Part shown: positions 1 through 64,000 of the stretch, one piece after another
Numbering within the stretch: position 1 is the stretch's first letter
Layout of the letters: the number at the start of each line of letters is the position of its first letter
The notes under the pieces: generated by a model
Told to the model about the DNA's origin: nothing
Database searches by the model: none
Seen by the model: only the letters and a program-made list of their open reading frames with translations
IMG/VR virus record: IMGVR_UViG_3300049855_000348
Coordinates: 124,001-188,000 of that record
Length of the DNA: 64,000 nt
Reading direction: 5' to 3' (one strand)
Made by a program: the position numbers and the translations under genes

Positions 1-167
1 TACTCCAGGAGTGTCATCGATGGGCTGATAGAGGCACCGGCGTGAAGCCTGCGGATGCACTCCATGGCGACAATCGCCCCATGCGTGGCATAGGCGATGT
101 CGTCGTTTTGGTACTTGTTTGCGATCGTCTTCCGAGGCGAGCGCCAGTGGTCTTGAGTGAACGGCAT
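1..167 (-). CDS. Truncated ORF running off the left edge (MPFTQDHWRSPRK...SMTLLE); possibly a class I SAM methyltransferase
   Basis: ATG at 167, 11 nt after the giant gene's stop; open to position 1. It ends ...TLLE-TA(x), i.e. TLLEY, which could begin a motif I of the L-[DE]-Y-G-C-G type. Partial sequence only. Confidence 0.5.
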   Translation of the reverse strand, partial: MPFTQDHWRSPRKTIANKYQNDDIAYATHGAIVAMECIRRLHAGASISPSMTLLE

Positions 168-177
168 GGTCTATGAA

Positions 178-3100
178 CTAGGCGGCGACTGCTTTCACGA
201 CAGCGAAGTTGATGACGGGGGCATCGGAGGCAGTGCCTGCGATTGATGCGAACGTGATTCTGAACGATCCAGCCGCGACAGCCGACACACAGGCGATGTA
301 AGTGTTGGTGCCAGACTTGACCGAGACAACAATCGTGTCAGTTGCTGCAACGGCTGAGTTGGTAACCGTGAAAGAAACCCAAGCATTCAGGGTCGGAGCA
401 ACGGTGAACAGAGTGATTGCACCAGCAACGGTGTTGAGGGTAACGCCGGTGGTTCGGCTGGTGATCTGGGTAACCGCACCACCAGCACCGGTCGAGTAAC
501 CGATACCGGCAGTGGCGTTGTTCGAGAGGACCGCACCGTTGAACTGCGAACGACCAGCCTGCACCCAGAGAGCGTAGGAGTTGGTCAGGGTTGCATTGGT
601 ACCAGCGACAGGAGCACCAGTGATCGCAAAGGTGGCTGCGCTGGTGATGGTCGATGTACCAACGAAGGCGTAGGTTGGAGCAGCTACTACGAAGGCACGC
701 TGAGTCGTGATGGCACCAGTCGCCCACTGCACCGTGCGATCCAACGAGAAATTTACATCATGGATTTCAGTTGAAGCAGTAAGAGAGGTATGAGCGCCAC
801 CAAGAATAATGAATGCTTGCTGTGGCGACCCTGTTCCAGCCGGTTGTGTAATCCTGATGCTTCCATCAAACTGCGAACGACCAGCCTGCACCCAGAGAGC
901 GTAGGAGTTGGTCAGGGTTGCATTGGTACCAGCGGCAGGAGCATTGTCGATGGCGAAGGTAGCTGCGGTAGTGATCGTTGAAGCACCGACAAATCCATAG
1001 GTCGGAGCCATGATCAGAACGCAACGTTGCGTTGTTAGAGCACCAGTGTTGAATTGTTGTGTTGCTGAAAAATTGAAAAGGACAGAGTTGTATTCCGTTG
1101 AAGCTAGAGCCCCTGTATGCGCCCCACCAATAAGTCTAAGCATTGGGGTTCCACCACCAGCGGCAGTACCTGCACTTTGTGTAATCGACCAGCCGCCAGC
1201 CCCCTGACCTGCACCACCTTGATTATGAATAGTTCCAACAATAGCACAGTTGAAGGTCCAGGCTCCAGATGTTTGAGAAGTTAGTGTTCCGCCTTTTCCA
1301 CCAACACCGTTTCCAGCGATAAGCGCATCGGTGTTGACAGTGAGTGTTCCGCCGGTGGTAACAGGACCATCAAGCTGAGTTTTTCCACTCTGCACCCAGA
1401 GAGCGTAGGGGTTGGTGATCGTTACATTGGTGCCAGCCGCAGCAGGACCTTCAATAGCAAAGGTCGCAGCCGTGGTGATAATCTGACCGGCACCAGAGCA
1501 AGCATAGGTCGGAGCCGAGATGAGCACCGCACGCTGTGTGGTCGGTGTCGTCGTCGCAAACTGAACAGTGCGGGCAAGGTTGAACCAAGCGTCGAGCAGT
1601 TCGGTCGATGCTGGAGTGAGGGTGTGGGCAGCACCGTCAAACCGAATGGCCAGCATGTTTGCCGCAGTGCCAGAAGCGATTGCTGCCGGATTTATGAAGA
1701 TCGTATCAAGATAGACCCTGCCGGCTATACCAACACCACCAGAGATGACAACAGCACCAGAGGTCTTGTTGGTGGAAGCGGTCGTGTTGGAGAACGTGTT
1801 GATACCAGAGAGGGTCTGCGTCATTCCTCTCGTGACGAAAGTATCGTTGCCGGTCACTACTGGCAGGGTGAAGGTTCTTGAAGAAGTCTGTGCTCCGGTG
1901 TCAAACGTGGTGAGCGTATTACCAGTGTGATTGTCGACCTGGAAGTTTAGTTGCTTACCAGGAGCAACGTTGCCAGCGATGACGAAGTTGGAGTCCGATA
2001 CCGTAACACTTGTCGCTGAGTAGAAGTTTGCCTGCCCAGAGGTTGAAGAAATATCAGCAAGAGTGCTAATGCTGGCTGTGCTTAGTGTAGCCGTTCCAGT
2101 GACAGTGAGATTACCCTGGAGACGAGTATTACCTGCCTGCACCCACAAGGCGTAGGCGTTGGTAATCGTGGCATTGGTGCCAGCCTGCGGAGCATTATCG
2201 ATGGCCACGGTTGCAGCCGTGGTTGCTGTGCTGGCACTGGCAAAAGTGATGGTCGGAGCCTTGATCGAAAAAAAACGCTGAGTGGTGAGTGTTCCTGCTG
2301 CCCATCTCACCGAACGGTTCAAAGCAAAGTTCACATCCGAAACTTCGGTTGATGCCGTGTTTCCAGTCGCAGCACCGTTTGCTGCGCCGATAATCGTGAA
2401 AGTCTCTGGAGTACCACTGCCCTGCGCTGTCGGAGCAAGGGTCAGTCCGTCTATTGAACTGTAGAGTAGTTCGGAGCTACCTTGAATCGTATTCACACCG
2501 GATCCAAAGGCGATTTGTTCGGCTGAGATCGAGCCACCAATGGTACCAGATCCGAATGGACCAACGGTAGAACTGTTGATTCGCGCAAAGAGACCTGAAG
2601 TGGTCGTCCACACATCACCGTTCACCGGCGAAGTTGGAGCGGTACCGTGCGGGAGTCGGAAACCAGAAACAGAAGTTGTCGATGCGGCAGTACGGAGAAG
2701 ACCACTCTCAATATCGAGAGCGACCGAGGTCGTTATGGTCGCATTGGTTCCAGCAACTGGAGCACCACCGATACTAACCGTTGCGGCAGTTGTAATCGTC
2801 GAGGCACCGACAAAGGCGTAGGTTGGCTGTAGGATTCTGAAAGCACGCTGAGTCGTCAGCGCACCAGTCGCCCACTGAACGGTACGCAAGAAGTCCCAAC
2901 GTACATCGTTGACTTCTGTTGATGCCGCATTGTTGGTGTGATTTGCACAATTCAGCGAGAAGGCAACCGGCGCACCTCCAGAAACTGCTGGTCTGTTGAA
3001 TACGAGACCGCCATTGACGGTGTACGTCAAATCGGCAGAGCCACTGATGGTGTTGGTTCCAGAACCGATGGCCAACTGATCAGCCGCGATCGAACCACCA

Positions 3101-6100
3101 ATCGTACCACCACCGGAACCGAACGGACCAACTGTAGTGCCATTGATCCGAGCGAACATGCCAGCAGTGGTTGTCCACACGTCACCATTGGTCGGCGATG
3201 ATGGTGCAGTTCCATGCGGAACACGAAGACCGGCAACGGTTGTGGTCGAGGCTGCGGTACCAAGAAGACCAGACTCAATCCAAAGTGCGTAAGAAGTGGT
3301 GATGGTAGCATTACTACCAGCAGCGGGGGCACCAGAGATCGCAACCGTCGCAGCGTTGGTGATCGTTGAAGAACTGACAAAGGCGTAGGTCGGAGCAGCG
3401 ATGCGGAAAGCTCTCTGAGTAGTGAGTGCGCCACCCGCCCATGTCTTCGTAGCCGACAAGTCGAAAATAATACTCGACGCTTCAGTGCTTGCCGTTTGGG
3501 CGGTATGCGCTCCAGCAGCTACCCGGAAGTCAGCAGTGGCAGCACTACTGTAACTCTGAGATACGATGTCGACGATGCCTTTGGTCTGCGATGCACTACC
3601 GCCGATGGTCATGCCACCAATGCCAACATAAGAGAAACCAATTCCGTCTGTGTAATAGATTCCAGTGCTGTTGCCCGGTGATGTGAAGGTGATGCCTGGG
3701 GCTGAGGCACTGCCATCTAGCGCGACGTATGGTACAAACGCTTGAACCGAACTGGTACTCGCGGTTAGCACTTGAGTGCCGGTTGCTGATAATCCAACAG
3801 CACCACCAGCATTATACATGCCGGTATCATTTGACGTGGGGCCAACCGAGTAAGTTGGGAGAGACGCTGATCCGTTAGGACCACCGTACTGACCTGCTTC
3901 CACTCGGATCGCATAACCACGTGTGATCGTGGCATTCGTGCCAGCAGCAGGAGCACCGGTGACTGACAGTGTTGCTGCCGTAGTGATCGTCGAGGCACCG
4001 ACAAAGGCGTAGGTTGGAGCACGAATAACGAATGCACGCTGAGTTGTCAGGGCACCGGTTGACCACTGGACTGTACGAGAAAGATTGAAGTCAACATCGG
4101 GAACCTCTGTCGATGCCGTGTTACCAGTGCTTGCTGCACCAACGATAACCAACAGTTTTGGAGTTCCGACACCGCTTGCGGTTGGTGCAATGTGTACTTG
4201 ACCAAGCGTACCTGAGCGATGTGGACCTCTAAAGTAGACTGAATCATCAAAGTTGCTGATTCCAGCCTGTACCCAGAGGGCGTAGGTGTTGGTGATGGTG
4301 GCGTTTGTACTAGCGACAGGAGCACCAGTGATAGCGAAGGTAGCGGCGTTGGTGATGGTTGAAGCAGCAACGAAAGAATAGATCGGAGCAGTAATAACAA
4401 AGGCGCGTTGGCTAGTGATATTACCAGTCGCCCATTGTACGGCTCTTCCCAAACCGAAAAGGACATCGATGACTTCTGAACTAGCTGATAATCCAGTGTT
4501 GGCCGGAGCGGTTACCTGAATCAATTTTGGTGTACCGGAGGTGGCAGCGACAGAAGGCGCAATCTCTAATTGACCGGTTGTAGCTGAAACCTGTTGGCCT
4601 CCGAACCCTACCTGACCGTCAAATTGTGAGCGTCCACTTTGTGCCCACATCGTGTATGCGTTGTTGATGATAGCATTGCTACCAGAAGCAGGGGCACCAG
4701 TGATGGCAAAGGTTGCTGCTGTGTTGATCGTCGAAACACCAACGAAGGCGTAGGTCGGAGCCTGAATCAGGAAGGCTCTCTGAGTCGTCAACGTACCTGT
4801 CGCCCATTGAACTGTACGATTCAATGAAAAATCAATATCTGGAACCTCGGTCGACGCAGTGATGCCAGTATTGGGAGTACCTACCACCCGAACAAGTCGT
4901 GGTGTTCCATTACCGGCAGCAGAGGTCGGAGCGATGTCGAGCATCGCCGTACTTCCAGTTACCACACCCTGTGAACCAGAGAGTAAAACTTGGGCACCGA
5001 AGCTGGAGATACCGTTCATGACCCAAAATGCGTAACGGTTAGTAATCGTCGCATTTGTTCCAGCGGTTGGAGCACCAGAAATAGCGAAGGTGGCAGCAGT
5101 CGTAATTGTCGAAGCGCCAACGAAGGCGTAGGTCGGAGCCTGGACAAGGAAAGCTCTCTGAGTCGTCAGCGCACCAGTCGCCCACTGAACCGTTCTGGCA
5201 AAATTGAAGTTCACATCGGGAACTTCAGTGCTCGCAGTCATGTTGGTGTTGGCAGCACCGGTGACGAGGAACGCAGTCTGAACACCTGTGGCAACGGCTG
5301 TAGGAGCCAATGTGAGGCCAGTAGTCGCGGTGTAGGTCAGAGTCGCAGAACCCTGAATGGTATTGGTTCCTGAACCAAAGGCGACTTGACCAGAAGCAAT
5401 CGAGCCACCAATGGTGCCACCGCCAGCGGTGTAGTTGACCGTCACACCATTGATGCGAGCGAAGAGACCGCCAGCAGAGGTAGTCCACAAATCACCATCA
5501 GTTGGTGATGATGGAGCAGTGCCGTGAGGAATGTTCAAACCGGCACGAGAAGTTGACGAGGCCGATGTCAGGACCGATCCACTGAAGAGCGATGGGTTGG
5601 TGTTCCCTGAGTAGATGGCGTAGGTGCCGGTGAAGCCGGTGGAAGATGGACCGATCAAAAGGGTGGCGTTGTTCGTACCAACGGTCTGATCAGCGAGGTA
5701 AGCTCCGATCGCACGAGTGATGGTTGAAGTGGAACCCAGGCTGTGTGCCAGAACCTGAACGCCTGCTACAACCGAGGCGGTGTAAGCTACTGCCGAGGTT
5801 CCGAGAGAAACTGAAACACCAACGACAGCAGAAGTACCACCAGATGTTCCGGTGAGGGTGATTCCAACAGCGGTCTGACCAACACCGCTCAGTGGATTGG
5901 TGGCACCAATGGCGATGATGTTGAGGGAGCTACCAGCACCACCGATGCCCATACGGCCAGCGATGGTTGCTGTCGTACCATCATAGGTGAAGTTCGCACT
6001 TCCCTGGATGGTGTTGGCACCGGAGCCGTAGGCGACCTGATTGGAAGCGATCGAACCGCCGATCGTTCCACCACCTGCACCAAACGGACCAACAGTAGAT

Positions 6101-9100
6101 CCATTGATCTGTGCGAACATGCCGGCAGTGGTGGTCCAAACATCACCATTAGTTGGCGATGATGGAGCAGTGCCGTGCGGAAGACGAACGCTTGAAATGC
6201 TGGTGGTAGCTGCTGGAGCGATGATGGTACTGACCACCGTCAACTGTTGTGTGCTTCCGAAGGTCGCCGCGAGTGCTCCATTGCCGGTGTAGATCTTGAT
6301 AGCATCACCAGCGGTCCTGGTAACCAGTTCCAGGTCACCAGTGCCATAGGCGTTGATTTGTTTGATCTGCGAAGCTCCACGGAAATCAAGCAAGTTTGCC
6401 GCACAGAAAGATGGAGCACGAACAGAATTTGAACCACCTGGGTCTGTTCCTGCGATGATGATGCCACCACCAATAGCAACGTTCGTCGCGGCAACACCAT
6501 TACCAACAGTGACCGAACCAACAGTCGAACTCGTTGCCGAGGTAGTCTCTGGGAAGTTGACAACTGTGACAGTCGAGCCAGAGCGTGTGGCTTCAAGAAC
6601 GCTTGTGGCGACGCTCAGAGCATCATCAACAGCACGAATGACGAAGACACCAGCAGAGGATGCGAGCACATCCCAGAAACGATTGTTTGCTGTTGCTGCA
6701 CCGTTGTTCAAACCAAGTCGCGGAATAGATGCTTGGACAGTGATGAGAGCGTCGCTGGTAGCGCCTGTGGTGTACGAACCACCACGAGCGTGAACGCCAC
6801 CACCAACGAAGGCATCACCGCTGATACCAACACCACCACTGATAATCACTGCACCAGTTGAGGTGCTGGTTGAAGCCGTGGTGTTCTGGAACGTGGTAGG
6901 GGCAGCCGTTGAGAATGTCACCGCACCATTGGCGAAGGTGGCGATGCGGGTGCCAGCCTCGCAGATGGCAACACCGCTGGCATAGGTGATGCCAGAGGTG
7001 TTGTTGGTGATGAAGCTGTAGGCTGGGGTTCCGACAGCGCCGCCGTCGGTAAGGAAGATGCGACCACCGGCGTAGATGTTTCCACCACCGATGCCCACAT
7101 TGGTTACGGCTGTCGTCTGGTCACCGATGATCAGAGCACCAGTGATGGTGTTGGTTGCAGCCGTAGTGAGTGTGCTGCGGATGGTCTTAGCAGCAGCTAA
7201 ACCACCAGCCACGAACAATGCGGCAGCGCCAGCCGTATAACCGGCATCAGTCGAATCCAGAATAGAAACTAAGCCAGCGAAGCTGGATCCATAGGTCGAT
7301 GCTGAATAGATGGCATAAGAGCCGGTGTAAACGGCTGGTGATGTGGTTGCACTGATCGTCAGGTAGGCGCGGTTGGTACCGGCATTCGGGTCGACCAAGG
7401 CAAGCTGGTGGACTCTCGTGATGGTTGAGGCACCACCCTGAACAATCGGGCTCGCCAAGAGAGTGACGACATCATTGCATGTGAAGGCAGAGTTCTGAGT
7501 GGCTGCGGCGACACTGACACCAACAACCATTGTGGTGGCCGCACTCGATCCACGAACGAAGACGATGTTACCACCCTGCGTGGTTCCGGTCAGGCTGTTG
7601 CTTGCCGAAAGATTCAGGATGTACGAAGCCGATGCAGAAGTACCGACACCCATGACGGTGCCAACGTTCGCTGCTCCGGCCACACCAAGACCACCAGCGA
7701 TCACCACAGCACCAGTAGAAGTGTTGGTCGAGGCTGTAGTGCTAGTGAAAGAAGAATCACCAGTGCCAGCAGCGATGGTCAGACGATTTGCGTTGGTGGT
7801 ACGAAGATTCAGAGCGTGAGCGGTAACAGTACCGACAACAGCCGTACCGGCGAATGACCCAACAGCAACTTCAACCAGATTCACCGTGTCATAGCAAACC
7901 AAGGCTGGATTGAAGGTGGTGCCGGTGGCTTCCAGATAGAGGGCTCCAGAAGTCACCGCAGGACTTCCGAGTGAGCCGTTCATCAAAACGGTAACGGCAC
8001 CACCAGTGCGCAACTGCTTCGCCACGCTGAGGCCACCGCTGAGAACCACCGAGGCGGTGCCAATCGCCGAGGCATCAGTCGTATCACTGATGACGACAAG
8101 ACCAGCACCCTGGGTGTAGATGGCACGATTGGTGCCAGCACCAGAAATCGGTTCGATTTCAAGAGCGTTGTAGGTGGTGATCGCACCACCACCTGAGATC
8201 TGAGGAGCGCCGAGGTAGATGCCACGTGCTGTAGCGATGACTCCAGCAGCCGAGATCGAGACACCACCCGCACGGATGGTGAAGGCGTTCGTCATGTTGC
8301 CGGCAGCGGTGACGGCGATGTCGAAGTTACCAGCTACCGCACCAGTGACCGTACCGGTACCGGCGTGGATGACGGATCCATAGACCGCACGCAGGCCAAT
8401 GGCTGCGGTGTAGTTGAAAGCGTTGGCGCTTGTTCTGACAATCGCTCGATTCATGACGCGATTGGCATTATTTGCCGTGAGCACCATCGTCACATCAGAG
8501 AGGAATGGACTTACATCAGCACCTGGATCAGTGATGGTCATGCCTTGGCTGATCGCACCTGTCAGACCGAGGGTAGAGCCATTCCAGGTAAGGTTTGCGC
8601 TTCCAGTGATTGTGTTGGTACCAGAACCATAAGCGACTTGGTTGGAGGCAATCGAACCACCGATCGTACCACTACCAAGCTGAACCGTCGCTCCATTGAT
8701 ACGAACGAAAGCCGCCGTTGTGGTTGTCCACAGATCTCCATCCACCGGCGAAGAAGGAACAGCGCCATGCGGAAGATTGAAACCAGCACCACCAGAGGCT
8801 GATGCTATCGTGGTCACCTTGTTCCCGAATGTCCACTTGTAGAGCGAACCAGAGATCACTGTTCCCGCTGAACTGTCTGCATCGAGGAATCGGTTAGAAG
8901 CAAGCGATGCAGTAACACAGGAGAAGAAGGCACGAGTGCCGGAAACATCATAAACGGTCGTCAACGCCGGAAGAGCCGCATAGGTGTCAGAGGTCAGGAA
9001 GATGCTGGTGTTGTAGCCCAGTGCTCCGACCAGTTGAAGACCTGCACGGGAGGTTGTTCCACCGAGGTAATTCTGAATCTTTGCAAGAATATCACTGTTG

Positions 9101-12100
9101 TCGGAATAGTTGAAATCGAAATAGCTGGTCGATGTCAGAACACCCGACGTGTCGATGGACATCGTGAGCGTCGAACTGCCTGGCATGAATCCGATGCCAG
9201 CGGTGGAACGGAATCCCATGGCATCCGCAGAAATGGCCCCTCCACCGCCAGACACAGCGGAGTAGTGGCCGAAGATAATAGGTGCCGTTCCACTCCTATA
9301 GAAAAGCTGATAAACGCCATTTGCCGAAGTAGAATCGACCTTGAAGATTTCTGAGTTCGCACCGCCCGACAACGTCAGCTTGCCGCCAGCGAAAATGTTT
9401 CCGCCACCGATCGCCACAGAAGTAGCCGCGACACCATTGCCAATAGTGATCGAACCAACAGTAGAACTCGTTGCTGAAGTAGTCTCTGGGAAATTGATGT
9501 GCGTGACAGTCGAGCCAGAACGAACGGCTTCAAAGGCAATCGAAGCGGTGTTCAAAGCATCGTTGAGAGCACGCAGTACGAACGTACCCGAAGAGGTTGC
9601 GTACGAATCCCAGAACCGATTGTCTACTGTGGCACCTCCATGATTCCAAGAGATACGCGGTGCAGATCCCTGAATCGTCAGTGCAATGTCGGAAGTAGAA
9701 CCAGAGATATAACTTCCACCACCGGCGTGGATACCGTTTCCAACAAAGAGATCTCCGTTGATGCCAGCACCACCAGTGACAACAAAAGCACCAGTGGTGG
9801 TAGAGGTGGAGGTGGTGCTGTTATCCACCAACACACTGTTCGACCCAGCGGTACCGGCGATAATATGCAGATTTCCATTTGTTTGTGAGATATATGAATT
9901 GAATGCTATGCTATCGGTAAACTGCAAAGTCGTATCGGCACCACTACCATTTGAGGCAATACGATGGATGATATTCGCACGAAGAGTCGTGCTAGTGGCG
10001 TTGACCTCATACACATTCAAACGACTTGTGGTGGAGGATAGAGAAACGTTCGGATCAACACCGATACGGACAAACAAAGAACCAATCGCAGCACCAGCAA
10101 CGATATTACCACCGCCGATACCAACGTTGGTTCCAACAGTTGAACCGTCACCGATATTGACAGCACCGGTAAGTGTTGTGGTAGAGGCTGTGGTACTTCT
10201 AATGGTGACCGTCTGTCCGGTGGTCTTGGCCACAGTGAAAGTGCTGTCAGCACTTACCGCAAGCAAACCATCACTAGCAGCGATGGGCAATGTACTTCCT
10301 ACCGTGACACGGAAGTCTGTTCCCGTGGGAACGCCGATGTAAATGTGGCCAGTAGAGAAAAATGTAGCGCCATCAACACTTCCAGGAGCCGGACCACTGC
10401 TGTGCGTGATGGTGCGCTGCGTACCACTGAATTCGATGCTGGTATTGACGGTCAGCAGTGATCCATCAAACGTCAGATTCGCCGATCCCTGAATCGTGTT
10501 TGCTCCGGATCCAAACGCGACTTGGTTGACTGCGATCGTACCACCGATGATGCCAGCAGCAGACAACGTCGAGTTCACCCACAGTGTGCCGTTGTAGCGA
10601 AGAAGATCACCGGTCGTAGGTGAGGTGATCGTGACATCCGAGATGTTGGTCAGAGCCGGCAGAACATCAACATTCACCAGGATCTTACCAAGCGTCGGGT
10701 GTGCTCTGGCAACGGTACCGATTCGGATCTGATTCGCTGGTGACGTTGGTTGCGTGGCAGTCAATGTTCCAGAAGTCGTGAGCCACAACATATCACCATC
10801 TGAAAATGCCGACGTGTTGACATCGCTGGCAATTCCACTGGTGACAACATAGCCATCCGAGTTGTTGGCGATGGGGACCGTCACGATACCGATGGAGCGG
10901 AAGCCAGTGGAGTTGGCGTTGGTGGCCAACGTGATATTTGGCCTGAAACCAGTCGCACCCGAGATGTAGACGACCTTTCCAGCCGCAATGGTTGAGCCGG
11001 TGCTATTTCTGACCAAGGCAACCGATTCTTGCCCCATGTGAACGACCTGCACGTCGTTCCAGTAAGTCATGGCGTTCTGGTCTGAATCGTAGTAGAATCG
11101 GCCCTCTGACAGAGCCGGAACCGAGGCACCGGTGTCCAATTGTCCGTAACGGAAGCTGACAGCCTTGGAGGTCGAATTGAAGGTGAACGTTGCGTCACCG
11201 GCAAGCGTGTCGAGAGCACTACCGTAGCCAATCTGAGTGGCTGCAAGAGTACCCAGAATCGTACCAGTTCCTGCCGGCAGATCCGCAGCCACCAAGGCTC
11301 TGAACGTTGGAACCGCTAAACCACCACTGGTTGGGCCAGCGAAGACAAGGTTGGCAGCCTGATTCGTCAGCGTGCCAGTCAACGTTCCCGAGGTGGTGAC
11401 TGGCGAGCCAGAGACCGAGAAGATCGACGGGAGTGACAGTCCAACCGAGGTGACCGTGCCACCACCTCCACCAGCACCGACAGCAACCCAGCCAGTGTTC
11501 CCAGCGCCGGATTCCTTGACGTAGAGAGTGGTCGACGTGCCGCCATCGGTACGCTGGAAGATGTCACCAACAGAACCAGTGACGACACCCTCAGGAGTGC
11601 CAGTGCCACGCTTGATGTTTTTGGCGATGATGACGCCGGCAGCGTTGGTAAAGTCCGTGCCATCGAAGGTCAGATTCGCCGAACCCTGAATGGTGTTCGT
11701 GCCCAGGCCGAAGGCCACCTGATTGGCTGCGATCGAGCCACCGATTGAGCCACCAGCACCGGCATCGAGTTGAACGGTCACACCACCACGGCGAGCGAAG
11801 ACACCAGTCGACTCAACCCAGAAGTCACCATCCTGAGGAGTCGAAGGGGCAGCACTCTGAGCGATGTTCAGACCGCCACGAGTTGCAGAAGAGTTGGCAA
11901 GGACACGACCAGAGACCTGTGCATCGCCGGTGATCTCGACGCCATTGACCGACACCGCCAAGCGGTCAGTACCCATGACAACCGTGACCATTTTCTCGGC
12001 AGCAACAGTGCGGTCGAAGTAGAAACCGATACGACTCGGCCCGCTATGAGCTTCGAGCCAGGACTTGTCGCCATCCGCCTGCGGAGCGGCAAAAGCGAGG

Positions 12101-12162
12101 TAGGAGTTGTCACCAAGGACAACCGAGCGGAAACCCGTATCTCCCATCCATGATTGTTTCAT
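178..12162 (-). CDS. Giant (3994 aa) repeat-built tail fibre / adhesin-like virion protein
   Basis: Uninterrupted 12-kb ORF, very rich in G/S/T/A. It contains recurrent modules GTIGGSIAxNQVAxGSGxNTIxGSA, PHGTAPSSPxxGDxWTT, STxTxTGAxVxxGGxGI and ASTExxDxxFxxxRTVQWATGALTTQRA, of the kind seen in long phage fibres. It sits in the late region. Confidence 0.8.
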   Translation of the reverse strand: MKQSWMGDTGFRSVVLGDNSYLAFAAPQADGDKSWLEAHSGPSRIGFYFDRTVAAEKMVTVVMGTDRLAVSVNGVEITGDAQVSGRVLANSSATRGGLNIAQSAAPSTPQDGDFWVESTGVFARRGGVTVQLDAGAGGSIGGSIAANQVAFGLGTNTIQGSANLTFDGTDFTNAAGVIIAKNIKRGTGTPEGVVTGSVGDIFQRTDGGTSTTLYVKESGAGNTGWVAVGAGGGGGTVTSVGLSLPSIFSVSGSPVTTSGTLTGTLTNQAANLVFAGPTSGGLAVPTFRALVAADLPAGTGTILGTLAATQIGYGSALDTLAGDATFTFNSTSKAVSFRYGQLDTGASVPALSEGRFYYDSDQNAMTYWNDVQVVHMGQESVALVRNSTGSTIAAGKVVYISGATGFRPNITLATNANSTGFRSIGIVTVPIANNSDGYVVTSGIASDVNTSAFSDGDMLWLTTSGTLTATQPTSPANQIRIGTVARAHPTLGKILVNVDVLPALTNISDVTITSPTTGDLLRYNGTLWVNSTLSAAGIIGGTIAVNQVAFGSGANTIQGSANLTFDGSLLTVNTSIEFSGTQRTITHSSGPAPGSVDGATFFSTGHIYIGVPTGTDFRVTVGSTLPIAASDGLLAVSADSTFTVAKTTGQTVTIRSTTASTTTLTGAVNIGDGSTVGTNVGIGGGNIVAGAAIGSLFVRIGVDPNVSLSSTTSRLNVYEVNATSTTLRANIIHRIASNGSGADTTLQFTDSIAFNSYISQTNGNLHIIAGTAGSNSVLVDNSTTSTSTTTGAFVVTGGAGINGDLFVGNGIHAGGGSYISGSTSDIALTIQGSAPRISWNHGGATVDNRFWDSYATSSGTFVLRALNDALNTASIAFEAVRSGSTVTHINFPETTSATSSTVGSITIGNGVAATSVAIGGGNIFAGGKLTLSGGANSEIFKVDSTSANGVYQLFYRSGTAPIIFGHYSAVSGGGGAISADAMGFRSTAGIGFMPGSSTLTMSIDTSGVLTSTSYFDFNYSDNSDILAKIQNYLGGTTSRAGLQLVGALGYNTSIFLTSDTYAALPALTTVYDVSGTRAFFSCVTASLASNRFLDADSSAGTVISGSLYKWTFGNKVTTIASASGGAGFNLPHGAVPSSPVDGDLWTTTTAAFVRINGATVQLGSGTIGGSIASNQVAYGSGTNTITGSANLTWNGSTLGLTGAISQGMTITDPGADVSPFLSDVTMVLTANNANRVMNRAIVRTSANAFNYTAAIGLRAVYGSVIHAGTGTVTGAVAGNFDIAVTAAGNMTNAFTIRAGGVSISAAGVIATARGIYLGAPQISGGGAITTYNALEIEPISGAGTNRAIYTQGAGLVVISDTTDASAIGTASVVLSGGLSVAKQLRTGGAVTVLMNGSLGSPAVTSGALYLEATGTTFNPALVCYDTVNLVEVAVGSFAGTAVVGTVTAHALNLRTTNANRLTIAAGTGDSSFTSTTASTNTSTGAVVIAGGLGVAGAANVGTVMGVGTSASASYILNLSASNSLTGTTQGGNIVFVRGSSAATTMVVGVSVAAATQNSAFTCNDVVTLLASPIVQGGASTITRVHQLALVDPNAGTNRAYLTISATTSPAVYTGSYAIYSASTYGSSFAGLVSILDSTDAGYTAGAAALFVAGGLAAAKTIRSTLTTAATNTITGALIIGDQTTAVTNVGIGGGNIYAGGRIFLTDGGAVGTPAYSFITNNTSGITYASGVAICEAGTRIATFANGAVTFSTAAPTTFQNTTASTSTSTGAVIISGGVGISGDAFVGGGVHARGGSYTTGATSDALITVQASIPRLGLNNGAATANNRFWDVLASSAGVFVIRAVDDALSVATSVLEATRSGSTVTVVNFPETTSATSSTVGSVTVGNGVAATNVAIGGGIIIAGTDPGGSNSVRAPSFCAANLLDFRGASQIKQINAYGTGDLELVTRTAGDAIKIYTGNGALAATFGSTQQLTVVSTIIAPAATTSISSVRLPHGTAPSSPTNGDVWTTTAGMFAQINGSTVGPFGAGGGTIGGSIASNQVAYGSGANTIQGSANFTYDGTTATIAGRMGIGGAGSSLNIIAIGATNPLSGVGQTAVGITLTGTSGGTSAVVGVSVSLGTSAVAYTASVVAGVQVLAHSLGSTSTITRAIGAYLADQTVGTNNATLLIGPSSTGFTGTYAIYSGNTNPSLFSGSVLTSASSTSRAGLNIPHGTAPSSPTDGDLWTTSAGGLFARINGVTVNYTAGGGTIGGSIASGQVAFGSGTNTIQGSATLTYTATTGLTLAPTAVATGVQTAFLVTGAANTNMTASTEVPDVNFNFARTVQWATGALTTQRAFLVQAPTYAFVGASTITTAATFAISGAPTAGTNATITNRYAFWVMNGISSFGAQVLLSGSQGVVTGSTAMLDIAPTSAAGNGTPRLVRVVGTPNTGITASTEVPDIDFSLNRTVQWATGTLTTQRAFLIQAPTYAFVGVSTINTAATFAITGAPASGSNAIINNAYTMWAQSGRSQFDGQVGFGGQQVSATTGQLEIAPSVAATSGTPKLIQVTAPANTGLSASSEVIDVLFGLGRAVQWATGNITSQRAFVITAPIYSFVAASTITNAATFAITGAPVASTNATITNTYALWVQAGISNFDDSVYFRGPHRSGTLGQVHIAPTASGVGTPKLLVIVGAASTGNTASTEVPDVDFNLSRTVQWSTGALTTQRAFVIRAPTYAFVGASTITTAATLSVTGAPAAGTNATITRGYAIRVEAGQYGGPNGSASLPTYSVGPTSNDTGMYNAGGAVGLSATGTQVLTASTSSVQAFVPYVALDGSASAPGITFTSPGNSTGIYYTDGIGFSYVGIGGMTIGGSASQTKGIVDIVSQSYSSAATADFRVAAGAHTAQTASTEASSIIFDLSATKTWAGGALTTQRAFRIAAPTYAFVSSSTITNAATVAISGAPAAGSNATITTSYALWIESGLLGTAASTTTVAGLRVPHGTAPSSPTNGDVWTTTAGMFARINGTTVGPFGSGGGTIGGSIAADQLAIGSGTNTISGSADLTYTVNGGLVFNRPAVSGGAPVAFSLNCANHTNNAASTEVNDVRWDFLRTVQWATGALTTQRAFRILQPTYAFVGASTITTAATVSIGGAPVAGTNATITTSVALDIESGLLRTAASTTSVSGFRLPHGTAPTSPVNGDVWTTTSGLFARINSSTVGPFGSGTIGGSISAEQIAFGSGVNTIQGSSELLYSSIDGLTLAPTAQGSGTPETFTIIGAANGAATGNTASTEVSDVNFALNRSVRWAAGTLTTQRFFSIKAPTITFASASTATTAATVAIDNAPQAGTNATITNAYALWVQAGNTRLQGNLTVTGTATLSTASISTLADISSTSGQANFYSATSVTVSDSNFVIAGNVAPGKQLNFQVDNHTGNTLTTFDTGAQTSSRTFTLPVVTGNDTFVTRGMTQTLSGINTFSNTTASTNKTSGAVVISGGVGIAGRVYLDTIFINPAAIASGTAANMLAIRFDGAAHTLTPASTELLDAWFNLARTVQFATTTPTTQRAVLISAPTYACSGAGQIITTAATFAIEGPAAAGTNVTITNPYALWVQSGKTQLDGPVTTGGTLTVNTDALIAGNGVGGKGGTLTSQTSGAWTFNCAIVGTIHNQGGAGQGAGGWSITQSAGTAAGGGTPMLRLIGGAHTGALASTEYNSVLFNFSATQQFNTGALTTQRCVLIMAPTYGFVGASTITTAATFAIDNAPAAGTNATLTNSYALWVQAGRSQFDGSIRITQPAGTGSPQQAFIILGGAHTSLTASTEIHDVNFSLDRTVQWATGAITTQRAFVVAAPTYAFVGTSTITSAATFAITGAPVAGTNATLTNSYALWVQAGRSQFNGAVLSNNATAGIGYSTGAGGAVTQITSRTTGVTLNTVAGAITLFTVAPTLNAWVSFTVTNSAVAATDTIVVSVKSGTNTYIACVSAVAAGSFRITFASIAGTASDAPVINFAVVKAVAA
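542..607. repeat. 66-bp perfect direct repeat, copy 1 (copy 2 at 869-934)
   Basis: aactgcgaacgaccagcctgcacccagagagcgtaggagttggtcagggttgcattggtaccagcg is identical at both positions, compared base by base. Confidence 0.95.
869..934. repeat. 66-bp perfect direct repeat, copy 2
   Basis: Identical to 542-607; offset 327 nt (109 codons), so in frame. Confidence 0.95.
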
Positions 12163-12172
12163 GACTTACCTA
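12163..12172 (-). promoter_or_regulatory. Candidate late promoter TAGGTA-agtc-ATG of the giant fibre gene
   Basis: Same TANNTA + 4 nt + ATG geometry as upstream of 15751, 23218, 38020 and 63296. Confidence 0.5.
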
Positions 12173-12182
12173 CGAAGAAGAG

Positions 12183-12206
12183 CCCGGGGAGGCGGACCTC
12201 CCCGGG
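12183..12206 (-). terminator. GC-rich hairpin, probable intrinsic terminator
   Basis: Perfect 10-bp stem cccggggagg/cctccccggg with a 4-nt loop, just after the 12216 stop; weak pyrimidine tail (CTCTTCTT) on the minus strand. Confidence 0.7.
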
Positions 12207-12215
12207 TGTTTGAGG

Positions 12216-12608
12216 TCACTCGTCGTTCAGGCTGAGCAGCATCAGCAGTTCGATGGCGTACTTGGTCACCATGAACGCACCCTGCTTCAGGTAATAGCGC
12301 ATGCAGGCGCGGACGGCTTCTTTTTCCTTGTCGGTCCACTCGACCTCGACCTTGGGATCGCCCCACTTGTTCAGGCGGATCTCATGGGCACTGGCGAGTT
12401 CATCCTTGTCCGGCTTCGGACGATCCGGCAGTTCAGGGATGGCTTCGCAGGCGGCGAACGAGCGGCAGATCAACTGACCCTGCTTGGCTTCGTCCTTGTA
12501 CCACTGCGTGGTGGGAAGGATCTCGGCGAGGACGCTGGCTGCGCCTACGGAGATGGTGTACTTGGTCTTGGTCGGCGTTGCGACCTTGGCGGCTTCTTCG
12601 GTGCTCAC
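12216..12608 (-). CDS. Hypothetical protein (130 aa), possibly a fibre-associated chaperone
   Basis: ORF with codon usage typical of this genome, directly upstream of the fibre gene; function inferred from position only. Confidence 0.75.
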   Translation of the reverse strand: MSTEEAAKVATPTKTKYTISVGAASVLAEILPTTQWYKDEAKQGQLICRSFAACEAIPELPDRPKPDKDELASAHEIRLNKWGDPKVEVEWTDKEKEAVRACMRYYLKQGAFMVTKYAIELLMLLSLNDE

Positions 12609-12683
12609 GGTTTATAATCCCCGGTGGGCGGTGAAGGATCTACGTTGTTCGGATTGAGCTACGAGATCTCCTTCGGTGTGATC

Positions 12684-13133
12684 CTATGTAAGCCCTTGCC
12701 GGTATTTTGATGCCCACTTGTAGAGCTTGTTGGGCGAGTAGCGGCAGGGCTTGGCACCCTCCAGCAGGCCGATCTTCTTCAGGGTGGCTACGGCCAGTTC
12801 AGAACAGAACCATTTGGTCTTATTCTCACGGCTGATGCCGAGGACCTGAGCCATCCACAGACCGAACCAATCGTAGCCGGAGCCCATCTCCCCAAGGAGA
12901 AAAGACTTCACCTCTTCGAGTTGGGCATCGGTGAGGGGGATGTCGACCGTGGTCCAGCGGTCGGGATCGAGCAGCCGACCCAAGGCGAACTGCGTGACGC
13001 CTTGCTGATCATTGGCCTCGATGACGTTTCCGTGCTCGAACAGCATCCCGACGTGGAAGTACGGACCACCAGTCCACAGGCAGATCAGACGCTCGAAGAT
13101 GTTGTGCGGACGCTTCTGAAAGATGAGTTGCAT
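12684..13133 (-). CDS. Permuted papain-like (NlpC/P60, YiiX/YaeF C92-type) amidase/peptidase
   Basis: His precedes Cys: YFHVGML ... GSGYDWFGL ... WFCSELA ... SPNKLY, the signature of circularly permuted NlpC/P60 enzymes. Confidence 0.85.
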   Translation of the reverse strand: MQLIFQKRPHNIFERLICLWTGGPYFHVGMLFEHGNVIEANDQQGVTQFALGRLLDPDRWTTVDIPLTDAQLEEVKSFLLGEMGSGYDWFGLWMAQVLGISRENKTKWFCSELAVATLKKIGLLEGAKPCRYSPNKLYKWASKYRQGLT

Positions 13134-13145
13134 GCCCGATATTTA
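13134..13145 (-). promoter_or_regulatory. Candidate late promoter gcTAAATA-tcgggc-ATG
   Basis: TAAATA matches the 3' six bases of the T4 late consensus TATAAATA, 6 nt before the ATG at 13133; no SD sequence. Confidence 0.55.
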
Positions 13146-13158
13146 GCGGGCGAACTGC

Positions 13159-13617
13159 TCACTTACCGGCACGACGGTTCTTCACGGCGATCCGCAGGGC
13201 ATCACGGCTGCGAGTGTCGCCACGCTGACGCATCTGGGCGACCTCTTCGTCGATGCTCATGGTCTCAGGCTGGTACTCGTGGGTCGTGGCAGAAGCCTGG
13301 GCTTTCGCCACCTTGGCCGGCTTCGAGACGATGTCAGTTGTGTATCGTTCGACCTTCTTGGAACACTTGGGTGGCTTTACCTCCAAAGCGGTTTCGTCGC
13401 TGGTCTGGAAGTCGAAGGTCCGTTCGTGGAAATCCCGCAGGCGCTCATGCCGTTCAGCCGTGAGGGGGAGACCCATCAGGCTTTCGTGGTTGAGGGAGCG
13501 GGCTTCTTGGAGGAGGGTGACGAGGGCGGCAGAGGTGTAAAGCATTGGGCGGGAGCATGTCAGTGCTTCCGCGTTTTCAATACGGCCATTCCTGGGCAGT
13601 TTCAGACAGGATCTCAC
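13159..13617 (-). CDS. Hypothetical protein (up to 152 aa; start may be the ATG at 13545)
   Basis: Fills the gap in a minus-strand operon; carries head-protein-like xxE motifs (LLQE, LNHES). Confidence 0.65.
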   Translation of the reverse strand: MRSCLKLPRNGRIENAEALTCSRPMLYTSAALVTLLQEARSLNHESLMGLPLTAERHERLRDFHERTFDFQTSDETALEVKPPKCSKKVERYTTDIVSKPAKVAKAQASATTHEYQPETMSIDEEVAQMRQRGDTRSRDALRIAVKNRRAGK

Positions 13618-13640
13618 CGCCAGTGGCGTTGGGTACCCAA

Positions 13641-15602
13641 TCAGCCAAAGATGCCGATGTCGAGCTTCCTGGCCTGCTCAGTGATCACTTGGTCGACCGG
13701 GCAGAACCAGAGGTACTTGTCGTTGTCGGACAGGACACCGTCCATGGTCTTGGTGGTGTAGCCGTTGACGATGGGCTGCATGATCCCAGTGCCGGAGAGC
13801 GGGTAGCTGGGATCGTTGTAGGGAGCGTTGAGGTTGAGCGGGACCTTCTTGAAGCCGAACTTCTTGGCAAGCTGGTCCGAGGTGAAGGAGCGAGGTGGAT
13901 TGGCACCACCCAGCTTCACCTTCTGCGCATAGGTGACCCACCAGAGGTTCTTCACCCCGTGAGCCTTGGCAGTGAGTTTGACGGCATGCATGGCCCAGCG
14001 AGGGAATTTGTCGACGACCTCACGCATGGCGGCGATGTCTTTTTGCCACTCTTGGGTCTCGGAAGACTCTGGGTCTCTCCTGTCGATACGAGCCCGGGCT
14101 TCGGCTGCATCCTTGAGGTGATGGTCGGCTTGCTTCTGAGCTTCTGCGAGTTTTTCCTTCAGGTCGTTGATCATCGCTAAAACATCATTTGGTTTGAACC
14201 ACTCATTGGTTCTAGCATGCACGCCAACTTCATTCAGTGCTTTTCTTGCTGCGAGCATATCTGGAATGACATCCAGCAGATTTTTAGGAAGCGTTGGGTC
14301 ATTCGTTGGTTTGAAAGAGTCCCAGGTGATATGCAAAATATCACCGAGCAACTTCTGTCTTTCTACTTCCAAGGCTCTCCAGCCAGCATCGTTGGCTTTG
14401 ACAATTTCATACCACTTTTCAACGAGTGGTAGAGCCTTCTGAGAGTCACCAACGTTCGCCATGGTACGATGAGCGGCTTTGGTCGAATCGTCATGAGCAT
14501 GCTGATGAGTCAGGGCGTTGTACTTCATGTTGCCAACCTGTGGATGCTCCAGGTTGTCGACATCCTGCTGTAGTTCTTCGATCAGCCAGTTCTCAGCATT
14601 GAGCTTGTCGATGCGTACCCAGCCAAAGGGACGGCTGCCACGATGCACTGACTTGTGATTGCTCTTCCGCAGATCCTTCATGAAAGCGTAGAGCTTCGGA
14701 TGCTCTGTCTTCCATTTCTTCTCGACGCTGGCTGGTAGTCCAACAGAGACTAAGGCTGAATCAGCACCTTTACCACGGATCATCTGAGCGTTGTGGTAGG
14801 TGCCACGGAAATCTTTCACGTGGCTCGTGGCGAACTTATCCTTCGGAGCCTTCATGATCTCCTGGTACTTGTCGGCACGGAAGACCTTTGAGCCGTGTTC
14901 GTTCGGCGAGATGACGCCGACCTTCTCCATCTCACGGAGCATGGTATCGATGTCGGCCTTCGATTGAGTCTTCAGTTTGGGACGCAGCTTCTCCCAGGAC
15001 GTGTCGGCGGTCGGTACCTCGTCTGGCATCCACTTCTGCCAGTGCTCGGTCATGGTTGGTCTCAGACCGACTTCTTTGCCGGTCTTCTTGGTGATCAGAC
15101 CCTTTGCCGCAGCAGCCTGTGCCTTCTCGCGTCTGACCTGCTTGATCAGGTTCTGGGCTCGCTCAACAGCGGTGGCATCCCACGGCACACGGGTGAACTT
15201 GTATTTGCCATCGACCGTGGTTCTGACTTCACGCTCTGGATTCATTCCAGAAGCGATGGAACCCACTTCTCGAATGATACGTTGCTTGGACTGATTCTCC
15301 AAACGATCAAACAGACTCTGGTGAATATAGAGTTTACCATTCACATGATCGATCATGGCTGATTCAATCGAGCCGCTGATCTCCTCATTGCTGTATTTTC
15401 TGGTCAGAGCTTCGTATAGGTTATCCGGGAAGTCTCTGTCCGACTGAACGACCTTTCTTACAAAATCGTCAGCCTCTTCACCACTCATACCGGTGACCAG
15501 ATCATCCAACTCTGAAGCCGTCCAATCACCCCACTCGCCAGTTGAAACGGCGGTGCTGAGCTTGTTCTTGAGATTGGCCTCTTCAAAGATGGCGTTGAGC
15601 AT
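13641..15602 (-). CDS. Hypothetical 653-aa multi-domain probable virion protein with a W-L-I-E-E-L-Q-Q-D motif
   Basis: Long ORF coupled to the upstream ORF by a TGATG overlap. PFGWVRID...WLIEELQQD resembles the EE-x-Q-S-D motif I recognise from large uncharacterised phage polyvalent proteins. Confidence 0.75.
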   Translation of the reverse strand: MLNAIFEEANLKNKLSTAVSTGEWGDWTASELDDLVTGMSGEEADDFVRKVVQSDRDFPDNLYEALTRKYSNEEISGSIESAMIDHVNGKLYIHQSLFDRLENQSKQRIIREVGSIASGMNPEREVRTTVDGKYKFTRVPWDATAVERAQNLIKQVRREKAQAAAAKGLITKKTGKEVGLRPTMTEHWQKWMPDEVPTADTSWEKLRPKLKTQSKADIDTMLREMEKVGVISPNEHGSKVFRADKYQEIMKAPKDKFATSHVKDFRGTYHNAQMIRGKGADSALVSVGLPASVEKKWKTEHPKLYAFMKDLRKSNHKSVHRGSRPFGWVRIDKLNAENWLIEELQQDVDNLEHPQVGNMKYNALTHQHAHDDSTKAAHRTMANVGDSQKALPLVEKWYEIVKANDAGWRALEVERQKLLGDILHITWDSFKPTNDPTLPKNLLDVIPDMLAARKALNEVGVHARTNEWFKPNDVLAMINDLKEKLAEAQKQADHHLKDAAEARARIDRRDPESSETQEWQKDIAAMREVVDKFPRWAMHAVKLTAKAHGVKNLWWVTYAQKVKLGGANPPRSFTSDQLAKKFGFKKVPLNLNAPYNDPSYPLSGTGIMQPIVNGYTTKTMDGVLSDNDKYLWFCPVDQVITEQARKLDIGIFG

Positions 15603-15751
15603 CAGATCTTCTCGATGAAGTTCTTGGTCTTGTCGATCGCTTCAGCAGCCTTCGAGCGCAGGTACTTGCGGACCTGCCAGATGGCTGCCAGAGACAGGCA
15701 GATGCTCAAAATGTTGGCGATGATGCCAGTGATCACAAGGAGCGTGTTCAT
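15602..15751 (-). CDS. Small single-TM membrane protein (49 aa, MNTLLVITGIIANILSICLSLAAIWQVRKYLRSK...), not in ORF track
   Basis: ATG at 15751 preceded by TAACTA-agcc; hydrophobic N-terminal helix followed by basic residues; its TGA overlaps the ATG of the 653-aa gene. Confidence 0.75.
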   Translation of the reverse strand: MNTLLVITGIIANILSICLSLAAIWQVRKYLRSKAAEAIDKTKNFIEKI

Positions 15752-15778
15752 GGCTTAGTTAGCCGGGAAACAGGCACC

Positions 15779-15816
15779 AAAAAAGAAGCACCCCGAGTCT
15801 TTCGACCCGGGGTGCT
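15779..15816 (-). terminator. Rho-independent terminator after the major capsid gene
   Basis: Minus strand AGCACCCCGGGTC-GAAA-GACTCGGGGTGCT followed by TCTTTTTT. Confidence 0.9.
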
Positions 15817-15846
15817 CGCCTAACCTTCAGGCTGCCTGATCAGAGA

Positions 15847-17406
15847 TCAGAGCGAACCGCCGAAGATCGTTCCACCGACACCGCCACTGCTGAACAGGTT
15901 GCGGACGTTGAGGGTGGCGTAGTAATACTGGCCATCCTCGACGAGGTGCTTGGCGTAGCGGCTGAGCATCGCCTTGCGCGGGGTGAAGTCCTCGGGATCG
16001 AGGATCGCATCGGTCATCAGGACCGGCACGTACGGCGCGTGGATGTACGCCGCTTCCAGTTGGCTCTGCGGCTTGCGACCGATGAGGATCTTGTTCCGTG
16101 GGAACGAGGTCATCACGAAGACCGTGTAGCGGTCTTCCAGGGTGCCGGCCTTGTAGACGGCAGCATCCGAAGGAGCGATGCTTCCAGCGCCCTTCCAGGT
16201 GTTGACGTTGGCGAAGCGGGCAGCGATTTCCGGGCCGGTGACGATGAAGTTCGCCGGGCCACGGTTGGTGAAGCGGTGGATCTGAGCAGCGACATCGTTG
16301 ATGCCGTGGATCAGAGCGATGTTGCGGTCCTTGAAGTTGCCGCTGACACCACCGACGACGCCGGTACCACTGGTCGCGTAGTCGAACTCGAAGCGCAGAC
16401 CAGCGATGCGGAGCAGATCGTTGATACCTTCACGGTTCACGTTCTGCGCCATCAGGTTGGTCATGATGCCGGTGAGTTCTTCTTCGAGATCGATGTCATG
16501 GTACGCACGGAAGTCCATCTCGGCCTCGGGGGTCCAGATGGTCTTCAGCTTGCGGGTCTTGGCCTTCAGCATTTCGCTGTCCATGCCGACTTCGACTTCA
16601 GGAATCGACGAGTTCTTTTCCAGGTCGAAGCAGTAGTCGATGGCAGCGATCAGCGTGGTGGTCGCACCGACGGTGTAACCGGTCAGCCATGCAGCCGACG
16701 CGGTGATGGTCAGTTGGCTCGAACCGTTCAGGCCGACAGTCGGCTGGACGGACAGGGTGAGGCCGGTCAGTTCGTTGTAGACGATGCTGAACGTGCCGCC
16801 CTTGGATTCGACGACCGCCTTGACGGTGTTCGTGTCCTGGTCGATCAGGCTGATGCGAACCGGGGTGAACGTGCCGGGCAGGGCTGCCGGGCTGGCCAGC
16901 GAGGTGAAGTTCAACGCCAGGGTGTTGATGTTGGCGTTGGTGATCGTCGAGCCGGAAAGCTCGTACTGGATCGATTCACTGTCGTAGTATTGATCCGCGT
17001 TCCACAGGTTGAACTGGGGAGCCGCGAAGCCCTTGGGACGACCGAGTTCGATCGCGCTGTTGACACCCGCACGGAGGCGGTTCTGGGTCAGGCGCTGACG
17101 GAGGTAGAACACCAAGCCGGTCGGCTGGGGGATCGCCTGCACGTTGCAGATATCCGGGAGGATGATCTGTTCGCCCCATGCCTTGCGGATGGTCGGCAGA
17201 GCGGTGCGGGTGAACGCAGCGATGTTGCCGGAGACGGTGTCTTCGTTGATGTTGCGGACTTCGTTGTCCAGGAGGCGGGCGCAGAGACGGGTGCGGCTGG
17301 AGTCGAGACCTTCGCAGAGTCCCGCCCACTGTTCGGTGAGGGTTTCGACTTCGCGCTTGTCGCTTTCCAGATAGTCCGAAATTTCGGCTTCAGAGAGGCG
17401 TGGCAT
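15847..17406 (-). CDS. gp23: Major capsid protein, T4 gp23-like
   Basis: gp23-type motifs VQAIPQPTGLVFYLR, AKTRKLKTIWTPEAEMD, EINREGI-like NVNREGINDL, APYVP and PRKAMLSRY; last gene of the head module; strong SD (AAGGAAA). Confidence 0.95.
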   Translation of the reverse strand: MPRLSEAEISDYLESDKREVETLTEQWAGLCEGLDSSRTRLCARLLDNEVRNINEDTVSGNIAAFTRTALPTIRKAWGEQIILPDICNVQAIPQPTGLVFYLRQRLTQNRLRAGVNSAIELGRPKGFAAPQFNLWNADQYYDSESIQYELSGSTITNANINTLALNFTSLASPAALPGTFTPVRISLIDQDTNTVKAVVESKGGTFSIVYNELTGLTLSVQPTVGLNGSSQLTITASAAWLTGYTVGATTTLIAAIDYCFDLEKNSSIPEVEVGMDSEMLKAKTRKLKTIWTPEAEMDFRAYHDIDLEEELTGIMTNLMAQNVNREGINDLLRIAGLRFEFDYATSGTGVVGGVSGNFKDRNIALIHGINDVAAQIHRFTNRGPANFIVTGPEIAARFANVNTWKGAGSIAPSDAAVYKAGTLEDRYTVFVMTSFPRNKILIGRKPQSQLEAAYIHAPYVPVLMTDAILDPEDFTPRKAMLSRYAKHLVEDGQYYYATLNVRNLFSSGGVGGTIFGGSL

Positions 17407-17546
17407 GTGAGTGTTTCCTTAGAAACGGGGGTTGGTGCTTGGCATCGACACGATGCTTCGCGGCAGCTTTGGACCCCCCTTCACCTACGCGCCCCTCGCA
17501 TACACACAGGGGGCTGTTGAGGCCGGTGAAGACCCTCGCTGATGTC

Positions 17547-17552
17547 TATGTA
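17547..17552 (-). promoter_or_regulatory. Candidate late promoter TACATA for the capsid gene (leader about 140 nt)
   Basis: Same hexamer as upstream of 18396, 30974, 38020 and 41777; lies between the upstream terminator and the capsid gene. Confidence 0.5.
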
Positions 17553-17589
17553 GGGTTAGCGACAAAGACGACTTGATCATGCACCACAG

Positions 17590-17622
17590 AAACGAAGAAA
17601 CCCCGGGATTTCCCGGGGTTTC
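17590..17622 (-). terminator. Intrinsic terminator after the gp22-like gene
   Basis: GAAACCCCGGG-AAAT-CCCGGGGTTTC followed by TTCGTTTCT on the minus strand. Confidence 0.85.
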
Positions 17623-17646
17623 GCTCGAATCCTGATCGGCTCAGGC

Positions 17647-18396
17647 TTACTTCTTGATGCCGGCCAGACGGCGCATGCGTTCCATCTGGGGGCTGAAGCC
17701 CTTCTGGGTGCCCTGTTCGCCCTCGGCGATGACCTTCTCACCCTTGCCGGTGGAGTCGAGGTGTTCCTCGTTGGCGGACGTGCCCTTGGTCGGGGCGGTC
17801 TCTTCGACGGTGACCTGGAGGCTGGTTTCCAGGCTCTCGCGGAGTTCCTTGACCGTGCCTTCGGCGACGTTGGCACGGGCGGTCTGCTCCAGGACCTTCT
17901 TCTTCTCGCCCTTGATCTGCTCTTCGAGGGCGGCGACCTTGGTCTTGAGGTCCGTGACTTCCTTCGGATCGACCTTGGCACCTTCGGTGATCTCGGCCTT
18001 GCCCTTGGTGATCAGCTTCTCGACCTCTTCGAGGAGAGCCGAGCCGCGCTTGGCTTCGGTCTGCTCGGCGATGCGGGCGAGACGGTCACCATGGCTGTCG
18101 ATGGCGGAGACCAGGAGACCCTTCACGCGCTCGGCGAGAAGTTTCTCGTACTTGGTCAGTTCCTCCTTGATCGTCTTGTCGCCAGCTTCCTTGGCTTCTT
18201 CCAGCTTCTCCAGGTAGGAGGCTTCGAGCTTGATCTTCTCGGCCTTGACGGCTTCGGTGATCGCACCCTTCTTGCTGGCTTCGGCTTCGGCGACGGTCTT
18301 GGTGTAGAACGCCTCCAGCGACTCGACCACCTTGGTCGACTCGTCGGCACCGATGGTCTCGGTCAGGAGCTTCTTGAGATCGGCTGGGACGGGCAT
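17647..18396 (-). CDS. Prohead core/scaffold protein, gp22-like
   Basis: Charged coiled-coil protein between the protease and capsid genes (T4 order 21-22-23); many [LIV]xE motifs; TACATA and an AGAAGGA SD upstream. Confidence 0.75.
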   Translation of the reverse strand: MPVPADLKKLLTETIGADESTKVVESLEAFYTKTVAEAEASKKGAITEAVKAEKIKLEASYLEKLEEAKEAGDKTIKEELTKYEKLLAERVKGLLVSAIDSHGDRLARIAEQTEAKRGSALLEEVEKLITKGKAEITEGAKVDPKEVTDLKTKVAALEEQIKGEKKKVLEQTARANVAEGTVKELRESLETSLQVTVEETAPTKGTSANEEHLDSTGKGEKVIAEGEQGTQKGFSPQMERMRRLAGIKK

Positions 18397-18427
18397 GGGC
18401 TATTCCTTCTCGTGTTTATGTACGAGG

Positions 18428-19111
18428 TTACTTGATACCCAGCCAGCGATCGACGAGCGATGCCAAACCGAGCTTCTGAGTGGATGGGCGGGCTTTGGTG
18501 AACTCGCAGAACTCACGGATCAGTTGCTCACTGACCACTGAGGGGCGGGCACCTGGGGTGCTGGGGTCATGGACCAGATCGTAGGTCTTCATCGAGTAGT
18601 CTTCACCCACCATGGTGTCACCACCCTTGGTGAAGAGACTGCCGGCACCACGACTGGAAGTTCCGACCTTGCCACCCAGGGCATCGCAGCAGCCGATGGC
18701 AGCCGGGCCGAGGGGCAGTGACGGGATGAGCGTCATGCGTCCTTCGGTGATGCCGCTGGAGTTCATGTGCAGACGGTCGATCCGCAGACAGGTCTTCTGC
18801 ATGTTGATGTTGACCGTCTCGGGGTGATCGAGTTCCCCGAGGATGCCGCCGTTCTCTTTGATGATCTGCTGGAGCTTCTTGGTCTCACGCTCCAGGATGT
18901 GGAGCGGGTAGATGCGACCGTTCTTGTTGCGGGTGTTGGCCCGCTGGAACAGACCTTCGAGGACACGGGTGCCGCCCTCGCCGGCCTTCATCTCGCCCTC
19001 GAACAGGAAGGCTGCATGGCTTTCGCTGATGAGACCACGACGTGCTTCAAGAACGTCGTTCTCGTACGGCTTGACCTGCACCCATCCCTGTGATTCGAGG
19101 AGCGTCTTCAT
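18428..19111 (-). CDS. gp21: Prohead core protease, T4 gp21-like
   Basis: Motifs NKNGRIYP, GELDHP, SSRGAGSL and YDLVHDPSTPGA of gp21/S77 proteases. Confidence 0.95.
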   Translation of the reverse strand: MKTLLESQGWVQVKPYENDVLEARRGLISESHAAFLFEGEMKAGEGGTRVLEGLFQRANTRNKNGRIYPLHILERETKKLQQIIKENGGILGELDHPETVNINMQKTCLRIDRLHMNSSGITEGRMTLIPSLPLGPAAIGCCDALGGKVGTSSRGAGSLFTKGGDTMVGEDYSMKTYDLVHDPSTPGARPSVVSEQLIREFCEFTKARPSTQKLGLASLVDRWLGIK

Positions 19112-19113
19112 GA

Positions 19114-21003
19114 TTACTGTCCCAGGCTCAGATCATCTTCCGCACCGGCTGGGGCTGGCTGGCCGCCAGGAACACCCTGGTCGCCTTCAGCGCCGGCTTC
19201 GTCACCACCCTTGTCGCCGATGGTGCTCATGTCGTCGAGATTTTCGTCGCCCATCTCATCTTCGGCGTTGGCTTCGTCCTGATCGGTCTTGTCCTTGCCG
19301 ACGGCGTCGAAGTAGTCGCCGATGACCTGGAGCATGGAGGAGATGTCGTCGCCGGTGAGTTCGGGCTGTTCGCCACCTTCACCGTCAGCAGTTCCATCCA
19401 CCTTGGCCTTGAGGTCGTTGAACTCATCCGAGTCTTCGATCTCGTCGCCGACCACGTCGAGGACCTTCTTCAGCATCTCACGGGCACGATCGGCTGACAT
19501 CGAGAAGGAGATCTGCTCACCTTCGTCGTCGCCACCCTCGTCGTCCATGCTGGTGAGATCTTCGTCGCCACCGAGATCATCTTCACCTTCGCCATCGGCG
19601 TCGGTCATGCCTTCGGTGCTCTTGTCATCGTTCAGATCGTCGCTGCCGAGGTCATCGGCGGCACCGAAGTCGAAGTCTTCAGCTTCGAGGAACAGGTGAT
19701 CAAGCTGCGTGCTGATCGGCAGTTTCTGCGACTTGATGGCTTCCGAGATCTCGTTGTCACCGATGCTGACCAGGAACTTATCCTTGGCAGCCTTGCCGTC
19801 CTTGGTCTCGCCTTCGGCGACGATGGCCTTGGCCACGGTGCGGATGTCGGCGGGATCGAAGGCGTCGATGTGCGGAGCGATGGCCTCGTAGACCTCGTCT
19901 TCCGTGAGCAGGGCCAGGAACGGCGCATGCTCGACGATCGCGGCGGCGGTCGACTGGTTCTTGATGAGGGCGGCGGTCTCTTCGGTGACCGGATCGGCAC
20001 GGAACGACTTCCAGGCCACAGCGGCACGGTAGTAGAAGTCCTTCTTCGGATCGAGGGTTTCCTTGATCGTCTTCAGATTGACGACGACGATACCTTCGTC
20101 GGTCTTCTTCTCTTCCTTGTCGTCCTTCTTGTCCTCGCCGTCCTTCTTCTCTTCCTTGTCGTCGTCCTTCTTCTCGCCCTTGTCCTTCTTGTCGTCCTTG
20201 TCGTCTTTCTTGTCATCGTCCTTCTTCTCGCCGTCCTTGTCGTCTTCCTTGTCCTTGAGGAAGGCCGGCTTGTCGTCGCCATCCTCCTCTTCGGCGATGG
20301 AGACGAGGACCGCAGCGCCCTTCGGACGCATGACGGTCGGGACGCCGAGTTCATTCTTCTCGACGATGAAACCTTCGATGAGCGGATCACGCTTCGAGAG
20401 ATCCAGGGTGGCCATCATGGCGACGGCAGCTTCGAGCAACGGAGCCAGCTTCTTGCCGATCTCCTTGCCTTCGTGGATCTTCTTGCGCAGGGCCGACGCC
20501 TTCTTGAAGACGAGGGTCTTGGCCGACTTCTTGGCTTCCTGGATGAGACGCCAGCGGGCGGCGGTCGACTCCTTCAGGTAGCGGGCACGACTGGCCGCGC
20601 CTTCCTTTTGCTCGACCATCTTGACGGCACCAACGGCTTTGGTCTTCATCTCCATGACCATGCCGATGAGCTTGCTGGCTTCATCTTCCTGGTCTTCGGC
20701 GACGAGGTCGACGAACTTGGCGGCGATCTCGTCGAGGAAGCTGGTGTTGTTCGCCTCCTCGGAGATGTTCATCAGGCGACGGCAGTCGGTCAGTGCGACC
20801 CGTCCTTCGCTGATGGTGTAGTGGGCGACGAACAGGTTGGCTTCACCATCGGCGAAGGCCACGCTGCTTTCGCTCACAGCGATAATCTTGTGGCTGGCAC
20901 CTTTATGGGCCGACCACACGCCCAAGGCGAGGTCCAGTTGCTCACGGATCACCGCCTCAGAGCCGGCGTCGATCTTTTCCAGGATGTTGCACAGATGGCG
21001 CAT
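19114..21003 (-). CDS. Large acidic prohead scaffold-like protein (629 aa)
   Basis: Occupies the gp67/68 position between portal and protease; very acidic C-terminal half and a KDDK-type charged repeat. Confidence 0.7.
   Translation of the reverse strand: MRHLCNILEKIDAGSEAVIREQLDLALGVWSAHKGASHKIIAVSESSVAFADGEANLFVAHYTISEGRVALTDCRRLMNISEEANNTSFLDEIAAKFVDLVAEDQEDEASKLIGMVMEMKTKAVGAVKMVEQKEGAASRARYLKESTAARWRLIQEAKKSAKTLVFKKASALRKKIHEGKEIGKKLAPLLEAAVAMMATLDLSKRDPLIEGFIVEKNELGVPTVMRPKGAAVLVSIAEEEDGDDKPAFLKDKEDDKDGEKKDDDKKDDKDDKKDKGEKKDDDKEEKKDGEDKKDDKEEKKTDEGIVVVNLKTIKETLDPKKDFYYRAAVAWKSFRADPVTEETAALIKNQSTAAAIVEHAPFLALLTEDEVYEAIAPHIDAFDPADIRTVAKAIVAEGETKDGKAAKDKFLVSIGDNEISEAIKSQKLPISTQLDHLFLEAEDFDFGAADDLGSDDLNDDKSTEGMTDADGEGEDDLGGDEDLTSMDDEGGDDEGEQISFSMSADRAREMLKKVLDVVGDEIEDSDEFNDLKAKVDGTADGEGGEQPELTGDDISSMLQVIGDYFDAVGKDKTDQDEANAEDEMGDENLDDMSTIGDKGGDEAGAEGDQGVPGGQPAPAGAEDDLSLGQ
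20100..20290 (-). repeat. Low-complexity K/D/E repeat coding tract (DKEDDKDGEKKDDDKKDDKDDKK...)
   Basis: Repeated gtc/ctt triplets visible on the plus strand. Confidence 0.85.
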
Positions 21004-21030
21004 GGGTTGCCTCAGGGTTTATCTACGGAT

Positions 21031-23010
21031 TCAGACTACTGCTTCGGTTAGGCGCTTGATTTCAGCGTTGACCTTGCTGTTGATGGTCGATTCGTTGATG
21101 GCTTTCTGGGCGGTATCGAGCTTCGACAGGGACTCGTTGATCGTCATCCCGGCCTTGGTTTTGATGCTCAAACCACCCATCTCGCCATGGGTCAGGGCAT
21201 GCTCGAAGGTAGAGATTCTGGTCTTGGCCAGCTTCATGCCCTTCCGCTTGGTCATCCAGGCTTCGACCAGGGTCTGGTACTGGCGTTTGGTGCGGTCGTG
21301 AGCCGACTCGGTGACCGGCTTGCGCTTGTCCTGCACGCTGGCCATCTCGGGGGTACCCGGGGTCGGCATGGCTCCGCCAGGGGGTGGTTGGGTGCCATCG
21401 CCCGGCACGCCTTCTTGGCCACCACCCTCGGCACCCGGGGTGCCACCGGCGACATCCTCACCACCTGGGCTGGGCATGGCACCACCAGGACCCATGCCAC
21501 CCAGACCAGCACCGGCACCACCAGCAGCCGCACCCTGGGCAGCCGCCTCGGCCTGCATCTTCTGCTGGTCTTGCTGGAGCTTGAGTTGCAGGAGTTCGTT
21601 CGCCTCATCCTCGCCGAAGCCCATGATCTCGGTCAGGATGTAGATGTCCGGCAGGATCTCAGTCGCACGGGCGGTGCTGACGATCTCCAACTTGGCGGAC
21701 ATGGCATCGAGACGGAGGAGTTCTGACAGCGCCGACGGTGGCGTCATGCGCAGGGTGAAGCTGGTGATCTGACGGAAGTTGAAGCCGCGCAGCATCAGGT
21801 GAATGAAGCAGATCTTGTTCAGACCCTCGACGAACGCACGTTGCAGACGTTCGATCGTACGGCTGAAGCGGATGTCCTGCTGGCTGAGACCGGCCTTGGC
21901 GTCGAAAGCACCATCACGGCTGAGGTAGCTCGTGGGGATCTTCATTTCACTGTCGATCTTCTGACGGAACCACTTCAGATCTTCGATCTCACCCATGTTC
22001 TGGCCACCGGGCAATTGCTCGATGCGGGTGTTGTCTTTGTTGTCCTGGATGGGGATGTAGAAGTCTTCATCCCACGCCAACGGGTTCGCCTTCTCATCGA
22101 TCTCACCGGTGCGCGGATTGATGAAGCTCTTCTTACGGAACTTCGCCATCAGGTTGCGGATGTAACCTTCGGCTTCATCCTCAGCGAGATTGCCGACGTT
22201 GACGTAGAACACACGACGCTCAGCACCACGGCTGATACGGTAGATCACGATGGAATCTTCCATCAAGCGAACTTGACGCCACGTGCGGCGAGCGGCTTCC
22301 ATGATCGAACGACCATAGATCGAATCGCTACCATCCGGCAGACGCCAGTGGACGACACGGAACGGTGACAGGCTGATTTCTCCGCCCTTTTCACCACCTG
22401 CTCCACCACCCCATGACATTGCTTTGCCAGTGCGCTTCGGATCGTAGACGGCGTTGCGCAGCTTGAAGCCGATCAACTTGCCGTTCTCTTCCTGACGATC
22501 GAAGCGACGATGGTCGATGCGCTGGATGTCGTAGACGCCACGGAAATCCTTACGGAACTTGATCTCGTAGGGTGCATCACCGTAGGTCGCCAAGCGACGC
22601 ATGGTGTCCCAGCCCTTCGAGTCGATGCGCAGAACTTGGAACAGCAGACGTTCCAGTTCGGTATTCACATCCTCATCGTCGCCTTCGACTTTGATGATGT
22701 GGTGATCGACAGTGTCGGCCTGTGTCGCTTCGTCGGCGTAGATGTCGAGACCACCGCTGATGGCTGCGTCTTCGGCCATCTCGGAGTAGTCACGATATTT
22801 TTCCTGACGAGCACGCCAGAAATCGAAGTTCTGGCGATAGTTGCCATCGCTCATTCCAGAGCGGTAGCCGGGCTGCACGCCATGCTTGAGACGCTTCTTC
22901 AGATCGTGCTGAGTCTCGATGTCGTCCATGCCGAGGCGATGGCGCGTCGAGAACTTGCGCATCAAATCTTTGAGTTCTGGCCAGCGATCGAGCGTGACTT
23001 CATCAGCCAT
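21031..23010 (-). CDS. gp20: Portal protein, T4 gp20-like, with a C-terminal extension
   Basis: Motifs MEDSIVIYRISRGAERRVFYVNVGNL, EDFYIP, LPGGQN, EDLKWF, MKIPTSYL and QDIRFSRTIERLQ. Confidence 0.95.
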   Translation of the reverse strand: MADEVTLDRWPELKDLMRKFSTRHRLGMDDIETQHDLKKRLKHGVQPGYRSGMSDGNYRQNFDFWRARQEKYRDYSEMAEDAAISGGLDIYADEATQADTVDHHIIKVEGDDEDVNTELERLLFQVLRIDSKGWDTMRRLATYGDAPYEIKFRKDFRGVYDIQRIDHRRFDRQEENGKLIGFKLRNAVYDPKRTGKAMSWGGGAGGEKGGEISLSPFRVVHWRLPDGSDSIYGRSIMEAARRTWRQVRLMEDSIVIYRISRGAERRVFYVNVGNLAEDEAEGYIRNLMAKFRKKSFINPRTGEIDEKANPLAWDEDFYIPIQDNKDNTRIEQLPGGQNMGEIEDLKWFRQKIDSEMKIPTSYLSRDGAFDAKAGLSQQDIRFSRTIERLQRAFVEGLNKICFIHLMLRGFNFRQITSFTLRMTPPSALSELLRLDAMSAKLEIVSTARATEILPDIYILTEIMGFGEDEANELLQLKLQQDQQKMQAEAAAQGAAAGGAGAGLGGMGPGGAMPSPGGEDVAGGTPGAEGGGQEGVPGDGTQPPPGGAMPTPGTPEMASVQDKRKPVTESAHDRTKRQYQTLVEAWMTKRKGMKLAKTRISTFEHALTHGEMGGLSIKTKAGMTINESLSKLDTAQKAINESTINSKVNAEIKRLTEAVV

Positions 23011-23218
23011 TGGTAGCCACCTTCGGGAGCACGCCCTTCTGGTCCGCCAGCGATCCCGGACGGGACGCCTTCATGATACGATCCATCAGGCGCTCAGCCG
23101 GATCACGGCGTTCAGCACGACGAACCTTGGACTTCATCTTCGGACCATGGGAGATCCGACGACTGGCCTTCTTGACCGCCGAGGCGAAACGACTGTTGAC
23201 TGCTCCGGTCAGATCCAT
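23003..23218 (-). CDS. Small basic hypothetical protein (71 aa)
   Basis: ATG preceded by gcTAGATA-ggcc; 8-nt overlap with the portal start. Confidence 0.7.
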   Translation of the reverse strand: MDLTGAVNSRFASAVKKASRRISHGPKMKSKVRRAERRDPAERLMDRIMKASRPGSLADQKGVLPKVATNG

Positions 23219-23271
23219 GGCCTATCTAGCAGACCTCCTGAGGGTAACGATTTACGAGCATACATACTTCG

Positions 23272-25209
23272 CTACTTCAAGAGCCATCCCAAGATATCTT
23301 CACCGGCGATCTCGTTCATCTCATGCATCTTCTCGATGAACTGACCGTGCTTGGTGCCCACGAGTAGGTCTTCACGCTTCTTCTTGGCCAGAATCTTCTC
23401 GGATGCCTCTGAGTAGACTGGCTTTGAGACCATGGTCTCCTGCTCGCCGATGGTCTCATTGACCAGCAGGACCGATTCCGGCTGCCGTGGGGTGGCCCGC
23501 TGGGCTGCCCGGATGACTTGGTCAGCGGTGCTGATGCACCATGCCATGATCAGATCGTCGTGGCTGTGGGAGTCCGCCTCGATACGACCTGTCTTGGTGA
23601 CGATGAACGTCTTGAGTTCGTCGATGAGACGGTGGCCATGGATGATCCAGGAATCGTCATAGAGACCCGATTCCAGGTCGGCGATCATCGTGTTGCGGGA
23701 CTTCGAGGTAGTCGTCCAACCCAGCTTCCCGTTCTCAGGGTCTGAGTAGATGCGCTTGTACTTCTGGATCTTGTCCAGACTGACCAGGGTCGCACCACCA
23801 GCCGTGGCGTTGACCTCGACGGCAATGACGGCGGTACCGTACCGGTAACCGGTGTGTGCCAGGATCGCAGCGTATTTGTCTTCTGGCAGCTTGCCTTGGA
23901 ACTCTGCGACCTGCTCGCCGGCTGTCACGTCGATCACATGGAACGCAGATTTGTCGAGACCACCAGCCGTGGCACAGTCAGCACCGATGGCGTATTTGTG
24001 AGCCGGTATCTTGGTGCCATCGGGGTTGATCTTCTCTCCGATGAAGTCTTTCCAGATGACCAACTTTCCACCGTATTCAAGACGCGGCTTCGGACTGTTC
24101 TCGTCCTTGGCGTAGGTGTCGGCAACGCGCTCCATCTTTTCGATGTGCTCGGAAGAGATGTAGGTGTTACCGGCAGCAAGGAATTTGCCCAAGACTTCCT
24201 GATCCCACTTGCGCTGACCAAGCTGACGGAGCACTGATGCTGCCCATTCCGGATTGTTGTAGTCCGGATGGTCGGTGTATTCCATGCGAGCGACTTTGAA
24301 GTCGTTCTCACCAGCGATGGCTTCCTGATATTTGTGGTAGTACCAACCACCGATGCCGCCCACACCGTTGACGGTTGAGACGACGAACACCGAACCCTTG
24401 GTGGACACGAGGGTGGGATAGATGCCGGCCCAGATGTCTTCGATGCGCTCGATGAAAGCCGCTTCGTCGATCACCAGGATCTTGGTGGTGAACGAACGAC
24501 CACCGGCCTTGCCAGATGGGAGTGAGCGGATCTTCGATTTGTTGGGCAGCCAAAGTTCAGTGGCTGATTCTTTCAGACCACGAGCACGATCCCACTTGAT
24601 GGGCTCGCCCTTGTCGTTGAGTCCACCACGCAGCCACTTCGGCAATGACTGATAGACTTCTTTCACATTTTCTTGCAGGTATTTCGTCGACTCACGTTGA
24701 CCGATCGAAATCACCATGCATTGCATGCGCGGGTGAACCAGGGAGTACCATAAACAGTACACCCCAGTGAGCAGCGACATGCCAGCCTGACGAAACTTCT
24801 TGGTGATGACGAAACGTTCGTTCATCAACATCTGCGCAGTGCGAAGCTGATATGGGTAGAGTTTGAAGTGAACGTAACCGTGAAGCTGGTTGTTGATCCA
24901 GACGTACTTCGAGCAGAAGTATTCAAAGCCAGTCTGCGGATCAGCAATCTTCGCCCATTCATCACAGATACGCTGGTACACCGATGGGTTGGTCATCCCA
25001 TTGAATTGCGGTGCATCCGGTGCTGGCTTTGGTGCCGGGCTGTGCTGCTGAATACCGTCTTCAGAACCTGGAGGTGTGTTCGTGCTTGGCGGCTGTTCTT
25101 CCTCATCGTCAGCAACAGCCGTAGCGCCAGTAGAGCGAAAATTCTTCAAAGCCTGCCGACCATTGTCGAGCAGGTTCTGGATATTCGCAAAGCCACTGCG
25201 TTTGAACAT
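23272..25209 (-). CDS. gp17: Terminase large subunit, T4 gp17-like
   Basis: KLYPYQ, KKFRQAGMS (Walker A), VIDEAAF (Walker B), STVNG coupling motif; RNase H-like nuclease motifs IGADCA and HDDLIMA. Confidence 0.95.
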   Translation of the reverse strand: MFKRSGFANIQNLLDNGRQALKNFRSTGATAVADDEEEQPPSTNTPPGSEDGIQQHSPAPKPAPDAPQFNGMTNPSVYQRICDEWAKIADPQTGFEYFCSKYVWINNQLHGYVHFKLYPYQLRTAQMLMNERFVITKKFRQAGMSLLTGVYCLWYSLVHPRMQCMVISIGQRESTKYLQENVKEVYQSLPKWLRGGLNDKGEPIKWDRARGLKESATELWLPNKSKIRSLPSGKAGGRSFTTKILVIDEAAFIERIEDIWAGIYPTLVSTKGSVFVVSTVNGVGGIGGWYYHKYQEAIAGENDFKVARMEYTDHPDYNNPEWAASVLRQLGQRKWDQEVLGKFLAAGNTYISSEHIEKMERVADTYAKDENSPKPRLEYGGKLVIWKDFIGEKINPDGTKIPAHKYAIGADCATAGGLDKSAFHVIDVTAGEQVAEFQGKLPEDKYAAILAHTGYRYGTAVIAVEVNATAGGATLVSLDKIQKYKRIYSDPENGKLGWTTTSKSRNTMIADLESGLYDDSWIIHGHRLIDELKTFIVTKTGRIEADSHSHDDLIMAWCISTADQVIRAAQRATPRQPESVLLVNETIGEQETMVSKPVYSEASEKILAKKKREDLLVGTKHGQFIEKMHEMNEIAGEDILGWLLK

Positions 25210-25216
25210 GCCTAAT

Positions 25217-25525
25217 CTACCAGCAACACTCGGGAAGCGGGACTTTCTGTCCCTTGAGTTCGTGGAAGCAGTCGTCGAGGAAGTGAATCACACCATCGGT
25301 CAGGAAGATGTGACAGCGACTCTCTGGGCGAGATCCGTTTACCAACAATGACGGCGTGAAGGTTGGCTTCTCCATGTCGCCATTCCACTGCCAGACCGGT
25401 TCACGGCCTTTGATGCGGTAGGGATGGTGGCTCTTGCAGCCTGGGCAGTAAAAGACCAACGTGATGTCCTCGGCCTGCTCGTCGGTCGTGGCGTCTCCGC
25501 TATACAGCTTTTTGAGGACTGACAT
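25217..25525 (-). CDS. DUF6527-like small Cys/His protein (family often mislabelled 'ammonia monooxygenase')
   Basis: CPGCKSHH...WQWNGDMEKPTFTPSLLV...CHIFLTDGVIHFLDDCFHELKGQKVPLP matches the family pattern as I recall it. Confidence 0.7.
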   Translation of the reverse strand: MSVLKKLYSGDATTDEQAEDITLVFYCPGCKSHHPYRIKGREPVWQWNGDMEKPTFTPSLLVNGSRPESRCHIFLTDGVIHFLDDCFHELKGQKVPLPECCW

Positions 25526-27146
25526 TGGTATCTCCCATGGCGAACGGTGCGTCTTCGTCTTCTTCCTTCGGCATGGGCGGTGGTTTACCGGTGGTCAGGA
25601 AGTAGGTGATGGCGGTACGCAGCATGGCGGGAATGGCTGATCCTTGAGTCTTGAGCAGCCACTGGAAGTAGGCTTTGTTGCCGACCAGGAACTTGGTGGC
25701 CTTGCCGACATCCGGGTAATCGATGGTGACACTGCCGTCATCGTTGACCACCAGAGACTCTGGATCGACGCCTGACGCCTGGGCGAAGCGATCCTTGATG
25801 GCCGTCAGGACCTTCTTCATGATCCAGGCTGGAGGCATCTTCATGCCCATGCGGCTGGCGATGGTAGCAAGGCGGAGGTCCATGGCTCCCCAGACCGGCC
25901 CAGGACTCGCCAGAAGCTCTTGGAAGCCCTTTTTCACTCCAACCGGGTTGCCGGCAGCCCCGACCAGTTTGATCGGTCCTGACGCCTGCTTACGGGCAGC
26001 AACGAAGCCATCCGGATCGCCATAGAGGGTCCAGTCGGCGATGCGCTGGGTGAACTTGTCTTTGTCCCAGGCTTTGCCGGTCTGTTTCTCGTAGCTGGTC
26101 TTGAACGTCTCGTAGGTCTTGTCGAGGTCCAGATTGTCAGCCGTGAAGACGGCTTCCCGCAAGATCTCGATCCGCTCCTTCAACGGCACAGCCTGCACCG
26201 GTGCTGGTGTAGGAGCCGGCTGAGGGGCTGGCTTCTGGGCGGCTGGTGCCATCTTCGACGGCTGGAGTTCCTTGTTGACGATCTCACGACCTTCGACCTT
26301 GCCGAGGTGGTAGTAGTCGAAGCCGGGCAGGATGGCGATCTTCTGCGGCGGAAAGTCACCGGTGACCACTGCGGTGCAGGCTTGGCCAACGATCTCAGTG
26401 AACAGCGCCGGCACTGCGGCAGGCGGTGCCATCTTGATGTGCGTGTTGTAGGCGCGGATCTCACCCTTGGTGCCGAACGGCTGACCACTCACGATGTGTG
26501 AGTAGTAATCGTGAACGGCACGGAACTTCAGATTCTGTTCATGAGTCCAGATCGGATGAGCGGTACCACCCTTCCAGATCTTGAGAACTTTGGTCTTCTT
26601 GACCTGATTCTTCATTTCCTCGGCATTGGGATACGGATCCTCGGCGACGTACTCGACCTTCACCACACCGGTGAGGCGCTTGTAAAGCGTCTCGATGTGG
26701 GTGATCAGAGACTTCCACGCAGGCGCAGCCTTCGCATCCATCATCGGAGCATCTTCGTAGGCTTTCGCCACGAGCTTGGAATACTCGCCGAAGTCTTTCA
26801 GTTGGATCGTCTCGGTGATCAGACCTTCCCTGATGACCTTGAGTTTTTTACCCTTCAATTCTGGCTCAGCGTATTTGATCGAAACGATGCATGCCCATGA
26901 GCCAGTCTTGTCGAGCCACTTCTTCAGGCCGGATTTGCTCTTGATGGCGAACACACCGCGACCATCAGCCCAACGAACAACGTAGGCTTTGCCTTCTTCA
27001 GCAGTTTCTGGCAGGTCTTTGTCGTCGATGATTGCCTGGACTTTGGCAACGTCGGCAGCCTCCGGCGCACCACCATCTTCGATCTCACGGATCTGACGGT
27101 GATTGCCGTAGGCTTTTCTCAGGATGCCTTTGATCGCTGGTCTCAC
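25500..27146 (-). CDS. Multi-domain probable internal virion protein (548 aa) with a FRAVHDxxxH...GE domain
   Basis: NLKFRAVHDYYSH...GEIRAY...ALFTEIVGQ is a motif I recognise from large phage polyvalent proteins. Domains are separated by ITE and LRE motifs and a Pro/Ala linker. Confidence 0.7.
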   Translation of the reverse strand: MRPAIKGILRKAYGNHRQIREIEDGGAPEAADVAKVQAIIDDKDLPETAEEGKAYVVRWADGRGVFAIKSKSGLKKWLDKTGSWACIVSIKYAEPELKGKKLKVIREGLITETIQLKDFGEYSKLVAKAYEDAPMMDAKAAPAWKSLITHIETLYKRLTGVVKVEYVAEDPYPNAEEMKNQVKKTKVLKIWKGGTAHPIWTHEQNLKFRAVHDYYSHIVSGQPFGTKGEIRAYNTHIKMAPPAAVPALFTEIVGQACTAVVTGDFPPQKIAILPGFDYYHLGKVEGREIVNKELQPSKMAPAAQKPAPQPAPTPAPVQAVPLKERIEILREAVFTADNLDLDKTYETFKTSYEKQTGKAWDKDKFTQRIADWTLYGDPDGFVAARKQASGPIKLVGAAGNPVGVKKGFQELLASPGPVWGAMDLRLATIASRMGMKMPPAWIMKKVLTAIKDRFAQASGVDPESLVVNDDGSVTIDYPDVGKATKFLVGNKAYFQWLLKTQGSAIPAMLRTAITYFLTTGKPPPMPKEEDEDAPFAMGDTNVSPQKAV

Positions 27147-27148
27147 GT

Positions 27149-28057
27149 TCAGCCCAGTGCGATCTCGACGATGGCCTTGCGGAGTTTGGTCTTGGTGCTC
27201 TCGGTGATCTCCTTCTTGACCTCGGTCTCATCCTTGCCTTCAGCGGCTTCGGCTTCGAGACCCGGCAGGCGATCCTGCATGTCTTCGATTGCACCTTCGA
27301 TGTCTTCGATCTTGGCCTTGAGCCAGTTCATTCCGTCCTCGGAAAGATCATGCTTGGCCAGCATCCGCTTGTAGCGACCGATGTTCATCTTCTCGATACG
27401 GATGGAGACACGGAGGTCAGCAGCCAATTCGGCTGCACCACCCTTGCGCTCGTCGGCTTCATCCTTGGCGGTTTCCAACTTCTCACGAGTTGGATCTTCG
27501 GCGATCTCCTTCTCCTCGTCATGACCTTCAGGCTGGTTCTTCACTTCGGGAGCATCATCGCTGAGCGAGTGTTCCTTCACGTCAGAAATCTGCACCACCG
27601 AGGTGACAGGGTCTGCACCCTTACCATCGAACGTGTGTCCGAGGTAGTATTTCTTCGCCTCTTCGAGCGTGCCATTGAAGCCGGTGTGCCAGTGGTTGCT
27701 CTTGGTTGACACCTTGAGGTTGATGCGCTTCTTCTTGGCGGTTTCTTCCTCTGATTCAGTGGCGGTATGGATCACTGGCTTGTCATCCACCTCAGCGAGA
27801 TGGGTGTGAACCATGTGCTTCTTGCTCTTGGACGGCTTGAAATGAGCGAGAGCCGCGTTGTGAGCATCAGCCCTGGTTTCGGCATGGGTCTCATGCTTCT
27901 TGTCGCCGAAGTAGGAGATGTAGCCGTACTTCTTCTTTGCCGCTGGCTGTGCGGTGGCGACTTTGGACTCATCGTTTTCAACGAGAGGTTTCTTGCCAAC
28001 TCCGAGGCTCTTCATCACCCCGGCGACAGATTCGTTGATGCGGAGGGAGTTGATCAT
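27149..28057 (-). CDS. Hypothetical acidic probable internal head protein (302 aa)
   Basis: Operon-coupled; INES, LVE, VKE and ITES motifs. Confidence 0.8.
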   Translation of the reverse strand: MINSLRINESVAGVMKSLGVGKKPLVENDESKVATAQPAAKKKYGYISYFGDKKHETHAETRADAHNAALAHFKPSKSKKHMVHTHLAEVDDKPVIHTATESEEETAKKKRINLKVSTKSNHWHTGFNGTLEEAKKYYLGHTFDGKGADPVTSVVQISDVKEHSLSDDAPEVKNQPEGHDEEKEIAEDPTREKLETAKDEADERKGGAAELAADLRVSIRIEKMNIGRYKRMLAKHDLSEDGMNWLKAKIEDIEGAIEDMQDRLPGLEAEAAEGKDETEVKKEITESTKTKLRKAIVEIALG

Positions 28058-28060
28058 GGC

Positions 28061-28396
28061 TCAGTCTTTCTTTCCGATGAGGGCGGCGATCTTCTTGAGG
28101 CGTTCTTCGAGTTTTGCAGCGTCTTTTCCATCACGCTTGTGATTGCTGATGCGGGCGCTCAAAGCATCATGTGCTGACTGGAGGTGAACATCCTCGTGGT
28201 CGGCGATGGTGGTCTCATTGACCTTCTTGGCCTTGGCGGCATCGGCTTTGTTGCGCTCGACCGTCTTCTGAAGACATGCCCCACAGGTGAAACGATCAGT
28301 ACACTGACAGTCCTTCGGCTTGTTCTTGCCGAAACGGGCTGGACCAGTGGTGACTTCGACGACAGGCTTCACGCCATGACGAATGATCTTGATCAT
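28061..28396 (-). CDS. Hypothetical protein (111 aa) with a CxC-x4-CxxC motif
   Basis: CQCTDRFTCGAC; coupled by 2-3 nt gaps to both neighbours. Confidence 0.75.
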   Translation of the reverse strand: MIKIIRHGVKPVVEVTTGPARFGKNKPKDCQCTDRFTCGACLQKTVERNKADAAKAKKVNETTIADHEDVHLQSAHDALSARISNHKRDGKDAAKLEERLKKIAALIGKKD

Positions 28397-28398
28397 GG

Positions 28399-29601
28399 TT
28401 AGATCCTCTTCACTTCACGGCTGCCGAGATTCTTCCAGAGAGCTTCTGGGTTATGCTCGTCAGCACGCTTGTTCTTCGTGTTGGCCACGATGTGAGCCTT
28501 GGCTGCTTCCTTGAACTTGCCCTTCAAGGTAGCGAAAGACTCCATCGGACGATGCAGCATATCGACCGTCAGCTTGTCACTGACGACGCCTGCCTGGATG
28601 CAACGTTGAACGATGTCCTTCAGCGTGTCCTTCTTGAAGTTGTCGTGATCGAGTGGCATGCCGACCTGAGCGGCCAGGAAGTAGATGATCTGAAGAGCAT
28701 CCGGGTGGAACGAATAGCGGTAGTCGATGTTCGACCAACGATCGTTCAGACGATTCTTGCTCTCATCCTTGTGCTTGAGGTAGTAGACGGCGGCCAGGGT
28801 TGCCTGATCGTCGTCGTTCTGCATCTCGCCGTGGGCACGCAGGAACTCGTAGTGGCTCTCGAAGTCGTCACCAGCTTCTCCGCCGACGGTCTTGTTCAGC
28901 CAGTCGGTGAGTTCGGCTTTGTTGTCGAGTTGCATCTGGTTGATGCGGTCGGCGAGACCAGATGCCTTCTTGGTCAGGCTCGCCATCTCAATGCCATCAC
29001 AGAGAGAGTGCATGATATCGATCTGTACCATGGCCTGACCACTCTTGTTGGTCAGATTACCGAGATTCGACTGCACACGCAGACGCTCGTCGTGATGATC
29101 CTTCCAGTTGGTCTGGCCATGACGAGCCTGGAGGATTGCACGCAGTTCACCGACGGTGAGCGGTTCAGCACCCTCACGGTAGATCGGGAACAGGAAACTG
29201 AACTGGTGGCCCATCTTCTGAGGATCGAGATCTTTGCCGCTGGTCTTGCTGGCGATGTCGCGGGTGTTCTGGGTGTTCTCGATCGCCCACTGCTTGATGC
29301 GTGACAGCGTCTCGGGCTTCTCCATGCGGATGATCACGTCGATGTCACCAAACACGGCACGGTTCTCCGCACCGAACTTGCCGGAGCCGATCATCTTGAC
29401 CTGTACGTCATCATCAGTCTCGGCGGCGATACCGTCGAACTTCGAGCGAAGCTGCTTGAGCGTCGACTCGATGAAAGCACGGGGGACAAGGTCTCCACCG
29501 AGGATTCCAGACTCCACAATGAGTGTAGAGGAGTTTGCACGCTCCAAAATCACTTCATTGAGGACGCTGACGAAGGCTCTTTGTGCGGATGGGCGGATCA
29601 C
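28399..29601 (-). CDS. Pol-beta superfamily nucleotidyltransferase, probably virion-associated
   Basis: IGSG...FGDIDVII (GS...DxD) and a third Asp in VQIDIM; N-terminal LNE/ILE/IVE motifs. Confidence 0.7.
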   Translation of the reverse strand: MIRPSAQRAFVSVLNEVILERANSSTLIVESGILGGDLVPRAFIESTLKQLRSKFDGIAAETDDDVQVKMIGSGKFGAENRAVFGDIDVIIRMEKPETLSRIKQWAIENTQNTRDIASKTSGKDLDPQKMGHQFSFLFPIYREGAEPLTVGELRAILQARHGQTNWKDHHDERLRVQSNLGNLTNKSGQAMVQIDIMHSLCDGIEMASLTKKASGLADRINQMQLDNKAELTDWLNKTVGGEAGDDFESHYEFLRAHGEMQNDDDQATLAAVYYLKHKDESKNRLNDRWSNIDYRYSFHPDALQIIYFLAAQVGMPLDHDNFKKDTLKDIVQRCIQAGVVSDKLTVDMLHRPMESFATLKGKFKEAAKAHIVANTKNKRADEHNPEALWKNLGSREVKRI

Positions 29602-30974
29602 GTCTGCTTCCCCTTTGGGGAGTTGATGTTCTCGAACACCTCCAAGAGGCTCCCCTTCTTGGTCTTCTTCTCGATCGTCTTGCGACCATCTTCGACGGAG
29701 TCGCCGATATGATCCTTGTAGGGATATTGGCTACGACTCTTCTTCATCGGCTGCTTCTGAGGTCTGGTCTGTTGCTGCTGCGGCTGAGGTTGCGGTTTAG
29801 GTTGAGGCGGTTGTGGCACTGCTGGCCCACCAGTCTCTTCACCACCCTGAGCAGAATCCTGCTGCGGCGGTACTGGCTTCACTTCCGGTGCCGGTGGCTT
29901 GGCCGGCTGAGGGGCAGGTTCGGCAGCCTGCTGAGCGGCTGGCTGCTGAGCGGCTGGCTGTTGCTGGGCTGGCGGCTGGGCCGGTTGCTGTTGGGCTGGC
30001 TGAGCGTTCGGATCGACCTTGGCCCATTCGTACTGCGACGCCGGCAATGAGATTGTGCTCTTCCCATCGGCTGATGGCTTTCCAGTGTTGATGACGTAGT
30101 TGCCCTTGTCATCGACAATAGCGACCTTGCCAGTGTGAACCTGATTGGTTTTCGGATCCGTAGCAGTGACCTCATCACCTTCCTCGAATTTCTTATCGAA
30201 GGTGACTTTCTTCGCCGGTGGTTGAGCCGGTTGTGGTGCCGGCTTGGCAGCGGGCTGCTGTTGTTGTGACTGCTGCTGTTGCGGCTTTGGCTGTTGCTGC
30301 TGTTGCGGCTTTGACTGTTTCGGTTCCGAAGAACCTCCACCACTGAACACTCCAGCGTGATCACTCATCACACGCTGGATACCAGTTTTGATTGAGTTCT
30401 GGTCACCAGCGCCAGCTTTCACGGCTTTGTCGATACCATGCAGCGCACGAGCGGTCTGCACGTCACGAACTTTGATGCCCTTCTTCAGAGCCTCAGCTTT
30501 GTCCTGTGCAGTGATGAATGACTTCACCTGTGCAGCAGCTTCTTCCTTCGTCTTGCCCTGACCTTCGAGGCGCTTCTGAAGGTGATCACGAGCGGCTTGT
30601 GGGTTCTTCTTGTAGGCGTCGAGGAACTTCTCGGTCTCAGTCTCGTTGCCGAAAATCTTCTTCAGTTTCGTTTTGAATGCACCATAGAGGTAACGAAAAC
30701 CGCTGACTGCATCCCGCCAGATACCTTCGTTGATCAACTCGTACTGATCATGCTCATTGAGCACGAACATCTGATCTTCGTTCACTGCGACAACGAGATC
30801 ACCCAGAATGGCATCGGCCTTCTTCTCGACTACGATCTTGCGACCGTCAAGATGCGTGCTCTCCATGAGCGCCATGCCGTTCCTGGTGAACTGCCGGGCG
30901 ATCTTGGTGACCGGCTTCTGGCATTTCATCTCGTTGAGAACAGACGGGTGAATGTTCTTGCTGTGCAGGTACAT
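29598..30974 (-). CDS. Hypothetical P/Q-rich probable internal head protein (458 aa)
   Basis: GTGA overlap with the next gene; SD AGAGG and TACATA upstream; long QP/AQQP tracts flank a small beta domain (KFEEGDEVTATDP...). Confidence 0.8.
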   Translation of the reverse strand: MYLHSKNIHPSVLNEMKCQKPVTKIARQFTRNGMALMESTHLDGRKIVVEKKADAILGDLVVAVNEDQMFVLNEHDQYELINEGIWRDAVSGFRYLYGAFKTKLKKIFGNETETEKFLDAYKKNPQAARDHLQKRLEGQGKTKEEAAAQVKSFITAQDKAEALKKGIKVRDVQTARALHGIDKAVKAGAGDQNSIKTGIQRVMSDHAGVFSGGGSSEPKQSKPQQQQQPKPQQQQSQQQQPAAKPAPQPAQPPAKKVTFDKKFEEGDEVTATDPKTNQVHTGKVAIVDDKGNYVINTGKPSADGKSTISLPASQYEWAKVDPNAQPAQQQPAQPPAQQQPAAQQPAAQQAAEPAPQPAKPPAPEVKPVPPQQDSAQGGEETGGPAVPQPPQPKPQPQPQQQQTRPQKQPMKKSRSQYPYKDHIGDSVEDGRKTIEKKTKKGSLLEVFENINSPKGKQT

Positions 30975-30987
30975 GCTGGCCTCTGAG

Positions 30988-32292
30988 TTATGTAGCGGCC
31001 TGGGAATCCGAGATCAGGTCTGCCAGCTTGGTCTTGATGAACTTGTTCGCCTCGACCAGGAAAGCATCCCACAGGGCACCACGGCCAGTATGGCGATCGG
31101 TCGGGACATTCTCGTCGTTGAGGTGCAGGGCGTAGAGGTCACCAGGGACACCCTCCTCCTCCAGGTGTCTGCGAACCCACTGCATCACTGCATCTTCGGT
31201 CACATCACCCTTGATTTCCTCCAGCGAGTGGATGGCTTGGGTGATCGGGTCGTGATTGGCGTCGGCGAAGAGATAACGACCGACCTGACCACGTACCCAG
31301 GCCGACAGGTAATTCAGGTCGCGGTAGTCTTCCAAGTGCTCACGGCTGTTGGCACCGTATTCCTCGATCGTGTCGGCGATCTCCTTGTCTACGTCGGCTG
31401 CCCGGCGATAGAGTTTGGCGACAACGTCCCTGTAGGCATCCCGCGTAACCGCTGTGCTGTCCGAGACTTTGCCCTGCTTGTCGAGTTTGCGAATGTCGAA
31501 ATCGTCGAAACGTCGAATGGCGTGTCGAAAGAAACGCTCGTAGTCCTTCTCGGTCGGCTGGTCACCGGCCTGGGCCAGGAAGTTGTTCAGGATCTGGCTG
31601 AAGGCTGGGTCCTGTTCAGCCGACTTGGCCATGCCTGCCACGACCTTCTCAGGTGCCTCCAGACGGCCACGGAAGAGCAACGGCAGGCTGTCGGTACCCA
31701 GCTTGTGGGCGATGCTCTGGACCTGCGCATGGCTCTCCCAGCGACCGGCCATCTTCAGCGCCTGTTCCTCGATCTCACCAGGGTCAGTGAGTAGGTCAGA
31801 GAGACCGGTTTCGGGCACCTCATACTTCACGCCGACCACGACCATCCTGGCCTTGGCATCGTCCTTGTGCAGGCGCGTTTCCGGGTTGCGGGTACCGATC
31901 TCCACCACGATCAGGGTACCAGGATCGACAGCATCGAGCTTGCCGGACTTGGTACGCTGGATGATCTGTTCAATCGGCTTGCGCAGATCCTTCTGGGTGA
32001 AGCCAATGGAGAAGCCGACGTTATCGTCATCGAGATGGTTGAGATCGACCTCGTAGCGACCAGACCAGAAGCGCCAGCAGTCCTCGGGATTGTTGGCGGT
32101 GTCCTTCTCCTTCGTGCGGTAGCACTTCAGCAAGGCACCACTGGAATGGGCAACGATCTCGACTTCCTGAGCGTGTAGGTAGCGGACCAGATCCTCACCG
32201 CCGTTGTGCTCGATGAAGTCTGACAGTGCCTTGAAGCGGGGCTCCATGGCTTGGGCGATGTCTTCACAGAGAATGCGTTTGTGGTGGATCAT
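30988..32292 (-). CDS. Hypothetical protein (434 aa)
   Basis: ATGA overlap with the upstream gene; typical codon usage. Confidence 0.8.
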   Translation of the reverse strand: MIHHKRILCEDIAQAMEPRFKALSDFIEHNGGEDLVRYLHAQEVEIVAHSSGALLKCYRTKEKDTANNPEDCWRFWSGRYEVDLNHLDDDNVGFSIGFTQKDLRKPIEQIIQRTKSGKLDAVDPGTLIVVEIGTRNPETRLHKDDAKARMVVVGVKYEVPETGLSDLLTDPGEIEEQALKMAGRWESHAQVQSIAHKLGTDSLPLLFRGRLEAPEKVVAGMAKSAEQDPAFSQILNNFLAQAGDQPTEKDYERFFRHAIRRFDDFDIRKLDKQGKVSDSTAVTRDAYRDVVAKLYRRAADVDKEIADTIEEYGANSREHLEDYRDLNYLSAWVRGQVGRYLFADANHDPITQAIHSLEEIKGDVTEDAVMQWVRRHLEEEGVPGDLYALHLNDENVPTDRHTGRGALWDAFLVEANKFIKTKLADLISDSQAAT

Positions 32293-32984
32293 TTGGGTAG
32301 TTCTCCGTCATCGCCCCAGGCATCGCCATCGCCCTTCTTGGCTTGCTGGATCTTGAGTGCGGCCAGAGCGGCGGCATCGCCGTTCTTCTGGGCATTGACC
32401 AGGAGTTCAGCCACCTTGTGAACCTGTTCACTGGCCTTCATCGCCAGTTCGAGGGATTTGAGAGTCGCACCGGTGTTGTCGGCGATGACTGTCGCCACTG
32501 GCATCGACAACTGCATGCTGTCCAGAACTTCGGCACGATCGAGATGCACCTGGAATAGCGAGATGGCCATTGCACGGTTGTGCTGGGCCAGTTGCAGGTC
32601 CTTGTTCAACAGGACTGCGAGGTTCTTCTCGAACGTACCCTGATCGCTCAGATCGAACGTAGTGGGTGCTGAAGCATCGGCCTTGGCCACTGTTCCACGT
32701 GGAACAACGCTTGGCAGCGCCACGGCCTTTGGACCACCAGCGGCAGCAGCCGGCTGACCCTGGCCGGAACCGCCCTGCCCGCCCGGCTGACCCTGGCCGC
32801 CAGCGGCTTGCGCGACCGCATTGGCCGGTTGAGCGGTCAATGGCGGGGCGATGGCCTGCGACTGTGGCGTAGGCGGCGGGAGCGCCACCGCCTTGTGAGC
32901 CGGGTTCTGAGAGGTGGGCAGCGTCCCGAGGAGGTCATCCAGCATCTGGATGGCGGGTGGTTCTGGGGGCTGCTCTCCACTCAT
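32289..32984 (-). CDS. Hypothetical protein (231 aa): P/G-rich N-terminus and helical C-terminus; weak small-terminase candidate
   Basis: ATGA overlaps at both ends; function speculative. Confidence 0.7.
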   Translation of the reverse strand: MSGEQPPEPPAIQMLDDLLGTLPTSQNPAHKAVALPPPTPQSQAIAPPLTAQPANAVAQAAGGQGQPGGQGGSGQGQPAAAAGGPKAVALPSVVPRGTVAKADASAPTTFDLSDQGTFEKNLAVLLNKDLQLAQHNRAMAISLFQVHLDRAEVLDSMQLSMPVATVIADNTGATLKSLELAMKASEQVHKVAELLVNAQKNGDAAALAALKIQQAKKGDGDAWGDDGELPK

Positions 32985-33709
32985 GCGTTGAAGACCTGAT
33001 CCAGCAGCTTGGTACGCTCCTCATCCGACAGCACGGCCTCTTTGAGTTCGGTGCTGCGGGGCGTGGTGAGCTTGCCGGGATTGGTGATCTCGTGATGACC
33101 CTGCGGACGGCCTGCGCCGTCCTTGCCGTAGCCAGCCGGCACGTTCTTGCCGTCAGCGCCAGGGAAGATGTCCTTGGCACGCTGCGCTGGGCGCTTGTCA
33201 GCCGCATCATCGTTGAAGGACTGCTTGTCGTCCGGGTTTGCAGCATCTTCAGCGGGCTGGACGGTGAGTTTTTCAACAGCCGTGCTGCCACCTTCAACAC
33301 TCTCGACAGCCTGCACCACCGGCTTGCCGGAGGCACCCTGCTGACGATTCGCCATGGCATCCTGCTGGATGCCTTTGGAGGCGGCAGTCGGGCTGATCTT
33401 GGTCGGCTTCGGCTGGGCGGTGAGGTTCTTGTTCACCTGCTCCTGCTGCTTCGGGTCGATACCCTGCTGGTGGGCCATGTCCGCCTTGACGGCCTGATCA
33501 CCCTGCTGGGCGTTGGCGGCAGCGGTGGCCTGCACTCCATTGGCCAGTTGCTGGGCGGCAGTCTGCACCTGCTGCTGGGGCTTGCCCGGTGCCATCTTCA
33601 CCGGCTTGCCGGGAGTGGGCAGGGCGGTGCCGCCAGCGGCCTGGGCATTGGAGGAACCCTGAAGTTCTTCCAGGATGGCGGCGACGTTTTCGTGGTAGAC
33701 TCGGCGCAT
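32981..33709 (-). CDS. Hypothetical Q/A-rich protein (242 aa)
   Basis: Operon-coupled; YHEN, ILEE and LKEA motifs. Confidence 0.8.
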   Translation of the reverse strand: MRRVYHENVAAILEELQGSSNAQAAGGTALPTPGKPVKMAPGKPQQQVQTAAQQLANGVQATAAANAQQGDQAVKADMAHQQGIDPKQQEQVNKNLTAQPKPTKISPTAASKGIQQDAMANRQQGASGKPVVQAVESVEGGSTAVEKLTVQPAEDAANPDDKQSFNDDAADKRPAQRAKDIFPGADGKNVPAGYGKDGAGRPQGHHEITNPGKLTTPRSTELKEAVLSDEERTKLLDQVFNA

Positions 33710-33712
33710 AGG

Positions 33713-34381
33713 TCAGACCTTTTTGAACTGGATGGCCAACTGGCTCTTGAGCACCCCAGCACCAACAGGCTTGAGCGCCTTGGACTGGACGATGCGACCG
33801 AAACGACGGAGGGCGAGCGGATCCTTGGGATCGAGGGCGCTCTGCGTCTTCATGACGCGCACGATCTCCTTGACCAAGTTCGGCGACATGACCTTCGAGC
33901 CCGGATCGACAGTCGTTCCCAGGGGAGCGATAGCACGGGTGACGTTGTCGAAACGGCGAATGCGCAGACTCGAACCGTCACGGCTGATGCGGTAGTGCTT
34001 GCCCTGTTTGCCGACGGCAACGATGGCAAGAATCTTGCTCTCTTTGAGATCGAAAAGGTTGGAATAGCCGATGTAATCCGCATTTTGGTAATGCAGACCA
34101 CCCTTGCTCAGGAAGGTGATGTCGTAGCCCAGATCACGCAGCACCCACGACAGCGTCTGGAGCGTGCTGAGGAACTGGCCGTAGTCGCTGATGTCGATCG
34201 GGTAGTCGGTGCCACCCCACTTGTTCTTGATCGGACCCTTGGCCTCGACCTTCTTGACGATCGTGTTGATGCGATCGGCCTTCTCGTCGGAGCCGCTTTC
34301 ACCGGTGGCGTAGGCCATGCCGTTGTAGGGCCAGCGATTCTGGAAGCCGGCGTTCTTGCGTTGGATGGTCAGCAGGTCCAT
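33713..34381 (-). CDS. Hypothetical protein (222 aa)
   Basis: 3-nt gaps to both neighbours; globular composition. Confidence 0.8.
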   Translation of the reverse strand: MDLLTIQRKNAGFQNRWPYNGMAYATGESGSDEKADRINTIVKKVEAKGPIKNKWGGTDYPIDISDYGQFLSTLQTLSWVLRDLGYDITFLSKGGLHYQNADYIGYSNLFDLKESKILAIVAVGKQGKHYRISRDGSSLRIRRFDNVTRAIAPLGTTVDPGSKVMSPNLVKEIVRVMKTQSALDPKDPLALRRFGRIVQSKALKPVGAGVLKSQLAIQFKKV

Positions 34382-34384
34382 GGG

Positions 34385-34942
34385 TTACTCCACCAGCTTG
34401 GCGAGATCTTTGACGGCGTTCATCACGGCCTGGATGGGGCCACGCAACGTCAGTTTGTGAGTCTTGATCGAGTTGTCGCTGGCCTTGTTCTCGGTCAGCG
34501 CCTGGATGAGCAGGTCGACGGTCTTGATATTGGCCGTCACCTCGGTCATCTTGTCGGACACGTCCTGGAGAGTGTTCAACGACGTGGCAGGCTTCTTGAG
34601 CTTGACTTCTGGGTTCGTGGGTGGCTTTGCGCCCTGATTTTGGCCGTTGGGGGCTCCAGCCTTGTTTTGTGGCTGCATGCCGCTAGCCTGCCCGGCCTTG
34701 GGATCCACCGCTGGGGCTTCACCCGGCATATCGAGGGGCGACGTGCCACCAGCTTCGCTGATGATATCCTCGGGCTTCATGCGAACGCCGAGTTCTTCCA
34801 GAACGCTGTTGACGCGGGGATCCACCTTGCCGCGCTCTTCGCGCATCTTGTTTTCCGAATGGTTCGGATCGACGCCCATCTTCTGGAGGGCTTTGGCGAC
34901 TTGGGCATTCACTCCACCGGTGCGTTTCTGAAACATGGTCAC
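34385..34942 (-). CDS. Hypothetical protein (185 aa), first gene of the long minus-strand late operon
   Basis: SD GGGAG upstream; contains IISEAG and ends LVE. Confidence 0.8.
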   Translation of the reverse strand: MTMFQKRTGGVNAQVAKALQKMGVDPNHSENKMREERGKVDPRVNSVLEELGVRMKPEDIISEAGGTSPLDMPGEAPAVDPKAGQASGMQPQNKAGAPNGQNQGAKPPTNPEVKLKKPATSLNTLQDVSDKMTEVTANIKTVDLLIQALTENKASDNSIKTHKLTLRGPIQAVMNAVKDLAKLVE

Positions 34943-34975
34943 TCCCGGCTATCAGCCTGTCACATAGGTACCAGC

Positions 34976-36427
34976 ATGTTGACCTTCTCCTACTCGAACG
35001 CTTGGACAGCCACCTACCAGGGTGACGTTCGGGGCGTCGCGTGGCTGAAGCGTCTGTTCACCTACACCGACATGGCAGACACCCGGCACAAGCAGCGGCT
35101 GGGTTATTTTCCCTCCTACTGCACGCTCGACACCGATGGGTGCCGGATGTCCCACGGGCAGGTGATCCACGCTGTACGGCACGCCAAAGCCGACGGCATC
35201 CCCATCACGATCAATGACCCCAGTTGCCGGTATCTGGTCGAATCTGGTCCTATCCCGCCAGATTACCTTCCGGAGATCACCGGGTACGACTACCAACTTT
35301 TGTCAGCCCAGATCGCCCTGGGCAGCGGGCACGGGCTGGTGGTGATCGCCACCGGTGGTGGCAAGACCGTCGTGATCGGGATGGTGCTCAAAGCTCTGGC
35401 CACCATGACCAACGTTCAGGGTATCCTGATCCTGATCTACTCGAAGGACCTGCTGAACCAAACCGCCAAGCGGATGGAGAAGTACGGTGTCCCAAGTGAC
35501 GACATCGGTGTCATCCACTCCGACATCCCACCAGCCAAGCAGGCTATCGCAGCCACGAAGCGCATCGTGCTCGCCACCCACACCTCCATCGCCAAGTACC
35601 ATGGGGTGATCGAACGGACGCAATACGTGCTGGTCGATGAGGGTCACCGGGCGGTCGGCCCACTTTACTCCGCCCTGTTCGGCAAGCTGCCCAACCTCGT
35701 GAACATCCTCGGCTTCACCGCCACACCATGGGACAACGAAGCTGAGCGGATGAAGATGCTGGCGATCTATGGCCAGATCCTGGTGAACATCCCGGTGCGC
35801 TTCCTCATCGATCGCGGTGTGTTGATGAATCCCGAGGTCTACTTCATCAAGCTCTACTACAAAGACCGCGACATCAAACTGTGCAATCAGATGGAATGGC
35901 GTGAAGCCAAGACTCAGTTCATTCTTGAAGACCGTAACCGCAATCTGCTACCGATCGTTGCTCTGAAGAAGTTCGGTGGTCGCATGCTCGTCATCTATGA
36001 CGATCTCGACCATGGCGAGCATCTACAACAACTTTACATCGAGCAAGGTTTCGAGACTCGTCTCGCTGAAGGAAAGACTTCCACTAAGAATCGTGCGAAT
36101 GCCATCGAATGGTTCGAGCAAGACTGCGAGCCTGGACAGTGGGGCAAGGTTCTGCTCGCCTCGAAGGTATTCGATGAGGGTGTCGACATCAAAGGCGGCT
36201 GCGACATTTTCTTCGCCATCGGTGCCGGAAAAGATGTCAGCAAAGTTGCACAGCGACTCGGTCGTGCTCTACGAAAAAACCGCAGCGGTAAACTGCGGTG
36301 TTTCGACTGCCAGGACAGCAATCATCCAATCCTGTCGCGGTGGTCATCCACTCGTCGTGGGGCGATCGAGGATCTGAAGATTCCGGTGAAGACGATCAGC
36401 CTGGAAGAGTTTGCGGTTCTGACTTGA
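34976..36427 (+). CDS. uvsW: SF2 DNA helicase, UvsW-like (true start 34976, not 32957)
   Basis: IATGGGKT (motif I), VDEGH (II), GFTATP (III), VFDEGVDI (V) and QRLGRALR (VI). The upstream part of the tracked ORF is the antisense shadow of minus-strand genes. Confidence 0.9.
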   Translation: MLTFSYSNAWTATYQGDVRGVAWLKRLFTYTDMADTRHKQRLGYFPSYCTLDTDGCRMSHGQVIHAVRHAKADGIPITINDPSCRYLVESGPIPPDYLPEITGYDYQLLSAQIALGSGHGLVVIATGGGKTVVIGMVLKALATMTNVQGILILIYSKDLLNQTAKRMEKYGVPSDDIGVIHSDIPPAKQAIAATKRIVLATHTSIAKYHGVIERTQYVLVDEGHRAVGPLYSALFGKLPNLVNILGFTATPWDNEAERMKMLAIYGQILVNIPVRFLIDRGVLMNPEVYFIKLYYKDRDIKLCNQMEWREAKTQFILEDRNRNLLPIVALKKFGGRMLVIYDDLDHGEHLQQLYIEQGFETRLAEGKTSTKNRANAIEWFEQDCEPGQWGKVLLASKVFDEGVDIKGGCDIFFAIGAGKDVSKVAQRLGRALRKNRSGKLRCFDCQDSNHPILSRWSSTRRGAIEDLKIPVKTISLEEFAVLT

Positions 36428-36785
36428 CCAGGAGTTGTTCGACTTTTTTGGCGAACGCTTCCAGCATGTTTTCCACGCCAGAGGTCATGTTCAACCTCGT
36501 CTGCTCTTGGCAGTAGCTGGGCACGTGATCGAACCAGTGCCAGTTCCACTTTCCTGAGTAGGGATTGAGATGGCCTCCACAGTCGTGTGTGGGGAGATGC
36601 TTGATTGCGGCTGGGATATCCTCGAAATGGCAGGCCAGCCAGTCATCCATGGGCCGGACACGAAGAGGGCCAGCCACCGTGTTGATCCGGAACTCTTTGT
36701 TCCAATCGCACGGTACTTCCTCCAGGTGAAGACGATCCTTCAGCTTGAGCAGGCCGGCGAGCACTTCTTTGGTCAGGTCGATCAT
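36396..36785 (-). CDS. Hypothetical protein (129 aa, MIDLTKEVLAG...)
   Basis: ATGA overlap with the upstream gene fixes the start at 36785; overlaps the uvsW end convergently by 32 nt. Confidence 0.7.
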   Translation of the reverse strand: MIDLTKEVLAGLLKLKDRLHLEEVPCDWNKEFRINTVAGPLRVRPMDDWLACHFEDIPAAIKHLPTHDCGGHLNPYSGKWNWHWFDHVPSYCQEQTRLNMTSGVENMLEAFAKKVEQLLVKSEPQTLPG

Positions 36786-37069
36786 GTGATGACTCCGTTC
36801 GTGAGATTCAGTTCTCCGACGTAGAGGTAGTTGTGCCCCTGGCTGATGGATGGGTCTGGGTAGTGGGCCGGTGGTTCGGCGAAGGTACACCCATCACCGA
36901 ACTTCAACAGCTTCAGATGTCCGAGCGTCTTGCTACCAAGATCGTGGTTTTGGTAAGCCGCCCACCGTCCACCACGTTCACGTACCGTTGTCAGTGCCTG
37001 TGGATGGATACACTTCCCCTCAGCATTTTCATTCTCGGGGTCGATGAGTTTGGCGACAGTGGTGGTCAT
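36782..37069 (-). CDS. Hypothetical protein (95 aa, MTTTVAKLID...)
   Basis: SD GAGGAA before the ATG at 37069. Confidence 0.7.
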   Translation of the reverse strand: MTTTVAKLIDPENENAEGKCIHPQALTTVRERGGRWAAYQNHDLGSKTLGHLKLLKFGDGCTFAEPPAHYPDPSISQGHNYLYVGELNLTNGVIT

Positions 37070-37094
37070 GTGATTCCTCGGGTTGATTGGTGTT

Positions 37095-37286
37095 TCAGCG
37101 TGAGATGTAGAAGCCAGCGCGATCCTTGCCGACGAGATCTTCGAGTTCTTTGTGAGCTTTGATGGCTGCCTGCTCAGCCTCAGCGAAAGCCAGCGCAGCA
37201 GCATGCCGCTTCTCACTGGCTGCTTTGGCAGCAGCACCGAGGGTGCGAGCGAGAGCATCGAAATCGGCAGCGGGTTTCTGACTCAT
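37095..37286 (-). CDS. Small helical hypothetical protein (63 aa, MSQKPAADF...)
   Basis: ATGA overlap with the upstream gene. Confidence 0.65.
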   Translation of the reverse strand: MSQKPAADFDALARTLGAAAKAASEKRHAAALAFAEAEQAAIKAHKELEDLVGKDRAGFYISR

Positions 37287-37564
37287 ACCATGACCTCCGT
37301 CTTGTGGGTGCTGTATTGTGGGCTGAAGATCGTCAGAGCCTTTACGACGCCATTCCATTCTTTCTTGATGATTTCCTCCGCCTCTGCGAGCACAGCGTTC
37401 ATCTCGGCACCGTAGCGGATCCACGCCTGCTTTCTGCCGTTGATGGTGAACGTGATGAGGTATGGCTTCAGACCATTGACCTCTCCCAGCTTGAAGAAGG
37501 ACGCCTTGGTGTATTCCACCCAGGCACCTTCGTATTCGGCGGTCTTTTTGTCTTCGTTGTTCAT
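37283..37564 (-). CDS. Hypothetical early protein (93 aa, MNNEDKK...), apparently leaderless
   Basis: ATG lies 6 nt after the -10 hexamer TATACT. Confidence 0.75.
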   Translation of the reverse strand: MNNEDKKTAEYEGAWVEYTKASFFKLGEVNGLKPYLITFTINGRKQAWIRYGAEMNAVLAEAEEIIKKEWNGVVKALTIFSPQYSTHKTEVMV

Positions 37565-37570
37565 GTCCAC

Positions 37571-37598
37571 AGTATAGCGACTAAAAGGTCGCTGTCAA
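37571..37598 (-). promoter_or_regulatory. Sigma70-type promoter TTGACA-16-TATACT with a perfect GCGAC-N6-GTCGC palindrome as its spacer
   Basis: Minus strand TTGACA GCGAC CTTTTA GTCGC TATACT gtggac ATG. Confidence 0.9.
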
Positions 37599-37602
37599 CA
37601 CC

Positions 37603-37686
37603 CTATCCGAACAGCGCCTTGAGGCGGAACAGGAAGCTCGGCTTCGTGACGGGGTAGCGGCCAGCGGAGTTTGAGGTGTTACGCAC
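37603..37686 (-). CDS. Possible micro-protein (27 aa, MRNTSNSAGRYPVTKPSFLFRLKALFG), not in ORF track
   Basis: GTG start with AGGA 7 nt upstream; codons typical of this genome; fills an intergenic gap. Confidence 0.4.
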   Translation of the reverse strand: MRNTSNSAGRYPVTKPSFLFRLKALFG

Positions 37687-37737
37687 GGTGTGTTCCTACT
37701 AGGGGGAGGCGTTCTGTTTTCTAGAAAATAGAATGGG

Positions 37738-37950
37738 TTAGCGACCACGTGGGGATGGTTCGCCGTCCTTCTGGACGTAGGGGGCGATCTTCACACCCGG
37801 ATTCCAACGTTTCGCAAACGCCGCCTTGTTTCTCTCCCAATGGGCAAGAGCAGCCTCTTCACCCCGTTCGCTTGCGAGGTATTCGTAGATCAAGCCATCG
37901 CTGACGTTGACGTAGAGGTGGACGAGAGGGAGTTCGGCGGTGGTGCTCAT
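37738..37950 (-). CDS. Hypothetical early protein (70 aa), apparently leaderless
   Basis: ATG 6 nt after a perfect TATAAT. Confidence 0.75.
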   Translation of the reverse strand: MSTTAELPLVHLYVNVSDGLIYEYLASERGEEAALAHWERNKAAFAKRWNPGVKIAPYVQKDGEPSPRGR

Positions 37951-37956
37951 GCCCAG

Positions 37957-37984
37957 ATTATAGCGACACTTTAGTCTAAGTCAA
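37957..37984 (-). promoter_or_regulatory. Sigma70-type promoter TTGACT-16-TATAAT with a TAGAC-N6-GTCGC spacer
   Basis: Minus strand TTGACT TAGAC TAAAGT GTCGC TATAAT ctgggc ATG. Confidence 0.9.
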
Positions 37985-38019
37985 CACCTTCCTCAACACC
38001 GGTCATGGCTACATAAGCC

Positions 38020-38196
38020 ATGAACCTCAAGCCCCTCGTCGAAGATACCTGTTCCGGCAACGTGGCTGCATTTACCCGGGCTCGCATTGGTGGCGGGGAT
38101 GACAAGGTCGTCCGCAAGCCTGTAGAAAAGAAGAAGGGTACCGGACTCAAGCCCGGTACCCTCTTCGACTTCGTCAACGGCTACAAGAAACGCTAG
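38020..38196 (+). CDS. 58-aa protein carrying a copy of the predicted mature capsid N-terminus (LVE|DTCSGNVAAFTR), not in ORF track
   Basis: MNLKPLVEDTCSGNVAAFTRARIGGGDDKVVRKPVEKKKGTGLKPGTLFDFVNGYKKR; gcTACATA-agcc-ATG upstream; 11/13 identity to capsid residues 55-67. Confidence 0.8.
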   Translation: MNLKPLVEDTCSGNVAAFTRARIGGGDDKVVRKPVEKKKGTGLKPGTLFDFVNGYKKR

Positions 38197-39569
38197 CCGG
38201 CAAGCTGACCGGTTGCCTTGAGCAATCCGTTCAGCAGATCTTCAGCCGAGGCCGAGGCACCTGCCGGGGGTGGATTGCTGACCGGTGGAGCCTGCTGGAC
38301 CGACGATTGAGCCACGACCGGGGGCACAACAGGGTTCGTCGATACCGAGGGCGGTACGGGCATCCCAGCGTCACTGCGGATGGCAGCCTTGATGTCAGAG
38401 ACCTTCTCCAGGTCCTCCAACTTGGGCATGCTCACCCGGGTTGATGGCAGGGTAGCAGGAGCCGAGTGCAGGGGCGGCGGCACATGCTGGTGGCTGGTGG
38501 TGGGCTCGGCTGGCTTGAAGACCACAACCGGTTCCTGAGGCTGTGCGGTCGGACCATTGATCGGCACCCCACCCTCCTTGAACAAGCTCTGCTGGCCTTT
38601 GCTGGCGTTCTCCTTGGCGATCACGGCGTCAGACTCGGCGATGAGCGCCTTGTATGCCTTCTCAGCGTCGGTGATGTTCTTGGCCCCGGTGACGGTCTCG
38701 ATCTGCTCCGGAGTGAACATGCTACGGCTGTTCAACTCGTCGACCATCTTTTTGAGATCGGCGTCGATCTGTTCCTTGGTGCGACGACCACGCTGAACCG
38801 TTCCAGAGATCGGCGGCTTGCTGCTACCAACACCAGTCAGGATCTGCTTGGTATCGGTGGTGACACCGGCTGTCTGAGCGGGTGATCCGAGGCTGGGCGG
38901 GGTGGCCGGCTGACCGTTGTTGCTGAAGGGGAGCGATGTCACCTCGTAGATGTCCGGCACTTCAATGTCGATCCAGTCGACCGCATCCATCATCATCTCC
39001 ATCGCCCAGTCGGTCGAATAGAGAGGGAAACTACCAAGCTGACGAGCCGCGATCTCCGCTTCGGCCAGGATGACACCGAACACATAGCGATCAGGAACCT
39101 GACCAGCACCGCCGATGGTGCCGAGTTTGATGAGACGACCGGCGATATCGGCATCGTAGTCCTTCACCACACGGTTTTTCACGTCGGTGCCGGAGAGTTC
39201 CAGCGTCGCAAAAGTGGCGGTTACCAGACCAAACGAGCAATCCCACTTCACGCGGGCATTGAGTGATGCCATCAGACGCTGTTGGTCACTGACCATCAGG
39301 CAACCTTTGTCGTTGCCCTCAAGTTTGTTCTTCAGGTACCAACCCCAGACCTCGTTCGAGTTGATGTTCTGGACTCGACTGGTGTTGTCCAAGCTGATGA
39401 TGTTCTTCTCAGCATCGAACTTGAAATTCTTGTGGTTGGCCTGGATCGCCTTGAGCAGGTACTTCACCGGCACGCCGATGACACGCGCCATCTCGAAGGC
39501 GGTGAACTTCGGCAAGACATCCTTGCTGAGCTTGATCGACTCGACGATGGATTCACGAGTGATTTTCAT
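38193..39569 (-). CDS. Hypothetical protein (458 aa): possible N-terminal HTH-like segment and a Pro-rich C-terminal tail
   Basis: ATGA overlap; TAFEMARVIGVPVKYLLKAI looks helix-turn-helix-like (weak). Confidence 0.75.
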   Translation of the reverse strand: MKITRESIVESIKLSKDVLPKFTAFEMARVIGVPVKYLLKAIQANHKNFKFDAEKNIISLDNTSRVQNINSNEVWGWYLKNKLEGNDKGCLMVSDQQRLMASLNARVKWDCSFGLVTATFATLELSGTDVKNRVVKDYDADIAGRLIKLGTIGGAGQVPDRYVFGVILAEAEIAARQLGSFPLYSTDWAMEMMMDAVDWIDIEVPDIYEVTSLPFSNNGQPATPPSLGSPAQTAGVTTDTKQILTGVGSSKPPISGTVQRGRRTKEQIDADLKKMVDELNSRSMFTPEQIETVTGAKNITDAEKAYKALIAESDAVIAKENASKGQQSLFKEGGVPINGPTAQPQEPVVVFKPAEPTTSHQHVPPPLHSAPATLPSTRVSMPKLEDLEKVSDIKAAIRSDAGMPVPPSVSTNPVVPPVVAQSSVQQAPPVSNPPPAGASASAEDLLNGLLKATGQLAG

Positions 39570-40363
39570 GAGTCGGCTCCCTTATGAGCGAGTTGTTGAC
39601 CGGTGATGGTGATCGTGCCGGAAGTGGTGACGATGTGGACATAGCCGCTGTCGGCTTCCACCTCGATGTCGAGCACGACACCACCACGACACTTGCTGTC
39701 TGGTGTGGTATCGAGTCGACCGAAGAGCTTGGAAGAGAGTTCGGTGTGAAGCTGTTGGAAAGGACGTTCCAGACCGTTGGCCTGAATCAGTGTCTTGGCC
39801 GTCGAATAGGTCGCTTCGTTCTGTGCCAGCGCATAGGCAGCTTCCAGCATCGACTGGAGTTTCTTGTGATCGGTGCGCGGCGGCTTGACGGTGATATTCA
39901 CTGGTCTTTGCGGGGCTGCGATGGTTGGAGCCGGAGCACCAGGAGCGACAGCAGGGGCGCTAGTCGCTGGGCGTGTTGGATCTACCGGGCGCAGATGCTT
40001 TCCAGCCGCAAGGGTTGACGGAGCGACCGCAGCCACGGTGACACCAGACTCACTGATGGGTGAACCGAGCGGAATCGGGCCATTCTCTTCGTGCGGTCGA
40101 GGAACAGCACCTCCAGCACCCATGATCTCAGGAACCGAACCTTCTTCACTGTCGAGATTGATCGCCTTTTTCGGATCGAACGACACGCTCTTGTTCATCT
40201 GAGTTGGTGTCTTCTTCTCATTGAGGACAGTGACGATCTCGGTGTCGTTCAGTTGTCCGAACAGAGCGGCGGTCCATCCGAGAGATTTCACCTTGTGCCA
40301 GATAACACCCTTGGCGATCATGTTCCCTTTGTATGGAATCAGTTCATCGTGATCAAAAGCCAT
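39566..40363 (-). CDS. Hypothetical protein (265 aa, MAFDHDEL...)
   Basis: ATG at 40363 lies 7 nt after the resolvase stop; the longer tracked start overlaps the resolvase. Confidence 0.7.
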   Translation of the reverse strand: MAFDHDELIPYKGNMIAKGVIWHKVKSLGWTAALFGQLNDTEIVTVLNEKKTPTQMNKSVSFDPKKAINLDSEEGSVPEIMGAGGAVPRPHEENGPIPLGSPISESGVTVAAVAPSTLAAGKHLRPVDPTRPATSAPAVAPGAPAPTIAAPQRPVNITVKPPRTDHKKLQSMLEAAYALAQNEATYSTAKTLIQANGLERPFQQLHTELSSKLFGRLDTTPDSKCRGGVVLDIEVEADSGYVHIVTTSGTITITGQQLAHKGADS

Positions 40364-40370
40364 GGTTTCT

Positions 40371-41015
40371 TTACCTGTAAATGGTGATTTTAGCGGCAAC
40401 ATCAAGATCGTCCTTACGAACGCCCAAAGTGCCAGGAATGGGTTTCGCATAGGCAACCAGTGATATCCGTCCTAAGACATAGGCGTCAGCGATATTGTTG
40501 TCGCTGGATTCAAAAGTCCAGCGTTTGTAGACCCCGAGCATCACTTGGTCCTTCTCACACGTCCCTTTGCCGGTGGCGAACTTCTTCAGTCCATTGGTGC
40601 CACAGCAGGCGAAGTGCCAGTCGGTCCTGCTCATCATGATTCTGAAGTGCCAGCCCAGACCACCGAGCTTGGCCATCTGATGAGCTTGAGAGAAGGCGAA
40701 GTCTTCCATCACCGCACAGACCTTGCGACCAGCAGCGATCTCGGTGACAAACTTGTAGGTCTCACTGAACAAAGTGACGATGCGGTGGACTTCATCCATC
40801 GGCGTCGAGCCGGCCTTGGTAGAGATCAGTTTCTGGCCAAGCAATGTGCCCTGGTCGTCAAAGATACAGACGCCAGTGCCGGTCATCGACTGGTCGATGC
40901 CAACATAGACCCCACCCTTCACCCAGGGAGAGACTTGCACGCATGCGGGTACGAGGTTCTTTTTCTTAGCCACTGACACCCTTCCGTCGCGCCCATCGAC
41001 GTTCGTGTTCGACAT
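40371..41015 (-). CDS. ruvC: RuvC-like Holliday junction resolvase (start 41015 or GTG 40973)
   Basis: VGIDQSMTGTG, VMEDFAF, LKKFATGKG...KDQV and NIADAYVL: RuvC acidic catalytic residues. Confidence 0.85.
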   Translation of the reverse strand: MSNTNVDGRDGRVSVAKKKNLVPACVQVSPWVKGGVYVGIDQSMTGTGVCIFDDQGTLLGQKLISTKAGSTPMDEVHRIVTLFSETYKFVTEIAAGRKVCAVMEDFAFSQAHQMAKLGGLGWHFRIMMSRTDWHFACCGTNGLKKFATGKGTCEKDQVMLGVYKRWTFESSDNNIADAYVLGRISLVAYAKPIPGTLGVRKDDLDVAAKITIYR

Positions 41016-41226
41016 TCACCGCTGCGACTTCTTCAGCTTTCAGCGATGGTGACGTGAGCGCACGGAAGTGTTCAGCCTTGAGGCGGATCTCATGTGCGAC
41101 ACGACGCAGTTCGGCTTGGGCCACACCTGCGCCGTGCCCGCCAGCCGCTACCTTCTCTCGATTCAAACGCTGGCTGTTGGCCAGGGTCACGAGATCGTCA
41201 AAGATGCGGATGGCGTCAGGAGTCAT
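40966..41226 (-). CDS. Small helical hypothetical protein (86 aa)
   Basis: TGATG overlap with the upstream gene. Confidence 0.7.
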   Translation of the reverse strand: MTPDAIRIFDDLVTLANSQRLNREKVAAGGHGAGVAQAELRRVAHEIRLKAEHFRALTSPSLKAEEVAAVNVEHERRWARRKGVSG

Positions 41227-41777
41227 CAGACGTGGTTGTAGCCGTCCCCACCGTTATCGACGATGCTCTTGGCAGCAACGTTGATCGATGGAGCGGTACC
41301 AGACTTCGGCCAGTTGGTGTCGAGATCGCGGTTGGCGATATCGGTTTCGTTGACGATGAACGGACGGATCAGACGTTCAGCCCATCCACCGACTTCAACC
41401 TGAGCCAAGGTGGCTGACTTGTAGAGGATCATGCGACCTTCGTCGCCGACCTGAGCACCTGCGGACATGATCTTTTCGATCACACCGCCACCAACGACAG
41501 CGCGGGTCGTGTAGGTGTACTCGGATGACGACTTGAGGAACGTGTAGTCCTGGTTCGGTTTGAGACCACTGTTGGTCGGCACGAAGCCAGAGCCATGCAC
41601 CGTCGGGACACGCAGAACTTTTGACGGCACCTCTTTCTGCGCTGTCAGACCCGGCTGAACAACGAAGTTCATGTCCCCGATGGTGAACTGGAGGACCTGA
41701 TTCTTCTGGTTGTTCTGCGTCTGGAGTGCAGGGTTCTGATTCACTGCCGTCGAATCAAATGGATAGGTGGCGAGCAT
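41226..41777 (-). CDS. Late-expressed beta-rich hypothetical protein (183 aa, MLATYPF...), possible tail/baseplate component
   Basis: gcTACATA (41796-41801), then GGAG SD, then ATG 41777 argue for this start rather than 41849. The structural role is inference. Confidence 0.6.
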   Translation of the reverse strand: MLATYPFDSTAVNQNPALQTQNNQKNQVLQFTIGDMNFVVQPGLTAQKEVPSKVLRVPTVHGSGFVPTNSGLKPNQDYTFLKSSSEYTYTTRAVVGGGVIEKIMSAGAQVGDEGRMILYKSATLAQVEVGGWAERLIRPFIVNETDIANRDLDTNWPKSGTAPSINVAAKSIVDNGGDGYNHV

Positions 41778-41845
41778 GGCGTGTTTCTCCACGCCTATGT
41801 AGCTGGACGCAGCGAAAATCAGAGTCAGGAGGGCCAGGGTCCTGA

Positions 41846-44800
41846 TCATACCGGTTTGATCGCCCAGGAGGTCTGCTCATCGACCATGGTGGCCACGATG
41901 GTACCAGCACGGCTGGAACCCGGCACATCGGCGTGGGTGATGACGAAGATCCGCTTCACCCGATTGACCATGGAAGCGATCAGATCCTGCACGGCACGGC
42001 GACCCTTCACGTCGAGGGCGTCGAAGACTTCGTCGAGGGCCAAGAAGCCGGCACGGTGCCGAGAACGCTGACGGGCCAACTCGAAGATCGAGAATAGCGC
42101 AGCCAGATCGGTCCACTTGCGCTGACCGCCTGAGCGCCGGCCATACCGTTCCTGGTAGGTCAGATCCGAGTTGAAGGTGAGGGTCATCTTCCCGCCGAAG
42201 TGTTGTCCGATGTAGGACTGGACGACGAGATTGAGTTGTTTCACGCTCTGGTCAAGCAGGAAACCCCTCATGGAGCCCTTAGCGGCAAAAGCCTTGTCCC
42301 AGAACGTGATGTAAGCCGATTTCAGGTCCAGGGCATGCGCCTGAGCCTTTGAGGTTTCCATCGCAGCGAACGCAGCCTGTCGGTCGGCGACCAAACGGTC
42401 CTTGGCGATCTTCAGAGCGGCAGCCGGGTCGGTGGCGGTGAGGTTGCGCTCCTCTTGAGCCAGGGCCGCCTCGGTAGCGGCTCCACCAGCCTCCAGGGCC
42501 GACTTTTCTTGCAGGAGGGCCGAGAGTTCCCCGGTGAGGCGTTTGTGCTCATCCTGAGCCTTCTGGAGGGCTTCTTTGGCCGAGACGAGATCCGTCACCG
42601 CCTGTGATGCCAGGATCAGATCGGCCTTGGTCCGGTAGGCACTCATGATGGCAAGTAGACCGTCGAGGATCCGCTGGAAGCCGGAGGCAGTGATGATGTC
42701 CTCCAGCCTCTCCGGCATGGGCAGGCACTGGTTGGCCTGTTCTGCGAATCGAGCATCGACCTGCTGCCGGCGTACGGCGATGGCCTGCAACCGAGCTTCC
42801 ATGTCCGGCAGGGACTTGGTCAGCGTTTCGAGCACGGTCTTGGCCGCAGCCAACTGGGCCAGGGTGGCGAGACCCTTGAGGGATTCATCAGCCTGAACTC
42901 GCAGTGCCTGGGCTTCGCTGATGAGTTTGGTCTGTTCGGCTTTGTAGGTCCGGTACCCTGCTCGCAGGCTCTCCAACTCAGCGTTGAGACCCTTCACCAC
43001 GTTGACCATCGATTCGCCATTGATCGAAGTCAGACACGTCGGGCAGTCACCACCAGTGGTGAGCTTTGAGAGCTTTTCAGCCTTCTGTGAGATCGGCGTT
43101 GCTTGCGTGGTGGTGGCCTCGGCCTTCGCACCTTCAGCCGCAGCCAACTGATCTTTCTGTGTTGCCTCTTGGCGGAGGACGTTGGCACGTTCATTGGCAG
43201 CAACCACTGCCGCTTCCTGTTTCAGTGCCGCTTCGAGACCAGTGATGCGATCACGAACAGTGCCGATCTCCGACTTGAGGATGTTCTCCTCGTTGGTGAT
43301 GTTGTTGTGATCGATGCAGCGGGAATTCCAAAGCGATTGAAAGCGAACGATGTTCTTGTTGGTCTCTTCCGCCTTGTCGACGTTGGCCTTCGCCTCGACA
43401 CGGATCGCCTCGACACCACCAGAGAGTAGTTGGACCTTCTCGGTCGCAGCCTTCACCACATCGTTGCTGTACTGAATAGTCTGCTCACCACTGGCTTCTG
43501 CATACATCAAACGTTCGCGTTCTTGACGCATCTTGACCTGATGGTCGTTCTTGCGCTGGGCCACTGAACTCAACATCACCTGATGATTCTTTTCAGCGTC
43601 GAGGATCTGCGTTTCGATGGCAGAGATCTGCGCTGCTGAGCGTTCGATTTCACCAGCACGAACCTTCTGAATGTTGGCCTGTTGTTCGAGTTGATCACTC
43701 ATGAGTTTCTTCAACTCACGAGTCTTCTCCAGGTAAGCGTCGAAGCGTTCGAGACCCAGCATCTCTTCGATCATGGCACGACGTTTCTTCTCGTCTCCGG
43801 TCATGAAGTTGGCCGTCACGTTTTGGCCCATGATGTAGGAACGACTGTAGGTCTCACGGTCGATGCCGATGAGATCGATGATCATCTTCTGGGTAGCTTT
43901 CGGATCACCCTTCTCGAATGACTCTTGATAGACGCCATCCTTGTAGACCTTCACACCAGTACCGCCGAGGTCGTGGTACTTGCGGAAGCGTTCGATGCTC
44001 CAGCCGTTGGCATGGTTCACCCGAACGTAGCAGTTCTTCCCCTTGCCGGTGAACTGAGGGTCGTAGACCACATCGTCAGCCTTCATCTCATCACGGATGG
44101 TCTCGCCGAAGTAGCACCAGAAGATAGCTTCGAGGAACGTGCTCTTGCCGGCACCGTTCTCACCTTCGAGGTACCACACGCCTGGACGCAGGTCATCAAA
44201 ATTGATGGTGATCTTTTCCTTCACACCAAGGAAGCCCTCAAGAGTCAGGCTGGAGACTTCACCATCGAAAGCCATGCCACCCTTTTCGGCATCTTGGAAA
44301 CGTGAATTCACCTCAGCGATGATCGATTTGCCGAACTGGATGGTGATGTCCACATCCAATTGACTATCGCCAGTGATGACCGACTTCACGAAGGGCTCGA
44401 CGAGGCCAGCGGCGGAGGTGGCTTCAACACCGAGGACTTCAACCTCCTGATCACGAATCGCTTTCTCGATGACCGACTCTTTGCGTACCGAGATGACACC
44501 GGCAGCTTCGAGCTTCAGTTGCAGGGCTTCGTGCTGCTCATCGGTGACGAGGTCGTCATAGATGACAGTGACGAAGCAGTCCTTGAGTGTGGTCAGATCC
44601 TGCGGCAGATCGCTGACACCGAGAACCTTGAAGGCATCGTGGTGTGGATTGAGGATGAACCGGTCGTTACCGGTATCCATGTCGAGGACCATGATACCAC
44701 GCTGGTCACCGGCATCGCCGAAATTGAACTGGAGGGGTGAGCCGCAATAGGTCACCCGGTGATCCATGCGCTGGAAGACGTGGAAGTGGCCAGAGTAGGT

Positions 44801-45337
44801 GGCCTTGAATGGGGCGAACACGTCGGGACCGACAGCACCAGAGAAGGTGGTCTTGTAGCGGGTGTTCTGTACCGCACCGTTGATGCCGAGGTGACCGAAC
44901 ACGGTCATCTTGGCGGCACGCTCGGGGAACTGCCGGGCGAAGTCCTGCACGAAGGCGACGATCTTCGACTGGTCTTCGTAGTAGGGGATGAACAGGAAAT
45001 GATCACCTACCGGGGTGATCTCACGGAAGACCTTGATCTTCGGATGCATATCCAGTCCGTCGAGACTGCTGACGGAGGTAGAATGCTTGAGGTTGAGATC
45101 GTGGTTGCCCAGGGTGAGGAACACCGGCCACTTGTCGGCGAGCTTGCGAAAGAAGTTGATGGCAGCCGACTGGCTGACCACATCGACCGCTTCACGGGTA
45201 ACCAGGGCATCACCCATGCAGACGACGGCCTGCACGCCTTGTCGTTGGAACTCTTCAATGATCCAGTCGCCGGTTTTGATGATGCGATCCAGCCCCTGTG
45301 GCTGGAAGTGGATGTCAGAGAAGATTCCAAGTTGCAT
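41846..45337 (-). CDS. Fused Mre11/SbcD (gp47-like) nuclease + Rad50/SbcC (gp46-like) ATPase in one ORF
   Basis: Metallophosphoesterase motifs SDIH, MGD, GNHD, GH and GHFH, then Walker A GENGAGKS, coiled coil with CPTC hook, signature SGGQ, Walker B LDEVFDALD and VITH; no intervening stop. Start 45337 or 45340. Confidence 0.93.
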   Translation of the reverse strand: MQLGIFSDIHFQPQGLDRIIKTGDWIIEEFQRQGVQAVVCMGDALVTREAVDVVSQSAAINFFRKLADKWPVFLTLGNHDLNLKHSTSVSSLDGLDMHPKIKVFREITPVGDHFLFIPYYEDQSKIVAFVQDFARQFPERAAKMTVFGHLGINGAVQNTRYKTTFSGAVGPDVFAPFKATYSGHFHVFQRMDHRVTYCGSPLQFNFGDAGDQRGIMVLDMDTGNDRFILNPHHDAFKVLGVSDLPQDLTTLKDCFVTVIYDDLVTDEQHEALQLKLEAAGVISVRKESVIEKAIRDQEVEVLGVEATSAAGLVEPFVKSVITGDSQLDVDITIQFGKSIIAEVNSRFQDAEKGGMAFDGEVSSLTLEGFLGVKEKITINFDDLRPGVWYLEGENGAGKSTFLEAIFWCYFGETIRDEMKADDVVYDPQFTGKGKNCYVRVNHANGWSIERFRKYHDLGGTGVKVYKDGVYQESFEKGDPKATQKMIIDLIGIDRETYSRSYIMGQNVTANFMTGDEKKRRAMIEEMLGLERFDAYLEKTRELKKLMSDQLEQQANIQKVRAGEIERSAAQISAIETQILDAEKNHQVMLSSVAQRKNDHQVKMRQERERLMYAEASGEQTIQYSNDVVKAATEKVQLLSGGVEAIRVEAKANVDKAEETNKNIVRFQSLWNSRCIDHNNITNEENILKSEIGTVRDRITGLEAALKQEAAVVAANERANVLRQEATQKDQLAAAEGAKAEATTTQATPISQKAEKLSKLTTGGDCPTCLTSINGESMVNVVKGLNAELESLRAGYRTYKAEQTKLISEAQALRVQADESLKGLATLAQLAAAKTVLETLTKSLPDMEARLQAIAVRRQQVDARFAEQANQCLPMPERLEDIITASGFQRILDGLLAIMSAYRTKADLILASQAVTDLVSAKEALQKAQDEHKRLTGELSALLQEKSALEAGGAATEAALAQEERNLTATDPAAALKIAKDRLVADRQAAFAAMETSKAQAHALDLKSAYITFWDKAFAAKGSMRGFLLDQSVKQLNLVVQSYIGQHFGGKMTLTFNSDLTYQERYGRRSGGQRKWTDLAALFSIFELARQRSRHRAGFLALDEVFDALDVKGRRAVQDLIASMVNRVKRIFVITHADVPGSSRAGTIVATMVDEQTSWAIKPV

Positions 45338-45343
45338 CATCTC

Positions 45344-45371
45344 ATCCTAGCGACATTTTGGTCTAAGTCAA
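45344..45371 (-). promoter_or_regulatory. Sigma70-type promoter TTGACT-16-TAGGAT with a TAGAC-N6-GTCGC spacer
   Basis: Minus strand TTGACT TAGAC CAAAAT GTCGC TAGGAT gagATGATG; the second ATG is 6 nt from the -10 hexamer. Confidence 0.85.
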
Positions 45372-45670
45372 ATGGACAGCGGCTTGCCCGCCAGCACGTC
45401 ATTTAGGGTCCAACGAGACCTCATCACTTTTTATCACACGTTCTCGTCTGATGGGGATTACCCGTGTGGTACCTGGGAATCTAGTCCCTTGGCGGTTAGA
45501 GCCACCGGCTCGATCTACGTCTGATGTGAGGATTGAATTACCCCAGCATTTCAACTACTCGGATCAGGAGTCACCGTCCCGGCTTCGCGTAGCCTCGAAA
45601 TGCCGAGGTTTCCGGCTTGGCTACCATATCGGTGAAGTTTGGTGGGCTACCGACGCTCCCACCAGGAATC
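45372..45670 (-). ncRNA. About 300-nt non-coding, hairpin-dense segment; candidate structured RNA or cis element
   Basis: No credible ORF; at least six short stems and a duplicated GGGTAAT...CATCAGACG unit. No known RNA family recognised. Confidence 0.35.
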
Positions 45671-45676
45671 CATGAT

Positions 45677-46237
45677 TCAGATTGGGAGAATCACCATGTA
45701 GGCGAACAGCATCTGCTCATCGGGCGCACGCACGTGGCTACCTGGGCTGAAGACGAAGAGGGTTGTGTTGGGGCGATGGTTGTCGAGCAACCACTTCTCC
45801 AGATCCACCATGGTGGCGAACTTGGTCAGCACGGTCTCTGCCGCACTGCCCTTCCATGGGAAACGGGTGTCCGGTGCCTGACGGATATCCATCTTCAGCT
45901 TGGCAGCTTCGGCAGCAGCCTTCACCCCTTCGATGGTGATGAACTTGCCATCCGAGGTTTGACTGACGCTGACTTCACCTTGGATGAGCTTGCGGGTCTT
46001 GCCGTCAGGGAAGATCACGACGTTCACCCAGCGTTCGACGCCGTTCTCAGACACCTTGGTCTTGATGACGGCGAAGCACCAACGACCGGCGAGCGACTTG
46101 TCGGTGGCGACGATGCGCTTGGCAGCTTCCTGAGGGGAGGCATGACCGGTTTCATCGATCATCTGTCCCATGAAGTCGTACCACGTCTGGCCGACGTAGG
46201 TGGGAATTTGCTTGGTGGTGACGCTGGCAGTAATCAT
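45677..46237 (-). CDS. Hypothetical protein (186 aa)
   Basis: 1-nt gap to the upstream gene; typical codon usage. Confidence 0.75.
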   Translation of the reverse strand: MITASVTTKQIPTYVGQTWYDFMGQMIDETGHASPQEAAKRIVATDKSLAGRWCFAVIKTKVSENGVERWVNVVIFPDGKTRKLIQGEVSVSQTSDGKFITIEGVKAAAEAAKLKMDIRQAPDTRFPWKGSAAETVLTKFATMVDLEKWLLDNHRPNTTLFVFSPGSHVRAPDEQMLFAYMVILPI

Positions 46238-46238
46238 A

Positions 46239-46670
46239 TCAGTCTCTGGTTTCTTTGAGGGTGACGAGGTCGGTAACGGGTGGGAAGAAGTGGATCAGCA
46301 GACGGACGAAGTAGCTGGTGTAGCTGTTCGACAGTTTGAAACCGCTGTTGCGGTCTCGCGTATCGATGATGTGTTTCCACCGTGCCACTTCAACGAGCAT
46401 CTTCATGCCGAAGGATTCTTTGCGCTCCAGCATGACCTTGGTCATCTGAACGAAAAGCGTCCAGACCTGCGGATTATCACGCAAGAACTGACGAGCCTTC
46501 TCGTCGAGATCGTTGCTGGGGGGAAAGGCCAGATCCAGTTTGGCATCGAGCAATGGAATCCCAGGCGGTGGCACGTAAGGAGGCGGCTCTGGTTTGGTGT
46601 CGAGACGTGGACCGGCACCAGCCTTGCCCAGTCTGTCGAGATCTAATTCAAAAGGATCGTCGTTATGCAC
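46239..46670 (-). CDS. Conserved phage hypothetical protein (143 aa; F..F...NP.VW..F...E..RW...FKL.N.Y...F.RL family)
   Basis: Pattern recognised from a widespread uncharacterised phage family. Confidence 0.7.
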   Translation of the reverse strand: MHNDDPFELDLDRLGKAGAGPRLDTKPEPPPYVPPPGIPLLDAKLDLAFPPSNDLDEKARQFLRDNPQVWTLFVQMTKVMLERKESFGMKMLVEVARWKHIIDTRDRNSGFKLSNSYTSYFVRLLIHFFPPVTDLVTLKETRD

Positions 46671-46944
46671 GCTTCACCTTCTTGGTGAAGATCAGTCCAG
46701 CGGCACCTTCGTTCTCAACCCACAAGACCACACGATCATCAAAATAACGACCAAGAGTGGGATGACTCCTGGCCGATTCGATGATCTCTTTACCCTTGTC
46801 GTTGAGGAATGATTTCTTTCCTTCGATATCAAGATCGAAGAAGTCGACCTTGTAGTGATCGGCGACAGCCTCAATTGCATTCAGGCCAATGCGATTCAAA
46901 CGCTGGTCGATCCGAATGTTGTCTTCGTCAGGTCTTGGAGACAT
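46663..46944 (-). CDS. Hypothetical protein (93 aa)
   Basis: Overlaps both neighbours in operon fashion. Confidence 0.7.
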   Translation of the reverse strand: MSPRPDEDNIRIDQRLNRIGLNAIEAVADHYKVDFFDLDIEGKKSFLNDKGKEIIESARSHPTLGRYFDDRVVLWVENEGAAGLIFTKKVKRA

Positions 46945-47215
46945 TCCCTACCCCTCTGGATTTCAGGTAGTCGGCAAACAATTGGCGCTCGTGCAGAGCA
47001 CAGAAAGCAGATTCTTCAATCCACTGTTCCTGAGTGCCGTACTCCAAGCTCGGATGGTGCTGCTTCATGTAATCCATGACGAGAGTACACCCGATGCAGT
47101 GTTTGTGATCGACGGTAAGCGCAAACTCCTGGCAGACTTCATTGCGATGAGCAATCATTCCATCCAGGAGAATGGCCAGCGGATCAGACGGGGAGTTTGA
47201 TTGGGGTCCGTCCAT
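46928..47215 (-). CDS. Hypothetical Cys-containing protein (up to 95 aa; CIGC ... CALH)
   Basis: Protein-like only from MDGPQ or MIAHR onward; possible metal binding. Confidence 0.55.
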   Translation of the reverse strand: MDGPQSNSPSDPLAILLDGMIAHRNEVCQEFALTVDHKHCIGCTLVMDYMKQHHPSLEYGTQEQWIEESAFCALHERQLFADYLKSRGVGNVSKT

Positions 47216-47579
47216 CCTGTTCCTTGCCGACCGATTTCTCGGAACGCCAGACCGCTTCGAGGCGACGCAGGAAGTCCACGTCACTGGCCTTGGGTGTCTT
47301 GGCGCTCTCGACGTGGTGGAAGCGAGCAGCGCCCTGTGCCTTGCGGATCTCCTTGGTACCGATGTGTAGGTGGACCACATCAGCCTTGGAGTGCTTGCGG
47401 ATCTGAGGGATTGCTCCAGCAGTGCCGTCGATCGCCAGAACGGCGACCGGCAGATCCGGAATGACACCGCTCACTTCCTCAGGCGTCTTGTAGAGGAAGG
47501 CTACGCGGTTGGCGAGCCAGCGTCCTGCTAGCTCGACATGCTTGTCCGTATCGCCGGTGATGAGGAAGATGGTTTTCAT
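47184..47579 (-). CDS. Hypothetical protein (131 aa, MKTIFLITG...), possible degenerate P-loop kinase fold
   Basis: ATGA overlap with the RNase H stop; N-terminal IFLITG strand without an intact GKT. Confidence 0.65.
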   Translation of the reverse strand: MKTIFLITGDTDKHVELAGRWLANRVAFLYKTPEEVSGVIPDLPVAVLAIDGTAGAIPQIRKHSKADVVHLHIGTKEIRKAQGAARFHHVESAKTPKASDVDFLRRLEAVWRSEKSVGKEQDGRTPIKLPV

Positions 47580-48559
47580 GATGTCCACTGATTCCTGTAC
47601 GTGGTGCAGAGAAACTGGGCTGTTTGATTGGCTTGTTCGGTGGCGAACTGATGACGTTGTTCCAGCCAGAGGCTGAAACGGGTGAAGTTGGTGGCGATCT
47701 GTCGAATGCTCTTCTGCTCAAGCTCAGAGACGATGACTTTCACCTTCTGGTGAATCCTTGAGTTGAAGAGATCCATCATGGAGAGATTCAGAGCTACGAC
47801 AGCACGAGCATCCTGTGCCACAGGAACTGGTGTCGGGTTGTTCTTGCTCTTACGCGGAGTGACCATGCCAGTCTCTTCGGCCAGCAGCGTCGGTACACGC
47901 TTTTCGATGATCGCCTTGGTGGCCGTGACTTCACCGACACCGATGAGTCCTGGGAGGTTGTCCGAGGCATCGCCCTGAAGGGCTTTGCAAAGCAAGGATT
48001 CCTGAGGGGTCAAGCCGGTCGACTCGACAGTACCATCACCCTTGTAGCGCCAGATCTTCCCATCTTCGCCAAGCTGATAACGCAGTGAATGAACTGGGTC
48101 GATCATGTAGGTGGTGGCATTGATCAATTGCAGGTAGTCGTTATCCGCAGTGATCAAGATGCCGGGCTTACCAACGTTGAGAGCCACCGCAGCAGCGGCC
48201 ATATCATCAGCTTCGATCCATGGGTACTGGAAGTTGGGGCAACCCATCAAGGAGATGAGTTCTGGCAGTACCTCTTCGATGCAGGTCGTGGCCATGACAT
48301 GCGCTGCTTCACGCACTGGATCCTTGGCCAGTTTCTCGGCACGATGTGCCTTGTAGCTGGGATGGACCTGCTTCCGCCAGCTTCCGCCCTTTGGATCCAG
48401 ACACCAGTAGACACGGGTGGCTTGGTATGAGCGGATGAATTGAGCAACCTTGGCGATGATCTCCAAAGCCACGGCTGGAGGACCGTGACGAAGAGACTCG
48501 GGCGGCAGCGAGTTCGCTGTCGCATTGGCAAGGTAGGATGCATCGACGTAGAGGTACAT
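47576..48559 (-). CDS. rnh: 5'-3' exonuclease / RNase H (T4 rnh, FEN/PIN family)
   Basis: YVDASYL, SWRK...YKAHR, IEADD, TADNDYLQL and ALQGDASDNLPGLIGVGEVTA; TGATG overlap fixes the start at 48559. Confidence 0.92.
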   Translation of the reverse strand: MYLYVDASYLANATANSLPPESLRHGPPAVALEIIAKVAQFIRSYQATRVYWCLDPKGGSWRKQVHPSYKAHRAEKLAKDPVREAAHVMATTCIEEVLPELISLMGCPNFQYPWIEADDMAAAAVALNVGKPGILITADNDYLQLINATTYMIDPVHSLRYQLGEDGKIWRYKGDGTVESTGLTPQESLLCKALQGDASDNLPGLIGVGEVTATKAIIEKRVPTLLAEETGMVTPRKSKNNPTPVPVAQDARAVVALNLSMMDLFNSRIHQKVKVIVSELEQKSIRQIATNFTRFSLWLEQRHQFATEQANQTAQFLCTTYRNQWTS

Positions 48560-49089
48560 CACTCGGCCTTGTGGATCATCACGTCGCACGGGTCTTTGTC
48601 CCATGCATCGAAGGTGTCAGCCAGGGTGGTGAGATAGGAAAGATCGGCTGACGATCCAACCACTCGATTGTTGCCGACGACGATCTTCACATCACGCACG
48701 TTGGCGAGGTTGATGAAGGTCATCTCTTCCTTGTCGCTGCTCAGCAGGGCTTTCTTGAGCAACGTGGCGAAGTTGTCGTCTTCGCCTTCACTGGTTGGGT
48801 TGATGCGGAAGAAGTGAGTGTCGATCGGATAGATGGAAGCCTTCAGATCCCCCAGGAAACGAACCGTCAGGCTGCCCTGATTCTTGAGCGCCTGATTGAT
48901 CTGTTCCCGTAGAGAGACCGTGAAACTGCCGAGCACCGACGGGACCATGATCCCATCGTCATTGAACGGCAGTTCGAGCGGATCAACCTCAGCCGCCTTG
49001 GCGACCAACTTGAGCGCAGCGATGGTGCGCTGGACTGAGAAGTCCGGTCCAGTCTTATCCACCCTTCCGAAACGGATCACTTGGTTCAT
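48559..49089 (-). CDS. Hypothetical protein (176 aa)
   Basis: 1-nt overlaps on both sides. Confidence 0.75.
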   Translation of the reverse strand: MNQVIRFGRVDKTGPDFSVQRTIAALKLVAKAAEVDPLELPFNDDGIMVPSVLGSFTVSLREQINQALKNQGSLTVRFLGDLKASIYPIDTHFFRINPTSEGEDDNFATLLKKALLSSDKEEMTFINLANVRDVKIVVGNNRVVGSSADLSYLTTLADTFDAWDKDPCDVMIHKAE

Positions 49090-49571
49090 CAGAGTGCCTG
49101 CGGACCTTTGCCTTCAGGCGTCGGCGGAGGCAGTTGACCACCAACCTGTTTCTCGGCGTGGTGTTCAGCCGAGGTGGCGAGCTTGTTGCCGGCACCGGCA
49201 TTCGGAGCCTTCGCCAGGATCTCCTTGATCTCATCACCACCGAGGATGCGTGGCTTGCCACCCTTCAGCGAGATCCACGGACCCTGCTGATCTTCCGGTA
49301 GACCGGCCTGGACGATCTGGAGGTTGAGGCAGGAGGCGATGGCACGGACGTTCTTGGGCTGCGTACGATGCAGGAACTTGAAGAAGTCCTCACCGCCGAC
49401 GGTCCATTTCTTCCGGCGATCGAATTCATCGGTCTCATAGACCCAGAAGTCGCCGATCAGACTGCCGTCATCACGGATGGTCAACTTGACCTCGCACAGC
49501 GGCTTCGGCTTCTTCGGTTTCTCGTCGCCGATATTCTGGGTGTTGCCACCGGTGTTGTTGGGCTTGGCCAT
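49089..49571 (-). CDS. Hypothetical protein (160 aa)
   Basis: SD GAGGAA; typical codon usage. Confidence 0.75.
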   Translation of the reverse strand: MAKPNNTGGNTQNIGDEKPKKPKPLCEVKLTIRDDGSLIGDFWVYETDEFDRRKKWTVGGEDFFKFLHRTQPKNVRAIASCLNLQIVQAGLPEDQQGPWISLKGGKPRILGGDEIKEILAKAPNAGAGNKLATSAEHHAEKQVGGQLPPPTPEGKGPQAL

Positions 49572-49650
49572 GACTGGGTTCCTCAGCTAGGTAGACGATG
49601 TGGTTCTGCCCCGGAAGTCGGGAGCAAGGTTGGTTGGCAGGTGATTGCTT

Positions 49651-49678
49651 ACGATGGCGTCAATAGTGTCGCTGTCAA
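49651..49678 (-). promoter_or_regulatory. Candidate promoter TTGACA-GCGAC-N6-GACGC-CATCGT
   Basis: Perfect -35 and the palindrome in the same register as the other copies; weak -10. Confidence 0.6.
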
Positions 49679-49683
49679 TACGG

Positions 49684-51261
49684 CTACTTGGGAGTCGCTA
49701 TAGGTGGCGGTTGGAGCCCCATACCCCAGGCAGCATTTTCAGCCTGCTGACCTTGAGTGAGTTGCACGACCGCATTTTTGGCTTTGACCGAGTGAGTGCC
49801 GAACGACGAGGCACCCAACAGCGACTCCATACCAGCCTCTGGACTGTCTGGGGTGAATGGAGGTTGGATCGCCAGGGTTCCACTGCTGGCAGCTTTGGCG
49901 ATGGCAGCCGTGGTCGCCTTGGCTACCGCAGCGTTGTAGTTCATCGTTGAGGCCGAGTCCTCGGAGATACGCAGCGTCTTGTAGTCGACATCGGTCATGA
50001 TGGTGTAGCAGTCGTCGAAGTCGCGGACCTTCGAGGCATACAGGCGCATCTTGCCCATCTGCTTCTCAGCTTCGGTCTGATTCAGCGTCAGCACACAGTC
50101 CAACACATGCATGACAGCGTAGGAGTCGGCGATGTCTTCCTTGCCGATCTTCTCCTTGCTGGCTGCATTACGATTCGACTGGAGTGCGGTGACGATCGGG
50201 ATGTCCATCTCCATGGCGATGGCACGGACCTCTTCAGCGATCTGCTTGAGCTTGGCGTAGTCACGCTTCATGTCGACGTTGTCGGGATCGTTCGGCAACA
50301 TGATGGTCAGGTAGTCGAGAATGATCACGTCCGGCTTCGGGCCACCGAGCAGCAGGTAGTCATTGAGCGATCCACGAACGGTGTTCGCTGAGGCTGTGCC
50401 AGTTGGATGCTGGATGACGTAGAGTTTCCCCATCGTCCCTTTGTCTTTGATCTTCTTCAGCGCATCGTCGAGGATCTGAGGGTTGTTGCGACGCTCGTCG
50501 GAGGAAACACCACCGATGCAGACATCGTAGCGAGCCTTGGTTTTCTCAGCAGAAAGCTCGAAGGTGAAGTGGTAGACGTTCAAACCATTGAGAACACAGC
50601 AGGCACCGACATTCACGAGGTTGATCGACTTACCAGAGCCTGTCGGACCCATGAAGGCTGACAGGGCAGCTACCTGGAAGCCACCACCATGCTTGGCATT
50701 GAAGGTTGCCCACGGTGTCTTCACACCGGCCTTGAGCGTCTTCTCCTTGGTAACACGGGCGACAACTGACTCAGCCTCAGTGCTGAGGTAGGCATCAACC
50801 GGTTGTGCCAACGTGTGGCGAACGGTGATCTCTTCGAGGAGCTTCGGAATCGACTTGTGATTCTTCTGAGAGATGAGCTTGGCAGCCTCGATGATGAAGC
50901 GATCGTAGTCGACCGCCTTCATGTGATCCATCAGACAGTCTTTGGTGTATTTCTCTTCGGTCTGGTAGTTCTTGGTGAAAATTTCATCGATATATCGGAC
51001 GAAATTTTCCAACGCATCGTAGACGCTGAGATGTTTCAGCAGTTCTTGTTTGATGATCGAGATCGTCGGGAGTTCTTTGTACTTCGTCGTATGCTCATCG
51101 ACGATCTTGAAGATCACCTGGATGTGTGGTTCATTCCAGTGATCGACCTTCAGCCGATTCTTCCACTTGACCAGGAAGCTCTGGTCTTTGGTAACGATGA
51201 CAATCGCCTGCTGCTCGATTTCCGGAAGGAATTCAAGTTTGCGAGTCGGAATGTCGGTCAT
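49684..51261 (-). CDS. gp41: Replicative DNA helicase, T4 gp41/DnaB-like
   Basis: MGPTGSGKS, HFTFEL, IILDYL, TALQSNR, IADSY and KVRD motifs. Confidence 0.92.
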   Translation of the reverse strand: MTDIPTRKLEFLPEIEQQAIVIVTKDQSFLVKWKNRLKVDHWNEPHIQVIFKIVDEHTTKYKELPTISIIKQELLKHLSVYDALENFVRYIDEIFTKNYQTEEKYTKDCLMDHMKAVDYDRFIIEAAKLISQKNHKSIPKLLEEITVRHTLAQPVDAYLSTEAESVVARVTKEKTLKAGVKTPWATFNAKHGGGFQVAALSAFMGPTGSGKSINLVNVGACCVLNGLNVYHFTFELSAEKTKARYDVCIGGVSSDERRNNPQILDDALKKIKDKGTMGKLYVIQHPTGTASANTVRGSLNDYLLLGGPKPDVIILDYLTIMLPNDPDNVDMKRDYAKLKQIAEEVRAIAMEMDIPIVTALQSNRNAASKEKIGKEDIADSYAVMHVLDCVLTLNQTEAEKQMGKMRLYASKVRDFDDCYTIMTDVDYKTLRISEDSASTMNYNAAVAKATTAAIAKAASSGTLAIQPPFTPDSPEAGMESLLGASSFGTHSVKAKNAVVQLTQGQQAENAAWGMGLQPPPIATPK

Positions 51262-51266
51262 GTGAT

Positions 51267-51635
51267 CTACCGTTCGATATGAATGAGGCGAAGTTGCCGC
51301 TGAAACGCCCGTCTCAATGACTTCTTCAGCGTGGGGATCCGATCTTGCGGGATGCCCAGGAATTCTGCAACACGTTCTTCGGTCCAGCGTTCTCCCGCCT
51401 GTTGCAAGGCGAAATCCATCGGAACGTTGTAGATGAAGTCAAACAACTTGCGCTGTTCTTCAGTCTTCAACCAGTCACGGACTTTGCCCATGAAGGCTGA
51501 GTCCTTGAGTAACTGCGTCTCGAACGATCCTTCAACTGAAGCATCCGAGGATGACTTCGGCAACGCGCTGAAGTCGATCTTTGGCGGTGACGACAACCGT
51601 ACGGTAAGAGTGGGTGTAGTGGTTCGCTGCGGCAT
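51267..51635 (-). CDS. Small protein with a C-terminal sigma-region-4-like HTH (start uncertain; possibly 51491)
   Basis: WTEERVAEFLGIPQDRIPTLKKSLRRAF resembles region-4 HTHs; the tracked start overlaps the upstream gene by 104 nt. Confidence 0.6.
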   Translation of the reverse strand: MPQRTTTPTLTVRLSSPPKIDFSALPKSSSDASVEGSFETQLLKDSAFMGKVRDWLKTEEQRKLFDFIYNVPMDFALQQAGERWTEERVAEFLGIPQDRIPTLKKSLRRAFQRQLRLIHIER

Positions 51636-52305
51636 ATGCCTCTTCCCATTCGGCCTGGGGTGTTACACCACGATGAGATTTTTCGGCAGTCTTACCGAGC
51701 GGCATCTCATGTGCGCAGGCTTCGACCGGAACGTAGAGATGACTGAGCGAAATGTTGAGCGCCCAGCCGGCAGCCTGCCCGACCAGATCACCCATCAGCA
51801 TGTTGTATTCTTCATCCATCGCTTCGGTCACCGAGGCGAACTGCTCAGGGGACAGTTCGAGCTTCGAGTAGGCAGCGATGTCTCCGAACCAGCGATCGAC
51901 GAAGATCACACCACCGCCATTGGCCTTGGCGGCAGCAACCTGGGCGATGAGTTTGCGAGCCAGGATGCCGGGCAATTCCCGCTGCATCTGCTCACGGAAT
52001 CCCATGAGGTTGATGTCGTTGTAGGTCTCAGGGTAGGGCTTACCCTGTTCCTTGAGTGATGCCTGAGTCTGCTGGAACCATGCGGTGGAGCAGGAGGGCA
52101 CCGAGAACTGGGTCAGGGATTTGTAGTCGTAGGAGGACAGATCGAACGAGCCGTCGATGGGGAGATCCGGGGTCTTCCCCTCCATCAGATCGGCCAGAGC
52201 ACTCTTCAGATCCGTGATCAACGTACTCTTTCCGACGCCATGTGCGCCGGAAAGAGTCAGGATGGTGATGATGCCACGTGGAAACAGGTTGTGAGAACGC
52301 GGCAT
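51532..52305 (-). CDS. P-loop nucleotide kinase-like ATPase (AAA_28/NadR/dNMP kinase type)
   Basis: SGAHGVGKSTL and FVDRWFGDIAAY; TAATG overlap with the upstream gene. Confidence 0.75.
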   Translation of the reverse strand: MPRSHNLFPRGIITILTLSGAHGVGKSTLITDLKSALADLMEGKTPDLPIDGSFDLSSYDYKSLTQFSVPSCSTAWFQQTQASLKEQGKPYPETYNDINLMGFREQMQRELPGILARKLIAQVAAAKANGGGVIFVDRWFGDIAAYSKLELSPEQFASVTEAMDEEYNMLMGDLVGQAAGWALNISLSHLYVPVEACAHEMPLGKTAEKSHRGVTPQAEWEEAYAAANHYTHSYRTVVVTAKDRLQRVAEVILGCFS

Positions 52306-52694
52306 TACTTGCCGGCCTTGATGTCGGCGAGGCTCAGATCATCCGAACGACGACGGCGCTTCGGCAGGTGAGCGTCCGAGACGAAGCCCTCAGGCAGGAT
52401 CGGGAACACGCACTTGTCGTAGTATTCCAGACCCTTCTCCGTCAGGATGAAGTCGCAGCGCGAGGTCTCGCCCTTCAGATTGATCTGAACACCTTGGAGA
52501 TCAGCAGGCGCATCTTCGATCAGGCCAGCACTCTTGGCCGGGTAGACCACATTGCGCTTCTCGTTGCGGCTGAGAACTCGGTAGTCATTCTTGACGACCC
52601 AGAATACCGCAGCCAGAGAGCAGCCGGGACGCGGCTTTTCAGGGAATGCGTTGTAATACGTGGTCTTCGGGTGCATTGGCTTCGGTGAGCCCAT
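52305..52694 (-). CDS. Hypothetical protein (129 aa, MGSPKPM...)
   Basis: GAAAGG SD; downstream of a palindrome-containing promoter. Confidence 0.7.
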   Translation of the reverse strand: MGSPKPMHPKTTYYNAFPEKPRPGCSLAAVFWVVKNDYRVLSRNEKRNVVYPAKSAGLIEDAPADLQGVQINLKGETSRCDFILTEKGLEYYDKCVFPILPEGFVSDAHLPKRRRRSDDLSLADIKAGK

Positions 52695-52722
52695 AGTATC
52701 GCCTTTCGGTGCGGTCGCTCTG

Positions 52723-52750
52723 TGTATAGCGACAAAAAGATCGCGCACAA
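52723..52750 (-). promoter_or_regulatory. Candidate promoter TTGTGC-GCGAT-N6-GTCGC-TATACA
   Basis: Same 6+16+6 architecture as at 37571, 37957 and 45344. Confidence 0.7.
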
Positions 52751-52763
52751 TAAAAATCAGGCG

Positions 52764-53090
52764 TCACGACTTGGCGTGCAGGATTCCCATAGCAGCGGAG
52801 AGCACTACCGCCAAGTGACCATCATCAATGGACTCGGGTTTCCGAATGCCGGGCATCCGGTAAAAATTCATTCTCGGCGGGAACTCTTCCTCCATCTGCT
52901 CAGCCAGAGCATGACCGATCCGGTCGTTCTGTTGTGCAGTCTTCACCAAGACCTCGACTTGCTGAATCGTGACGACGGCTTCACGACTGACGTTGATGCG
53001 GGTGACCTTCCGAGGTGTGAGCGTGCGCTCCCCGCCAGCGAGAGGGTTCTTCACTGGTCCCTGGTAGTTCGAGAAATCCAGGTCCACCAT
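52764..53090 (-). CDS. Hypothetical protein (about 108 aa, MVDLDFSNY...)
   Basis: Last ORF before the non-coding gap; start uncertain (53090 or 53129). Confidence 0.55.
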   Translation of the reverse strand: MVDLDFSNYQGPVKNPLAGGERTLTPRKVTRINVSREAVVTIQQVEVLVKTAQQNDRIGHALAEQMEEEFPPRMNFYRMPGIRKPESIDDGHLAVVLSAAMGILHAKS

Positions 53091-53129
53091 GGCTGGCAGA
53101 CTACTGGCTTGTAGCACCCACACAAGCAA

Positions 53130-53890
53130 TAGCAGTCAAAGGATCGCTAGGATTGACCCATCAAAATTGCCTTACTCAAAACTGCAAGGGTCAAAAAAAA
53201 CCCGGCGGAGTAAAATTTATAAAATTTATAAAAGTCATAAATTACTTGACAAAATATAATCTATCTGAGAATTGCCTTTGTCATGTCTTGCATTGCCAGG
53301 GTCCTGCCCTTGGATCAAGGTGGTAACAACTTAGCGCGAAGCGCGATAACTTACACTGACTGAGCTAAGCTAGGCTGTCCTTACAAGGAGAGTAAGAACA
53401 GCAAGACTTACAAGACTTGCAAGTCTTTCGCATTTTTGAAAGACGTGGTAGGGACTGCATAGACATCACTGGGGTATGAGAAGTCGCTACGCGAACTGGC
53501 ATGAACCTATGTTCTTGAGGATGACCACACCTTCATGAGCAAGTCTTCGCGCTTCGCGCTGAGGGTGTCTTGCCCTTGAGCTAAGGGTATGAAAGCATCA
53601 CTGGGATAGCTGGGGTCATGCAAGGCTTGTAAGCCGAGCAAGGCTTTCAAACCACACAGCCTAGCAAGCCACCGGCTTTCCGTTTTCTGGCCATCTGACG
53701 GGCTGTAGGTCGCCCAATGACCATCCAGGGTCAACCTGTCTCAAATCGCCCAGGAACGGCTCGATTGAGTACCCCTGATGAGATACGGATTGGTGTGACA
53801 CGGGTCAATAGAGACACTACCACATCCAGTATCGTGTTGTATTGACAGTTTTTGGGTGATGCCACACTTCGGCCTTCCGGTCTAAGTCAA
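53130..53890. other. Candidate replication origin / control region
   Basis: About 760 nt without a credible ORF at the strand switch. It holds an AT-rich tract with TAAAATTTA tandem repeats, six CAAG-D-CTT octamers and two oppositely oriented GCGC-GAA-GCGC hairpins. Confidence 0.6.
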
Positions 53891-53905
53891 CACCCAGAGG
53901 AAGTC

Positions 53906-54523
53906 ATGCAAACGATCTACGACATCGAAACCATTGCCGTTCTCGATGCCAAGTCGATCAACCGTCGTTCCTTCCGATCTGGACCAGCCTCACGCATCCT
54001 TTCAATTTACGATGACCCTGAGATCCTACGGAAGCGACTTGAAGCGAATGTCCCCTGCCCGCTCAAAATGGCGATTGAAAAAAATGGTTACGATCCCGCC
54101 AATCCTCCGAAGTTGAAGCGCGGTCATTACATGGATCCGAAGGAGTTGTTCTACCGCACCATGAAAGTTCAGATGGCTGGTGGAATCGACAAAGCGGGTC
54201 GTGATGGAGAACGTTTCATCGAACTGCTGACCCTGCTGGCGAATGGTTATATGGGTCGCATCATGTTCAAGGATACCGGCTCGATGGCCAATCTCACTGA
54301 AGACATGGTGCAAGAAGCTATCACCAAGTGTGCGATGATCGTCATGCGCTTCAATCCCTGGGACCCCCGCGCCACCAAACCCACTCTCAATAACGCTTTC
54401 GCCTATTTCACCACGGTTATCCGCAATCGCTTCTATGAAACACTCACTTGCCCATTGGTCGGGTCGGATGTGTTCCTCGAAGATCTCAAAACCGAAAACC
54501 AGTCGATCGGTGATTTGATTTGA
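53906..54523 (+). CDS. gp55: Late-transcription sigma factor, T4 gp55-like
   Basis: HYMDPKEL...LANGY...F...EDMVQEAI...RFNP...AFAYFTTVIRNRF parallels gp55 (YVNNKEL...IAEG...NF...EMIADGI...NFD...PHAYIT); SD GAGGAAG. Confidence 0.8.
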   Translation: MQTIYDIETIAVLDAKSINRRSFRSGPASRILSIYDDPEILRKRLEANVPCPLKMAIEKNGYDPANPPKLKRGHYMDPKELFYRTMKVQMAGGIDKAGRDGERFIELLTLLANGYMGRIMFKDTGSMANLTEDMVQEAITKCAMIVMRFNPWDPRATKPTLNNAFAYFTTVIRNRFYETLTCPLVGSDVFLEDLKTENQSIGDLI

Positions 54524-54547
54524 CTTAGCGACAATTTGGTCTAGATT
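54520..54547 (+). promoter_or_regulatory. Candidate promoter TTGACT-16-TAGATT overlapping a GCGAC-N6-GTCTA site
   Basis: TTGACT ta GCGAC AATTTG GTC TAGATT; palindrome shifted 2 nt relative to the other copies. Confidence 0.6.
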
Positions 54548-54759
54548 GGCTTCCTGGAGGAAGTCCGTTTGACGAACTGTGCGACTGGCATCACGAGTGC
54601 ATCTCGTGACTCATCAACCAATGCGTCGATCTCCGCTGGCTCGATCTCGCCTTTGGCGGCTCGGGTGGCGATCAACTCGAATTTGTCGTGCAGGATTTCT
54701 TCCAGCCGCTTCGAGAGCGTGAAGATGTCACGCGCATGGTTTTTCTGAGATTCCGCCAT
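54541..54759 (-). CDS. Small helical hypothetical protein (72 aa, MAESQKNHARDIF...)
   Basis: Typical codons (ATC, GAG, GAC); amphipathic; its ATG shares the CATG palindrome with the primase start. Confidence 0.55.
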   Translation of the reverse strand: MAESQKNHARDIFTLSKRLEEILHDKFELIATRAAKGEIEPAEIDALVDESRDALVMPVAQFVKRTSSRKPI

Positions 54760-55876
54760 GGCAGATTTATCCACCCCAGACGACATCAGGATCGAAAAAC
54801 TTCGCCGCTGGCTGGAGGGTAAGGGGATTGACGTGGTACAGATCGGCAACGAACTGTGCTGCCCATCCCCCTTCAAAGAGCGTGAAAAGCGCAAGACCGA
54901 CCCCCATTACCACGACGATAAGCGCCGGCTGTCGATCACAGTGGTCCAGGAAGCCGGTATCCCCACCCTGCGTTGGCAGTGTTGGTGGTCGAAGGGGAAG
55001 ACCGGCAAGCCGTTCGGTGGTCGGTCGGCCTATGCCGTCTCGATCCTGGCCAAGACCTCACAGGAGGAGATCGCCAAGCTGCTGGATTTAGAGTACGACG
55101 CCCAGGTCGAAGCCGCCGAGACCAACCTCGACAAGGCTATTGCCATTCTCGGTCAGCCGGCCCGCCAGTTGGAGGCACGCCGTCAGTTCGCTGCCGCCAA
55201 GCAGGCCAAGGTCCGTCGACCTCACCAATTGCCGACCAGCCTGCTGCGCATGTGGGATGGAAGCCCACTGACCATGGGCGGTGAGCAGATGGTCACCGAG
55301 CGTGGCATCCTGCCTGAGATCGGGAAGACCTACGGGCTGTTGTGGGACTATGAGGAACAGGCTGTGGTGATGCCCTGGGCTGATCGTGATCAACGAGTCA
55401 TGACCTACCAGTGTTGGTACGGCAGCAAGTATCGTTTCCCCAAGGAGAGTGAAGACCTGATGACGAAGATGGATGCCATCTTCGGACTGCACACCTGGAC
55501 CCCTGGTAGACCACTCATTCTTTGTGAGGGTGGCTTCACAGCCATGTCAGTTTGCGGTATGGCTCTTGGTGGATCAACGATCTCTGATGAGCAGATCGCT
55601 CTGATCCACGGTTGTGCTCCGTCGATGACGGTGGTTGCCTTCGACAACGACACCGGTGGTCTCTACGGGGCACAGGGTGTCACCAAAGCTCTCTCCCAGG
55701 CTATGCCCTACACCAGAGTTGTGCCGGTCTTCGCTCCCACTGGGAATGATTGGAACGATGTCATCAAGGTGAATGGCTTTCAAAAGACGATGGAGCTTTT
55801 CGCTCGACGGATCAAGGATTCTCTCACGATGGAACCGGCACACGCCATTGCATTGCAGTATCGAGGCACCCGATGA
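54758..55876 (+). CDS. gp61: DNA primase, T4 gp61/DnaG-like
   Basis: N-terminal Zn-finger-like CCPSPF...CWW; TOPRIM motifs LILCEGGFTA, VAFDNDTGG and DWND. Confidence 0.88.
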   Translation: MADLSTPDDIRIEKLRRWLEGKGIDVVQIGNELCCPSPFKEREKRKTDPHYHDDKRRLSITVVQEAGIPTLRWQCWWSKGKTGKPFGGRSAYAVSILAKTSQEEIAKLLDLEYDAQVEAAETNLDKAIAILGQPARQLEARRQFAAAKQAKVRRPHQLPTSLLRMWDGSPLTMGGEQMVTERGILPEIGKTYGLLWDYEEQAVVMPWADRDQRVMTYQCWYGSKYRFPKESEDLMTKMDAIFGLHTWTPGRPLILCEGGFTAMSVCGMALGGSTISDEQIALIHGCAPSMTVVAFDNDTGGLYGAQGVTKALSQAMPYTRVVPVFAPTGNDWNDVIKVNGFQKTMELFARRIKDSLTMEPAHAIALQYRGTR

Positions 55877-56427
55877 ATTCACCAGCCAATGAACCGACTG
55901 ATCCGAAGGTTGCCTTCGTGCATGTGGTGAAAGATCACATCAAGCATAAGCCGATCGCTGAGATCGCACGATTGTTGATCTCTGATCAGTACGCTGATTT
56001 CTGGCAGGCACCGTTCTCCAACGGACAGGGACGCTGGGATTCCAACGGCGGTCTCGCTGAAGCAACTGTCCTTGGTTACCGTGCGATGCGCTTTCTCATG
56101 GCGACGGCGAATAACCTTTTCTCCACGCTCGACGCCGACGCTGAGAATCGGATCGTCGCTCTCTACCTCTCGCTCATGTCCGCTCGTTGGGCCGATGTGA
56201 GGAACCTCCATCGTACATTCAGCAAGTTCAACCCAGCCAGTGCATCGTCGGTCGCGGTGGCCAATGCCGTGGCTTTCGGCATCGACCTCAAGCCGACTGA
56301 AGTAACTGCACTGACACGCTGGTACTCCAGTCGTATTGAACTGGCCAGGGAGTTCGACGGCTTCACGGTCGAGTGGTGGGTTCTCAGTGAAACGATGAAC
56401 TGGCTCTTCGTCGGCAACCGTCGGTGA
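55873..56427 (+). CDS. Degenerate HD-domain-like protein (184 aa)
   Basis: FWQAPFS...GGLAEAT..GY aligns by eye with the YhaM-type F...P.S..HH...GGL..HT motif, but the histidines are missing; ATGA overlap with primase. Confidence 0.55.
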   Translation: MNSPANEPTDPKVAFVHVVKDHIKHKPIAEIARLLISDQYADFWQAPFSNGQGRWDSNGGLAEATVLGYRAMRFLMATANNLFSTLDADAENRIVALYLSLMSARWADVRNLHRTFSKFNPASASSVAVANAVAFGIDLKPTEVTALTRWYSSRIELAREFDGFTVEWWVLSETMNWLFVGNRR

Positions 56428-56469
56428 CTTGACAATTCCTCCCGCTCAATAGCGTGCAAAAGATCGCCA

Positions 56470-56805
56470 ATGCCACAGTACCTCGTTCTCTTCGATTTGC
56501 CTGACGAACTCATCGAACACATGAAGAAACATGGAGAAATCGATTGGGGCGCTGTCGGCCCGTACTCGGATGAAAAACACATAGAGCAGTTTGCCACTTC
56601 GTTGAAGTTGACCAGGGAACACTTCAAACTCGAAGGGGATCAAAAACTTCACGGTCTTTATACCAAGGGCAGTGAGGTGATCATCGGGCACACCGGTACC
56701 TCACCAACCTGCGGCCTTCACGCTCGAATCATCACCGGTCTTTGGAACGCTCTTCACCATCAGGTAACGCATCCACCCATCGGTGCTGAGGGGGCTTTGC
56801 TGTGA
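56470..56805 (+). CDS. Hypothetical protein (111 aa)
   Basis: Preceded by TTGACA-15-TAGCGT; GTGA-coupled to the next ORF. Confidence 0.75.
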   Translation: MPQYLVLFDLPDELIEHMKKHGEIDWGAVGPYSDEKHIEQFATSLKLTREHFKLEGDQKLHGLYTKGSEVIIGHTGTSPTCGLHARIITGLWNALHHQVTHPPIGAEGALL

Positions 56806-56954
56806 ACAATCAGAAGAAGCTCGAAAAGAAAAAGAAGAAGGCCAAGGCGCGTGCGGCCAAGCGTAAGGAACGCAAGAGAAACGCGGAAAAACCAAGGCAA
56901 GTCTTCATGACTGGCCAAGACACTCCAGATCTCTCAGGAACCGGATTTCCGTGA
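56802..56954 (+). CDS. Highly basic 50-aa protein (MNNQKKLEKKKKKAKARAAKRKERKRN...), not in ORF track
   Basis: GTGA overlaps at both ends (with the 56805 stop and the uvsY start). Confidence 0.75.
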   Translation: MNNQKKLEKKKKKAKARAAKRKERKRNAEKPRQVFMTGQDTPDLSGTGFP

Positions 56955-57505
56955 CCGAACCTATCGTCGGATCAGCCGAAGACTTCACCATTGAAGTCCT
57001 CACCGAACTCGGTGCGAAGATCCGTCATGCGGCTCTCGATCAGATCGCAGTCAATGATGAACACCTTCTTCAGGATGCCAAGGAACTGCCGCAACTTCTC
57101 TTCTACTACCAAGCCGCATGGTGTCGTCTCAACCTGAGGGCAGCCCAGACCAAGATCAAACTCGAACAAGCTGAAGCCAACGCCTTCGTTATGCACAAGG
57201 CCAACAATCTCAAACTCGGCGAGCGCATGCCGGTCGAAGAGATCAAGGCACGCATCATCCTGGAACCGAATGTCATATCACTCACCAACGAGCATGCCGA
57301 ACTGGAAGCCAAGGCGGCCACCGTCAAGGGCATCCTCGAAGCTCTTCGTCAGAAGGGTTATTCGCTGCAACTCGTTGCCTCCATTCGCGGCAAGGAGGAA
57401 GACTGGCTCCGGTCATCCTTCGCTGACCGCTTCGCTGATCACCCACAACGGGAGCAGATAGCTTCCGCTTTCAATTCTGTCATCGGCTCTAATCTGGTTC
57501 GCTAA
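56951..57505 (+). CDS. uvsY: Recombination mediator, UvsY-like
   Basis: Helical coiled coil with LPQLLFYY...EEIKARI...EALRQKGYSL pattern; adjacent to gp32 and UvsX. Confidence 0.7.
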   Translation: MTEPIVGSAEDFTIEVLTELGAKIRHAALDQIAVNDEHLLQDAKELPQLLFYYQAAWCRLNLRAAQTKIKLEQAEANAFVMHKANNLKLGERMPVEEIKARIILEPNVISLTNEHAELEAKAATVKGILEALRQKGYSLQLVASIRGKEEDWLRSSFADRFADHPQREQIASAFNSVIGSNLVR

Positions 57506-57579
57506 TCACCCCCTCATGCATCGTCACGGCATTCGCCATCGACACTTAGATGCAGGGACAACAACAAAGGAAGCCTACC

Positions 57580-58872
57580 ATGGCTCTCTTCGACGTACTC
57601 GGTAACATCAACCCCTCCACCGTCCAAGGGCAGAAGCCCACCAAAGGACGCTTCATCAAGGAAGGATATCTCGACTGGGATAATCCTGAGATCGCCAAGG
57701 TCGATCCGAACAACAAGGCCATCAAAGAAGTCGTCGGCGTGATCTTGCCGCCGTACGCTTCCTACCTCCAAGAGCGTGTCGCTGCCGCACAAGCTGGCAT
57801 CCCGTTCAACATCCCATTCTACCTCCAGGTCGGCAATCATGCGATGGGTCATCGCAACGATAAGGAGAAGGTCTACATCTCCTGCCAGCGTGAACTGGTT
57901 CGCAACAACAAGGTCGGCGCGGCTTACCCCATGCTGCACCCCGATGTCGCCAAGATGTCGGATCACTGCGAAGTGTGCGCGACCTGCTGGGAAAATCTCT
58001 GGCCGATCGTTCAGCAGTACCAGAACAACAAGAATTCGCCCGAGTACAAAGCCTACAAGGAAGCCCACAAGCAACTCTGCCCGCAGCAGAAGTACGTCTT
58101 CAACTTCCTGCCGGCTGGCTCAGCGACTCCTGTGCTGCTCGAAGCTGCCAAGACCCTCGGCGAGTCGATCGTCAATCTCCACTACGACGACAAGCATCCC
58201 GACCTGCTCTGGCCGTATCCGGTCGGTCACTTCGCCTGCGCCTGGGTGCAGTTGAAGCGTGAAGAGAAGCCCGACACCACGAACTACTCGGCAGCACCGG
58301 TCTATCACAACCTGCCGCACGTTCGTGATGCCGCCAGCGGTGCGTTCAACGAACGCCTCTACCTGGAAATCATCGGCAAAATGAAGGATCTGCGTGAGGT
58401 CAGCAAGCTCTACGTGCCGGAACAGGCCGACATCACCAAGGCTCTGCTCAAGCGCGACAAGATCCTGACGAGTGTCGGTCTTGGCATCGCTACCGATCGC
58501 TCAGTGGCGGATGCGGTGAATGGTGCCACTGCCGGTGTGAACGGTCAGATCGCCAGCCCGCCGCCGATCATGGCCACTGGTATGCCGGCTGCGTTCCCGG
58601 TTCCCGGTGCGACGCCGGTGCCGGCTGCAATCCCGCAGCCGACTGCCACGTTGCCTCCGGCGATCCAGAGCACCCCTGCTCTGCCGCCCGCCACGCCGAC
58701 CATGCAGCAGCCCCCGGTTGCTCAGGCCAACGTGCCGGCCATGCCGCCCAGTCTCCCGGCGACTCCGCCTCCCGCCGCCACTCCTGCTCCGGTGAAGTCA
58801 CCGGGTCAGACCCCGGCTTCGGGTGAAGCATTCAACATGCTTCAGAATCTGCTGGGCGAACCGCCCAAGTGA
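57580..58872 (+). CDS. gp32: Single-stranded DNA-binding protein, T4 gp32-like, with a Pro/Ala-rich tail
   Basis: H...C...CEVC Zn ligands, LW...YK...K...KYVFN, KTLGESI; SD AAAGGAAG fixes the start at 57580; context uvsY-gp32-uvsX. Confidence 0.75.
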   Translation: MALFDVLGNINPSTVQGQKPTKGRFIKEGYLDWDNPEIAKVDPNNKAIKEVVGVILPPYASYLQERVAAAQAGIPFNIPFYLQVGNHAMGHRNDKEKVYISCQRELVRNNKVGAAYPMLHPDVAKMSDHCEVCATCWENLWPIVQQYQNNKNSPEYKAYKEAHKQLCPQQKYVFNFLPAGSATPVLLEAAKTLGESIVNLHYDDKHPDLLWPYPVGHFACAWVQLKREEKPDTTNYSAAPVYHNLPHVRDAASGAFNERLYLEIIGKMKDLREVSKLYVPEQADITKALLKRDKILTSVGLGIATDRSVADAVNGATAGVNGQIASPPPIMATGMPAAFPVPGATPVPAAIPQPTATLPPAIQSTPALPPATPTMQQPPVAQANVPAMPPSLPATPPPAATPAPVKSPGQTPASGEAFNMLQNLLGEPPK

Positions 58873-58887
58873 ACTGAAGAGAATCGA

Positions 58888-58913
58888 GAGGGCGGCTCGT
58901 GTGAGTCGCCCTC
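58888..58913 (+). terminator. Hairpin after gp32
   Basis: gagggcggctc-gtgt-gagtcgccctc (11 bp with one G-U); weak U tail. Confidence 0.65.
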
Positions 58914-58946
58914 GCCTCTTCGTCAACTCACAGCACAGAAAAAACC

Positions 58947-60230
58947 ATGTCCAAAGACAAAAAACCCGACGGCAAGCACAAGGCGTCGAAGGTCGATCGT
59001 GAAGGCGACGGCCCAGACATCTCGAACTTCGACAATTTCATGGACACCATCACCAAGGGTGTGGATCGCATCACCAATGTCGATCCCAACACCGCAGTGC
59101 GCTGGTTGTCCTGCTACAACGTTGCCACCAACCTCGCTCTGTCTGGCCATCCCGAACGTGGGCTGCCGGTCGGACGCATCATCAACTTCGAGGGTGAAAG
59201 CGACACTGGTAAGACCCTGCTCGCCTTGACCTGCATGCGTGAAACGCAGAAGCAGTACGGCAGCCTCTTCCGTGGTCTTGTCATCGACAGCGAACGCGGC
59301 CAGAGTCTTCAGCGCAATGCCGACCTCGGCATCATGGTGAAGAAGAAGCCCAAGAACGCCAAGAAGCCGAACGTCGAAGACGGCGAAGACGACACTGGAG
59401 ATCCCCGTGCCGGCACTTTCAAGGTCATCCAGACCACTGACGTGACCACCGTCGCCGACAACATCCTGCCGCCGTTCCTGGCTGCTGCTCGGGCACACCC
59501 CGAGATGATGTTCATCCTGCTCATCGACTCCGTGTCGATGCTGGTGACCGAGCATGAACGCAGCACTGACTTCGGTACTCGTGACATGGCTCGTGCCCAG
59601 GAACTCCGCAAGCTGATGCGCCTGCTGAACGATGGCTACTCGGACAACCTCACGGTATTCCTGGTCCATCACCAGACCGACCGCATCGCCACGGCTGGCA
59701 AGCAACTGACCGCTCAGCAGGGCACCCACGACAAGACCATCGGCGGTGGCAAGGCGATGAAGTTCGTCCCCTCCGTGCGCCTGGAAATCAGCTACGGTGG
59801 CAAGGAACGTCGCGGCTCCGGCGACAACGAGCGCATCATCGGTGCGAAGTGCAAGATCCAGGTCATCAAGACGCGCCTGTACCGCCCGCTCTTGATCGCC
59901 CAGACCTACATCGATCACAACACCGGCTTCACCCAGTTGGGCGGCTTGGCCGACCAGTTGGAACAGCAGGGTGTGATCACTTCGCCCAGTCAGGGCTTCA
60001 AGCAGTGCAAGGCACTCTTCGGCGACAAGAAGTGGCGTGAGGCCGACCTGGAGCAGGAACTGGAGAAGCCAGAGAACGCTCGTAAGGTCGTCGACATGAT
60101 CGTCGAGAAGATGCAGATGGCATCCTTCGGCGAGGGTGATGAAGCCGAACAGGCCAAGACGGAAGCGGATCCTCTGGATCTCGACTCCCTCGAAGCTCTG
60201 GCCACCAAGTCGGCTGACACCAAGAAATGA
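58947..60230 (+). CDS. uvsX: RecA-like recombinase UvsX
   Basis: NLALSG...GLPVGRII..EGESDTGKT, VIDSE, LLIDSV, GGKAMKFVPSVRL and KTRL.RP. Confidence 0.93.
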   Translation: MSKDKKPDGKHKASKVDREGDGPDISNFDNFMDTITKGVDRITNVDPNTAVRWLSCYNVATNLALSGHPERGLPVGRIINFEGESDTGKTLLALTCMRETQKQYGSLFRGLVIDSERGQSLQRNADLGIMVKKKPKNAKKPNVEDGEDDTGDPRAGTFKVIQTTDVTTVADNILPPFLAAARAHPEMMFILLIDSVSMLVTEHERSTDFGTRDMARAQELRKLMRLLNDGYSDNLTVFLVHHQTDRIATAGKQLTAQQGTHDKTIGGGKAMKFVPSVRLEISYGGKERRGSGDNERIIGAKCKIQVIKTRLYRPLLIAQTYIDHNTGFTQLGGLADQLEQQGVITSPSQGFKQCKALFGDKKWREADLEQELEKPENARKVVDMIVEKMQMASFGEGDEAEQAKTEADPLDLDSLEALATKSADTKK

Positions 60231-60237
60231 TGTGACC

Positions 60238-60266
60238 TGCCCCGGGAGGGATGCTCTCCCGGGGCA
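60238..60266 (+). terminator. Hairpin after uvsX
   Basis: tgccccgggag/ctcccggggca 11-bp stem; no U tract, so possibly a processing or stability hairpin. Confidence 0.55.
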
Positions 60267-60281
60267 CTACATGAGAGAGCC

Positions 60282-60515
60282 ATGGCGCAAGATCTGTTCG
60301 TGACCTTCATCGATGACGACAACGTCGTCCATATGCTTTTGGCCAGGGAATGCCACTTCACGTCGATGCGTGGTCAGATGTCGATCGAGATCAAGGGTCG
60401 TGTGTACCATCTCGCCAAGAACACCAATTACACCATCGGTGATCTGGCTGGTTGTCTTCCGCAATTCAACCAAGCCATCGCCTTGACCAACCTGAACCGT
60501 CCACCCGAGATCTGA
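60282..60515 (+). CDS. Hypothetical protein (77 aa)
   Basis: GAGAG SD; abuts the next gene. Confidence 0.7.
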   Translation: MAQDLFVTFIDDDNVVHMLLARECHFTSMRGQMSIEIKGRVYHLAKNTNYTIGDLAGCLPQFNQAIALTNLNRPPEI

Positions 60516-61118
60516 ATGACCAAAGAACAACAATCTGTCGATGTCGAGTGCAAGCATGAGGTGGTCAACTACTCCATCCCGGCGATCTGTGCCAAGTGTG
60601 GTGCGCAGGTCGACGAGGGTATCGTAGCGGTGAAACTCTCAGACCTACCTGCCGACAAACAAGCCACGATTGCAGAACTCGCCCATGGTCTGCCTGACGT
60701 GGAGATCGGAGATGTCGAGTCGACTCCGGCTGCCATCAACATGCGTCGGCCACTCAAGATCCGTGCCGGTATCGAAAGAAAGCCCGCCAAGGCCGATTCC
60801 AAACCCTCAGAAGGCAAGAAGCCAGCCAAGGGAGCCATCACCAAGATCGAGGCTCTAAACGCCAAGGAACGCATCTTCGTGGTCAACGGGGTGAAGTTCT
60901 ATGCCGCCGTGACCGACTCCGGCTTCCGGGTGCTCGCTGCCTGCCATGAGTCGAAGAAGACCCTGGAGTCGGCTGCTCGGGTGCTGGAGATCAAAGGCTG
61001 GATCCCGAAGGTCAAACGCTCGAAGGACGACAAGAGTCTGTTCTCGCTGGAAGCCAAAGAGAAGCGCCCGTCCGGCCCCTGGCCTGATGAGGACCCAGTC
61101 GAAGAGAAGAAAGCCTAG
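60516..61118 (+). CDS. Hypothetical protein (200 aa) with N-terminal C-x-H...CxxC
   Basis: ATG immediately after the upstream TGA; typical codon usage. Confidence 0.75.
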   Translation: MTKEQQSVDVECKHEVVNYSIPAICAKCGAQVDEGIVAVKLSDLPADKQATIAELAHGLPDVEIGDVESTPAAINMRRPLKIRAGIERKPAKADSKPSEGKKPAKGAITKIEALNAKERIFVVNGVKFYAAVTDSGFRVLAACHESKKTLESAARVLEIKGWIPKVKRSKDDKSLFSLEAKEKRPSGPWPDEDPVEEKKA

Positions 61119-61486
61119 CCGTCTACGGTCACCTCGGTGATCCGCTTGGTCGGGTCCTCGGCGAAGTGCCAGACTGGCTGCTTGCCCGGGATCTCTTCTT
61201 TACAACTCAAACACCGGATGACGAGGGTGTAGCGCAACGGGGATCGTTTGGTCGAAACGATGTGGCAATCGTGGGTATAGATTGCGAGCCCTTGGCGTGG
61301 TCGGATGAAGGCGACGCTATGCCCCAGCCGACCAGGGGATGGGAATCGATGTAGGAACACCTTGCGGAAGCTCCTCTGTGAGACGATCTCGACAATGAGG
61401 ACTCCATGACCGGAGGTATCATCGTACTGGGTGATCTCCCAGGACAGACTGTCACACCGGTGAAATTTCCACTTACCGCCACTCAT
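61115..61486 (-). CDS. Hypothetical beta-rich protein (123 aa)
   Basis: Downstream of a palindrome-containing promoter; shares a CTAG stop palindrome with the 60516 gene. Confidence 0.6.
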   Translation of the reverse strand: MSGGKWKFHRCDSLSWEITQYDDTSGHGVLIVEIVSQRSFRKVFLHRFPSPGRLGHSVAFIRPRQGLAIYTHDCHIVSTKRSPLRYTLVIRCLSCKEEIPGKQPVWHFAEDPTKRITEVTVDG

Positions 61487-61516
61487 GCCTAGAACCTAGC
61501 ATGGTTGGTGTGGAAT

Positions 61517-61566
61517 ACAATAGCGATCAAAATGTCGCTTGATTTTGAAGTCTGATTTGGTACACT
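61517..61566. promoter_or_regulatory. Divergent promoter pair around a GCGAT-N6-GTCGC site
   Basis: Leftward: palindrome followed by TATTGT (-10). Rightward: TTGATT (61539) -16- TACACT (61561) -6- ATG 61573, with the palindrome abutting its -35. Confidence 0.75.
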
Positions 61567-61572
61567 GCGGGC

Positions 61573-61683
61573 ATGTTCAAACTCCCCATCCTGGCAGTCC
61601 TCCTCATCGCCACCTTCGCCTGCGGTCTCTACGTGGGCCACAAGCTCGGCTTCGCCCACGCGCAGAAGATCCAGACCAAGTGA
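61573..61683 (+). CDS. 36-aa single-TM micro-protein (MFKLPILAVLLIATFACGLYVGHKLGFAHAQKIQTK), not in ORF track
   Basis: Leaderless geometry (6 nt after TACACT); GTGA overlap with the next gene; hydrophobic helix. Confidence 0.75.
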   Translation: MFKLPILAVLLIATFACGLYVGHKLGFAHAQKIQTK

Positions 61684-62069
61684 GTAAGCCGGTTCAGGTC
61701 TATGATGGCAATGGGTTATTCGATAACGAATACTTCATAGCCAAAGAGTCGACCAAGATCGTCCTCGAACTGAAGGGATTGTTGATCGCACTTGAACGAT
61801 ATGCCAAGATGGGTGTTCGCAGAAAAGACGTTCACGGACACGATCTCGAACCACTGGATCCGGAAGAAATCTCACAAATTATAGAAAGCGCCAAAGCGGT
61901 TTATGATTGGCTGAATGATTTTGAACCTTACGAACTAGCGGCACCCGTCATTTATAGACTCGGCTTCCTTGCTGGGGAGTGTGTGAAGAAAGGATTCAAT
62001 CCGTTTGCAGCCCAACTCCATCAGCTTGTCGGCGGAATGAGTAAGATCCATGAATCACGCCGTCATTGA
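61680..62069 (+). CDS. Hypothetical protein (129 aa, MSKPVQVYDGNG...)
   Basis: GTG start overlapping the micro-protein stop; first of three genes sharing an N-terminal motif. Confidence 0.75.
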   Translation: MSKPVQVYDGNGLFDNEYFIAKESTKIVLELKGLLIALERYAKMGVRRKDVHGHDLEPLDPEEISQIIESAKAVYDWLNDFEPYELAAPVIYRLGFLAGECVKKGFNPFAAQLHQLVGGMSKIHESRRH

Positions 62070-62472
62070 TGTCGTTCAAGTCTACGAGGGTGACGGTGTC
62101 AAACCGCCACGACGGAAAATCGTACGTCCTCCGAAGCCGTTCGAGAACGAAGGGAAGTTTCGGATCACCATCAATGATATCACGTTCATCATCAACTATA
62201 AGGTCCAAGAGTTCAAACAACATGGTGTGGTGACGAGTCAAAACGTTGCTGTGACCGGTTGCGGTTTTGGCGGAGTCTTCACCTCCAGTGATCTCAAATT
62301 ACAGGAACCGGTGAAGATCAGACAGGTCATGGTCGGCAAACAAAAAGTGCAGACCTACCTGTGGGATCTCGATGTTCTCATGATCACACGTATGACGCTT
62401 GAACGCTTCGGCGATCACCTCGCCAAGCATGCAGCCCACAAGAAAAAATACTACAAGAAGAGGACATGGTGA
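62050..62472 (+). CDS. Hypothetical protein (140 aa, ...VQVYEGDG...)
   Basis: Operon-coupled; shared N-terminal motif. Confidence 0.75.
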   Translation: MNHAVIDVVQVYEGDGVKPPRRKIVRPPKPFENEGKFRITINDITFIINYKVQEFKQHGVVTSQNVAVTGCGFGGVFTSSDLKLQEPVKIRQVMVGKQKVQTYLWDLDVLMITRMTLERFGDHLAKHAAHKKKYYKKRTW

Positions 62473-63167
62473 TGGAGATCCAGTGCTATGATGGTGATGG
62501 AGTTGAGCCATTATACGTTCGTCAGAAACGCGAAGCCGAGGAGGCTCGCTATCGCAGGCGTGTTGAGCAGGTTGGTCTGCGTCTGGCAAATCGTGAGCGC
62601 CGTGAACGCCATCGTTCAGAGCGTCAGAAGGCCAAGCCCATCGTTCGTTGTGAACGATTCGAGATGCGACGTGTCGGCAACAAGACCCATTTCCACATCA
62701 AGTCGACTGATCACCCAACCAAGCTGATCTTCTTCGCCGGTGACCATTTCAGGGAGATGACCTTTCGTTACCCTTCCTACGATGATGTCAGAGACCCCAT
62801 GCGGATGCCGGTGGTCCTCAGGGCTGTCAACGTGAAGGTCCTCCAGATGCATGCCGTCGAACCCATGGGTTCTGACGATGACACTCCGTTGTTCTATGAG
62901 ACTTCGATCACCATCGAATCAGACACCCTCATCAACGAGTCGGCCAAGGTTTACAAAGCCTTCCGAGACTCTATCTGTCTCCCCATTCCAACCCTGAAGG
63001 GCACTCATGGCTCAATACAGCCTGGGCAAGTGGCGTCATCCGAAGACCGAGCAGATTCGGATCTACCTCAACGGCCTCGACAGCACCGAGCAAAAGGTGT
63101 GGTTCGAGAGGGGGGAGCGAAAAAACGACCAGCTTCCGCCCGAGTTCGGCATCAAGCTGTGTTGTGA
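62472..63167 (+). CDS. Hypothetical protein (MEIQCYDGDG...); the last 54 or so residues overlap the next gene
   Basis: TGATG overlap at the start; shared N-terminal motif; 161-nt 3' overlap is suspicious. Confidence 0.65.
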   Translation: MEIQCYDGDGVEPLYVRQKREAEEARYRRRVEQVGLRLANRERRERHRSERQKAKPIVRCERFEMRRVGNKTHFHIKSTDHPTKLIFFAGDHFREMTFRYPSYDDVRDPMRMPVVLRAVNVKVLQMHAVEPMGSDDDTPLFYETSITIESDTLINESAKVYKAFRDSICLPIPTLKGTHGSIQPGQVASSEDRADSDLPQRPRQHRAKGVVREGGAKKRPASARVRHQAVL

Positions 63168-63288
63168 AAACACGGTAACGCTGACCAAGCAGGAGGTTGT
63201 GGAGGAGATCGCCGAGGCGTTCTCCGAGATGGACCTCTTCCTCGACAAGACCACCTGGAGCCGCCTGGGAAGGGCTGCTAGCTGGTAA
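63007..63288 (+). CDS. Hypothetical protein (93 aa)
   Basis: GAAGGG SD; typical codon usage. Confidence 0.75.
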   Translation: MAQYSLGKWRHPKTEQIRIYLNGLDSTEQKVWFERGERKNDQLPPEFGIKLCCENTVTLTKQEVVEEIAEAFSEMDLFLDKTTWSRLGRAASW

Positions 63289-63295
63289 CTAAGTC

Positions 63296-63793
63296 ATGCC
63301 GGTCACGCTCCCATCCCCGATCCTCTACAGCGCCCTGACCATGCTTCAGGACACGGATGAGAACGTCATCCTCCAGCGCCTGTACGACCGTGATGAAGCC
63401 CTACTGGCCGCCTTCAACGCCCTCAACGACATCCGTGAAGACCTGATTGCCCAGTTCTCCCGCTTCGACGATATCGAAGCCCGTATCCGCTCGATCGGCA
63501 ACATCATCAACGCCATCATCGCAGCGTTCTATCAGGACATCGACGGTAACGGCATCGTTCCGGACAACTACGCCTTCTTCAACCAGTTGATCGCCGACCT
63601 GAAGTTGAACATCAATGCGATCAACGCCGTCAGTGGTGGCATCATCAACTTCCTTGGTGTTCAGACCGCTGTGACGCCGGTTGCTGAGCATCTGGCCCGT
63701 CTCCAGGGGCTCGACAATCTGATCAAGGAAAAGTTGAACTACATCTACAGCAAGTGGGACATCGATCCGAACGACGATCTACTCTCGCTGTGA
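63296..63793 (+). CDS. Helical hypothetical protein (165 aa) with a DxDxNG loop
   Basis: TAACTA-agtc-ATG start; heptad-like helices around QDIDGNGIV. Confidence 0.75.
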   Translation: MPVTLPSPILYSALTMLQDTDENVILQRLYDRDEALLAAFNALNDIREDLIAQFSRFDDIEARIRSIGNIINAIIAAFYQDIDGNGIVPDNYAFFNQLIADLKLNINAINAVSGGIINFLGVQTAVTPVAEHLARLQGLDNLIKEKLNYIYSKWDIDPNDDLLSL

Positions 63794-63966
63794 CGCAGGA
63801 CGAGATCTACAAGATCTTCGCCAAATTCGTGGTGGGTAATCCAACCGCAAAAGCCGACGCTGTTGTAAAACACGTGCTATCGGCTTCTGGTGGATTCGGT
63901 GATCCGGTAACCATCAGCATCTGGTACAGTCAGTGGAGAATCATCTGGACCGAGTTGGCTCTCTAG
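63790..63966 (+). CDS. Small hypothetical protein (58 aa, MTQDEIYKIF...)
   Basis: GTGA overlap with the upstream stop. Confidence 0.65.
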   Translation: MTQDEIYKIFAKFVVGNPTAKADAVVKHVLSASGGFGDPVTISIWYSQWRIIWTELAL

Positions 63967-63993
63967 TTGACAGCGACATTTTGGTCTTATATT
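63967..63993 (+). promoter_or_regulatory. Candidate promoter TTGACA-GCGAC-N6-GTCT-TATATT at the window edge
   Basis: Perfect -35 immediately followed by the recurring palindrome; the downstream gene lies outside the window. Confidence 0.7.
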
Positions 63994-64000
63994 TCCAATC

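What the first reader, a model, noticed from the sequence alone, without database searches (positions are those of the whole stretch)
12163..63295. A late-promoter grammar, TANNTA-RGNC-ATG, giving apparently leaderless late mRNAs
The same geometry of hexamer, exactly 4 nt, then ATG precedes the fibre gene (TAGGTA-agtc, 12163-12172), the 49-aa TM gene (TAACTA-agcc, 15752-15761), the 71-aa gene before portal (TAGATA-ggcc, 23219-23228), the capsid-mimic gene (TACATA-agcc, 38010-38019), the 63296 gene (TAACTA-agtc) and terminase (TAGATT-aggc). With longer leaders it precedes 13133 (TAAATA, +6), gp23 (TACATA 17547), gp22 (TACATA 18417), the 629-aa scaffold (TAGATA 21020), 30974 and 41777. Established: T4 gp55 recognises TATAAATA, and a gp55-like gene is in this window. 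Inference: a relaxed gp55 promoter with +1 at or near the start codon. The hits at 25209 and 63296 overlap upstream stop codons and are weaker.
Basis: partly seen in the sequence, partly recalled or inferred. Interest (0 to 1): 0.62.

Follow-up and report, generated by a model that had tools for sequence, protein, structure and literature searches.

The report
Late promoters abutting start codons
An uncultured 220-kb T4-like phage marks its late genes with a short box (TAGATA, TACATA or TAACTA) that in about two dozen genes sits exactly 4-5 bases before the start codon, so these messages probably begin at the AUG with no ribosome-binding leader; the same is true of its early, host-type promoters.

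Summary
In the 220,489-bp genome, TANNTA is followed by ATG at exactly 4 nt 19 times and at 5 nt 11 times. Other offsets give 0-4, and simulated genomes give about 3. The box is not any TANNTA. An unbiased hexamer test picks TAGATA, TACATA and TAACTA, with consensus gcTAGATAR. Nineteen of 21 TAGATA copies lie within 45 nt upstream of a gene on the same strand.

The same boxes, with 14-41-nt Shine-Dalgarno leaders or a 140-nt leader, precede the capsid, scaffold, sheath and tube genes. They are conserved at those places in six relatives of 48-68% GC. Several sit just after terminators. The gp55-like protein is confirmed by fold: its best PDB match is T4 gp55, Z 10.2.

The leaderless reading fits the geometry and a C(-1)A(+1) bias.

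No 5' ends could be mapped, because only metatranscriptome contigs were available. No clamp or gp33 homologue was found.

Verdict: a new variant of known kinds, T4 late promoters and the leaderless transcripts of Thermus phages.

The parts
12163..12172 (-). TAGGTA-agtc directly before the ATG (12162) of the 3994-aa fibre gene. Non-core hexamer, short (d=4) geometry, 10 nt after a terminator-like hairpin.
12183..12206 (-). Terminator-like hairpin (10-bp stem plus CTCTTCTTCG) just upstream of the fibre hexamer.
13134..13145 (-). cgcTAAATA-tcgggc before ATG 13133 (149-aa gene). Spacing is 6 and the discriminator resembles the early class. Ambiguous or hybrid site.
15752..15761 (-). TAACTA-agcc before ATG 15751 (49-aa membrane-like gene). 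Core hexamer, d=4, in a 95-nt intergenic gap.
15786..15817 (-). Strong terminator-like hairpin (14-bp stem plus T-run) after the capsid gene, about 25 nt upstream of the TAACTA box.
17547..17552 (-). TACATA box 140 nt upstream of the major capsid ATG (17406). The hexamer is the only invariant block in the alignment of seven phages. The RNA contig 17228-17526 ends about 15 nt short of the start predicted from this box.
17597..17622 (-). Terminator-like hairpin after the gp22-like gene, about 45 nt upstream of the capsid TACATA box.
18417..18422 (-). TACATA box 20 nt before ATG 18396 (249-aa gp22-like gene), with a GAAGGA Shine-Dalgarno in the leader.
21020..21025 (-). TAGATA box 16 nt before ATG 21003 (629-aa scaffold-like gene), GAGG in the leader. 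A TAGATA or TACATA box precedes the orthologue in all six relatives.
23219..23228 (-). ctgcTAGATA-ggcc before ATG 23218 (71-aa gene ahead of portal). Core hexamer, d=4. The orthologues in L015 and L016 keep TAGATA and ATGGATCT but with 7 nt between.
25210..25219 (-). TAGATT-aggc before the terminase ATG 25209. One-mismatch variant. Two of 19 genomic TAGATT copies have this geometry.
30989..30994 (-). TACATA box 14 nt before ATG 30974 (458-aa gene), AGAGG in the leader. Overlaps the stop of the upstream gene.
38010..38019 (+). tggcTACATA-agcc before ATG 38020 (58-aa gene). Core hexamer, d=4, divergent from an early-class promoter 59 nt away.
41796..41801 (-). TACATA 18 nt before an ATG (41777) that is in frame inside the 207-aa ORF 41226-41849. 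Weak candidate.
63286..63295 (+). TAACTA-agtc before ATG 63296 (165-aa gene). Its first TAA is the stop of the upstream gene, so this site is weaker.
53906..54523 (+). gp55-like late sigma factor (205 aa), the proposed reader of the box.
37951..37962 (-). Early-class promoter: TTGACTTAGAC...GTCGC-TATAAT-ctgggc, then ATG 37950. The -10 box lies exactly 6 nt from the ATG.
37565..37576 (-). Early-class promoter: TTGACAGCGAC...GTCGC-TATACT-gtggac, then ATG 37564. The -10 box lies exactly 6 nt from the ATG.
45338..45349 (-). Early-class promoter: TTGACTTAGAC...GTCGC-TAGGAT before the SbcCD-fusion gene. ATGs lie at 3 nt (45340) and 6 nt (45337).

Best explanation
The hexamer is the -10-like core of this phage's late promoters. 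Its consensus is gcTAGATAR, with TACATA and TAACTA as common variants and TAGATT, TAGGTA and TAAATA as rarer ones. It works like the T4 late box TATAAATA. It has no -35 element and lies in front of virion genes. It is most likely read by host RNA polymerase carrying the phage's own gp55-like sigma (window 53906-54523).

The promoters come in two layouts.
- In about 15 the box is 8-41 nt from the start codon (140 nt for the capsid gene), and the leader carries a GAGG-type Shine-Dalgarno.
- In about 23 the box is exactly 4 nt (or 5 nt) from an ATG, rarely a GTG. Transcription starting 5-6 nt after the box then begins at the A of the start codon, giving a leaderless mRNA. In orthologues with 7-nt spacing the leader would be 1-2 nt.

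The phage's early, host-sigma-type promoters (TTGAC-N17-TATACT) use the same trick: the -10 box lies exactly 6 nt before ATG in 20 genes. Leaderless expression is therefore a general habit of this phage, and by implication its host translates such messages well.

Shown here: the motif, its spacing statistics, its position relative to genes and terminators, its conservation, and the sigma-like fold. Inferred: that it is a promoter, that gp55 reads it, and that +1 is the A of the AUG.
For: Spacing:
- 19 copies at d=4 and 11 at d=5, against about 3 in controls.
- Profile of the three core hexamers relative to called starts: 12 at d=4, 5 at d=5, then singletons from 8 to 41.

Placement:
- 19 of 21 TAGATA and 7 of 8 TAACTA copies lie within 45 nt upstream of a same-strand start. 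The null is 2.8%, p 6e-28.
- Seven short sites serve divergent genes that have no upstream same-strand gene.
- Three window boxes follow predicted intrinsic terminators.

Late genes:
- The boxes precede the capsid, scaffold-like and gp22-like genes and the fibre, and the sheath, tube and a tape-measure-like gene.
- The other promoter class precedes the SbcCD fusion and many small unknown genes.

No -35: nothing is conserved upstream beyond G-2 and C-1.

Conservation:
- In six relatives (capsid 72-77% identical, GC 48-68%), 27 of 46 TAGATA/TACATA copies lie within 45 nt upstream of called starts, against 2.6% by chance (p 4e-31).
- In the 68%-GC relative, all six TAGATA/TACATA copies lie directly upstream of genes: four within 31 nt of the start, one at 5 nt, and one about 126 nt before the capsid gene.
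- The hexamer is the only invariant block upstream of the capsid gene in seven phages.
- Short geometry recurs in relatives: L016 TACATA-ggcc-ATG and TAAATA-aacc-ATG, L013 TAAATA-aggg-ATG, L015 TAACTA-caggc-ATG, L014 TACATA-ccacc-GTG.

Start point:
- C at -1 of the start codon in 35 of 40 leaderless-type genes against 111 of 228 others (Fisher p 4e-6). This fits the pyrimidine(-1)/purine(+1) preference of RNA polymerase.
- Only 3 of 23 short genes have a downstream in-frame start with a Shine-Dalgarno.
- In T4 P23, TATAAATA spans -13..-6 (PMC7892883).

Early-class analogy: TTGAC-N16-18-TANNNT is followed by ATG at exactly 6 nt in 20 of 36 copies, and other offsets give 0-2. This is the spacing reported for leaderless genes in Deinococcus-Thermus (PMC12340547).

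Sigma: phrog_234 hit; best PDB match T4 gp55, then sigma region-2 domains.

RNA: a sediment metatranscriptome holds identical contigs. One at depth 9 covers the capsid 5' part and 120 nt of leader and stops at 17526. The next contig upstream (17555-17772) has depth 2.6. The break brackets the TACATA box.
Against: - No 5' end is mapped. Contigs cannot show starts, and the RNA library may hold DNA.
- By the strict T4 P23 rule (5 nt between box and +1), the dominant d=4 class would start at the U of the AUG, so a one-base shift has to be assumed.
- Three or four short sites use GTG, which is a poor leaderless start in E. coli.
- Six of the 23 short sites overlap an upstream stop codon and could be plain gene junctions.
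- One TAGATA (genome 102,731) lies in the loop of a terminator-like hairpin, and two lie inside early-promoter spacers.
- The consensus shares only TA..TA with TATAAATA.
- The gp55-like assignment rests on a partial profile hit and a model of mean pLDDT 71. No sequence hit to T4 gp55 was found in the PDB.
- No clamp or gp33 homologue was found.
- In relatives, most boxes have long leaders.
Confidence: 0.6

Rival explanations
1. The short pattern is a gene-junction effect rather than a promoter. In a compact genome, a TAA or TAG stop followed by a few bases and the next ATG (termination-reinitiation coupling) produces TA-R-NNN-ATG. The second TA would then be incidental.
For: In every d=4 site with a purine after the box, TAR is an in-frame stop one codon before the ATG. 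Six of 23 short sites overlap the real stop codon of the upstream gene, and they include most of the non-core hexamers (TAGCTA twice, TAAGTA). Stop-N2-5-ATG junctions are common in this genome.
Against: Among all TA-N4-ATG occurrences, the upstream TA is still five-fold enriched, and only at spacing 2. Sixteen of 23 sites lie in true gaps of 0-198 nt, and seven of them serve divergent genes. The same three hexamers occur with 14-140-nt leaders before late genes and are conserved in relatives.
Confidence: 0.1
2. The boxes are promoters, but they are read by a host sigma factor or another phage factor rather than by the gp55-like protein. They would be a -35-less -10 element of the TANNNT kind that drives leaderless genes in Deinococcus-Thermus.
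For: The -10-adjacent-to-ORF layout is a known host-type pattern (PMC12340547). The phage's own early class shows that the host polymerase makes such transcripts. The gp55 link is by homology only, and no clamp or gp33 was found.
Against: The box ends in TA, not T. It sits 4-5 nt rather than 6 nt from the ATG. It lacks the TTGAC and GTCGC context of the host-type class. It is confined to virion-gene modules. Two sharply distinct consensus sequences imply two specificities, and a gp55-like sigma is the only candidate found.
Confidence: 0.15
3. The boxes are promoters, but transcription starts after the ATG, or the box marks an RNA-processing site. The adjacent ATG would then not be a 5'-terminal start codon, and translation would begin elsewhere or from processed ends.
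For: If TAGATAAG is aligned on TATAAATA in the register that keeps A-12 and A-8, +1 falls just past the ATG (reasoning). The strict T4 spacing puts +1 at the U for d=4. Nothing here separates primary from processed ends.
Against: The sharp coupling of box and ATG at 4-5 nt would be unexplained. The ORFs open at that ATG with an in-frame stop just upstream, and few have a downstream Shine-Dalgarno start. The ATG and N-terminus are conserved in orthologues of the pre-portal gene. There is a C(-1)A(+1) bias.
Confidence: 0.1

Closest known systems
Bacteriophage T4 late promoters (TATAAATA, gp55/gp33/gp45)
   Same: A single short A/T-rich -10-like box with no -35 element, placed directly before virion genes and often between closely packed genes. 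A gp55-like sigma region-2 protein is encoded. The box-to-start distance is within one base of T4 P23 (PMC2988020, PMC7892883).
   Different: The consensus is TAGATA, TACATA or TAACTA with a conserved GC just upstream, instead of TATAAATA. About half the promoters abut the start codon, whereas T4 late mRNAs, to my knowledge, carry Shine-Dalgarno leaders. The clamp and gp33 were not identified here.
Leaderless transcripts of Thermus phages phiYS40 and Lalka27a
   Same: Phage transcripts, including late ones, start at the A or G of the initiator codon from class-specific -10 boxes without a -35. Lalka27a late promoters have TAGGGT (bioRxiv 10.64898/2026.04.20.719267; phiYS40 as summarised in PMC3594737).
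   Different: Those are thermophile phages unrelated to the T4 lineage, and their starts were mapped by experiment. Here the phage is a mesophilic-habitat metagenomic genome of the T4 superfamily, the factor is gp55-like, and the starts are inferred.
-10 motif adjacent to ORFs in Deinococcus-Thermus (TANNNT 6-7 bp before the start codon)
   Same: The phage's early class (TTGAC-N17-TATACT-N6-ATG) matches this layout exactly. The late class follows the same logic (PMC12340547).
   Different: The late box is TANNTA at 4-5 nt, lacks a -35, and is presumably read by a phage sigma. The host is unknown.
Poxvirus late promoters (TAAATG initiator overlapping the start codon)
   Same: A late-class viral promoter whose initiator overlaps the ATG, so the coding region starts at the 5' end. 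This is from my own knowledge and was not tested here.
   Different: A eukaryotic cytoplasmic virus with its own polymerase and poly(A) heads. This is an analogy only.

Membership tests
T4-type (gp55-dependent) late promoter | Single -10-like element with no conserved -35 element | tested here: met
   Position table of 23 short and 17 long sites: nothing is conserved upstream except G-2 and C-1.
T4-type (gp55-dependent) late promoter | Consensus TATAAATA | tested here: not met
   The enriched hexamers are TAGATA, TACATA and TAACTA. TAAATA occurs at only 1-2 sites here and 2 in relatives.
T4-type (gp55-dependent) late promoter | Phage encodes a gp55 homologue | tested here: met
   phrog_234 at E 3.7e-6 and 2.8e-7. 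The model's best PDB match is 7d7c_F (T4 gp55), Z 10.2, rmsd 2.4 A, 94 residues, followed by sigma region-2 domains. There is no sequence-level PDB hit.
T4-type (gp55-dependent) late promoter | Phage encodes the gp45 sliding clamp and the gp33 co-activator | tested here: inconclusive
   phrog_223, PF02916 and PF09116 find nothing in the genome. A clamp-loader-like gene is present (phrog_168, E 4e-6). Its 260-aa neighbour has no relatives and no usable model. gp33 was not searched by profile.
T4-type (gp55-dependent) late promoter | Located before late (virion) genes | tested here: met
   The capsid, scaffold-like, gp22-like, fibre, sheath, tube and tape-measure-like genes all carry the box.
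T4-type (gp55-dependent) late promoter | Transcription starts about 6 nt downstream of the box and depends on gp55 | not testable with these tools
   Only contigs of one metatranscriptome were available.
Leaderless mRNA | The 5' end of the primary transcript is the A (or G) of the start codon | not testable with these tools
   Contigs cannot show 5' ends. The geometry and the C(-1)A(+1) bias are indirect.
Leaderless mRNA | Promoter -10 element at a fixed short distance from the start codon, with no room for a Shine-Dalgarno | tested here: met
   Late class: 4-5 nt in 23 called genes. Early class: 6 nt in 20 copies.
Leaderless mRNA | Strong preference for AUG as start codon | tested here: inconclusive
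   Late short class 20 ATG and 3 GTG; early class 17 of 17 ATG; the rest of the genome about 81% ATG.

The most novel reading that the evidence does not exclude
A whole clade of uncultured T4-superfamily jumbo phages from soil and freshwater (capsid identity 72-93%, GC 48-68%) runs both its early (host sigma) and late (gp55-like sigma) programmes largely on leaderless mRNAs. Its gp55 relative has been re-specified from TATAAATA to TAGATA, with the start point one base closer. This would imply either a host lineage with very efficient 70S-type leaderless initiation or phage reprogramming of initiation, as proposed for phiYS40.
Probability: 0.45. Interest if true: 0.62.

Novelty: new variant of a known kind. 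Interest (0 to 1): 0.52.

Why it matters
- It gives a concrete, testable promoter code for a divergent branch of T4-like phages: two classes, with positions for about 40 late and about 36 early sites.
- It fixes many start codons that gene callers would otherwise misplace.
- It shows that a gp55-type sigma can have drifted to a different -10 word, which is useful for understanding how region-2-only sigmas read DNA.
- It extends the leaderless late transcripts of phages, so far mapped in Thermus phages, to the T4 superfamily.
- The layout hints at the biology of the unknown host, namely efficient leaderless translation.

Tried and rejected
- Near-identical or annotated relatives in the phage collection: none by DNA. 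By protein, the capsid reaches at most 31% identity to any deposited phage. The gp55-like protein gives no tblastn match.
- Sequence-only link of the gp55-like protein to solved structures: none, either as a single sequence or as a 21-member profile. Plain Foldseek gave only weak rows (E 0.5 or more; T4 gp55 at rank 6). The re-alignment settled it.
- Sliding clamp: PF02916, PF09116 and phrog_223 found nothing. PF13177 also found nothing. The 260-aa neighbour of the clamp-loader-like gene has no homologues and no informative Atlas neighbours. Left open.
- RNA evidence: the only RNA run is stored as contigs. Nothing was listed for molecule starts (table 6). Contig boundaries near the capsid box are consistent with a start there but are not proof.
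- General TANNTA as the motif: rejected. Twelve of the 15 observed TANNTA hexamers are at or near background upstream of genes.
- RGNC as a promoter-specific word: only partly. C at -1 is common genome-wide.
- Phage-encoded initiator tRNA as a leaderless helper: the single tRNA-Met(CAT) has a paired 1-72 end and no GGG/CCC anticodon stem, so it looks like an elongator or Ile2 type.
- Two contigs of close relatives (P0030, P0033) could not be fetched.
- Two family scans failed on mistyped coordinates and were corrected.

Full report
**What the window is**

The window is bases 124,001-188,000 of a single 220,489-bp virus record with direct terminal repeats. It is rated complete and has 56% GC. 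It comes from a freshwater-sediment metagenome.

Profile searches show a very distant member of the T4 superfamily:
- major capsid protein of the gp23 family at 15847-17406 (minus strand)
- prohead protease at 18428-19111
- portal at 21031-23010
- large terminase at 23272-25209
- a fused SbcC/SbcD (gp46/47) at 41846-45340
- helicase, primase, UvsX-like and UvsY-like genes.

No deposited phage is close. There is no DNA match, and the capsid is at most 31% identical to any. I made my own gene calls with a codon-usage score: 268 genes covering 90% of the genome.

**Check of the observation**

The geometry is far beyond chance.
- Over the whole genome and both strands, TANNTA is followed by ATG at exactly 4 nt 19 times and at 5 nt 11 times. 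Every other offset from 0 to 15 gives 0-4.
- Forty third-order Markov genomes give 2.65 +/- 2.06 and 3.5 +/- 1.6.
- Because TA plus a purine is a stop codon and stop-spacer-ATG junctions are common in compact genomes, I also conditioned on TA-N4-ATG (174 cases). A second TA at spacing 2 is seen 19 times against 3.6 expected, and spacings 0-8 otherwise give 2-8. For N5 the figures are 11 against 2.8.

**What the motif really is**

Unbiased k-mer enrichment in the 50 nt upstream of all genes gives two families.

It is narrower than TANNTA.
- TAGATA has 21 copies in the genome, and 19 lie within 45 nt upstream of a same-strand gene start (null 2.8%, p 6e-28).
- TAACTA gives 7 of 8 and TACATA 8 of 18.
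- The other TANNTA hexamers are at or near background.
- A test of all hexamers at positions -10..-5 and -11..-6 of called starts ranks TAGATA, TACATA and TAACTA first.
- Aligned sites give G-2, C-1, TA[G/A/C][A/C]TA, then R. In the short class G, Y, C and ATG follow. Nothing is conserved further upstream, so there is no -35.

Relative to called starts, the three core hexamers end 4 nt upstream in 12 genes and 5 nt upstream in 5. Otherwise they occur as singletons between 8 and 41 nt. With rarer variants there are 23 short sites and about 15 true long-leader sites. The long leaders carry GAGG-type Shine-Dalgarno sequences.

Two of the 17 long hits are TAGATA copies inside early-promoter spacers, and one lies in a terminator-like loop, so not every copy is a site. 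Six short sites overlap the stop codon of the upstream gene and are weaker. The other 16-17 lie in real gaps, and seven of them serve divergent genes.

**Why it is most likely a late promoter**

- Function of the genes: every recognisable gene behind the box is a virion gene. These are the capsid (140-nt leader), the scaffold-like 629-aa gene, the gp22-like gene, the fibre, the tail sheath, the tail tube and a tape-measure-like protein. The other motif family precedes the SbcCD fusion and many small unknown genes.
- Terminators: in the window, three boxes sit just downstream of predicted intrinsic terminators on the same strand (15817-15786, 12206-12183 and 17622-17597). New transcription has to start there.
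- Conservation:
  - I fetched six contigs of relatives whose capsid is 72-77% identical and whose GC runs from 48 to 68%. Of 46 TAGATA/TACATA copies in them, 27 lie within 45 nt upstream of a called same-strand start, against 2.6% expected.
  - In the 68%-GC contig all six copies lie directly upstream of genes, including the scaffold, gp22-like, capsid and sheath genes.
  - Upstream of the capsid gene the hexamer is the only invariant block in seven phages.
  - For the small gene before portal, both TAGATA and the first codons ATGGATCT are invariant, while the spacing is 4 nt here and 7 nt in two relatives.
- The factor:
  - The 205-aa protein at 53906-54523 hits the PHROG of T4 gp55 and has 26 metagenomic homologues.
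  - The best match of its AlphaFold model (mean pLDDT 71; the core at 80-94) is T4 gp55 in the open complex: 7d7c_F, Z 10.2, rmsd 2.4 A over 94 residues. The following rows are almost all sigma region-2 domains.
- RNA:
  - A sediment metatranscriptome holds identical contigs of this phage.
  - One contig at depth 9 runs from inside the capsid gene to 17526, so the leader is at least 120 nt.
  - The next contig upstream (17555-17772, spanning the terminator) has depth 2.6.
  - The break brackets the TACATA box at 17552-17547. This fits a start there, but contigs cannot prove one.

**The leaderless reading**

In T4 P23 the box TATAAATA spans -13..-6. The adenines at -12, -9 and -8 are flipped into gp55 pockets, and the probe sequence shows TATAAATA-CTCCT-G, so 5 nt separate the box from +1 (PMC7892883; PMC2988020).

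If TAGATA is aligned with the last six bases of the T4 box, a 5-nt spacing puts +1 exactly on the A of the ATG. The commoner 4-nt spacing is one base short. Start-site choice by RNA polymerase is flexible by a base and prefers pyrimidine(-1)/purine(+1).

In line with that, C precedes the start codon in 35 of 40 leaderless-type genes against 111 of 228 others (p 4e-6). The ORFs open at that ATG with an in-frame stop one codon upstream. Only 3 of 23 have a downstream in-frame start with a Shine-Dalgarno.

It reads gtGTTGAC(T/A)TAGAC-N-GGTCGC-TATACT-ctgGGC-ATG.
- This is a sigma70-type promoter. TTGAC-N16-18-TANNNT is followed by ATG at exactly 6 nt in 20 of its 36 copies, and other offsets give 0-2.
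- Six nucleotides is the canonical discriminator length. It is also the spacing reported for leaderless genes in Deinococcus-Thermus (PMC12340547).
- A relative shows the same layout (L015).

Both temporal classes of this phage therefore come in a leaderless form and a Shine-Dalgarno form.

**What remains inferred**

- No primary 5' end has been seen.
- That gp55 reads the box rests on homology and on the lack of another candidate.
- The T4 partners gp45 and gp33 were not found by profile searches. A clamp-loader-like gene exists at genome 79,751-80,710.
- The rival readings are listed with their tests: gene-junction artefact, host-sigma promoter, and a start downstream of the ATG or a processing site. 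Together I give them about 0.35.

**Comparison with what is known**

The system works like T4 late promoters, but it fails the defining consensus (TATAAATA) and adds the leaderless layout.

Leaderless phage transcripts, including late ones from class-specific -10 boxes, have been mapped in Thermus phages phiYS40 and Lalka27a. The idea is therefore not new. Its occurrence in the T4 superfamily with a gp55-type sigma and a TAGATA word is new. A full-text search found no report of such a motif. I rate it a new variant of a known kind, of moderate interest.

**Limits**

- The gene calls are my own heuristic.
- Statistics that depend on called starts inherit its errors.
- The pattern-only counts do not.

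Noticed in passing
window 37951-37962, 37565-37576, 45338-45349 (minus); genome-wide about 36 copies: A second, very uniform promoter family: GTTGAC(T/A)TAGAC-N-GGTCGC-TATACT-ctgGGC. It is sigma70-like. Its -10 box lies exactly 6 nt before ATG in 20 copies and 24-33 nt (with a Shine-Dalgarno) in others. Presumably these are early promoters giving leaderless early mRNAs.
   Followed up: yes
window 17407-17546 (minus) and alignment A2: The capsid gene has a 130-140-nt leader in all seven phages compared. A conserved GC-rich segment (about CTCAACGTCGCCCnGTGTGT...GGC) lies 30-60 nt after the box. It may be a 5' stem-loop for stability or regulation.
   Followed up: partly
genome 91,413-91,448 and 204,602-204,613 (L006:11413-11448; L009:16602-16613): Back-to-back leaderless-type genes. 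In one pair the divergent ATGs are 34 bp apart with two hexamers (TAACTA on one strand, TAGTTA on the other). In another a single TATCTA/TAGATA hexamer is flanked by an ATG 4 nt away on one strand and 5 nt away on the other.
   Followed up: partly
genome 102,731 (L007:2726-2731, minus): One TAGATA copy sits in the loop of a terminator-like hairpin (cccgctggc-TAGATA-ggccagcggg plus a T-run) between the tail tube gene and the next gene. It may be a chance copy or a combined terminator and promoter.
   Followed up: no
genome 18.5-23 kb and 39.9-40.8 kb (L002, L003, L004): Thirty-one tRNA genes in two clusters. The single tRNA-Met(CAT) looks like an elongator or Ile2 type, not an initiator.
   Followed up: partly
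window 41846-45340 (minus): SbcD-like (gp47) and SbcC-like (gp46) domains are fused in one 1164-aa protein. In T4 they are separate genes.
   Followed up: no
It follows a terminator-like hairpin and a non-core TAGGTA box. Two further ATGs lie within the first 8 codons.
   Followed up: no
L013:11698-21548: In one relative the capsid gene is followed by a run of genes, many with ART-PolyVal domains. This block is absent from the window's genome at that place.
   Followed up: no
window 15500-21100 in run X3: A freshwater metagenome holds a strain 95-99% identical. Its differences cluster in the 3' part of the 49-aa gene (15620-15649), while the TAACTA box and the first codons are unchanged.
   Followed up: partly
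genome 79,751-80,710 (L019): A clamp-loader-like AAA+ gene behind an early-class promoter with a 33-nt leader. The adjacent 260-aa gene (78,968-79,750) has no detectable relatives and could be a very divergent clamp.
   Followed up: partly

What the first reader, a model, noticed from the sequence alone, without database searches (positions are those of the whole stretch)
25500..34942. 9.4-kb operon of uncharacterised genes marked by [ILV]-x-E processing motifs: a candidate injected-protein arsenal
Ten genes are coupled by 0-13 nt gaps or 4-nt overlaps and run into terminase. Most carry [ILV]xE followed by a small residue near their termini (IISE|A, YHE|N, LCE|D, LNE|M, LME|S, INE|G, IVE|S, VNE|T, INE|S, ITE|S, ITE|T), as do gp21, gp22 and the capsid protein. 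Established: T4 gp21 cleaves after (I/L)-x-E, and internal proteins such as IPI and Alt carry cleaved capsid-targeting propeptides. Inference: a large set of head-packaged proteins delivered with the DNA, including at least two enzyme-like domains and several P/Q-rich disordered proteins.
Basis: partly seen in the sequence, partly recalled or inferred. Interest (0 to 1): 0.62.

Follow-up and report, generated by a model that had tools for sequence, protein, structure and literature searches.

The report
Leader-tagged phage head cargo operon
Ten tightly packed genes upstream of the terminase of a 220-kb T4-like phage most likely encode proteins that a shared N-terminal tag loads into the head and the head protease trims, but this rests on sequence comparison only.

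Summary
The gene layout is confirmed. Ten minus-strand genes (34942-25500) are coupled by 2-13 nt gaps or 4-nt overlaps. They run, with no strong terminator, through BubE, TerL, a T4-type portal, an acidic 629-aa protein, an S77 (gp21-like) protease and the scaffold.

Bare [ILV]xE is not enriched (p=0.21), and with a small next residue only marginally (OR 1.6, p=0.04). A narrower form, [ILV][NTS]E + small, is enriched in the operon (9 seen, 1.8 expected) and in the head genes (15 vs 2.2), but not in the rest of the genome (46 vs 39.6).

I found a stronger mark. Five to seven of the ten proteins start with a shared leader, about [NHR]-[PE]-S-[VA]-x-x-[IV]-[LM]-E, which ends in the cleavage-type motif, like the T4 capsid-targeting sequence.

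- g7 is a Pol-beta-fold nucleotidyltransferase.
- g10 has constant end domains around a swappable slot. The slot holds ART-PolyVal in a sister phage, and [ILVM]xE is kept at both junctions.

Relatives exist only as metagenome contigs. Packaging, cleavage and injection are untested. Verdict: new variant of a known kind; interpretation partly supported.

The parts
34385..34942 (-). g1, 185 aa (likely ATG at 34936): two leader-like repeats (res 13-26, 41-54), candidate site after E63, P/Q/G-rich linker, conserved C-terminal coiled coil
   Evidence: the site is kept in 4 of 6 orthologues
33713..34381 (-). g2, 222 aa, basic, conserved globular protein with no leader and no conserved site
32981..33709 (-). 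g3, 242 aa: N-terminal leader (res 6-19) followed by an A/Q/P-rich low-complexity body
32289..32984 (-). g4, 231 aa: P/Q/G-rich N-terminal half, conserved helical C-terminal domain, no leader
30988..32292 (-). g5, 434 aa: conserved site after E10 (3 of 3 orthologues with an intact N-terminus); function unknown
29598..30974 (-). g6, 458 aa: leader (res 9-21), two sites kept in 4 of 4 orthologues, long P/Q-rich regions
28399..29601 (-). g7, 400 aa Pol-beta-fold nucleotidyltransferase: leader res 3-16, sites after E16 and E30, fold starts near res 38
   Evidence: G72 S73, D86 x D88, D195, E30 S31 G32 invariant in 27 sequences; Z 10.3 to Pol X palm+thumb
28061..28396 (-). g8, 111 aa, basic, Cys-rich N-terminus and helical C-terminus; only its C-terminal half is shared with relative L001
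27149..28057 (-). g9, 302 aa: best leader match (res 8-21), sites after E9 and E27; res 39-95 is a mini-domain also found inside the acidic head protein of relative L007
   Evidence: leave-one-family-out E=0.022
26811..27146 (-). g10 constant N-terminal domain (res 1-112), ending in a junction site after E112
26262..26810 (-). g10 slot domain (res 113-295): viral-only family with an invariant H..R.VHD...H..GE..E..Q..QK..D pattern, confident model, no PDB neighbour
25500..26153 (-). g10 constant C-terminal domain (res 332-548), preceded by a junction site after E331
25217..25525 (-). BubE/DUF6527 small Cys-rich protein; overlaps the end of g10 by 26 nt
23272..25209 (-). Large terminase
21031..23010 (-). 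T4-type portal, with three conserved [ILV]xE sites in its C-terminal tail
19114..21003 (-). Acidic 629-aa protein (pI 4.4) between portal and protease; likely a prohead core protein
18428..19111 (-). S77 (T4 gp21-like) prohead protease; site after E30 kept in 5 of 5 orthologues
17647..18396 (-). Scaffold-like coiled-coil protein with several conserved sites
17597..17622 (-). First strong intrinsic terminator downstream of g1 (11-bp stem)
15847..17406 (-). gp23-like major capsid protein; site after E55 kept in 3 of 3 orthologues, just before the Pfam Gp23 domain
34976..36427 (+). Divergent SF2 helicase that bounds the operon; about 33 bp separate the two start codons

Best explanation
The ten genes are late genes, probably co-transcribed with the head-assembly genes. 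Most of their products are cargo of the prohead.

Proposed mechanism:
1. A short N-terminal leader, about [NHR]-[PE]-S-[VA]-x-x-[IV]-[LM]-E, brings the protein into the assembling core. This would be the counterpart of the T4 capsid-targeting sequence.
2. The leader ends in, or is followed within about 30 residues by, a hydrophobic-x-Glu site.
3. The S77 protease cuts at that site, removing the tag. In g10 it would also separate the three domains.
4. The mature proteins stay in the head and are probably delivered with the DNA. They include a Pol-beta-fold nucleotidyltransferase (g7) and a slot protein (g10) whose middle domain is exchanged between relatives.

Shown here: the gene order, the protease family, the motif and leader statistics, the orthologue conservation, the domain swaps and the NTase fold.

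Inferred only: late co-transcription, targeting, cleavage, retention in the head and ejection.

g2 and g4 have neither leader nor site and may be helpers rather than cargo.
For: - Head module: T4-type head module with S77 protease, catalytic His and Ser positions aligned to T4 gp21.
- Positive controls: conserved hydrophobic-x-Glu sites in the capsid protein (3/3), protease (5/5), scaffold and portal tail.
- Narrowed motif: enriched in the operon (9 vs 1.8 expected) and in head genes (15 vs 2.2), not in the rest of the genome (46 vs 39.6). The enrichment is specific to Glu.
- Conserved N-terminal sites: g7 E30-S31-G32 in 27/27, lying in the unstructured part before the fold; g5 3/3; g6 4/4; g9 2/2; g1 4/6.
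- Leader: found de novo in relatives. A leave-one-family-out profile ranks g9 third in the whole proteome, E=0.022. By regex it occurs in 5/10 operon proteins vs 3/231 others, and in relatives in 16/45 operon vs 2/43 other proteins. The residue just after the regex is Glu in 11 of 23 leaders.
- g10 family: constant ends, with a slot that is empty or holds a Zn ribbon, the HD...H domain or ART-PolyVal. [ILVM]xE is kept at both junctions while P2 varies.
- Links to heads elsewhere: the slot domain is a separate gene between scaffold and capsid genes in L006; it lies in the head gene region of mycobacteriophage Alice and in an annotated structural protein of Rhodococcus phage E3; a g9 segment recurs in the acidic head protein of L007.
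- Transcription: no strong terminator from g1 to the scaffold.
- T4 precedent: a shared 10-residue targeting sequence that ends in the cleavage motif, and variable internal proteins (PMC9026906). Polyvalent and ART cargo are predicted to be injected (PMC5512222).
Against: - There are no proteomic, expression or structural data for this phage or any relative.
The narrowed motif and the leader regex were chosen after seeing the data.
- Retention of [ILVM]xE in operon orthologues (0.49) equals that in TerL and helicase (0.49) and is close to control triplets.
- Leave-one-family-out detection is weak for g1 and g3 and fails for g6.
- Two leader-like hits lie outside the operon. One (genome 52765-53856) sits beside tail-type genes.
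- Standalone homologues of the g10 slot domain sit among small early-type genes in two other phage contigs, yet keep the hydrophobic-x-Glu just before the domain. That site may therefore be structural.
- The invariant E30-S31-G32..G35-G36-D37 of g7 may be part of the enzyme rather than a cleavage site.
- g1-g7 are syntenic across the whole clade, which is more typical of structural genes than of arms-race effectors.
Confidence: 0.55

Rival explanations
1. The proteins are assembly-only components of a large prohead core. They act as extra scaffold, are built in with the scaffold and the acidic protein, are chopped by the protease and expelled before DNA packaging, and are not delivered to the host.
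For: - g1-g7 are conserved in order across relatives down to 41% identity.
- Many have coiled-coil or P/Q-rich low-complexity regions.
- Several carry more than one site, as the scaffold does.
- A g9 segment is shared with the acidic core-like protein.
- In T4 most core proteins are degraded and removed (PMC9026906).
Against: - g7 and the g10 slot domains are conserved, well-folded, enzyme-like domains, which is hard to reconcile with disposable scaffold.
- The sister phage places an ADP-ribosyltransferase in the slot.
- Candidate sites cluster at N-termini and domain borders rather than throughout the proteins.
Confidence: 0.2
2. The proteins are late cytoplasmic proteins that never enter the head, for example packaging, DNA-end or host-takeover factors. 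The shared N-terminus would serve another purpose, such as binding a common partner or chaperone.
For: - Standalone homologues of the g10 slot domain lie in early-type gene regions of other phages.
- No small terminase subunit was recognised next to TerL, so some small coiled-coil genes (g8, g9) could act in packaging.
- A leader-like N-terminus also occurs beside tail-type genes.
Against: - Glu-specific motif enrichment is shared only with the head genes.
- Junction sites are kept in every g10 variant.
- The slot domain sits inside head gene clusters in L006 and in Alice, and in an annotated structural protein of E3.
- The leaders end in the protease-type motif.
Confidence: 0.15
3. The motif signal is a by-product of composition and helical periodicity in Glu-rich, helix-rich proteins, and the leader is a weak chance resemblance. 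On this view there is no common processing or targeting signal.
For: - Bare [ILV]xE is not enriched (p=0.21), and the motif with a small next residue only at p=0.038.
- Orthologue retention is no better than for control triplets.
- The profile E-values for the leader are mostly above 0.01.
- The narrowed patterns were defined after the fact.
Against: - Shuffles that keep each protein's composition still give z 6.1 for the operon against z 1.0 for the rest of the genome.
- D, K, R and Q controls are flat.
- Leader hits fall at residues 2-9 of the proteins, far more often than position-blind chance allows.
- Glu at the first position outside the regex occurs in 11 of 23 leaders.
Confidence: 0.1

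Closest known systems
T4 internal proteins (IPI, IPII, IPIII, Alt) with capsid-targeting sequences cut by gp21
   Same: - S77 protease in a T4-type head module.
- Cargo proteins otherwise unrelated to one another share a short N-terminal tag that ends in hydrophobic-x-Glu.
- Cargo content varies between relatives.
- An ADP-ribosyltransferase is among the cargo of a sister phage (PMC9026906).
   Different: - The leader sequence is unrelated to the T4 tag and is longer (about 12-30 residues).
- The cargo genes form one block directly upstream of the terminase and head genes.
- The set is larger (about 7 proteins, 20-60 kDa), mostly not basic, and partly conserved across the clade.
- No sequence homology to any T4 internal protein was found.
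Polyvalent proteins of phages and conjugative elements (Iyer et al. 2017, PMC5512222)
   Same: - g10 combines unrelated domains in one polypeptide in a late-gene context.
- Its orthologue carries ART-PolyVal (PF18760, 8.9e-20).
- The slot domain also occurs in the 858-aa E3 gp205 structural protein, next to a ParB-domain protein.
   Different: - The window's g10 has no domain from the published polyvalent set that Pfam recognises.
- It has only three domains.
- Conserved protease-type sites at both junctions suggest it is cut into pieces rather than acting as one chain.
Processed ejection and inner-body proteins of phiKZ-like giant phages (201phi2-1, phiKZ, SPN3US)
   Same: - Many head proteins are cut after Glu by a gp21-related protease.
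- Propeptides carry redundant sites.
- A large protein mass is ejected with the DNA (PMC9026906, PMC5694885, PMC7411985).
   Different: - Those phages use S/A-x-E, not hydrophobic-x-Glu.
- Their genes are scattered.
- No homology to the proteins here.
- This phage has a true gp23/gp20-type head module.
Family X DNA polymerases and other Pol-beta-fold nucleotidyltransferases
   Same: g7 has the G-S, D-x-D and third Asp signature. Its model aligns best to the Pol beta, mu and lambda palm+thumb (Z 10.3-9.7, 155-166 residues).
   Different: - No 8-kDa or fingers domain, 10-15% identity, Pfam below cutoff (15.4 vs 25 bits).
- It has a long helical C-terminal region of its own.
- Poly(A) polymerases, TUTases and CD-NTases score only slightly lower.

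Membership tests
Peptidase S77 (T4 gp21 prohead protease), the enzyme the hypothesis needs | Match to the family model above the curated cutoff, and catalytic His and Ser present | tested here: met
   PF03420 at 54.8 bits (cutoff 27) and PHROG head maturation protease at 1e-30. The alignment to T4 gp21 (5JBL, 6e-9) places the query's His and Ser at the two catalytic positions.
T4-type capsid-targeted, gp21-processed head cargo | A short N-terminal sequence shared by otherwise unrelated cargo proteins | tested here: inconclusive
   A leader was found and is strongly position-biased. Cross-family profile support is significant only for g9 (E=0.022), and the pattern was defined after the fact.
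T4-type capsid-targeted, gp21-processed head cargo | Hydrophobic-x-Glu cleavage site at the end of the tag | tested here: inconclusive
   Glu follows the [IV][LM] pair in 11 of 23 leaders, and conserved sites exist in g1, g5, g6, g7, g9 and g10. Overall motif retention equals the controls. Actual cleavage was not observed.
T4-type capsid-targeted, gp21-processed head cargo | Presence in the mature head and ejection into the host | not testable with these tools
   No proteome or infection data are available.
Polyvalent proteins (Iyer et al. 2017) | Two or more domains of disparate biochemical activity in one polypeptide, drawn from the recurrent polyvalent domain set, in a packaging or late-gene context | tested here: inconclusive
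   The context is met. The orthologue P0160 (in L001) carries ART-PolyVal. The window's g10 has three domains, none recognised by Pfam.
Pol-beta superfamily nucleotidyltransferase (g7) | G-[GS] motif, D-x-D pair and a third acidic residue on the NTase fold | tested here: met
   G72-S73, D86-x-D88 and D195 are invariant in 27 sequences. Fold matches are to the Pol X palm at Z 10.3, then PAPs, TUTases and CD-NTases.
Family X DNA polymerase (g7) | 8-kDa and fingers domains with helix-hairpin-helix DNA-binding motifs next to the palm and thumb; family model above cutoff | tested here: not met
   Only the palm and thumb align (model residues 32-355 to chain residues 142-338). PF14792 scores 15.4 bits, below the cutoff of 25.
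T4 Alt-type ADP-ribosyltransferase | ART domain present in the window's protein | tested here: not met
   No ART family matches any of the ten proteins even at E<=5. Only the L001 orthologue has an ART, and it belongs to the PolyVal clade.

The most novel reading that the evidence does not exclude
The leader is a portable capsid-loading tag of a T4-like jumbo-phage clade so far known only from metagenomes. It loads a conserved set of about seven proteins into the head. One of them is a Pol-beta-fold nucleotidyltransferase that would act on the incoming genome or on host nucleic acids at the moment of entry. Another is a 'socket' protein whose middle domain is exchanged between strains (ADP-ribosyltransferase, a new-fold HD...H enzyme, a Zn ribbon) and is released by protease cuts at both junctions.
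Probability: 0.3. Interest if true: 0.72.

Novelty: new variant of a known kind. Interest (0 to 1): 0.55.

Why it matters
If the model holds, the T4 rule of 'tag, load, cut' extends to a distant jumbo-phage lineage that uses a different tag and a much richer, enzyme-bearing cargo.

- It gives a sequence rule for predicting head cargo in uncultured phages.
- It offers a ready-made loading tag for engineering.
- It points to two untested virion-delivered activities: a Pol-beta-fold nucleotidyltransferase, and a widespread viral domain with a confident model but no solved structural neighbour.
- The g10 socket, with its swapped middle domain, shows how phages may exchange delivered effectors without disturbing packaging.

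If the model fails, the region is simply a conserved block of late genes of unknown function.

Tried and rejected
- Family scans: PHROGs and Pfam scans of all ten proteins gave almost nothing.
- Close relatives: megablast of the operon and tblastn of g2, g5 and g7 against 50,697 phage records found no match. A scan of IMG/VR with TerL found no relative.
- Orthologue retention of [ILVM]xE against control triplets did not discriminate. I report this as a negative result.
- g5: the Atlas search gave no usable hit.
- g10 slot domain: the PDB sequence profile, Foldseek, VIA-wide and Atlas shape searches found only unnamed viral relatives. I considered an HD-phosphohydrolase or zincin-like reading from the invariant His/Asp pattern, but no fold match supports it (best Z 3.1).
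- Late promoter: the T4 late-promoter box TATAAATA is absent from the window, and the sigma-70 scan is at chance level.
- Complex prediction (protease with g7 residues 1-45) gave no verdict, score 0.01. This is not evidence either way.
I rebuilt it from stored references.
- The big representative search was not used, because names and context, not more distant hits, were what was missing.
- Rejected reading: the 1,156-aa plus-strand ORF over g1-g4 as a gene.
- Rejected reading: neck or tail genes as in T4's gene 13-15 position, because there is no PHROG structural hit.

Full report
**Setting**

The window is bases 124001-188000 of a single 220,489-bp contig with 56% G+C. Its minus strand carries a T4-type head module:
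- large terminase, 25209-23272;
- Portal_T4 portal, 23010-21031 (PF07230, 6.9e-80);
- an acidic 629-aa protein;
- a Peptidase_S77 prohead protease, 19111-18428;
- a coiled-coil scaffold-like protein;
- a gp23-type capsid protein, 17406-15847 (PF07068, 1.2e-52).

The protease aligns to T4 gp21 (5JBL, 6e-9), with His and Ser at the two catalytic positions. The nearest capsid proteins in 50,697 phage records are only about 30% identical: a 595-kb uncultured phage, Microcystis phage Mel-JY01 and Flavobacterium phages. The operon DNA matches nothing there.

**The observation**

The ten ORFs exist as described. Their junctions are 2-13 nt gaps or 4-nt overlaps, and the block runs into BubE/DUF6527 and the terminase.

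A 1,156-aa plus-strand ORF overlaps g1-g4, but over that part it is antisense noise. Its coding score there is 0.07 per codon, against 0.24-0.39 for the minus-strand genes. Only its last 483 codons are a real gene, an SF2 helicase at 34976-36427, the same length as in the relatives. Helicase and g1 therefore diverge from a gap of about 33 bp.

On the minus strand, no strong terminator occurs between g1 and the end of the scaffold gene. Strong terminators follow the scaffold and the capsid genes. One long late transcript from g1 to the scaffold is plausible but not shown.

**Is the motif more than chance?**

I called about 250 genes genome-wide and compared three sets: the operon (3,133 aa), five head genes (2,283 aa) and the rest (60,538 aa).

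| Pattern | Operon vs rest | Result |
|---|---|---|
| Bare [ILV]xE | 16.3 vs 13.6 per 1000 aa | p=0.21, not enriched |
| [ILV][NTS]E[SADGT] (narrowed after inspection) | 9 seen vs 1.8 expected from shuffles | z 6.1; OR 3.8, p=0.0014 |

For the narrowed pattern, the head genes give 15 seen against 2.2 expected (z 8.6). The rest of the genome gives 46 against 39.6 (z 1.0). Replacing Glu with Asp, Lys, Arg or Gln removes the enrichment. Within the first 115 residues, 5 of 10 operon proteins carry the narrowed motif against 13 of 187 others (p=0.0007).

A bulk test failed to discriminate. It asked whether [ILVM]xE triplets are retained in orthologues more than control triplets. Retention was 0.49 in the operon, 0.49 in terminase plus helicase, and 0.27-0.44 for the control triplets. 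Most occurrences are therefore ordinary, and only particular sites stand out.

**Relatives**

g7 has 33 homologues, all from metagenome assemblies, at 82-38% identity. Six contigs gave context. All share the same order: helicase (divergent), then homologues of g1 to g7, then 0-4 variable genes, then terminase, portal, acidic protein, protease, scaffold and capsid. The g1-g7 part is thus a conserved core, and the part after g7 (here g8-g10) is variable. One relative has an IS605 TnpB gene inserted in the block.

**Conserved sites**

In the presumed protease substrates, hydrophobic-x-Glu sites are kept across orthologues:
- capsid protein, after E55, just before the Gp23 domain (3/3);
- protease, after E30 (5/5);
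- several sites in the scaffold (4/4);
- three sites in the portal tail (5-6 of 6).

In the operon:
- g7 keeps E30-S31-G32 in 27 of 27 sequences, and a second site at E16 in 6 of 7. The AlphaFold model is disordered up to residue 35, and the fold starts near residue 38.
- g5 keeps a site at residue 10 (3/3).
- g6 keeps two sites (4/4).
- g9 keeps sites at E9 and E27 (2/2).
- g1 keeps a site at E63 (4/6).
- g2 and g4 have none.

**A shared leader**

Reading the N-termini of the variable genes in the relatives suggested a common start. An EM motif search on the first 40 residues of 45 operon proteins from the relatives alone returned a 14-residue consensus beginning N-P-S-V.

Profile searches:
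- A profile built from the relatives ranks g9 (E=0.002), g3 (0.013) and both copies in g1 at the top of the window genome's proteome, always at the N-terminus.
- Leaving one family out, g9 is still third in the proteome (E=0.022). g1 and g3 fall to rank 6, with E near 1. g6 is lost.

Regex test. The pattern is [NHRDSC][PE][SQRANDV][VAI]..[IVA][LMFVY] within the first 30 residues.
- It hits g3, g5, g7, g9 and g10, against 3 of 231 other proteins (p=2e-6, pattern chosen after the fact).
- In the relatives it hits 16 of 45 operon proteins against 2 of 43 others.
- The position just after the regex is Glu in 11 of 23 instances.

The leader therefore ends in [IV]-[LM]-E, which is a cleavage-type motif. 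T4's 10-residue capsid-targeting sequence has the same logic, and it is shared by otherwise unrelated internal proteins (PMC9026906). None of the five core head proteins has the leader.

**The enzymes**

g7 carries G72-S73, D86-x-D88 and D195, invariant in 27 sequences. Its model (pLDDT 78) aligns best to the palm and thumb of Pol beta, mu and lambda (Z 10.3-9.7). Poly(A) polymerases, TUTases and CD-NTases follow at lower scores. It is a Pol-beta-fold nucleotidyltransferase, not a family X polymerase.

g10 is modular. Compared with its L001 orthologue, residues 1-112 (44% identity) and 328-539 (75% identity) are shared, but the middle differs. L001 has ART-PolyVal there (PF18760, 8.9e-20), whereas the window has a different domain. 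A search with the C-terminal domain found ten family members. Their slots are:
- empty in three;
- the same HD...H domain in three;
- ART-PolyVal in one;
- a Zn-ribbon insert in one;
- a Zn ribbon plus the HD...H domain in one;
- in the tenth, the most distant (42% identity, 672 aa), only the C-terminal domain is shared, behind N-terminal repeats.

Every variant keeps [ILVM]-x-E followed by A, S, G, T or D after the N-terminal domain and again just before the C-terminal domain. The middle residue of the motif varies freely.

The window's slot domain (residues 113-295) belongs to a large viral-only family with twelve or more invariant polar residues. Its model is confident (pLDDT 92) but has no neighbour among solved structures.

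**Links to heads elsewhere**

- The slot domain is a separate gene between the scaffold and capsid genes in relative L006.
- It lies in the head gene region of mycobacteriophage Alice.
- It is part of gp205, annotated as a structural protein, in Rhodococcus phage E3.
- Residues 39-95 of g9 recur inside the acidic head protein of L007.

Against this, two standalone homologues of the slot domain sit among small early-type genes in other phage contigs, yet still have hydrophobic-x-Glu just before the domain. That one site may therefore be structural.

**Interpretation**

The best reading (0.55) is a block of head cargo that is tagged by a shared leader and trimmed by the S77 protease, with part of it probably delivered to the host. 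Rivals are assembly-only core proteins (0.20), late cytoplasmic proteins whose shared N-terminus has another use (0.15), and a compositional artefact (0.10). Packaging, cleavage and ejection remain inference.

Relative to T4 this is a new variant of a known kind. The logic is the same, but the tag is new, the cargo is new and partly conserved, and the socket architecture is new. Membership in the polyvalent-protein class is open for the window's g10. Membership in family X polymerases and in Alt-type ARTs was tested and not met.

**Limits**

- The narrowed motif and the leader regex were defined after inspection.
- Orthologues are not independent samples.
- Gene calls come from my own simple caller.
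- The complex prediction gave no verdict.

Noticed in passing
window 178-12162 (-): A single 3,994-aa ORF lies a few genes downstream of the capsid gene. No Pfam family is above cutoff, only a sub-threshold DUF5779 hit.
   Followed up: partly
window 32957-36427 (+): A 1,156-aa ORF whose first ~673 codons are antisense to g1-g4 and non-coding by codon score. An automatic gene caller could prefer it and erase three real genes. The true helicase is 34976-36427.
   Followed up: yes
window 26262-26810 (-) and proteins P0035-P0154: The g10 slot domain family is widespread in phage contigs, including contigs of 195 to 660 kb. It is 45-67% identical across the family and has an invariant H..R.VHD...H..GE..E..Q..QK..D pattern. 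Its model has pLDDT 92 but no solved structural neighbour (best Z 3.1). It is a candidate new enzyme fold.
   Followed up: partly
window 25217-25525 (-): A BubE/DUF6527 small Cys-rich protein is wedged between g10 and the terminase, overlapping g10 by 26 nt. A matching gene keeps this place only in relative L001; a 105-aa gene after the terminase in L003 was not recovered as a homologue.
   Followed up: no
L002 7237-8436; L002 16528-18277; L007 733-3210: In the relatives, an IS605 OrfB/TnpB gene is inserted inside the cargo block, the portal gene is split into two ORFs, and the divergent helicase carries an intein (Hint plus LAGLIDADG).
   Followed up: no
genome 6553-7596 (+) and 52765-53856 (+), i.e. 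L013 1553-2596 and L012 12765-13856: Two proteins outside the window start with the same leader-like sequence at residues 4-8. The second lies beside tape-measure-like and tail-type genes. Neither has a PHROG match.
   Followed up: partly
window 27941-27773 (g9 residues 39-95): A ~57-residue mini-domain (phrog_19202, 2.5e-8) is present in g9 but absent from its L001 orthologue. It is found at 58% identity inside the acidic head protein of L007, so it appears to move between head-associated proteins.
   Followed up: partly
L014 (Microcystis phage Mel-JY01, record 9986-17366): This distant relative also has a run of co-oriented hypothetical genes, plus a 'cytidylyltransferase like protein', directly upstream of its terminase. 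The layout is analogous, but no homology was detected.
   Followed up: no

What the first reader, a model, noticed from the sequence alone, without database searches (positions are those of the whole stretch)
37571..63993. Regulon of sigma70-type promoters whose entire 16-bp spacer is a GCGAC-N6-GTCGC palindrome
Cores seen: 37577-37592 (GCGAC-taaaag-GTCGC, perfect), 37963-37978, 45350-45365, 49657-49672, 52729-52744, 54528-54543, 61523-61538 and 63973-63988, with partial sites at 53132-53147 and 53869-53884. In most, the 5+6+5 palindrome sits exactly between a TTGAC[AT]-like -35 and a TANNNT-like -10, and the N6 core is A/T-rich. TTGACTTAGAC recurs verbatim three times. The sites control early small genes, the Mre11-Rad50 fusion, primase and both arms of a divergent locus. 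Spacer sequence is normally free, so this points to a dimeric phage or host regulator acting on a replication/recombination regulon. I do not recognise the operator from any described system.
Basis: partly seen in the sequence, partly recalled or inferred. Interest (0 to 1): 0.78.

Follow-up and report, generated by a model that had tools for sequence, protein, structure and literature searches.

The report
Leaderless promoter cassettes with built-in operator
An uncultivated 220-kb T4-related phage drives its non-late genes from about 45 near-identical host-type promoter cassettes that carry a conserved two-fold-symmetric site inside the promoter. Most of them appear to start the mRNA right at the AUG, so this is a compact variant of known phage promoter and operator designs, not a special replication regulon.

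Summary
The motif is real but was described too narrowly. All ten listed cores are in the sequence. The strict GCGAC-N6-GTCGC pattern occurs once and is barely above chance.

The real unit is a roughly 45-nt cassette: (TAG)GTG-TTGAC(T/A)-(T/G)(A/C)GACC-N4-GGTCGC-TATA(C/A)T-6 nt-ATG.

- **Scale.** The window lies in a 220,489-bp phage with 41 such sites and none in control scans. The sites lie between genes and point at a downstream ORF. None falls in the head and packaging block. This is the phage's general pre-late promoter class, not a replication regulon.
- **Leaderless starts.** In 25 of 41 sites an ATG opening a long ORF follows the -10 hexamer by 3-9 nt, and by exactly 6 nt in 21. That predicts leaderless mRNAs.
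- **Conservation.** Metagenomic relatives keep the cassette at orthologous places, one at only 34% protein identity. In a few promoters the symmetric site sits over the -10 hexamer or next to the -35 hexamer instead of in the spacer.
- **Interpretation.** I read the site as an operator for a phage-encoded dimer that shuts early promoters off. Late genes would use a T4 gp55-like sigma factor. The regulator is not identified and no transcript start is mapped.

It is a new variant of a known kind, of moderate interest.

The parts
37571..37598 (-). Canonical cassette: -35 TTGACA 37593-37598, dyad spacer GCGACCTTTTAGTCGC 37577-37592 (the only perfect palindrome), -10 TATACT 37571-37576, then 6 nt and ATG 37562-37564.
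   Evidence: (PWM 42.4 bits)
37283..37564 (-). 93-aa ORF that starts at the predicted +1 of the 37598 cassette (leaderless type). Function unknown.
37957..37984 (-). Canonical cassette: TTGACT, TAGACTAAAGTGTCGC, TATAAT, then 6 nt and ATG 37948-37950. It sits at the border of a hypervariable block of small unique genes.
   Evidence: (50.8 bits)
37738..37950 (-). 70-aa ORF that starts at the predicted +1 of the 37984 cassette (leaderless type).
45344..45371 (-). Canonical cassette: TTGACT, TAGACCAAAATGTCGC, TAGGAT. ATG-ATG follows at 45335-45340, 3 and 6 nt after the -10 hexamer. A small conserved hairpin lies just upstream at 45374-45392.
   Evidence: (31.5 bits)
41846..45340 (-). Mre11-Rad50 (SbcD-SbcC) fusion gene, 1164 aa. 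The metallophosphatase domain starts at residue 2, so the start codon next to the promoter is the true start.
49651..49678 (-). Site after the DnaB gene: TTGACA, GCGACACTATTGACGC, CATCGT. The -35 and dyad are conserved in four genomes but the -10 is poor in all of them.
   Evidence: (19.3 bits)
52723..52750 (-). Cassette with a weak -35: TTGTGC, GCGATCTTTTTGTCGC, TATACA, and a 28-nt leader. It heads the operon with a 147-aa gene, an AAA protein, the sigma4-like gene and DnaB.
   Evidence: (20.4 bits)
54520..54547 (+). Variant promoter upstream of the primase gene: TTGACT, TAGCGACAATTTGGTC, TAGATT. The dyad (54528-54543) is shifted 2 nt towards the -10 hexamer and its half-sites are reversed.
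   Evidence: (spacer PWM 24.5 bits on the - strand)
61523..61538 (.). Near-perfect dyad GCGATCAAAATGTCGC outside any spacer. It abuts the -35 of the + strand promoter at 61539-61566. On the - strand it is followed by TATTGT with no -35.
61539..61575 (+). Leaderless-type promoter with no dyad in its spacer: TTGATT, 16 nt, TACACT, 6 nt, ATG 61573-61575. The ORF is a 36-aa hydrophobic peptide.
   Evidence: gene call
63967..63993 (+). Variant cassette: TTGACA, GCGACATTTTGGTCT (15-nt spacer, half-sites reversed), TATATT, then 7 nt and an ATG at window position 64001, just past the window end.
53863..53890 (-). Decayed copy: GGTG-TTGACT-TAGACC is kept but the right half (GGCCGA) and the -10 (AGTGTG) are lost. 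It lies in the leader of the late-sigma gene.
53126..53153 (-). Partial site: GCGATCCTTTGACTGC followed by TATTGC, with no -35.
53906..54523 (+). T4 gp55-like late sigma factor, 205 aa. It defines a separate late promoter class.
   Evidence: phrog_234, E 3.7e-6
51267..51491 (-). 74-aa stand-alone protein with a sigma-region-4-like helix-turn-helix (P0054). It is the only detected DNA-binding candidate, and its role is unproven.
21020..21025 (-). TAGATA(A) motif upstream of a gene in the head block. It is a candidate late promoter element and contrasts with the dyad class.
23223..23228 (-). TAGATA motif 4 nt before the ATG of a 71-aa gene between the terminase and portal genes.

Best explanation
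The sites are the standard early or middle promoter module of an uncultivated, lytic, T4-superfamily phage of about 220 kb.

**What each module contains**
- It is built for host sigma70 RNA polymerase: -35 TTGAC(T/A), a 16-bp spacer and -10 TATA(C/A)T.
- It is packed so that nothing is wasted. The stop codon of the upstream gene often lies inside the module, as TAG just before the -35 or as TGA inside TTGAC.
- In about 60% of modules the A of the start codon is the seventh base after the -10 hexamer. The mRNA is therefore predicted to begin with AUG and to be leaderless.

**The symmetric element**
- The spacer carries an imperfect two-fold-symmetric element, (T/G)(A/C)GACC-N4-GGTCGC, with an A/T-rich centre.
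- I infer that it is an operator read on duplex DNA by a dimeric, phage-encoded protein.
- Sitting between or on the -35 and -10 hexamers, that protein would block polymerase and shut the whole class off together when the phage moves to late transcription.
- Late transcription would use the gp55-like sigma factor and a different motif, TAGATAA.

**Shown:** the motif, its number, position, orientation and conservation, the fixed ATG distance, and the separate late sigma factor.

**Inferred:** the transcription start point, leaderless translation, the existence and identity of the binding protein, and repression as its effect.
For: **Number and specificity**
- 41 PWM sites against 0 in the control; 39 against 0 by pattern.
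- The dyad is enriched 15-fold in intergenic DNA.
- Every site is followed on its own strand by an ORF that starts within 160 nt.
- No site lies in window 1-37,500, which holds the major head, portal and terminase genes.
- 33 of the 41 near-consensus sigma70-type matches found in intergenic DNA carry the dyad in the canonical register. The other 8 are tRNA-region or AT-rich-region matches or carry the dyad in another register.

**Leaderless starts**
- 25 of 41 sites have an ATG opening an ORF of at least 40 codons 3-9 nt after the -10 hexamer, and 21 have it at exactly 6 nt. The background for any TANNNT is 3.3%.
- Only 2 of these 25 ORFs have an in-frame downstream start with a Shine-Dalgarno-like 4-mer.
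- The Mre11 domain begins at residue 2 of the fusion protein.
- The first ten codons of these genes are A/C-rich.

**Selection rather than recent copying**
- The half-sites are about as informative as the -35 and -10 hexamers, while the centre varies.
- Orthologous cassettes are kept in relatives whose fusion protein is 47-78% identical.
- One cassette is kept between two genes whose proteins are only 34% identical, in a 45% GC contig.

**The dyad as a separate module**
- It is centred on the -10 hexamer at G000 41727 and at the DnaE promoter, G000 44829.
- It is centred on the -10 hexamer in the L021 ortholog of the fusion-gene promoter, whereas G000, L019 and L020 have it in the spacer.
- It is reversed, shifted or placed beside the -35 at window 63973, 54528 and 61523.
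- The centre is an A-tract in either orientation.
- It does not act as a hairpin: 7 of 8 sites fold no better than shuffled sequence.

**Phage-encoded factor and late switch**
- Relatives range from 45 to 63% GC, which makes a host-specific factor less likely.
- The phage has a gp55-like sigma factor.
- TAGATAA has 12 of its 15 copies in intergenic DNA, including upstream of the tail sheath gene and of head-block genes.
Against: - No transcript 5' end is mapped. The one metatranscriptome that holds the phage gave five tiny contigs inside genes.
- No binding protein is identified. Searches for HTH_3, GerE and HTH_17 found nothing. The only candidate is a sigma4-like 74-aa protein. It is also present in relative L025, whose surveyed locus lacks the full dyad.
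- The dyads in non-canonical registers are few: 5 strict ones against about 2.3 intergenic hits expected by chance.
- The left half-site covaries with the last base of the -35 hexamer. Cassettes also share sequence into the first codons. Copying or gene conversion therefore contributes to the similarity.
- The GC just before the -10 hexamer could be a polymerase contact rather than part of an operator.
- The host is unknown.
Confidence: 0.55

Rival explanations
1. There is no separate regulator. The conserved spacer is part of what RNA polymerase itself reads, either the host holoenzyme or a phage-modified one. For example the GC at -14 and -13, the -35-like GAC pentamers and the A-tract could tune strength or let phage promoters outcompete host promoters.
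For: - The right half GTCGC abuts the -10 hexamer in the same register in 38 or more of 41 sites and is as conserved as the hexamers.
- All half-sites look like the -35 core (TTGAC, TAGAC, GCGAC).
- The 16-bp spacing is almost invariant.
- No repressor-type protein was found.
- The phage encodes a sigma-region-4-like mini-protein that could alter how the -35 region is read.
- From my own knowledge, T4 early promoters also show conservation beyond the two hexamers.
Against: - A polymerase contact should be fixed in strand and register. Here the dyad also occurs reversed, shifted by 2 nt, centred on the -10 hexamer and beside the -35 hexamer. It also changes register between orthologous promoters.
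- The central A-tract occurs in both orientations.
- The two-fold symmetry itself has no known role in sigma70 recognition.
Confidence: 0.25
2. The similarity mainly reflects mobility. The cassette would be a portable promoter and start-codon module, like the PeSL cassettes of T4-type phages. It would spread and be homogenised by recombination and serve as the joint for swapping accessory genes. The dyad would be a passenger or a recombination feature.
For: - The phage belongs to the T4 superfamily: gp23-type head protein and gp55-like sigma factor.
- Cassettes share 44-55 bp at 89-95% identity, reaching into the first codons.
- Identical spacers recur within one genome.
- The left half covaries with the -35 hexamer.
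- Directly after the cassette at window 37984, and after its orthologs, lies a block of small genes with no homologs between the genomes. That block is bounded by a conserved helicase gene.
- Assembly graphs of DNA runs join at the cassette.
- A stem-loop precedes the cassette at 45374-45392.
- PeSLs are described in PMC2839356 and PMC4122927.
Against: - Copying alone does not explain why the half-sites stay fixed while the centre and flanks diverge.
- It does not explain why an orthologous cassette keeps the dyad at 34% protein identity and a different GC content.
- Most cassettes have no adjacent stem-loop. The upstream stop codon is inside the cassette instead.
- This rival is compatible with the main explanation rather than exclusive of it.
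Confidence: 0.15
3. One reading: a dedicated operator that marks a replication and recombination regulon.
For: In the window the sites do precede the Mre11-Rad50 gene, the DnaB operon, the flap-endonuclease operon and the primase gene. DnaE has a variant site.
Against: - 36 of the 41 canonical sites lie outside the window.
- Most of them precede small genes of unknown function, and some lead operons that hold tRNA genes or the tmRNA gene.
- The element is on nearly every near-consensus sigma70-type promoter in intergenic DNA, so it does not mark a functional subset.
Confidence: 0.04
4. Hairpin or cruciform promoters for a virion RNA polymerase, as in phage N4.
For: There is an inverted repeat, and a 3994-aa ORF lies in the window.
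Against: - Only the single perfect palindrome folds (-5.4 kcal/mol). The other sites fold no better than shuffled sequence.
- The usual stem is 3-4 bp.
- Good -35 and -10 hexamers flank the repeat.
- The giant ORF is repeat-rich.
Confidence: 0.01

Closest known systems
PeSL cassettes (early promoter plus stem-loop) of T4-type phages (PMC2839356, PMC4122927)
   Same: - Short, highly similar early-promoter modules repeated many times in a T4-superfamily genome.
- They lie at the edges of variable blocks of small unique genes.
- At 45374-45392 a stem-loop lies directly upstream of the promoter.
   Different: - Here the conserved extra element lies inside the promoter spacer and is a weak dyad that does not fold.
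- Most modules have no terminator.
- The modules end in a start codon for a leaderless mRNA.
- A role in recombination has been examined at only one locus.
Operators that overlap core promoters in lambdoid phages (lambda or 434 Cro and CI; the P22 Arc operator between -35 and -10 of Pant). This comparison is from my own knowledge.
   Same: - A two-fold-symmetric site of 14-21 bp with half-sites about one helical turn apart.
- A non-contacted centre that prefers A/T.
- Placement between or on the -35 and -10 hexamers, so that binding excludes polymerase.
   Different: - Those systems have a few operators at one or two control regions of temperate phages. Here about 45 copies cover the whole pre-late programme.
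- This phage has no detectable integrase or ParB.
- The binding protein is unknown.
Dispersed repressor sites: stoperators of cluster A mycobacteriophages (PMC9283540, PMC6550527) and the C1 operators of phage P1 (P1 from my own knowledge)
   Same: One regulator recognition sequence is repeated tens of times across a phage genome, in intergenic DNA and in a set orientation relative to transcription.
   Different: - Stoperators and C1 operators are asymmetric, are bound by monomers, mostly lie outside promoters and serve lysogeny.
- Here the site is symmetric and built into the promoter.
T4 temporal promoter classes: early sigma70 promoters, MotA-box middle promoters and gp55 late promoters (from my own knowledge)
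   Same: - Host polymerase is used throughout.
- A gp55-like late sigma factor is present.
- There is a distinct short late motif (TAGATAA against TATAAATA in T4).
   Different: - A MotA box replaces the -35 hexamer. Here the -35 hexamer is intact and the extra element lies in the spacer.
- No MotA or AsiA homologue came up in any search run here. No search was aimed at them.
Leaderless genes marked by a -10-like signal about 10 nt upstream of the start codon (PMC3160421); lambda cI from PRM (from my own knowledge)
   Same: - TANNNT lies 6 nt before the ATG.
- There is no Shine-Dalgarno sequence.
- The 5' coding region is A/C-rich.
   Different: - Here a full -35 hexamer and a spacer dyad are attached.
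- The arrangement is used for about 60% of one phage's promoters.
- Other genes of the same phage use Shine-Dalgarno leaders.

Membership tests
sigma70-type (housekeeping) promoter | A -35 hexamer close to TTGACA | tested here: met
   TTGAC is at 92-97% per position over the 41 sites.
sigma70-type (housekeeping) promoter | A -10 hexamer of the form TAnnnT, 16-18 bp downstream of the -35 hexamer | tested here: met
   The consensus is TATA(C/A)T. The spacer is 16 bp in 31 of the 33 canonical cassettes picked up by the generic scan. An independent scan ranks 37984 and 37598 at 11 of 12 matches.
sigma70-type (housekeeping) promoter | Transcription starts about 7 nt after the -10 hexamer with the host holoenzyme | tested here: inconclusive
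   The only RNA run with the phage gave 5 short contigs inside genes and no 5' ends. The host is unknown.
Leaderless mRNA | The start codon lies at the transcription start, with a -10-like signal about 10 nt upstream of the start codon | tested here: met
   25 of 41 sites have the ATG 3-9 nt after the -10 hexamer, 21 of them at 6 nt. The background is 3.3%. The transcription start itself is inferred.
Leaderless mRNA | No Shine-Dalgarno sequence and no alternative start that has one | tested here: met
   The promoter fills the upstream DNA. Only 2 of 25 genes have an in-frame downstream start with a Shine-Dalgarno-like 4-mer.
Repressor operator overlapping a promoter | A two-fold-symmetric site with half-sites about one helical turn apart | tested here: met
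   The core is GACC-N4-GGTC, and the outer two positions are only partly symmetric (TA against GC).
Repressor operator overlapping a promoter | The site overlaps the -35 to -10 region, so that binding would exclude polymerase | tested here: met
   The dyad is in the spacer in 41 sites. It is over the -10 hexamer at G000 41727, G000 44829 and L021.
Repressor operator overlapping a promoter | A cognate DNA-binding protein | tested here: inconclusive
   No HTH_3, GerE or HTH_17 domain was found in the phage. One sigma4-like 74-aa protein was found. Binding was not tested.
PeSL cassette of T4-type phages | The host phage belongs to the T4 superfamily | tested here: met
   The major head protein matches phrog_138 at E 4e-47 and is distantly T4-type. 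The phage has a gp55-like sigma factor.
PeSL cassette of T4-type phages | An early promoter joined to a stem-loop terminator | tested here: not met
   A stem-loop abuts the cassette at 45374-45392 only. In at least 12 cassettes the upstream stop codon lies inside the cassette, which leaves no room for a terminator.
PeSL cassette of T4-type phages | The cassette lies at the borders of variable gene blocks | tested here: met
   This was seen at one locus compared across four genomes. It was not tested genome-wide.
MerR-type spacer operator | A dyad in an over-long spacer of 19-20 bp | tested here: not met
   The spacer is 16 bp, or 15 bp in variants.
N4-type hairpin promoter | A stable extruded hairpin with a 5-7 bp stem and a 3-nt loop | tested here: not met
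   7 of 8 sites fold no better than shuffled sequence.
Stoperator-type dispersed repressor sites | An asymmetric site bound by a monomer, mostly outside promoters, in a temperate phage | tested here: not met
   The site is symmetric and lies inside promoters. No integrase or ParB was found.

The most novel reading that the evidence does not exclude
A lytic T4-superfamily jumbo phage may have wired its whole pre-late programme as self-contained cassettes of stop codon, promoter, operator and AUG. Three things would follow.
- The early proteins would be translated from leaderless mRNAs.
- One global switch would act on all roughly 45 promoters at once.
- That switch would be the phage's stand-alone sigma-region-4-like mini-protein. 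It would bind the -35-like GAC half-sites and compete with host sigma70.

The same cassettes would also act as recombination joints for swapping accessory genes.
Probability: 0.15. Interest if true: 0.8.

Novelty: new variant of a known kind. Interest (0 to 1): 0.55.

Why it matters
If the reading is right, three things follow.
- It is a very compact way for a large lytic phage to express and silence dozens of early operons together. The promoter, the operator, the upstream stop codon and the start codon fit in about 40 nt.
- It gives a ready-made, testable set of natural leaderless expression modules.
- It extends the idea of portable promoter cassettes in T4-type phages to a distant, uncultivated lineage.

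It also helps annotation. In this lineage, gene starts can be placed exactly from the promoter.

Tried and rejected
**Relatives and host**
- Close relatives among isolated phages: none by megablast or tblastn.
- Relatives in IMG/VR and in GTDB genomes: none. The 15 IMG/VR pattern hits are single sites in unrelated low-GC contigs, at about the number I estimate for chance.
Relatives cannot be drawn for a virus record. Two further contigs had no DNA available.
- The host therefore stays unknown.

**Transcript starts**
- Laying a metatranscriptome on the window gave only five small contigs inside genes.

**Phage sigma factor or regulator**
- No region 2 or region 4_2 match was found. Region 4 gave one weak match.
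- No HTH_3, GerE or HTH_17 domain was found.
- The profile of the 74-aa protein found nothing significant among solved structures by sequence.

**Other candidate regulators**
- The 123-aa - strand ORF at 61115-61486 gave nothing usable.
- The conserved 58-aa + strand ORF at 38020-38196 is basic, has no helix-turn-helix and overlaps a terminator hairpin.
- The small leaderless genes examined have no DNA-binding signature.

**Other ideas**
- Temperate lifestyle: no integrase or ParB.
- Hairpin mechanism: rejected.
- Rfam on the window and on the 750-bp non-coding region: nothing.
- PHROG annotation of ten genes that follow TAGATAA motifs: no hits.

Full report
**1. Checking the observation**

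TTGACTTAGAC occurs three times in the window, always on the - strand.

The palindrome as written is not statistically remarkable. GCGAC-N6-GTCGC has one perfect match (37577-37592) against 0.15 expected. With up to two mismatches there are 67 matches against 51.5 expected.

The signal lies in the longer unit that the sites share. On the - strand between 37 and 53 kb each core is flanked by TTGAC(A/T) and TATA.

**2. Scale**

The window is bases 124,001-188,000 of a 220,489-bp virus record.
- TTGAC-N3-GAC-N6-GTCGCTATA with up to three mismatches has 39 hits there and none for the reversed pattern.
- An iterated position weight matrix (PWM) settles on 41 sites above 12 bits. The reversed sequence gives none.
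- The sites lie between genes. 34 of 41 have their centre in intergenic DNA by a crude longest-ORF gene call. Intergenic DNA is 11% of the genome.
- Each site is followed on its own strand by an ORF.
- A degenerate, self-complementary form of the dyad has 34 intergenic hits against 2.3 +/- 1.3 expected. Its centre is 73% A/T in intergenic hits and 47% in coding hits.

**3. Anatomy**

The consensus is (t)AGGTG, TTGAC(T/A), (T/G)(A/C)GAC(C), N4, (G)GTCGC, TATA(C/A)T, ctgGGC, ATG.
- The right half GTCGC carries 1.2-1.7 bits per position, about as much as the two hexamers.
- The left half is TAGAC in about two thirds of sites and GCGAC in about a quarter.
- The symmetric core is therefore GACC-N4-GGTC, with an A-tract centre in either orientation: AAAA 9 times, TTTT 5 times.
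- The last base of the -35 hexamer covaries with the left half: T with TA 21 times, A with GC 8 times.

**4.

In 25 of 41 sites an ATG that opens an ORF of 57 to 1164 codons lies 3-9 nt after the -10 hexamer. In 21 sites the distance is exactly 6 nt, which puts the A at the canonical +1. The background for any TANNNT in the genome is 3.3%.

Three further results support this ATG as the true start:
- Only 2 of the 25 ORFs have any in-frame downstream start with a Shine-Dalgarno-like 4-mer.
- For the Mre11-Rad50 fusion the metallophosphatase domain begins at residue 2.
- Gene calls in relatives use the same ATG.

The first ten codons of these genes are A/C-rich and G/T-poor (p between 1e-3 and 6e-5). 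From my own knowledge, this matches what favours leaderless translation. A -10-like signal about 10 nt before the start codon is the accepted in silico mark of leaderless genes (PMC3160421).

The remaining promoters have short leaders, and about half of these carry a Shine-Dalgarno-like 4-mer such as AAGGAG.

In at least 12 cassettes the stop codon of the upstream gene is inside the cassette. It is TAG at -6 to -4 relative to the -35 hexamer, or TGA within TTGAC. Gene, promoter and next gene are packed with no spare bases.

No 5' end is mapped. The only RNA run that holds the phage gave five small contigs inside genes.

**5. What the phage is**

The phage comes from a freshwater sediment metagenome.
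- It is a myovirus with a tail sheath and a DnaE-type polymerase.
- Its major head protein is T4-type, and the window also holds portal and large terminase genes.
- The genome holds 33 tRNA genes and a tmRNA gene.
- No integrase or ParB was found.
- The window encodes a gp55-like late sigma factor at 53906-54523 (phrog_234, E 3.7e-6).
- No sigma region 2 domain was detected by Pfam.

The head and packaging block (window 1-37,500) has no cassette. Several genes there, and the sheath gene, are instead preceded by TAGATAA. That motif has 12 of its 15 genomic copies in intergenic DNA. The cassette is therefore the pre-late promoter class.

It is not restricted to replication genes. Of the 41 near-consensus sigma70-type matches found in intergenic DNA, 33 carry the dyad in the canonical register. 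The other eight are tRNA-region or AT-rich-region matches, or carry the dyad in another register.

**6. Conservation**

A homology search with the fusion protein found a clade of metagenomic relatives.
- Loci from relatives at 78, 58, 57 and 47% identity (L019, L020, L021, L023; 54-63% GC) carry the cassette. This includes orthologous positions before the fusion gene and after DnaB, and it includes the leaderless ATG. The spacer centre differs between genomes.
- A 1.4-kb, 45% GC contig (L044) encodes 34%-identical homologs of two adjacent genes of this phage. The cassette TTGACT, TAGACTCAAATGTCGC, TATACT, cctggc, ATG lies between them.
- Loci from relatives at 39-41% identity (L024-L026) lack the dyad in the replication module and mostly use Shine-Dalgarno leaders. 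L024 has one TTGACA-16-TACACT-6-ATG promoter without a dyad.

The half-sites are therefore under selection and are not just young copies.

**7. Is the dyad a separate module?**

Several promoters carry the dyad in another register:
- At G000 41727, GCGAC-TACTAT-GTCGC has the -10 hexamer as its centre.
- The DnaE promoter is TTGCGT-15-TAGAGT-7-ATG with GCGATAGAGTGATCGC over the -10 hexamer.
- The L021 ortholog of the fusion-gene promoter has GCGATAGATTGGTCTA over its -10 hexamer. G000, L019 and L020 have the dyad in the spacer.
- In the window, the 63967 promoter has the half-sites reversed in a 15-bp spacer.
- At 54528 the dyad is shifted by 2 nt.
- At 61523 it abuts the -35 hexamer of a leaderless + strand promoter, TTGATT-16-TACACT-6-ATG.

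These cases are few: five strict dyads against about 2.3 intergenic hits expected by chance. They argue for a protein site that only has to overlap the core promoter, and against a fixed polymerase contact, but they do not prove it.

The element does not act as a hairpin. Seven of eight sites fold no better than shuffled sequence.

**8. Mechanism**

A symmetric site centred near -21, or over the -10 hexamer, in a 15-16 bp spacer is placed to exclude polymerase. Activators bind further upstream, and MerR-type activators need spacers of 19-20 bp (both points from my own knowledge).

I therefore favour a phage-encoded dimeric repressor that turns the whole class down as late transcription starts. 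The factor is more likely phage-encoded than host-encoded because relatives spanning 45-63% GC keep the same half-sites.

The protein is not identified:
- Its AlphaFold model has a mean pLDDT of 80.
- The model matches sigma region 4 domains almost exclusively. TM-scores are about 0.5-0.57 and the best probability is 0.96, but the E-values are weak.
- The Pfam Sigma70_r4 match is weak, with best E 0.003. Language-model neighbours are stand-alone region-4 proteins.
- The half-sites resemble the -35 core (TTGAC, TAGAC, GCGAC), so this protein is a tempting binder.
- However, it could equally be a partner of the gp55-like sigma factor. It is also encoded in L025, whose surveyed locus lacks the full dyad.

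**9. A second layer**

The cassette at window 37984 and its orthologs mark the start of a block of small genes that have no homologs between the four genomes compared. The block is bounded on the far side by a conserved helicase gene.

Cassettes also share 44-55 bp at about 90-95% identity. This parallels the PeSL cassettes of T4-type phages (PMC2839356, PMC4122927). Recombination between cassettes probably contributes both to their similarity and to gene turnover.

**10. Verdict**

Three parts of the reading need correction:
- It is the general pre-late promoter class, not a replication regulon.
- The palindrome is imperfect.
- The cassette is fused to a start codon for leaderless expression.

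The operator idea is plausible and remains unproven. The closest known systems are promoter-overlapping operators of lambdoid phages, dispersed repressor sites of mycobacteriophages and phage P1, and PeSL cassettes. The combination and the scale make this a new variant of a known kind.

Noticed in passing
window 53130-53905: A non-coding region of about 750 bp lies between the divergent DnaB-side and late-sigma/primase-side operons. It has an A/T-rich repeat (aaaatttataaaatttataaaa, around 53210-53235) and several GC-rich hairpins. Rfam finds nothing (best E 0.06). Relative L024 has a similar 828-bp region at the same place. It may be a replication origin or an unknown RNA.
   Followed up: partly
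window 21020-21025 and 23223-23228; G000 106056, 103464, 5764, 8616, 50163, 54171, 219747: The motif (C/G)TAGATAA has 15 copies, 12 of them in intergenic DNA, and each points at a downstream gene. One subset reads GCTAGATAAGCC-ATG, with only 4-5 nt before the start codon. It is a likely late promoter for the gp55-like sigma factor, and possibly also leaderless.
   Followed up: partly
window 53906-54523 (+): The phage encodes a T4 gp55-like late sigma factor although its polymerase is DnaE-type. Pfam Sigma70_r2 does not detect it. Only PHROG 234 does.
   Followed up: partly
G000 1-130 and 220370-220489 (outside the window): Both contig ends consist of a 15-bp tandem repeat (AGCTCGTCAAGCTCA). 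The 'direct terminal repeat' label of the record probably reflects a tandem repeat at an assembly break, not true genome ends.
   Followed up: no
G000 18491-23006, 39879-40769 and 85462-85837 (outside the window): There are 33 tRNA genes in two clusters and a one-piece tmRNA with tag DDHVEYGRIALAA. A cassette at G000 86228 lies about 360 nt upstream of the tmRNA gene.
   Followed up: no
window 178-12162 (-): A 3994-aa ORF with internal repeats of about 140-170 nt at 80-86% identity. It lies upstream (5') of the head and packaging block on the - strand.
   Followed up: no
window 54757-54760: The primase ATG (+ strand) and the ATG of a conserved ORF of about 72 aa on the - strand overlap within CCATGG. 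Relative L020 has the same arrangement. Each gene's promoter must then lie inside the other gene.
   Followed up: partly
window 38134-38163 (-) and 38020-38196 (+): A strong terminator-like hairpin (13-bp stem) follows the 458-aa gene. It lies inside a 58-aa + strand ORF that gene callers annotate in all relatives. It is unclear whether the peptide, the hairpin or both are conserved.
   Followed up: partly
window 45372-45396: The 25 nt just upstream of the fusion-gene cassette (gtgctggcgggcaagccgctgtcca) are about 90% identical in three genomes whose proteins are 58-78% identical. The stretch includes a small hairpin.
   Followed up: no
L028-L030, L035-L037, L040, L041 (IMG/VR contigs, 37-43% GC): An unrelated low-GC phage group carries one promoter, TTGACT GCGACTTTGT(T/C)ATCGC TATGCT, that resembles the cassette. 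There is one copy per contig, so it is probably coincidence.
   Followed up: no
window 37944-37989, DNA runs X1, X2 and X5: Assembly contigs of several metagenomes break or join at the cassette. This is what a repeat of about 45 bp would cause.
   Followed up: no
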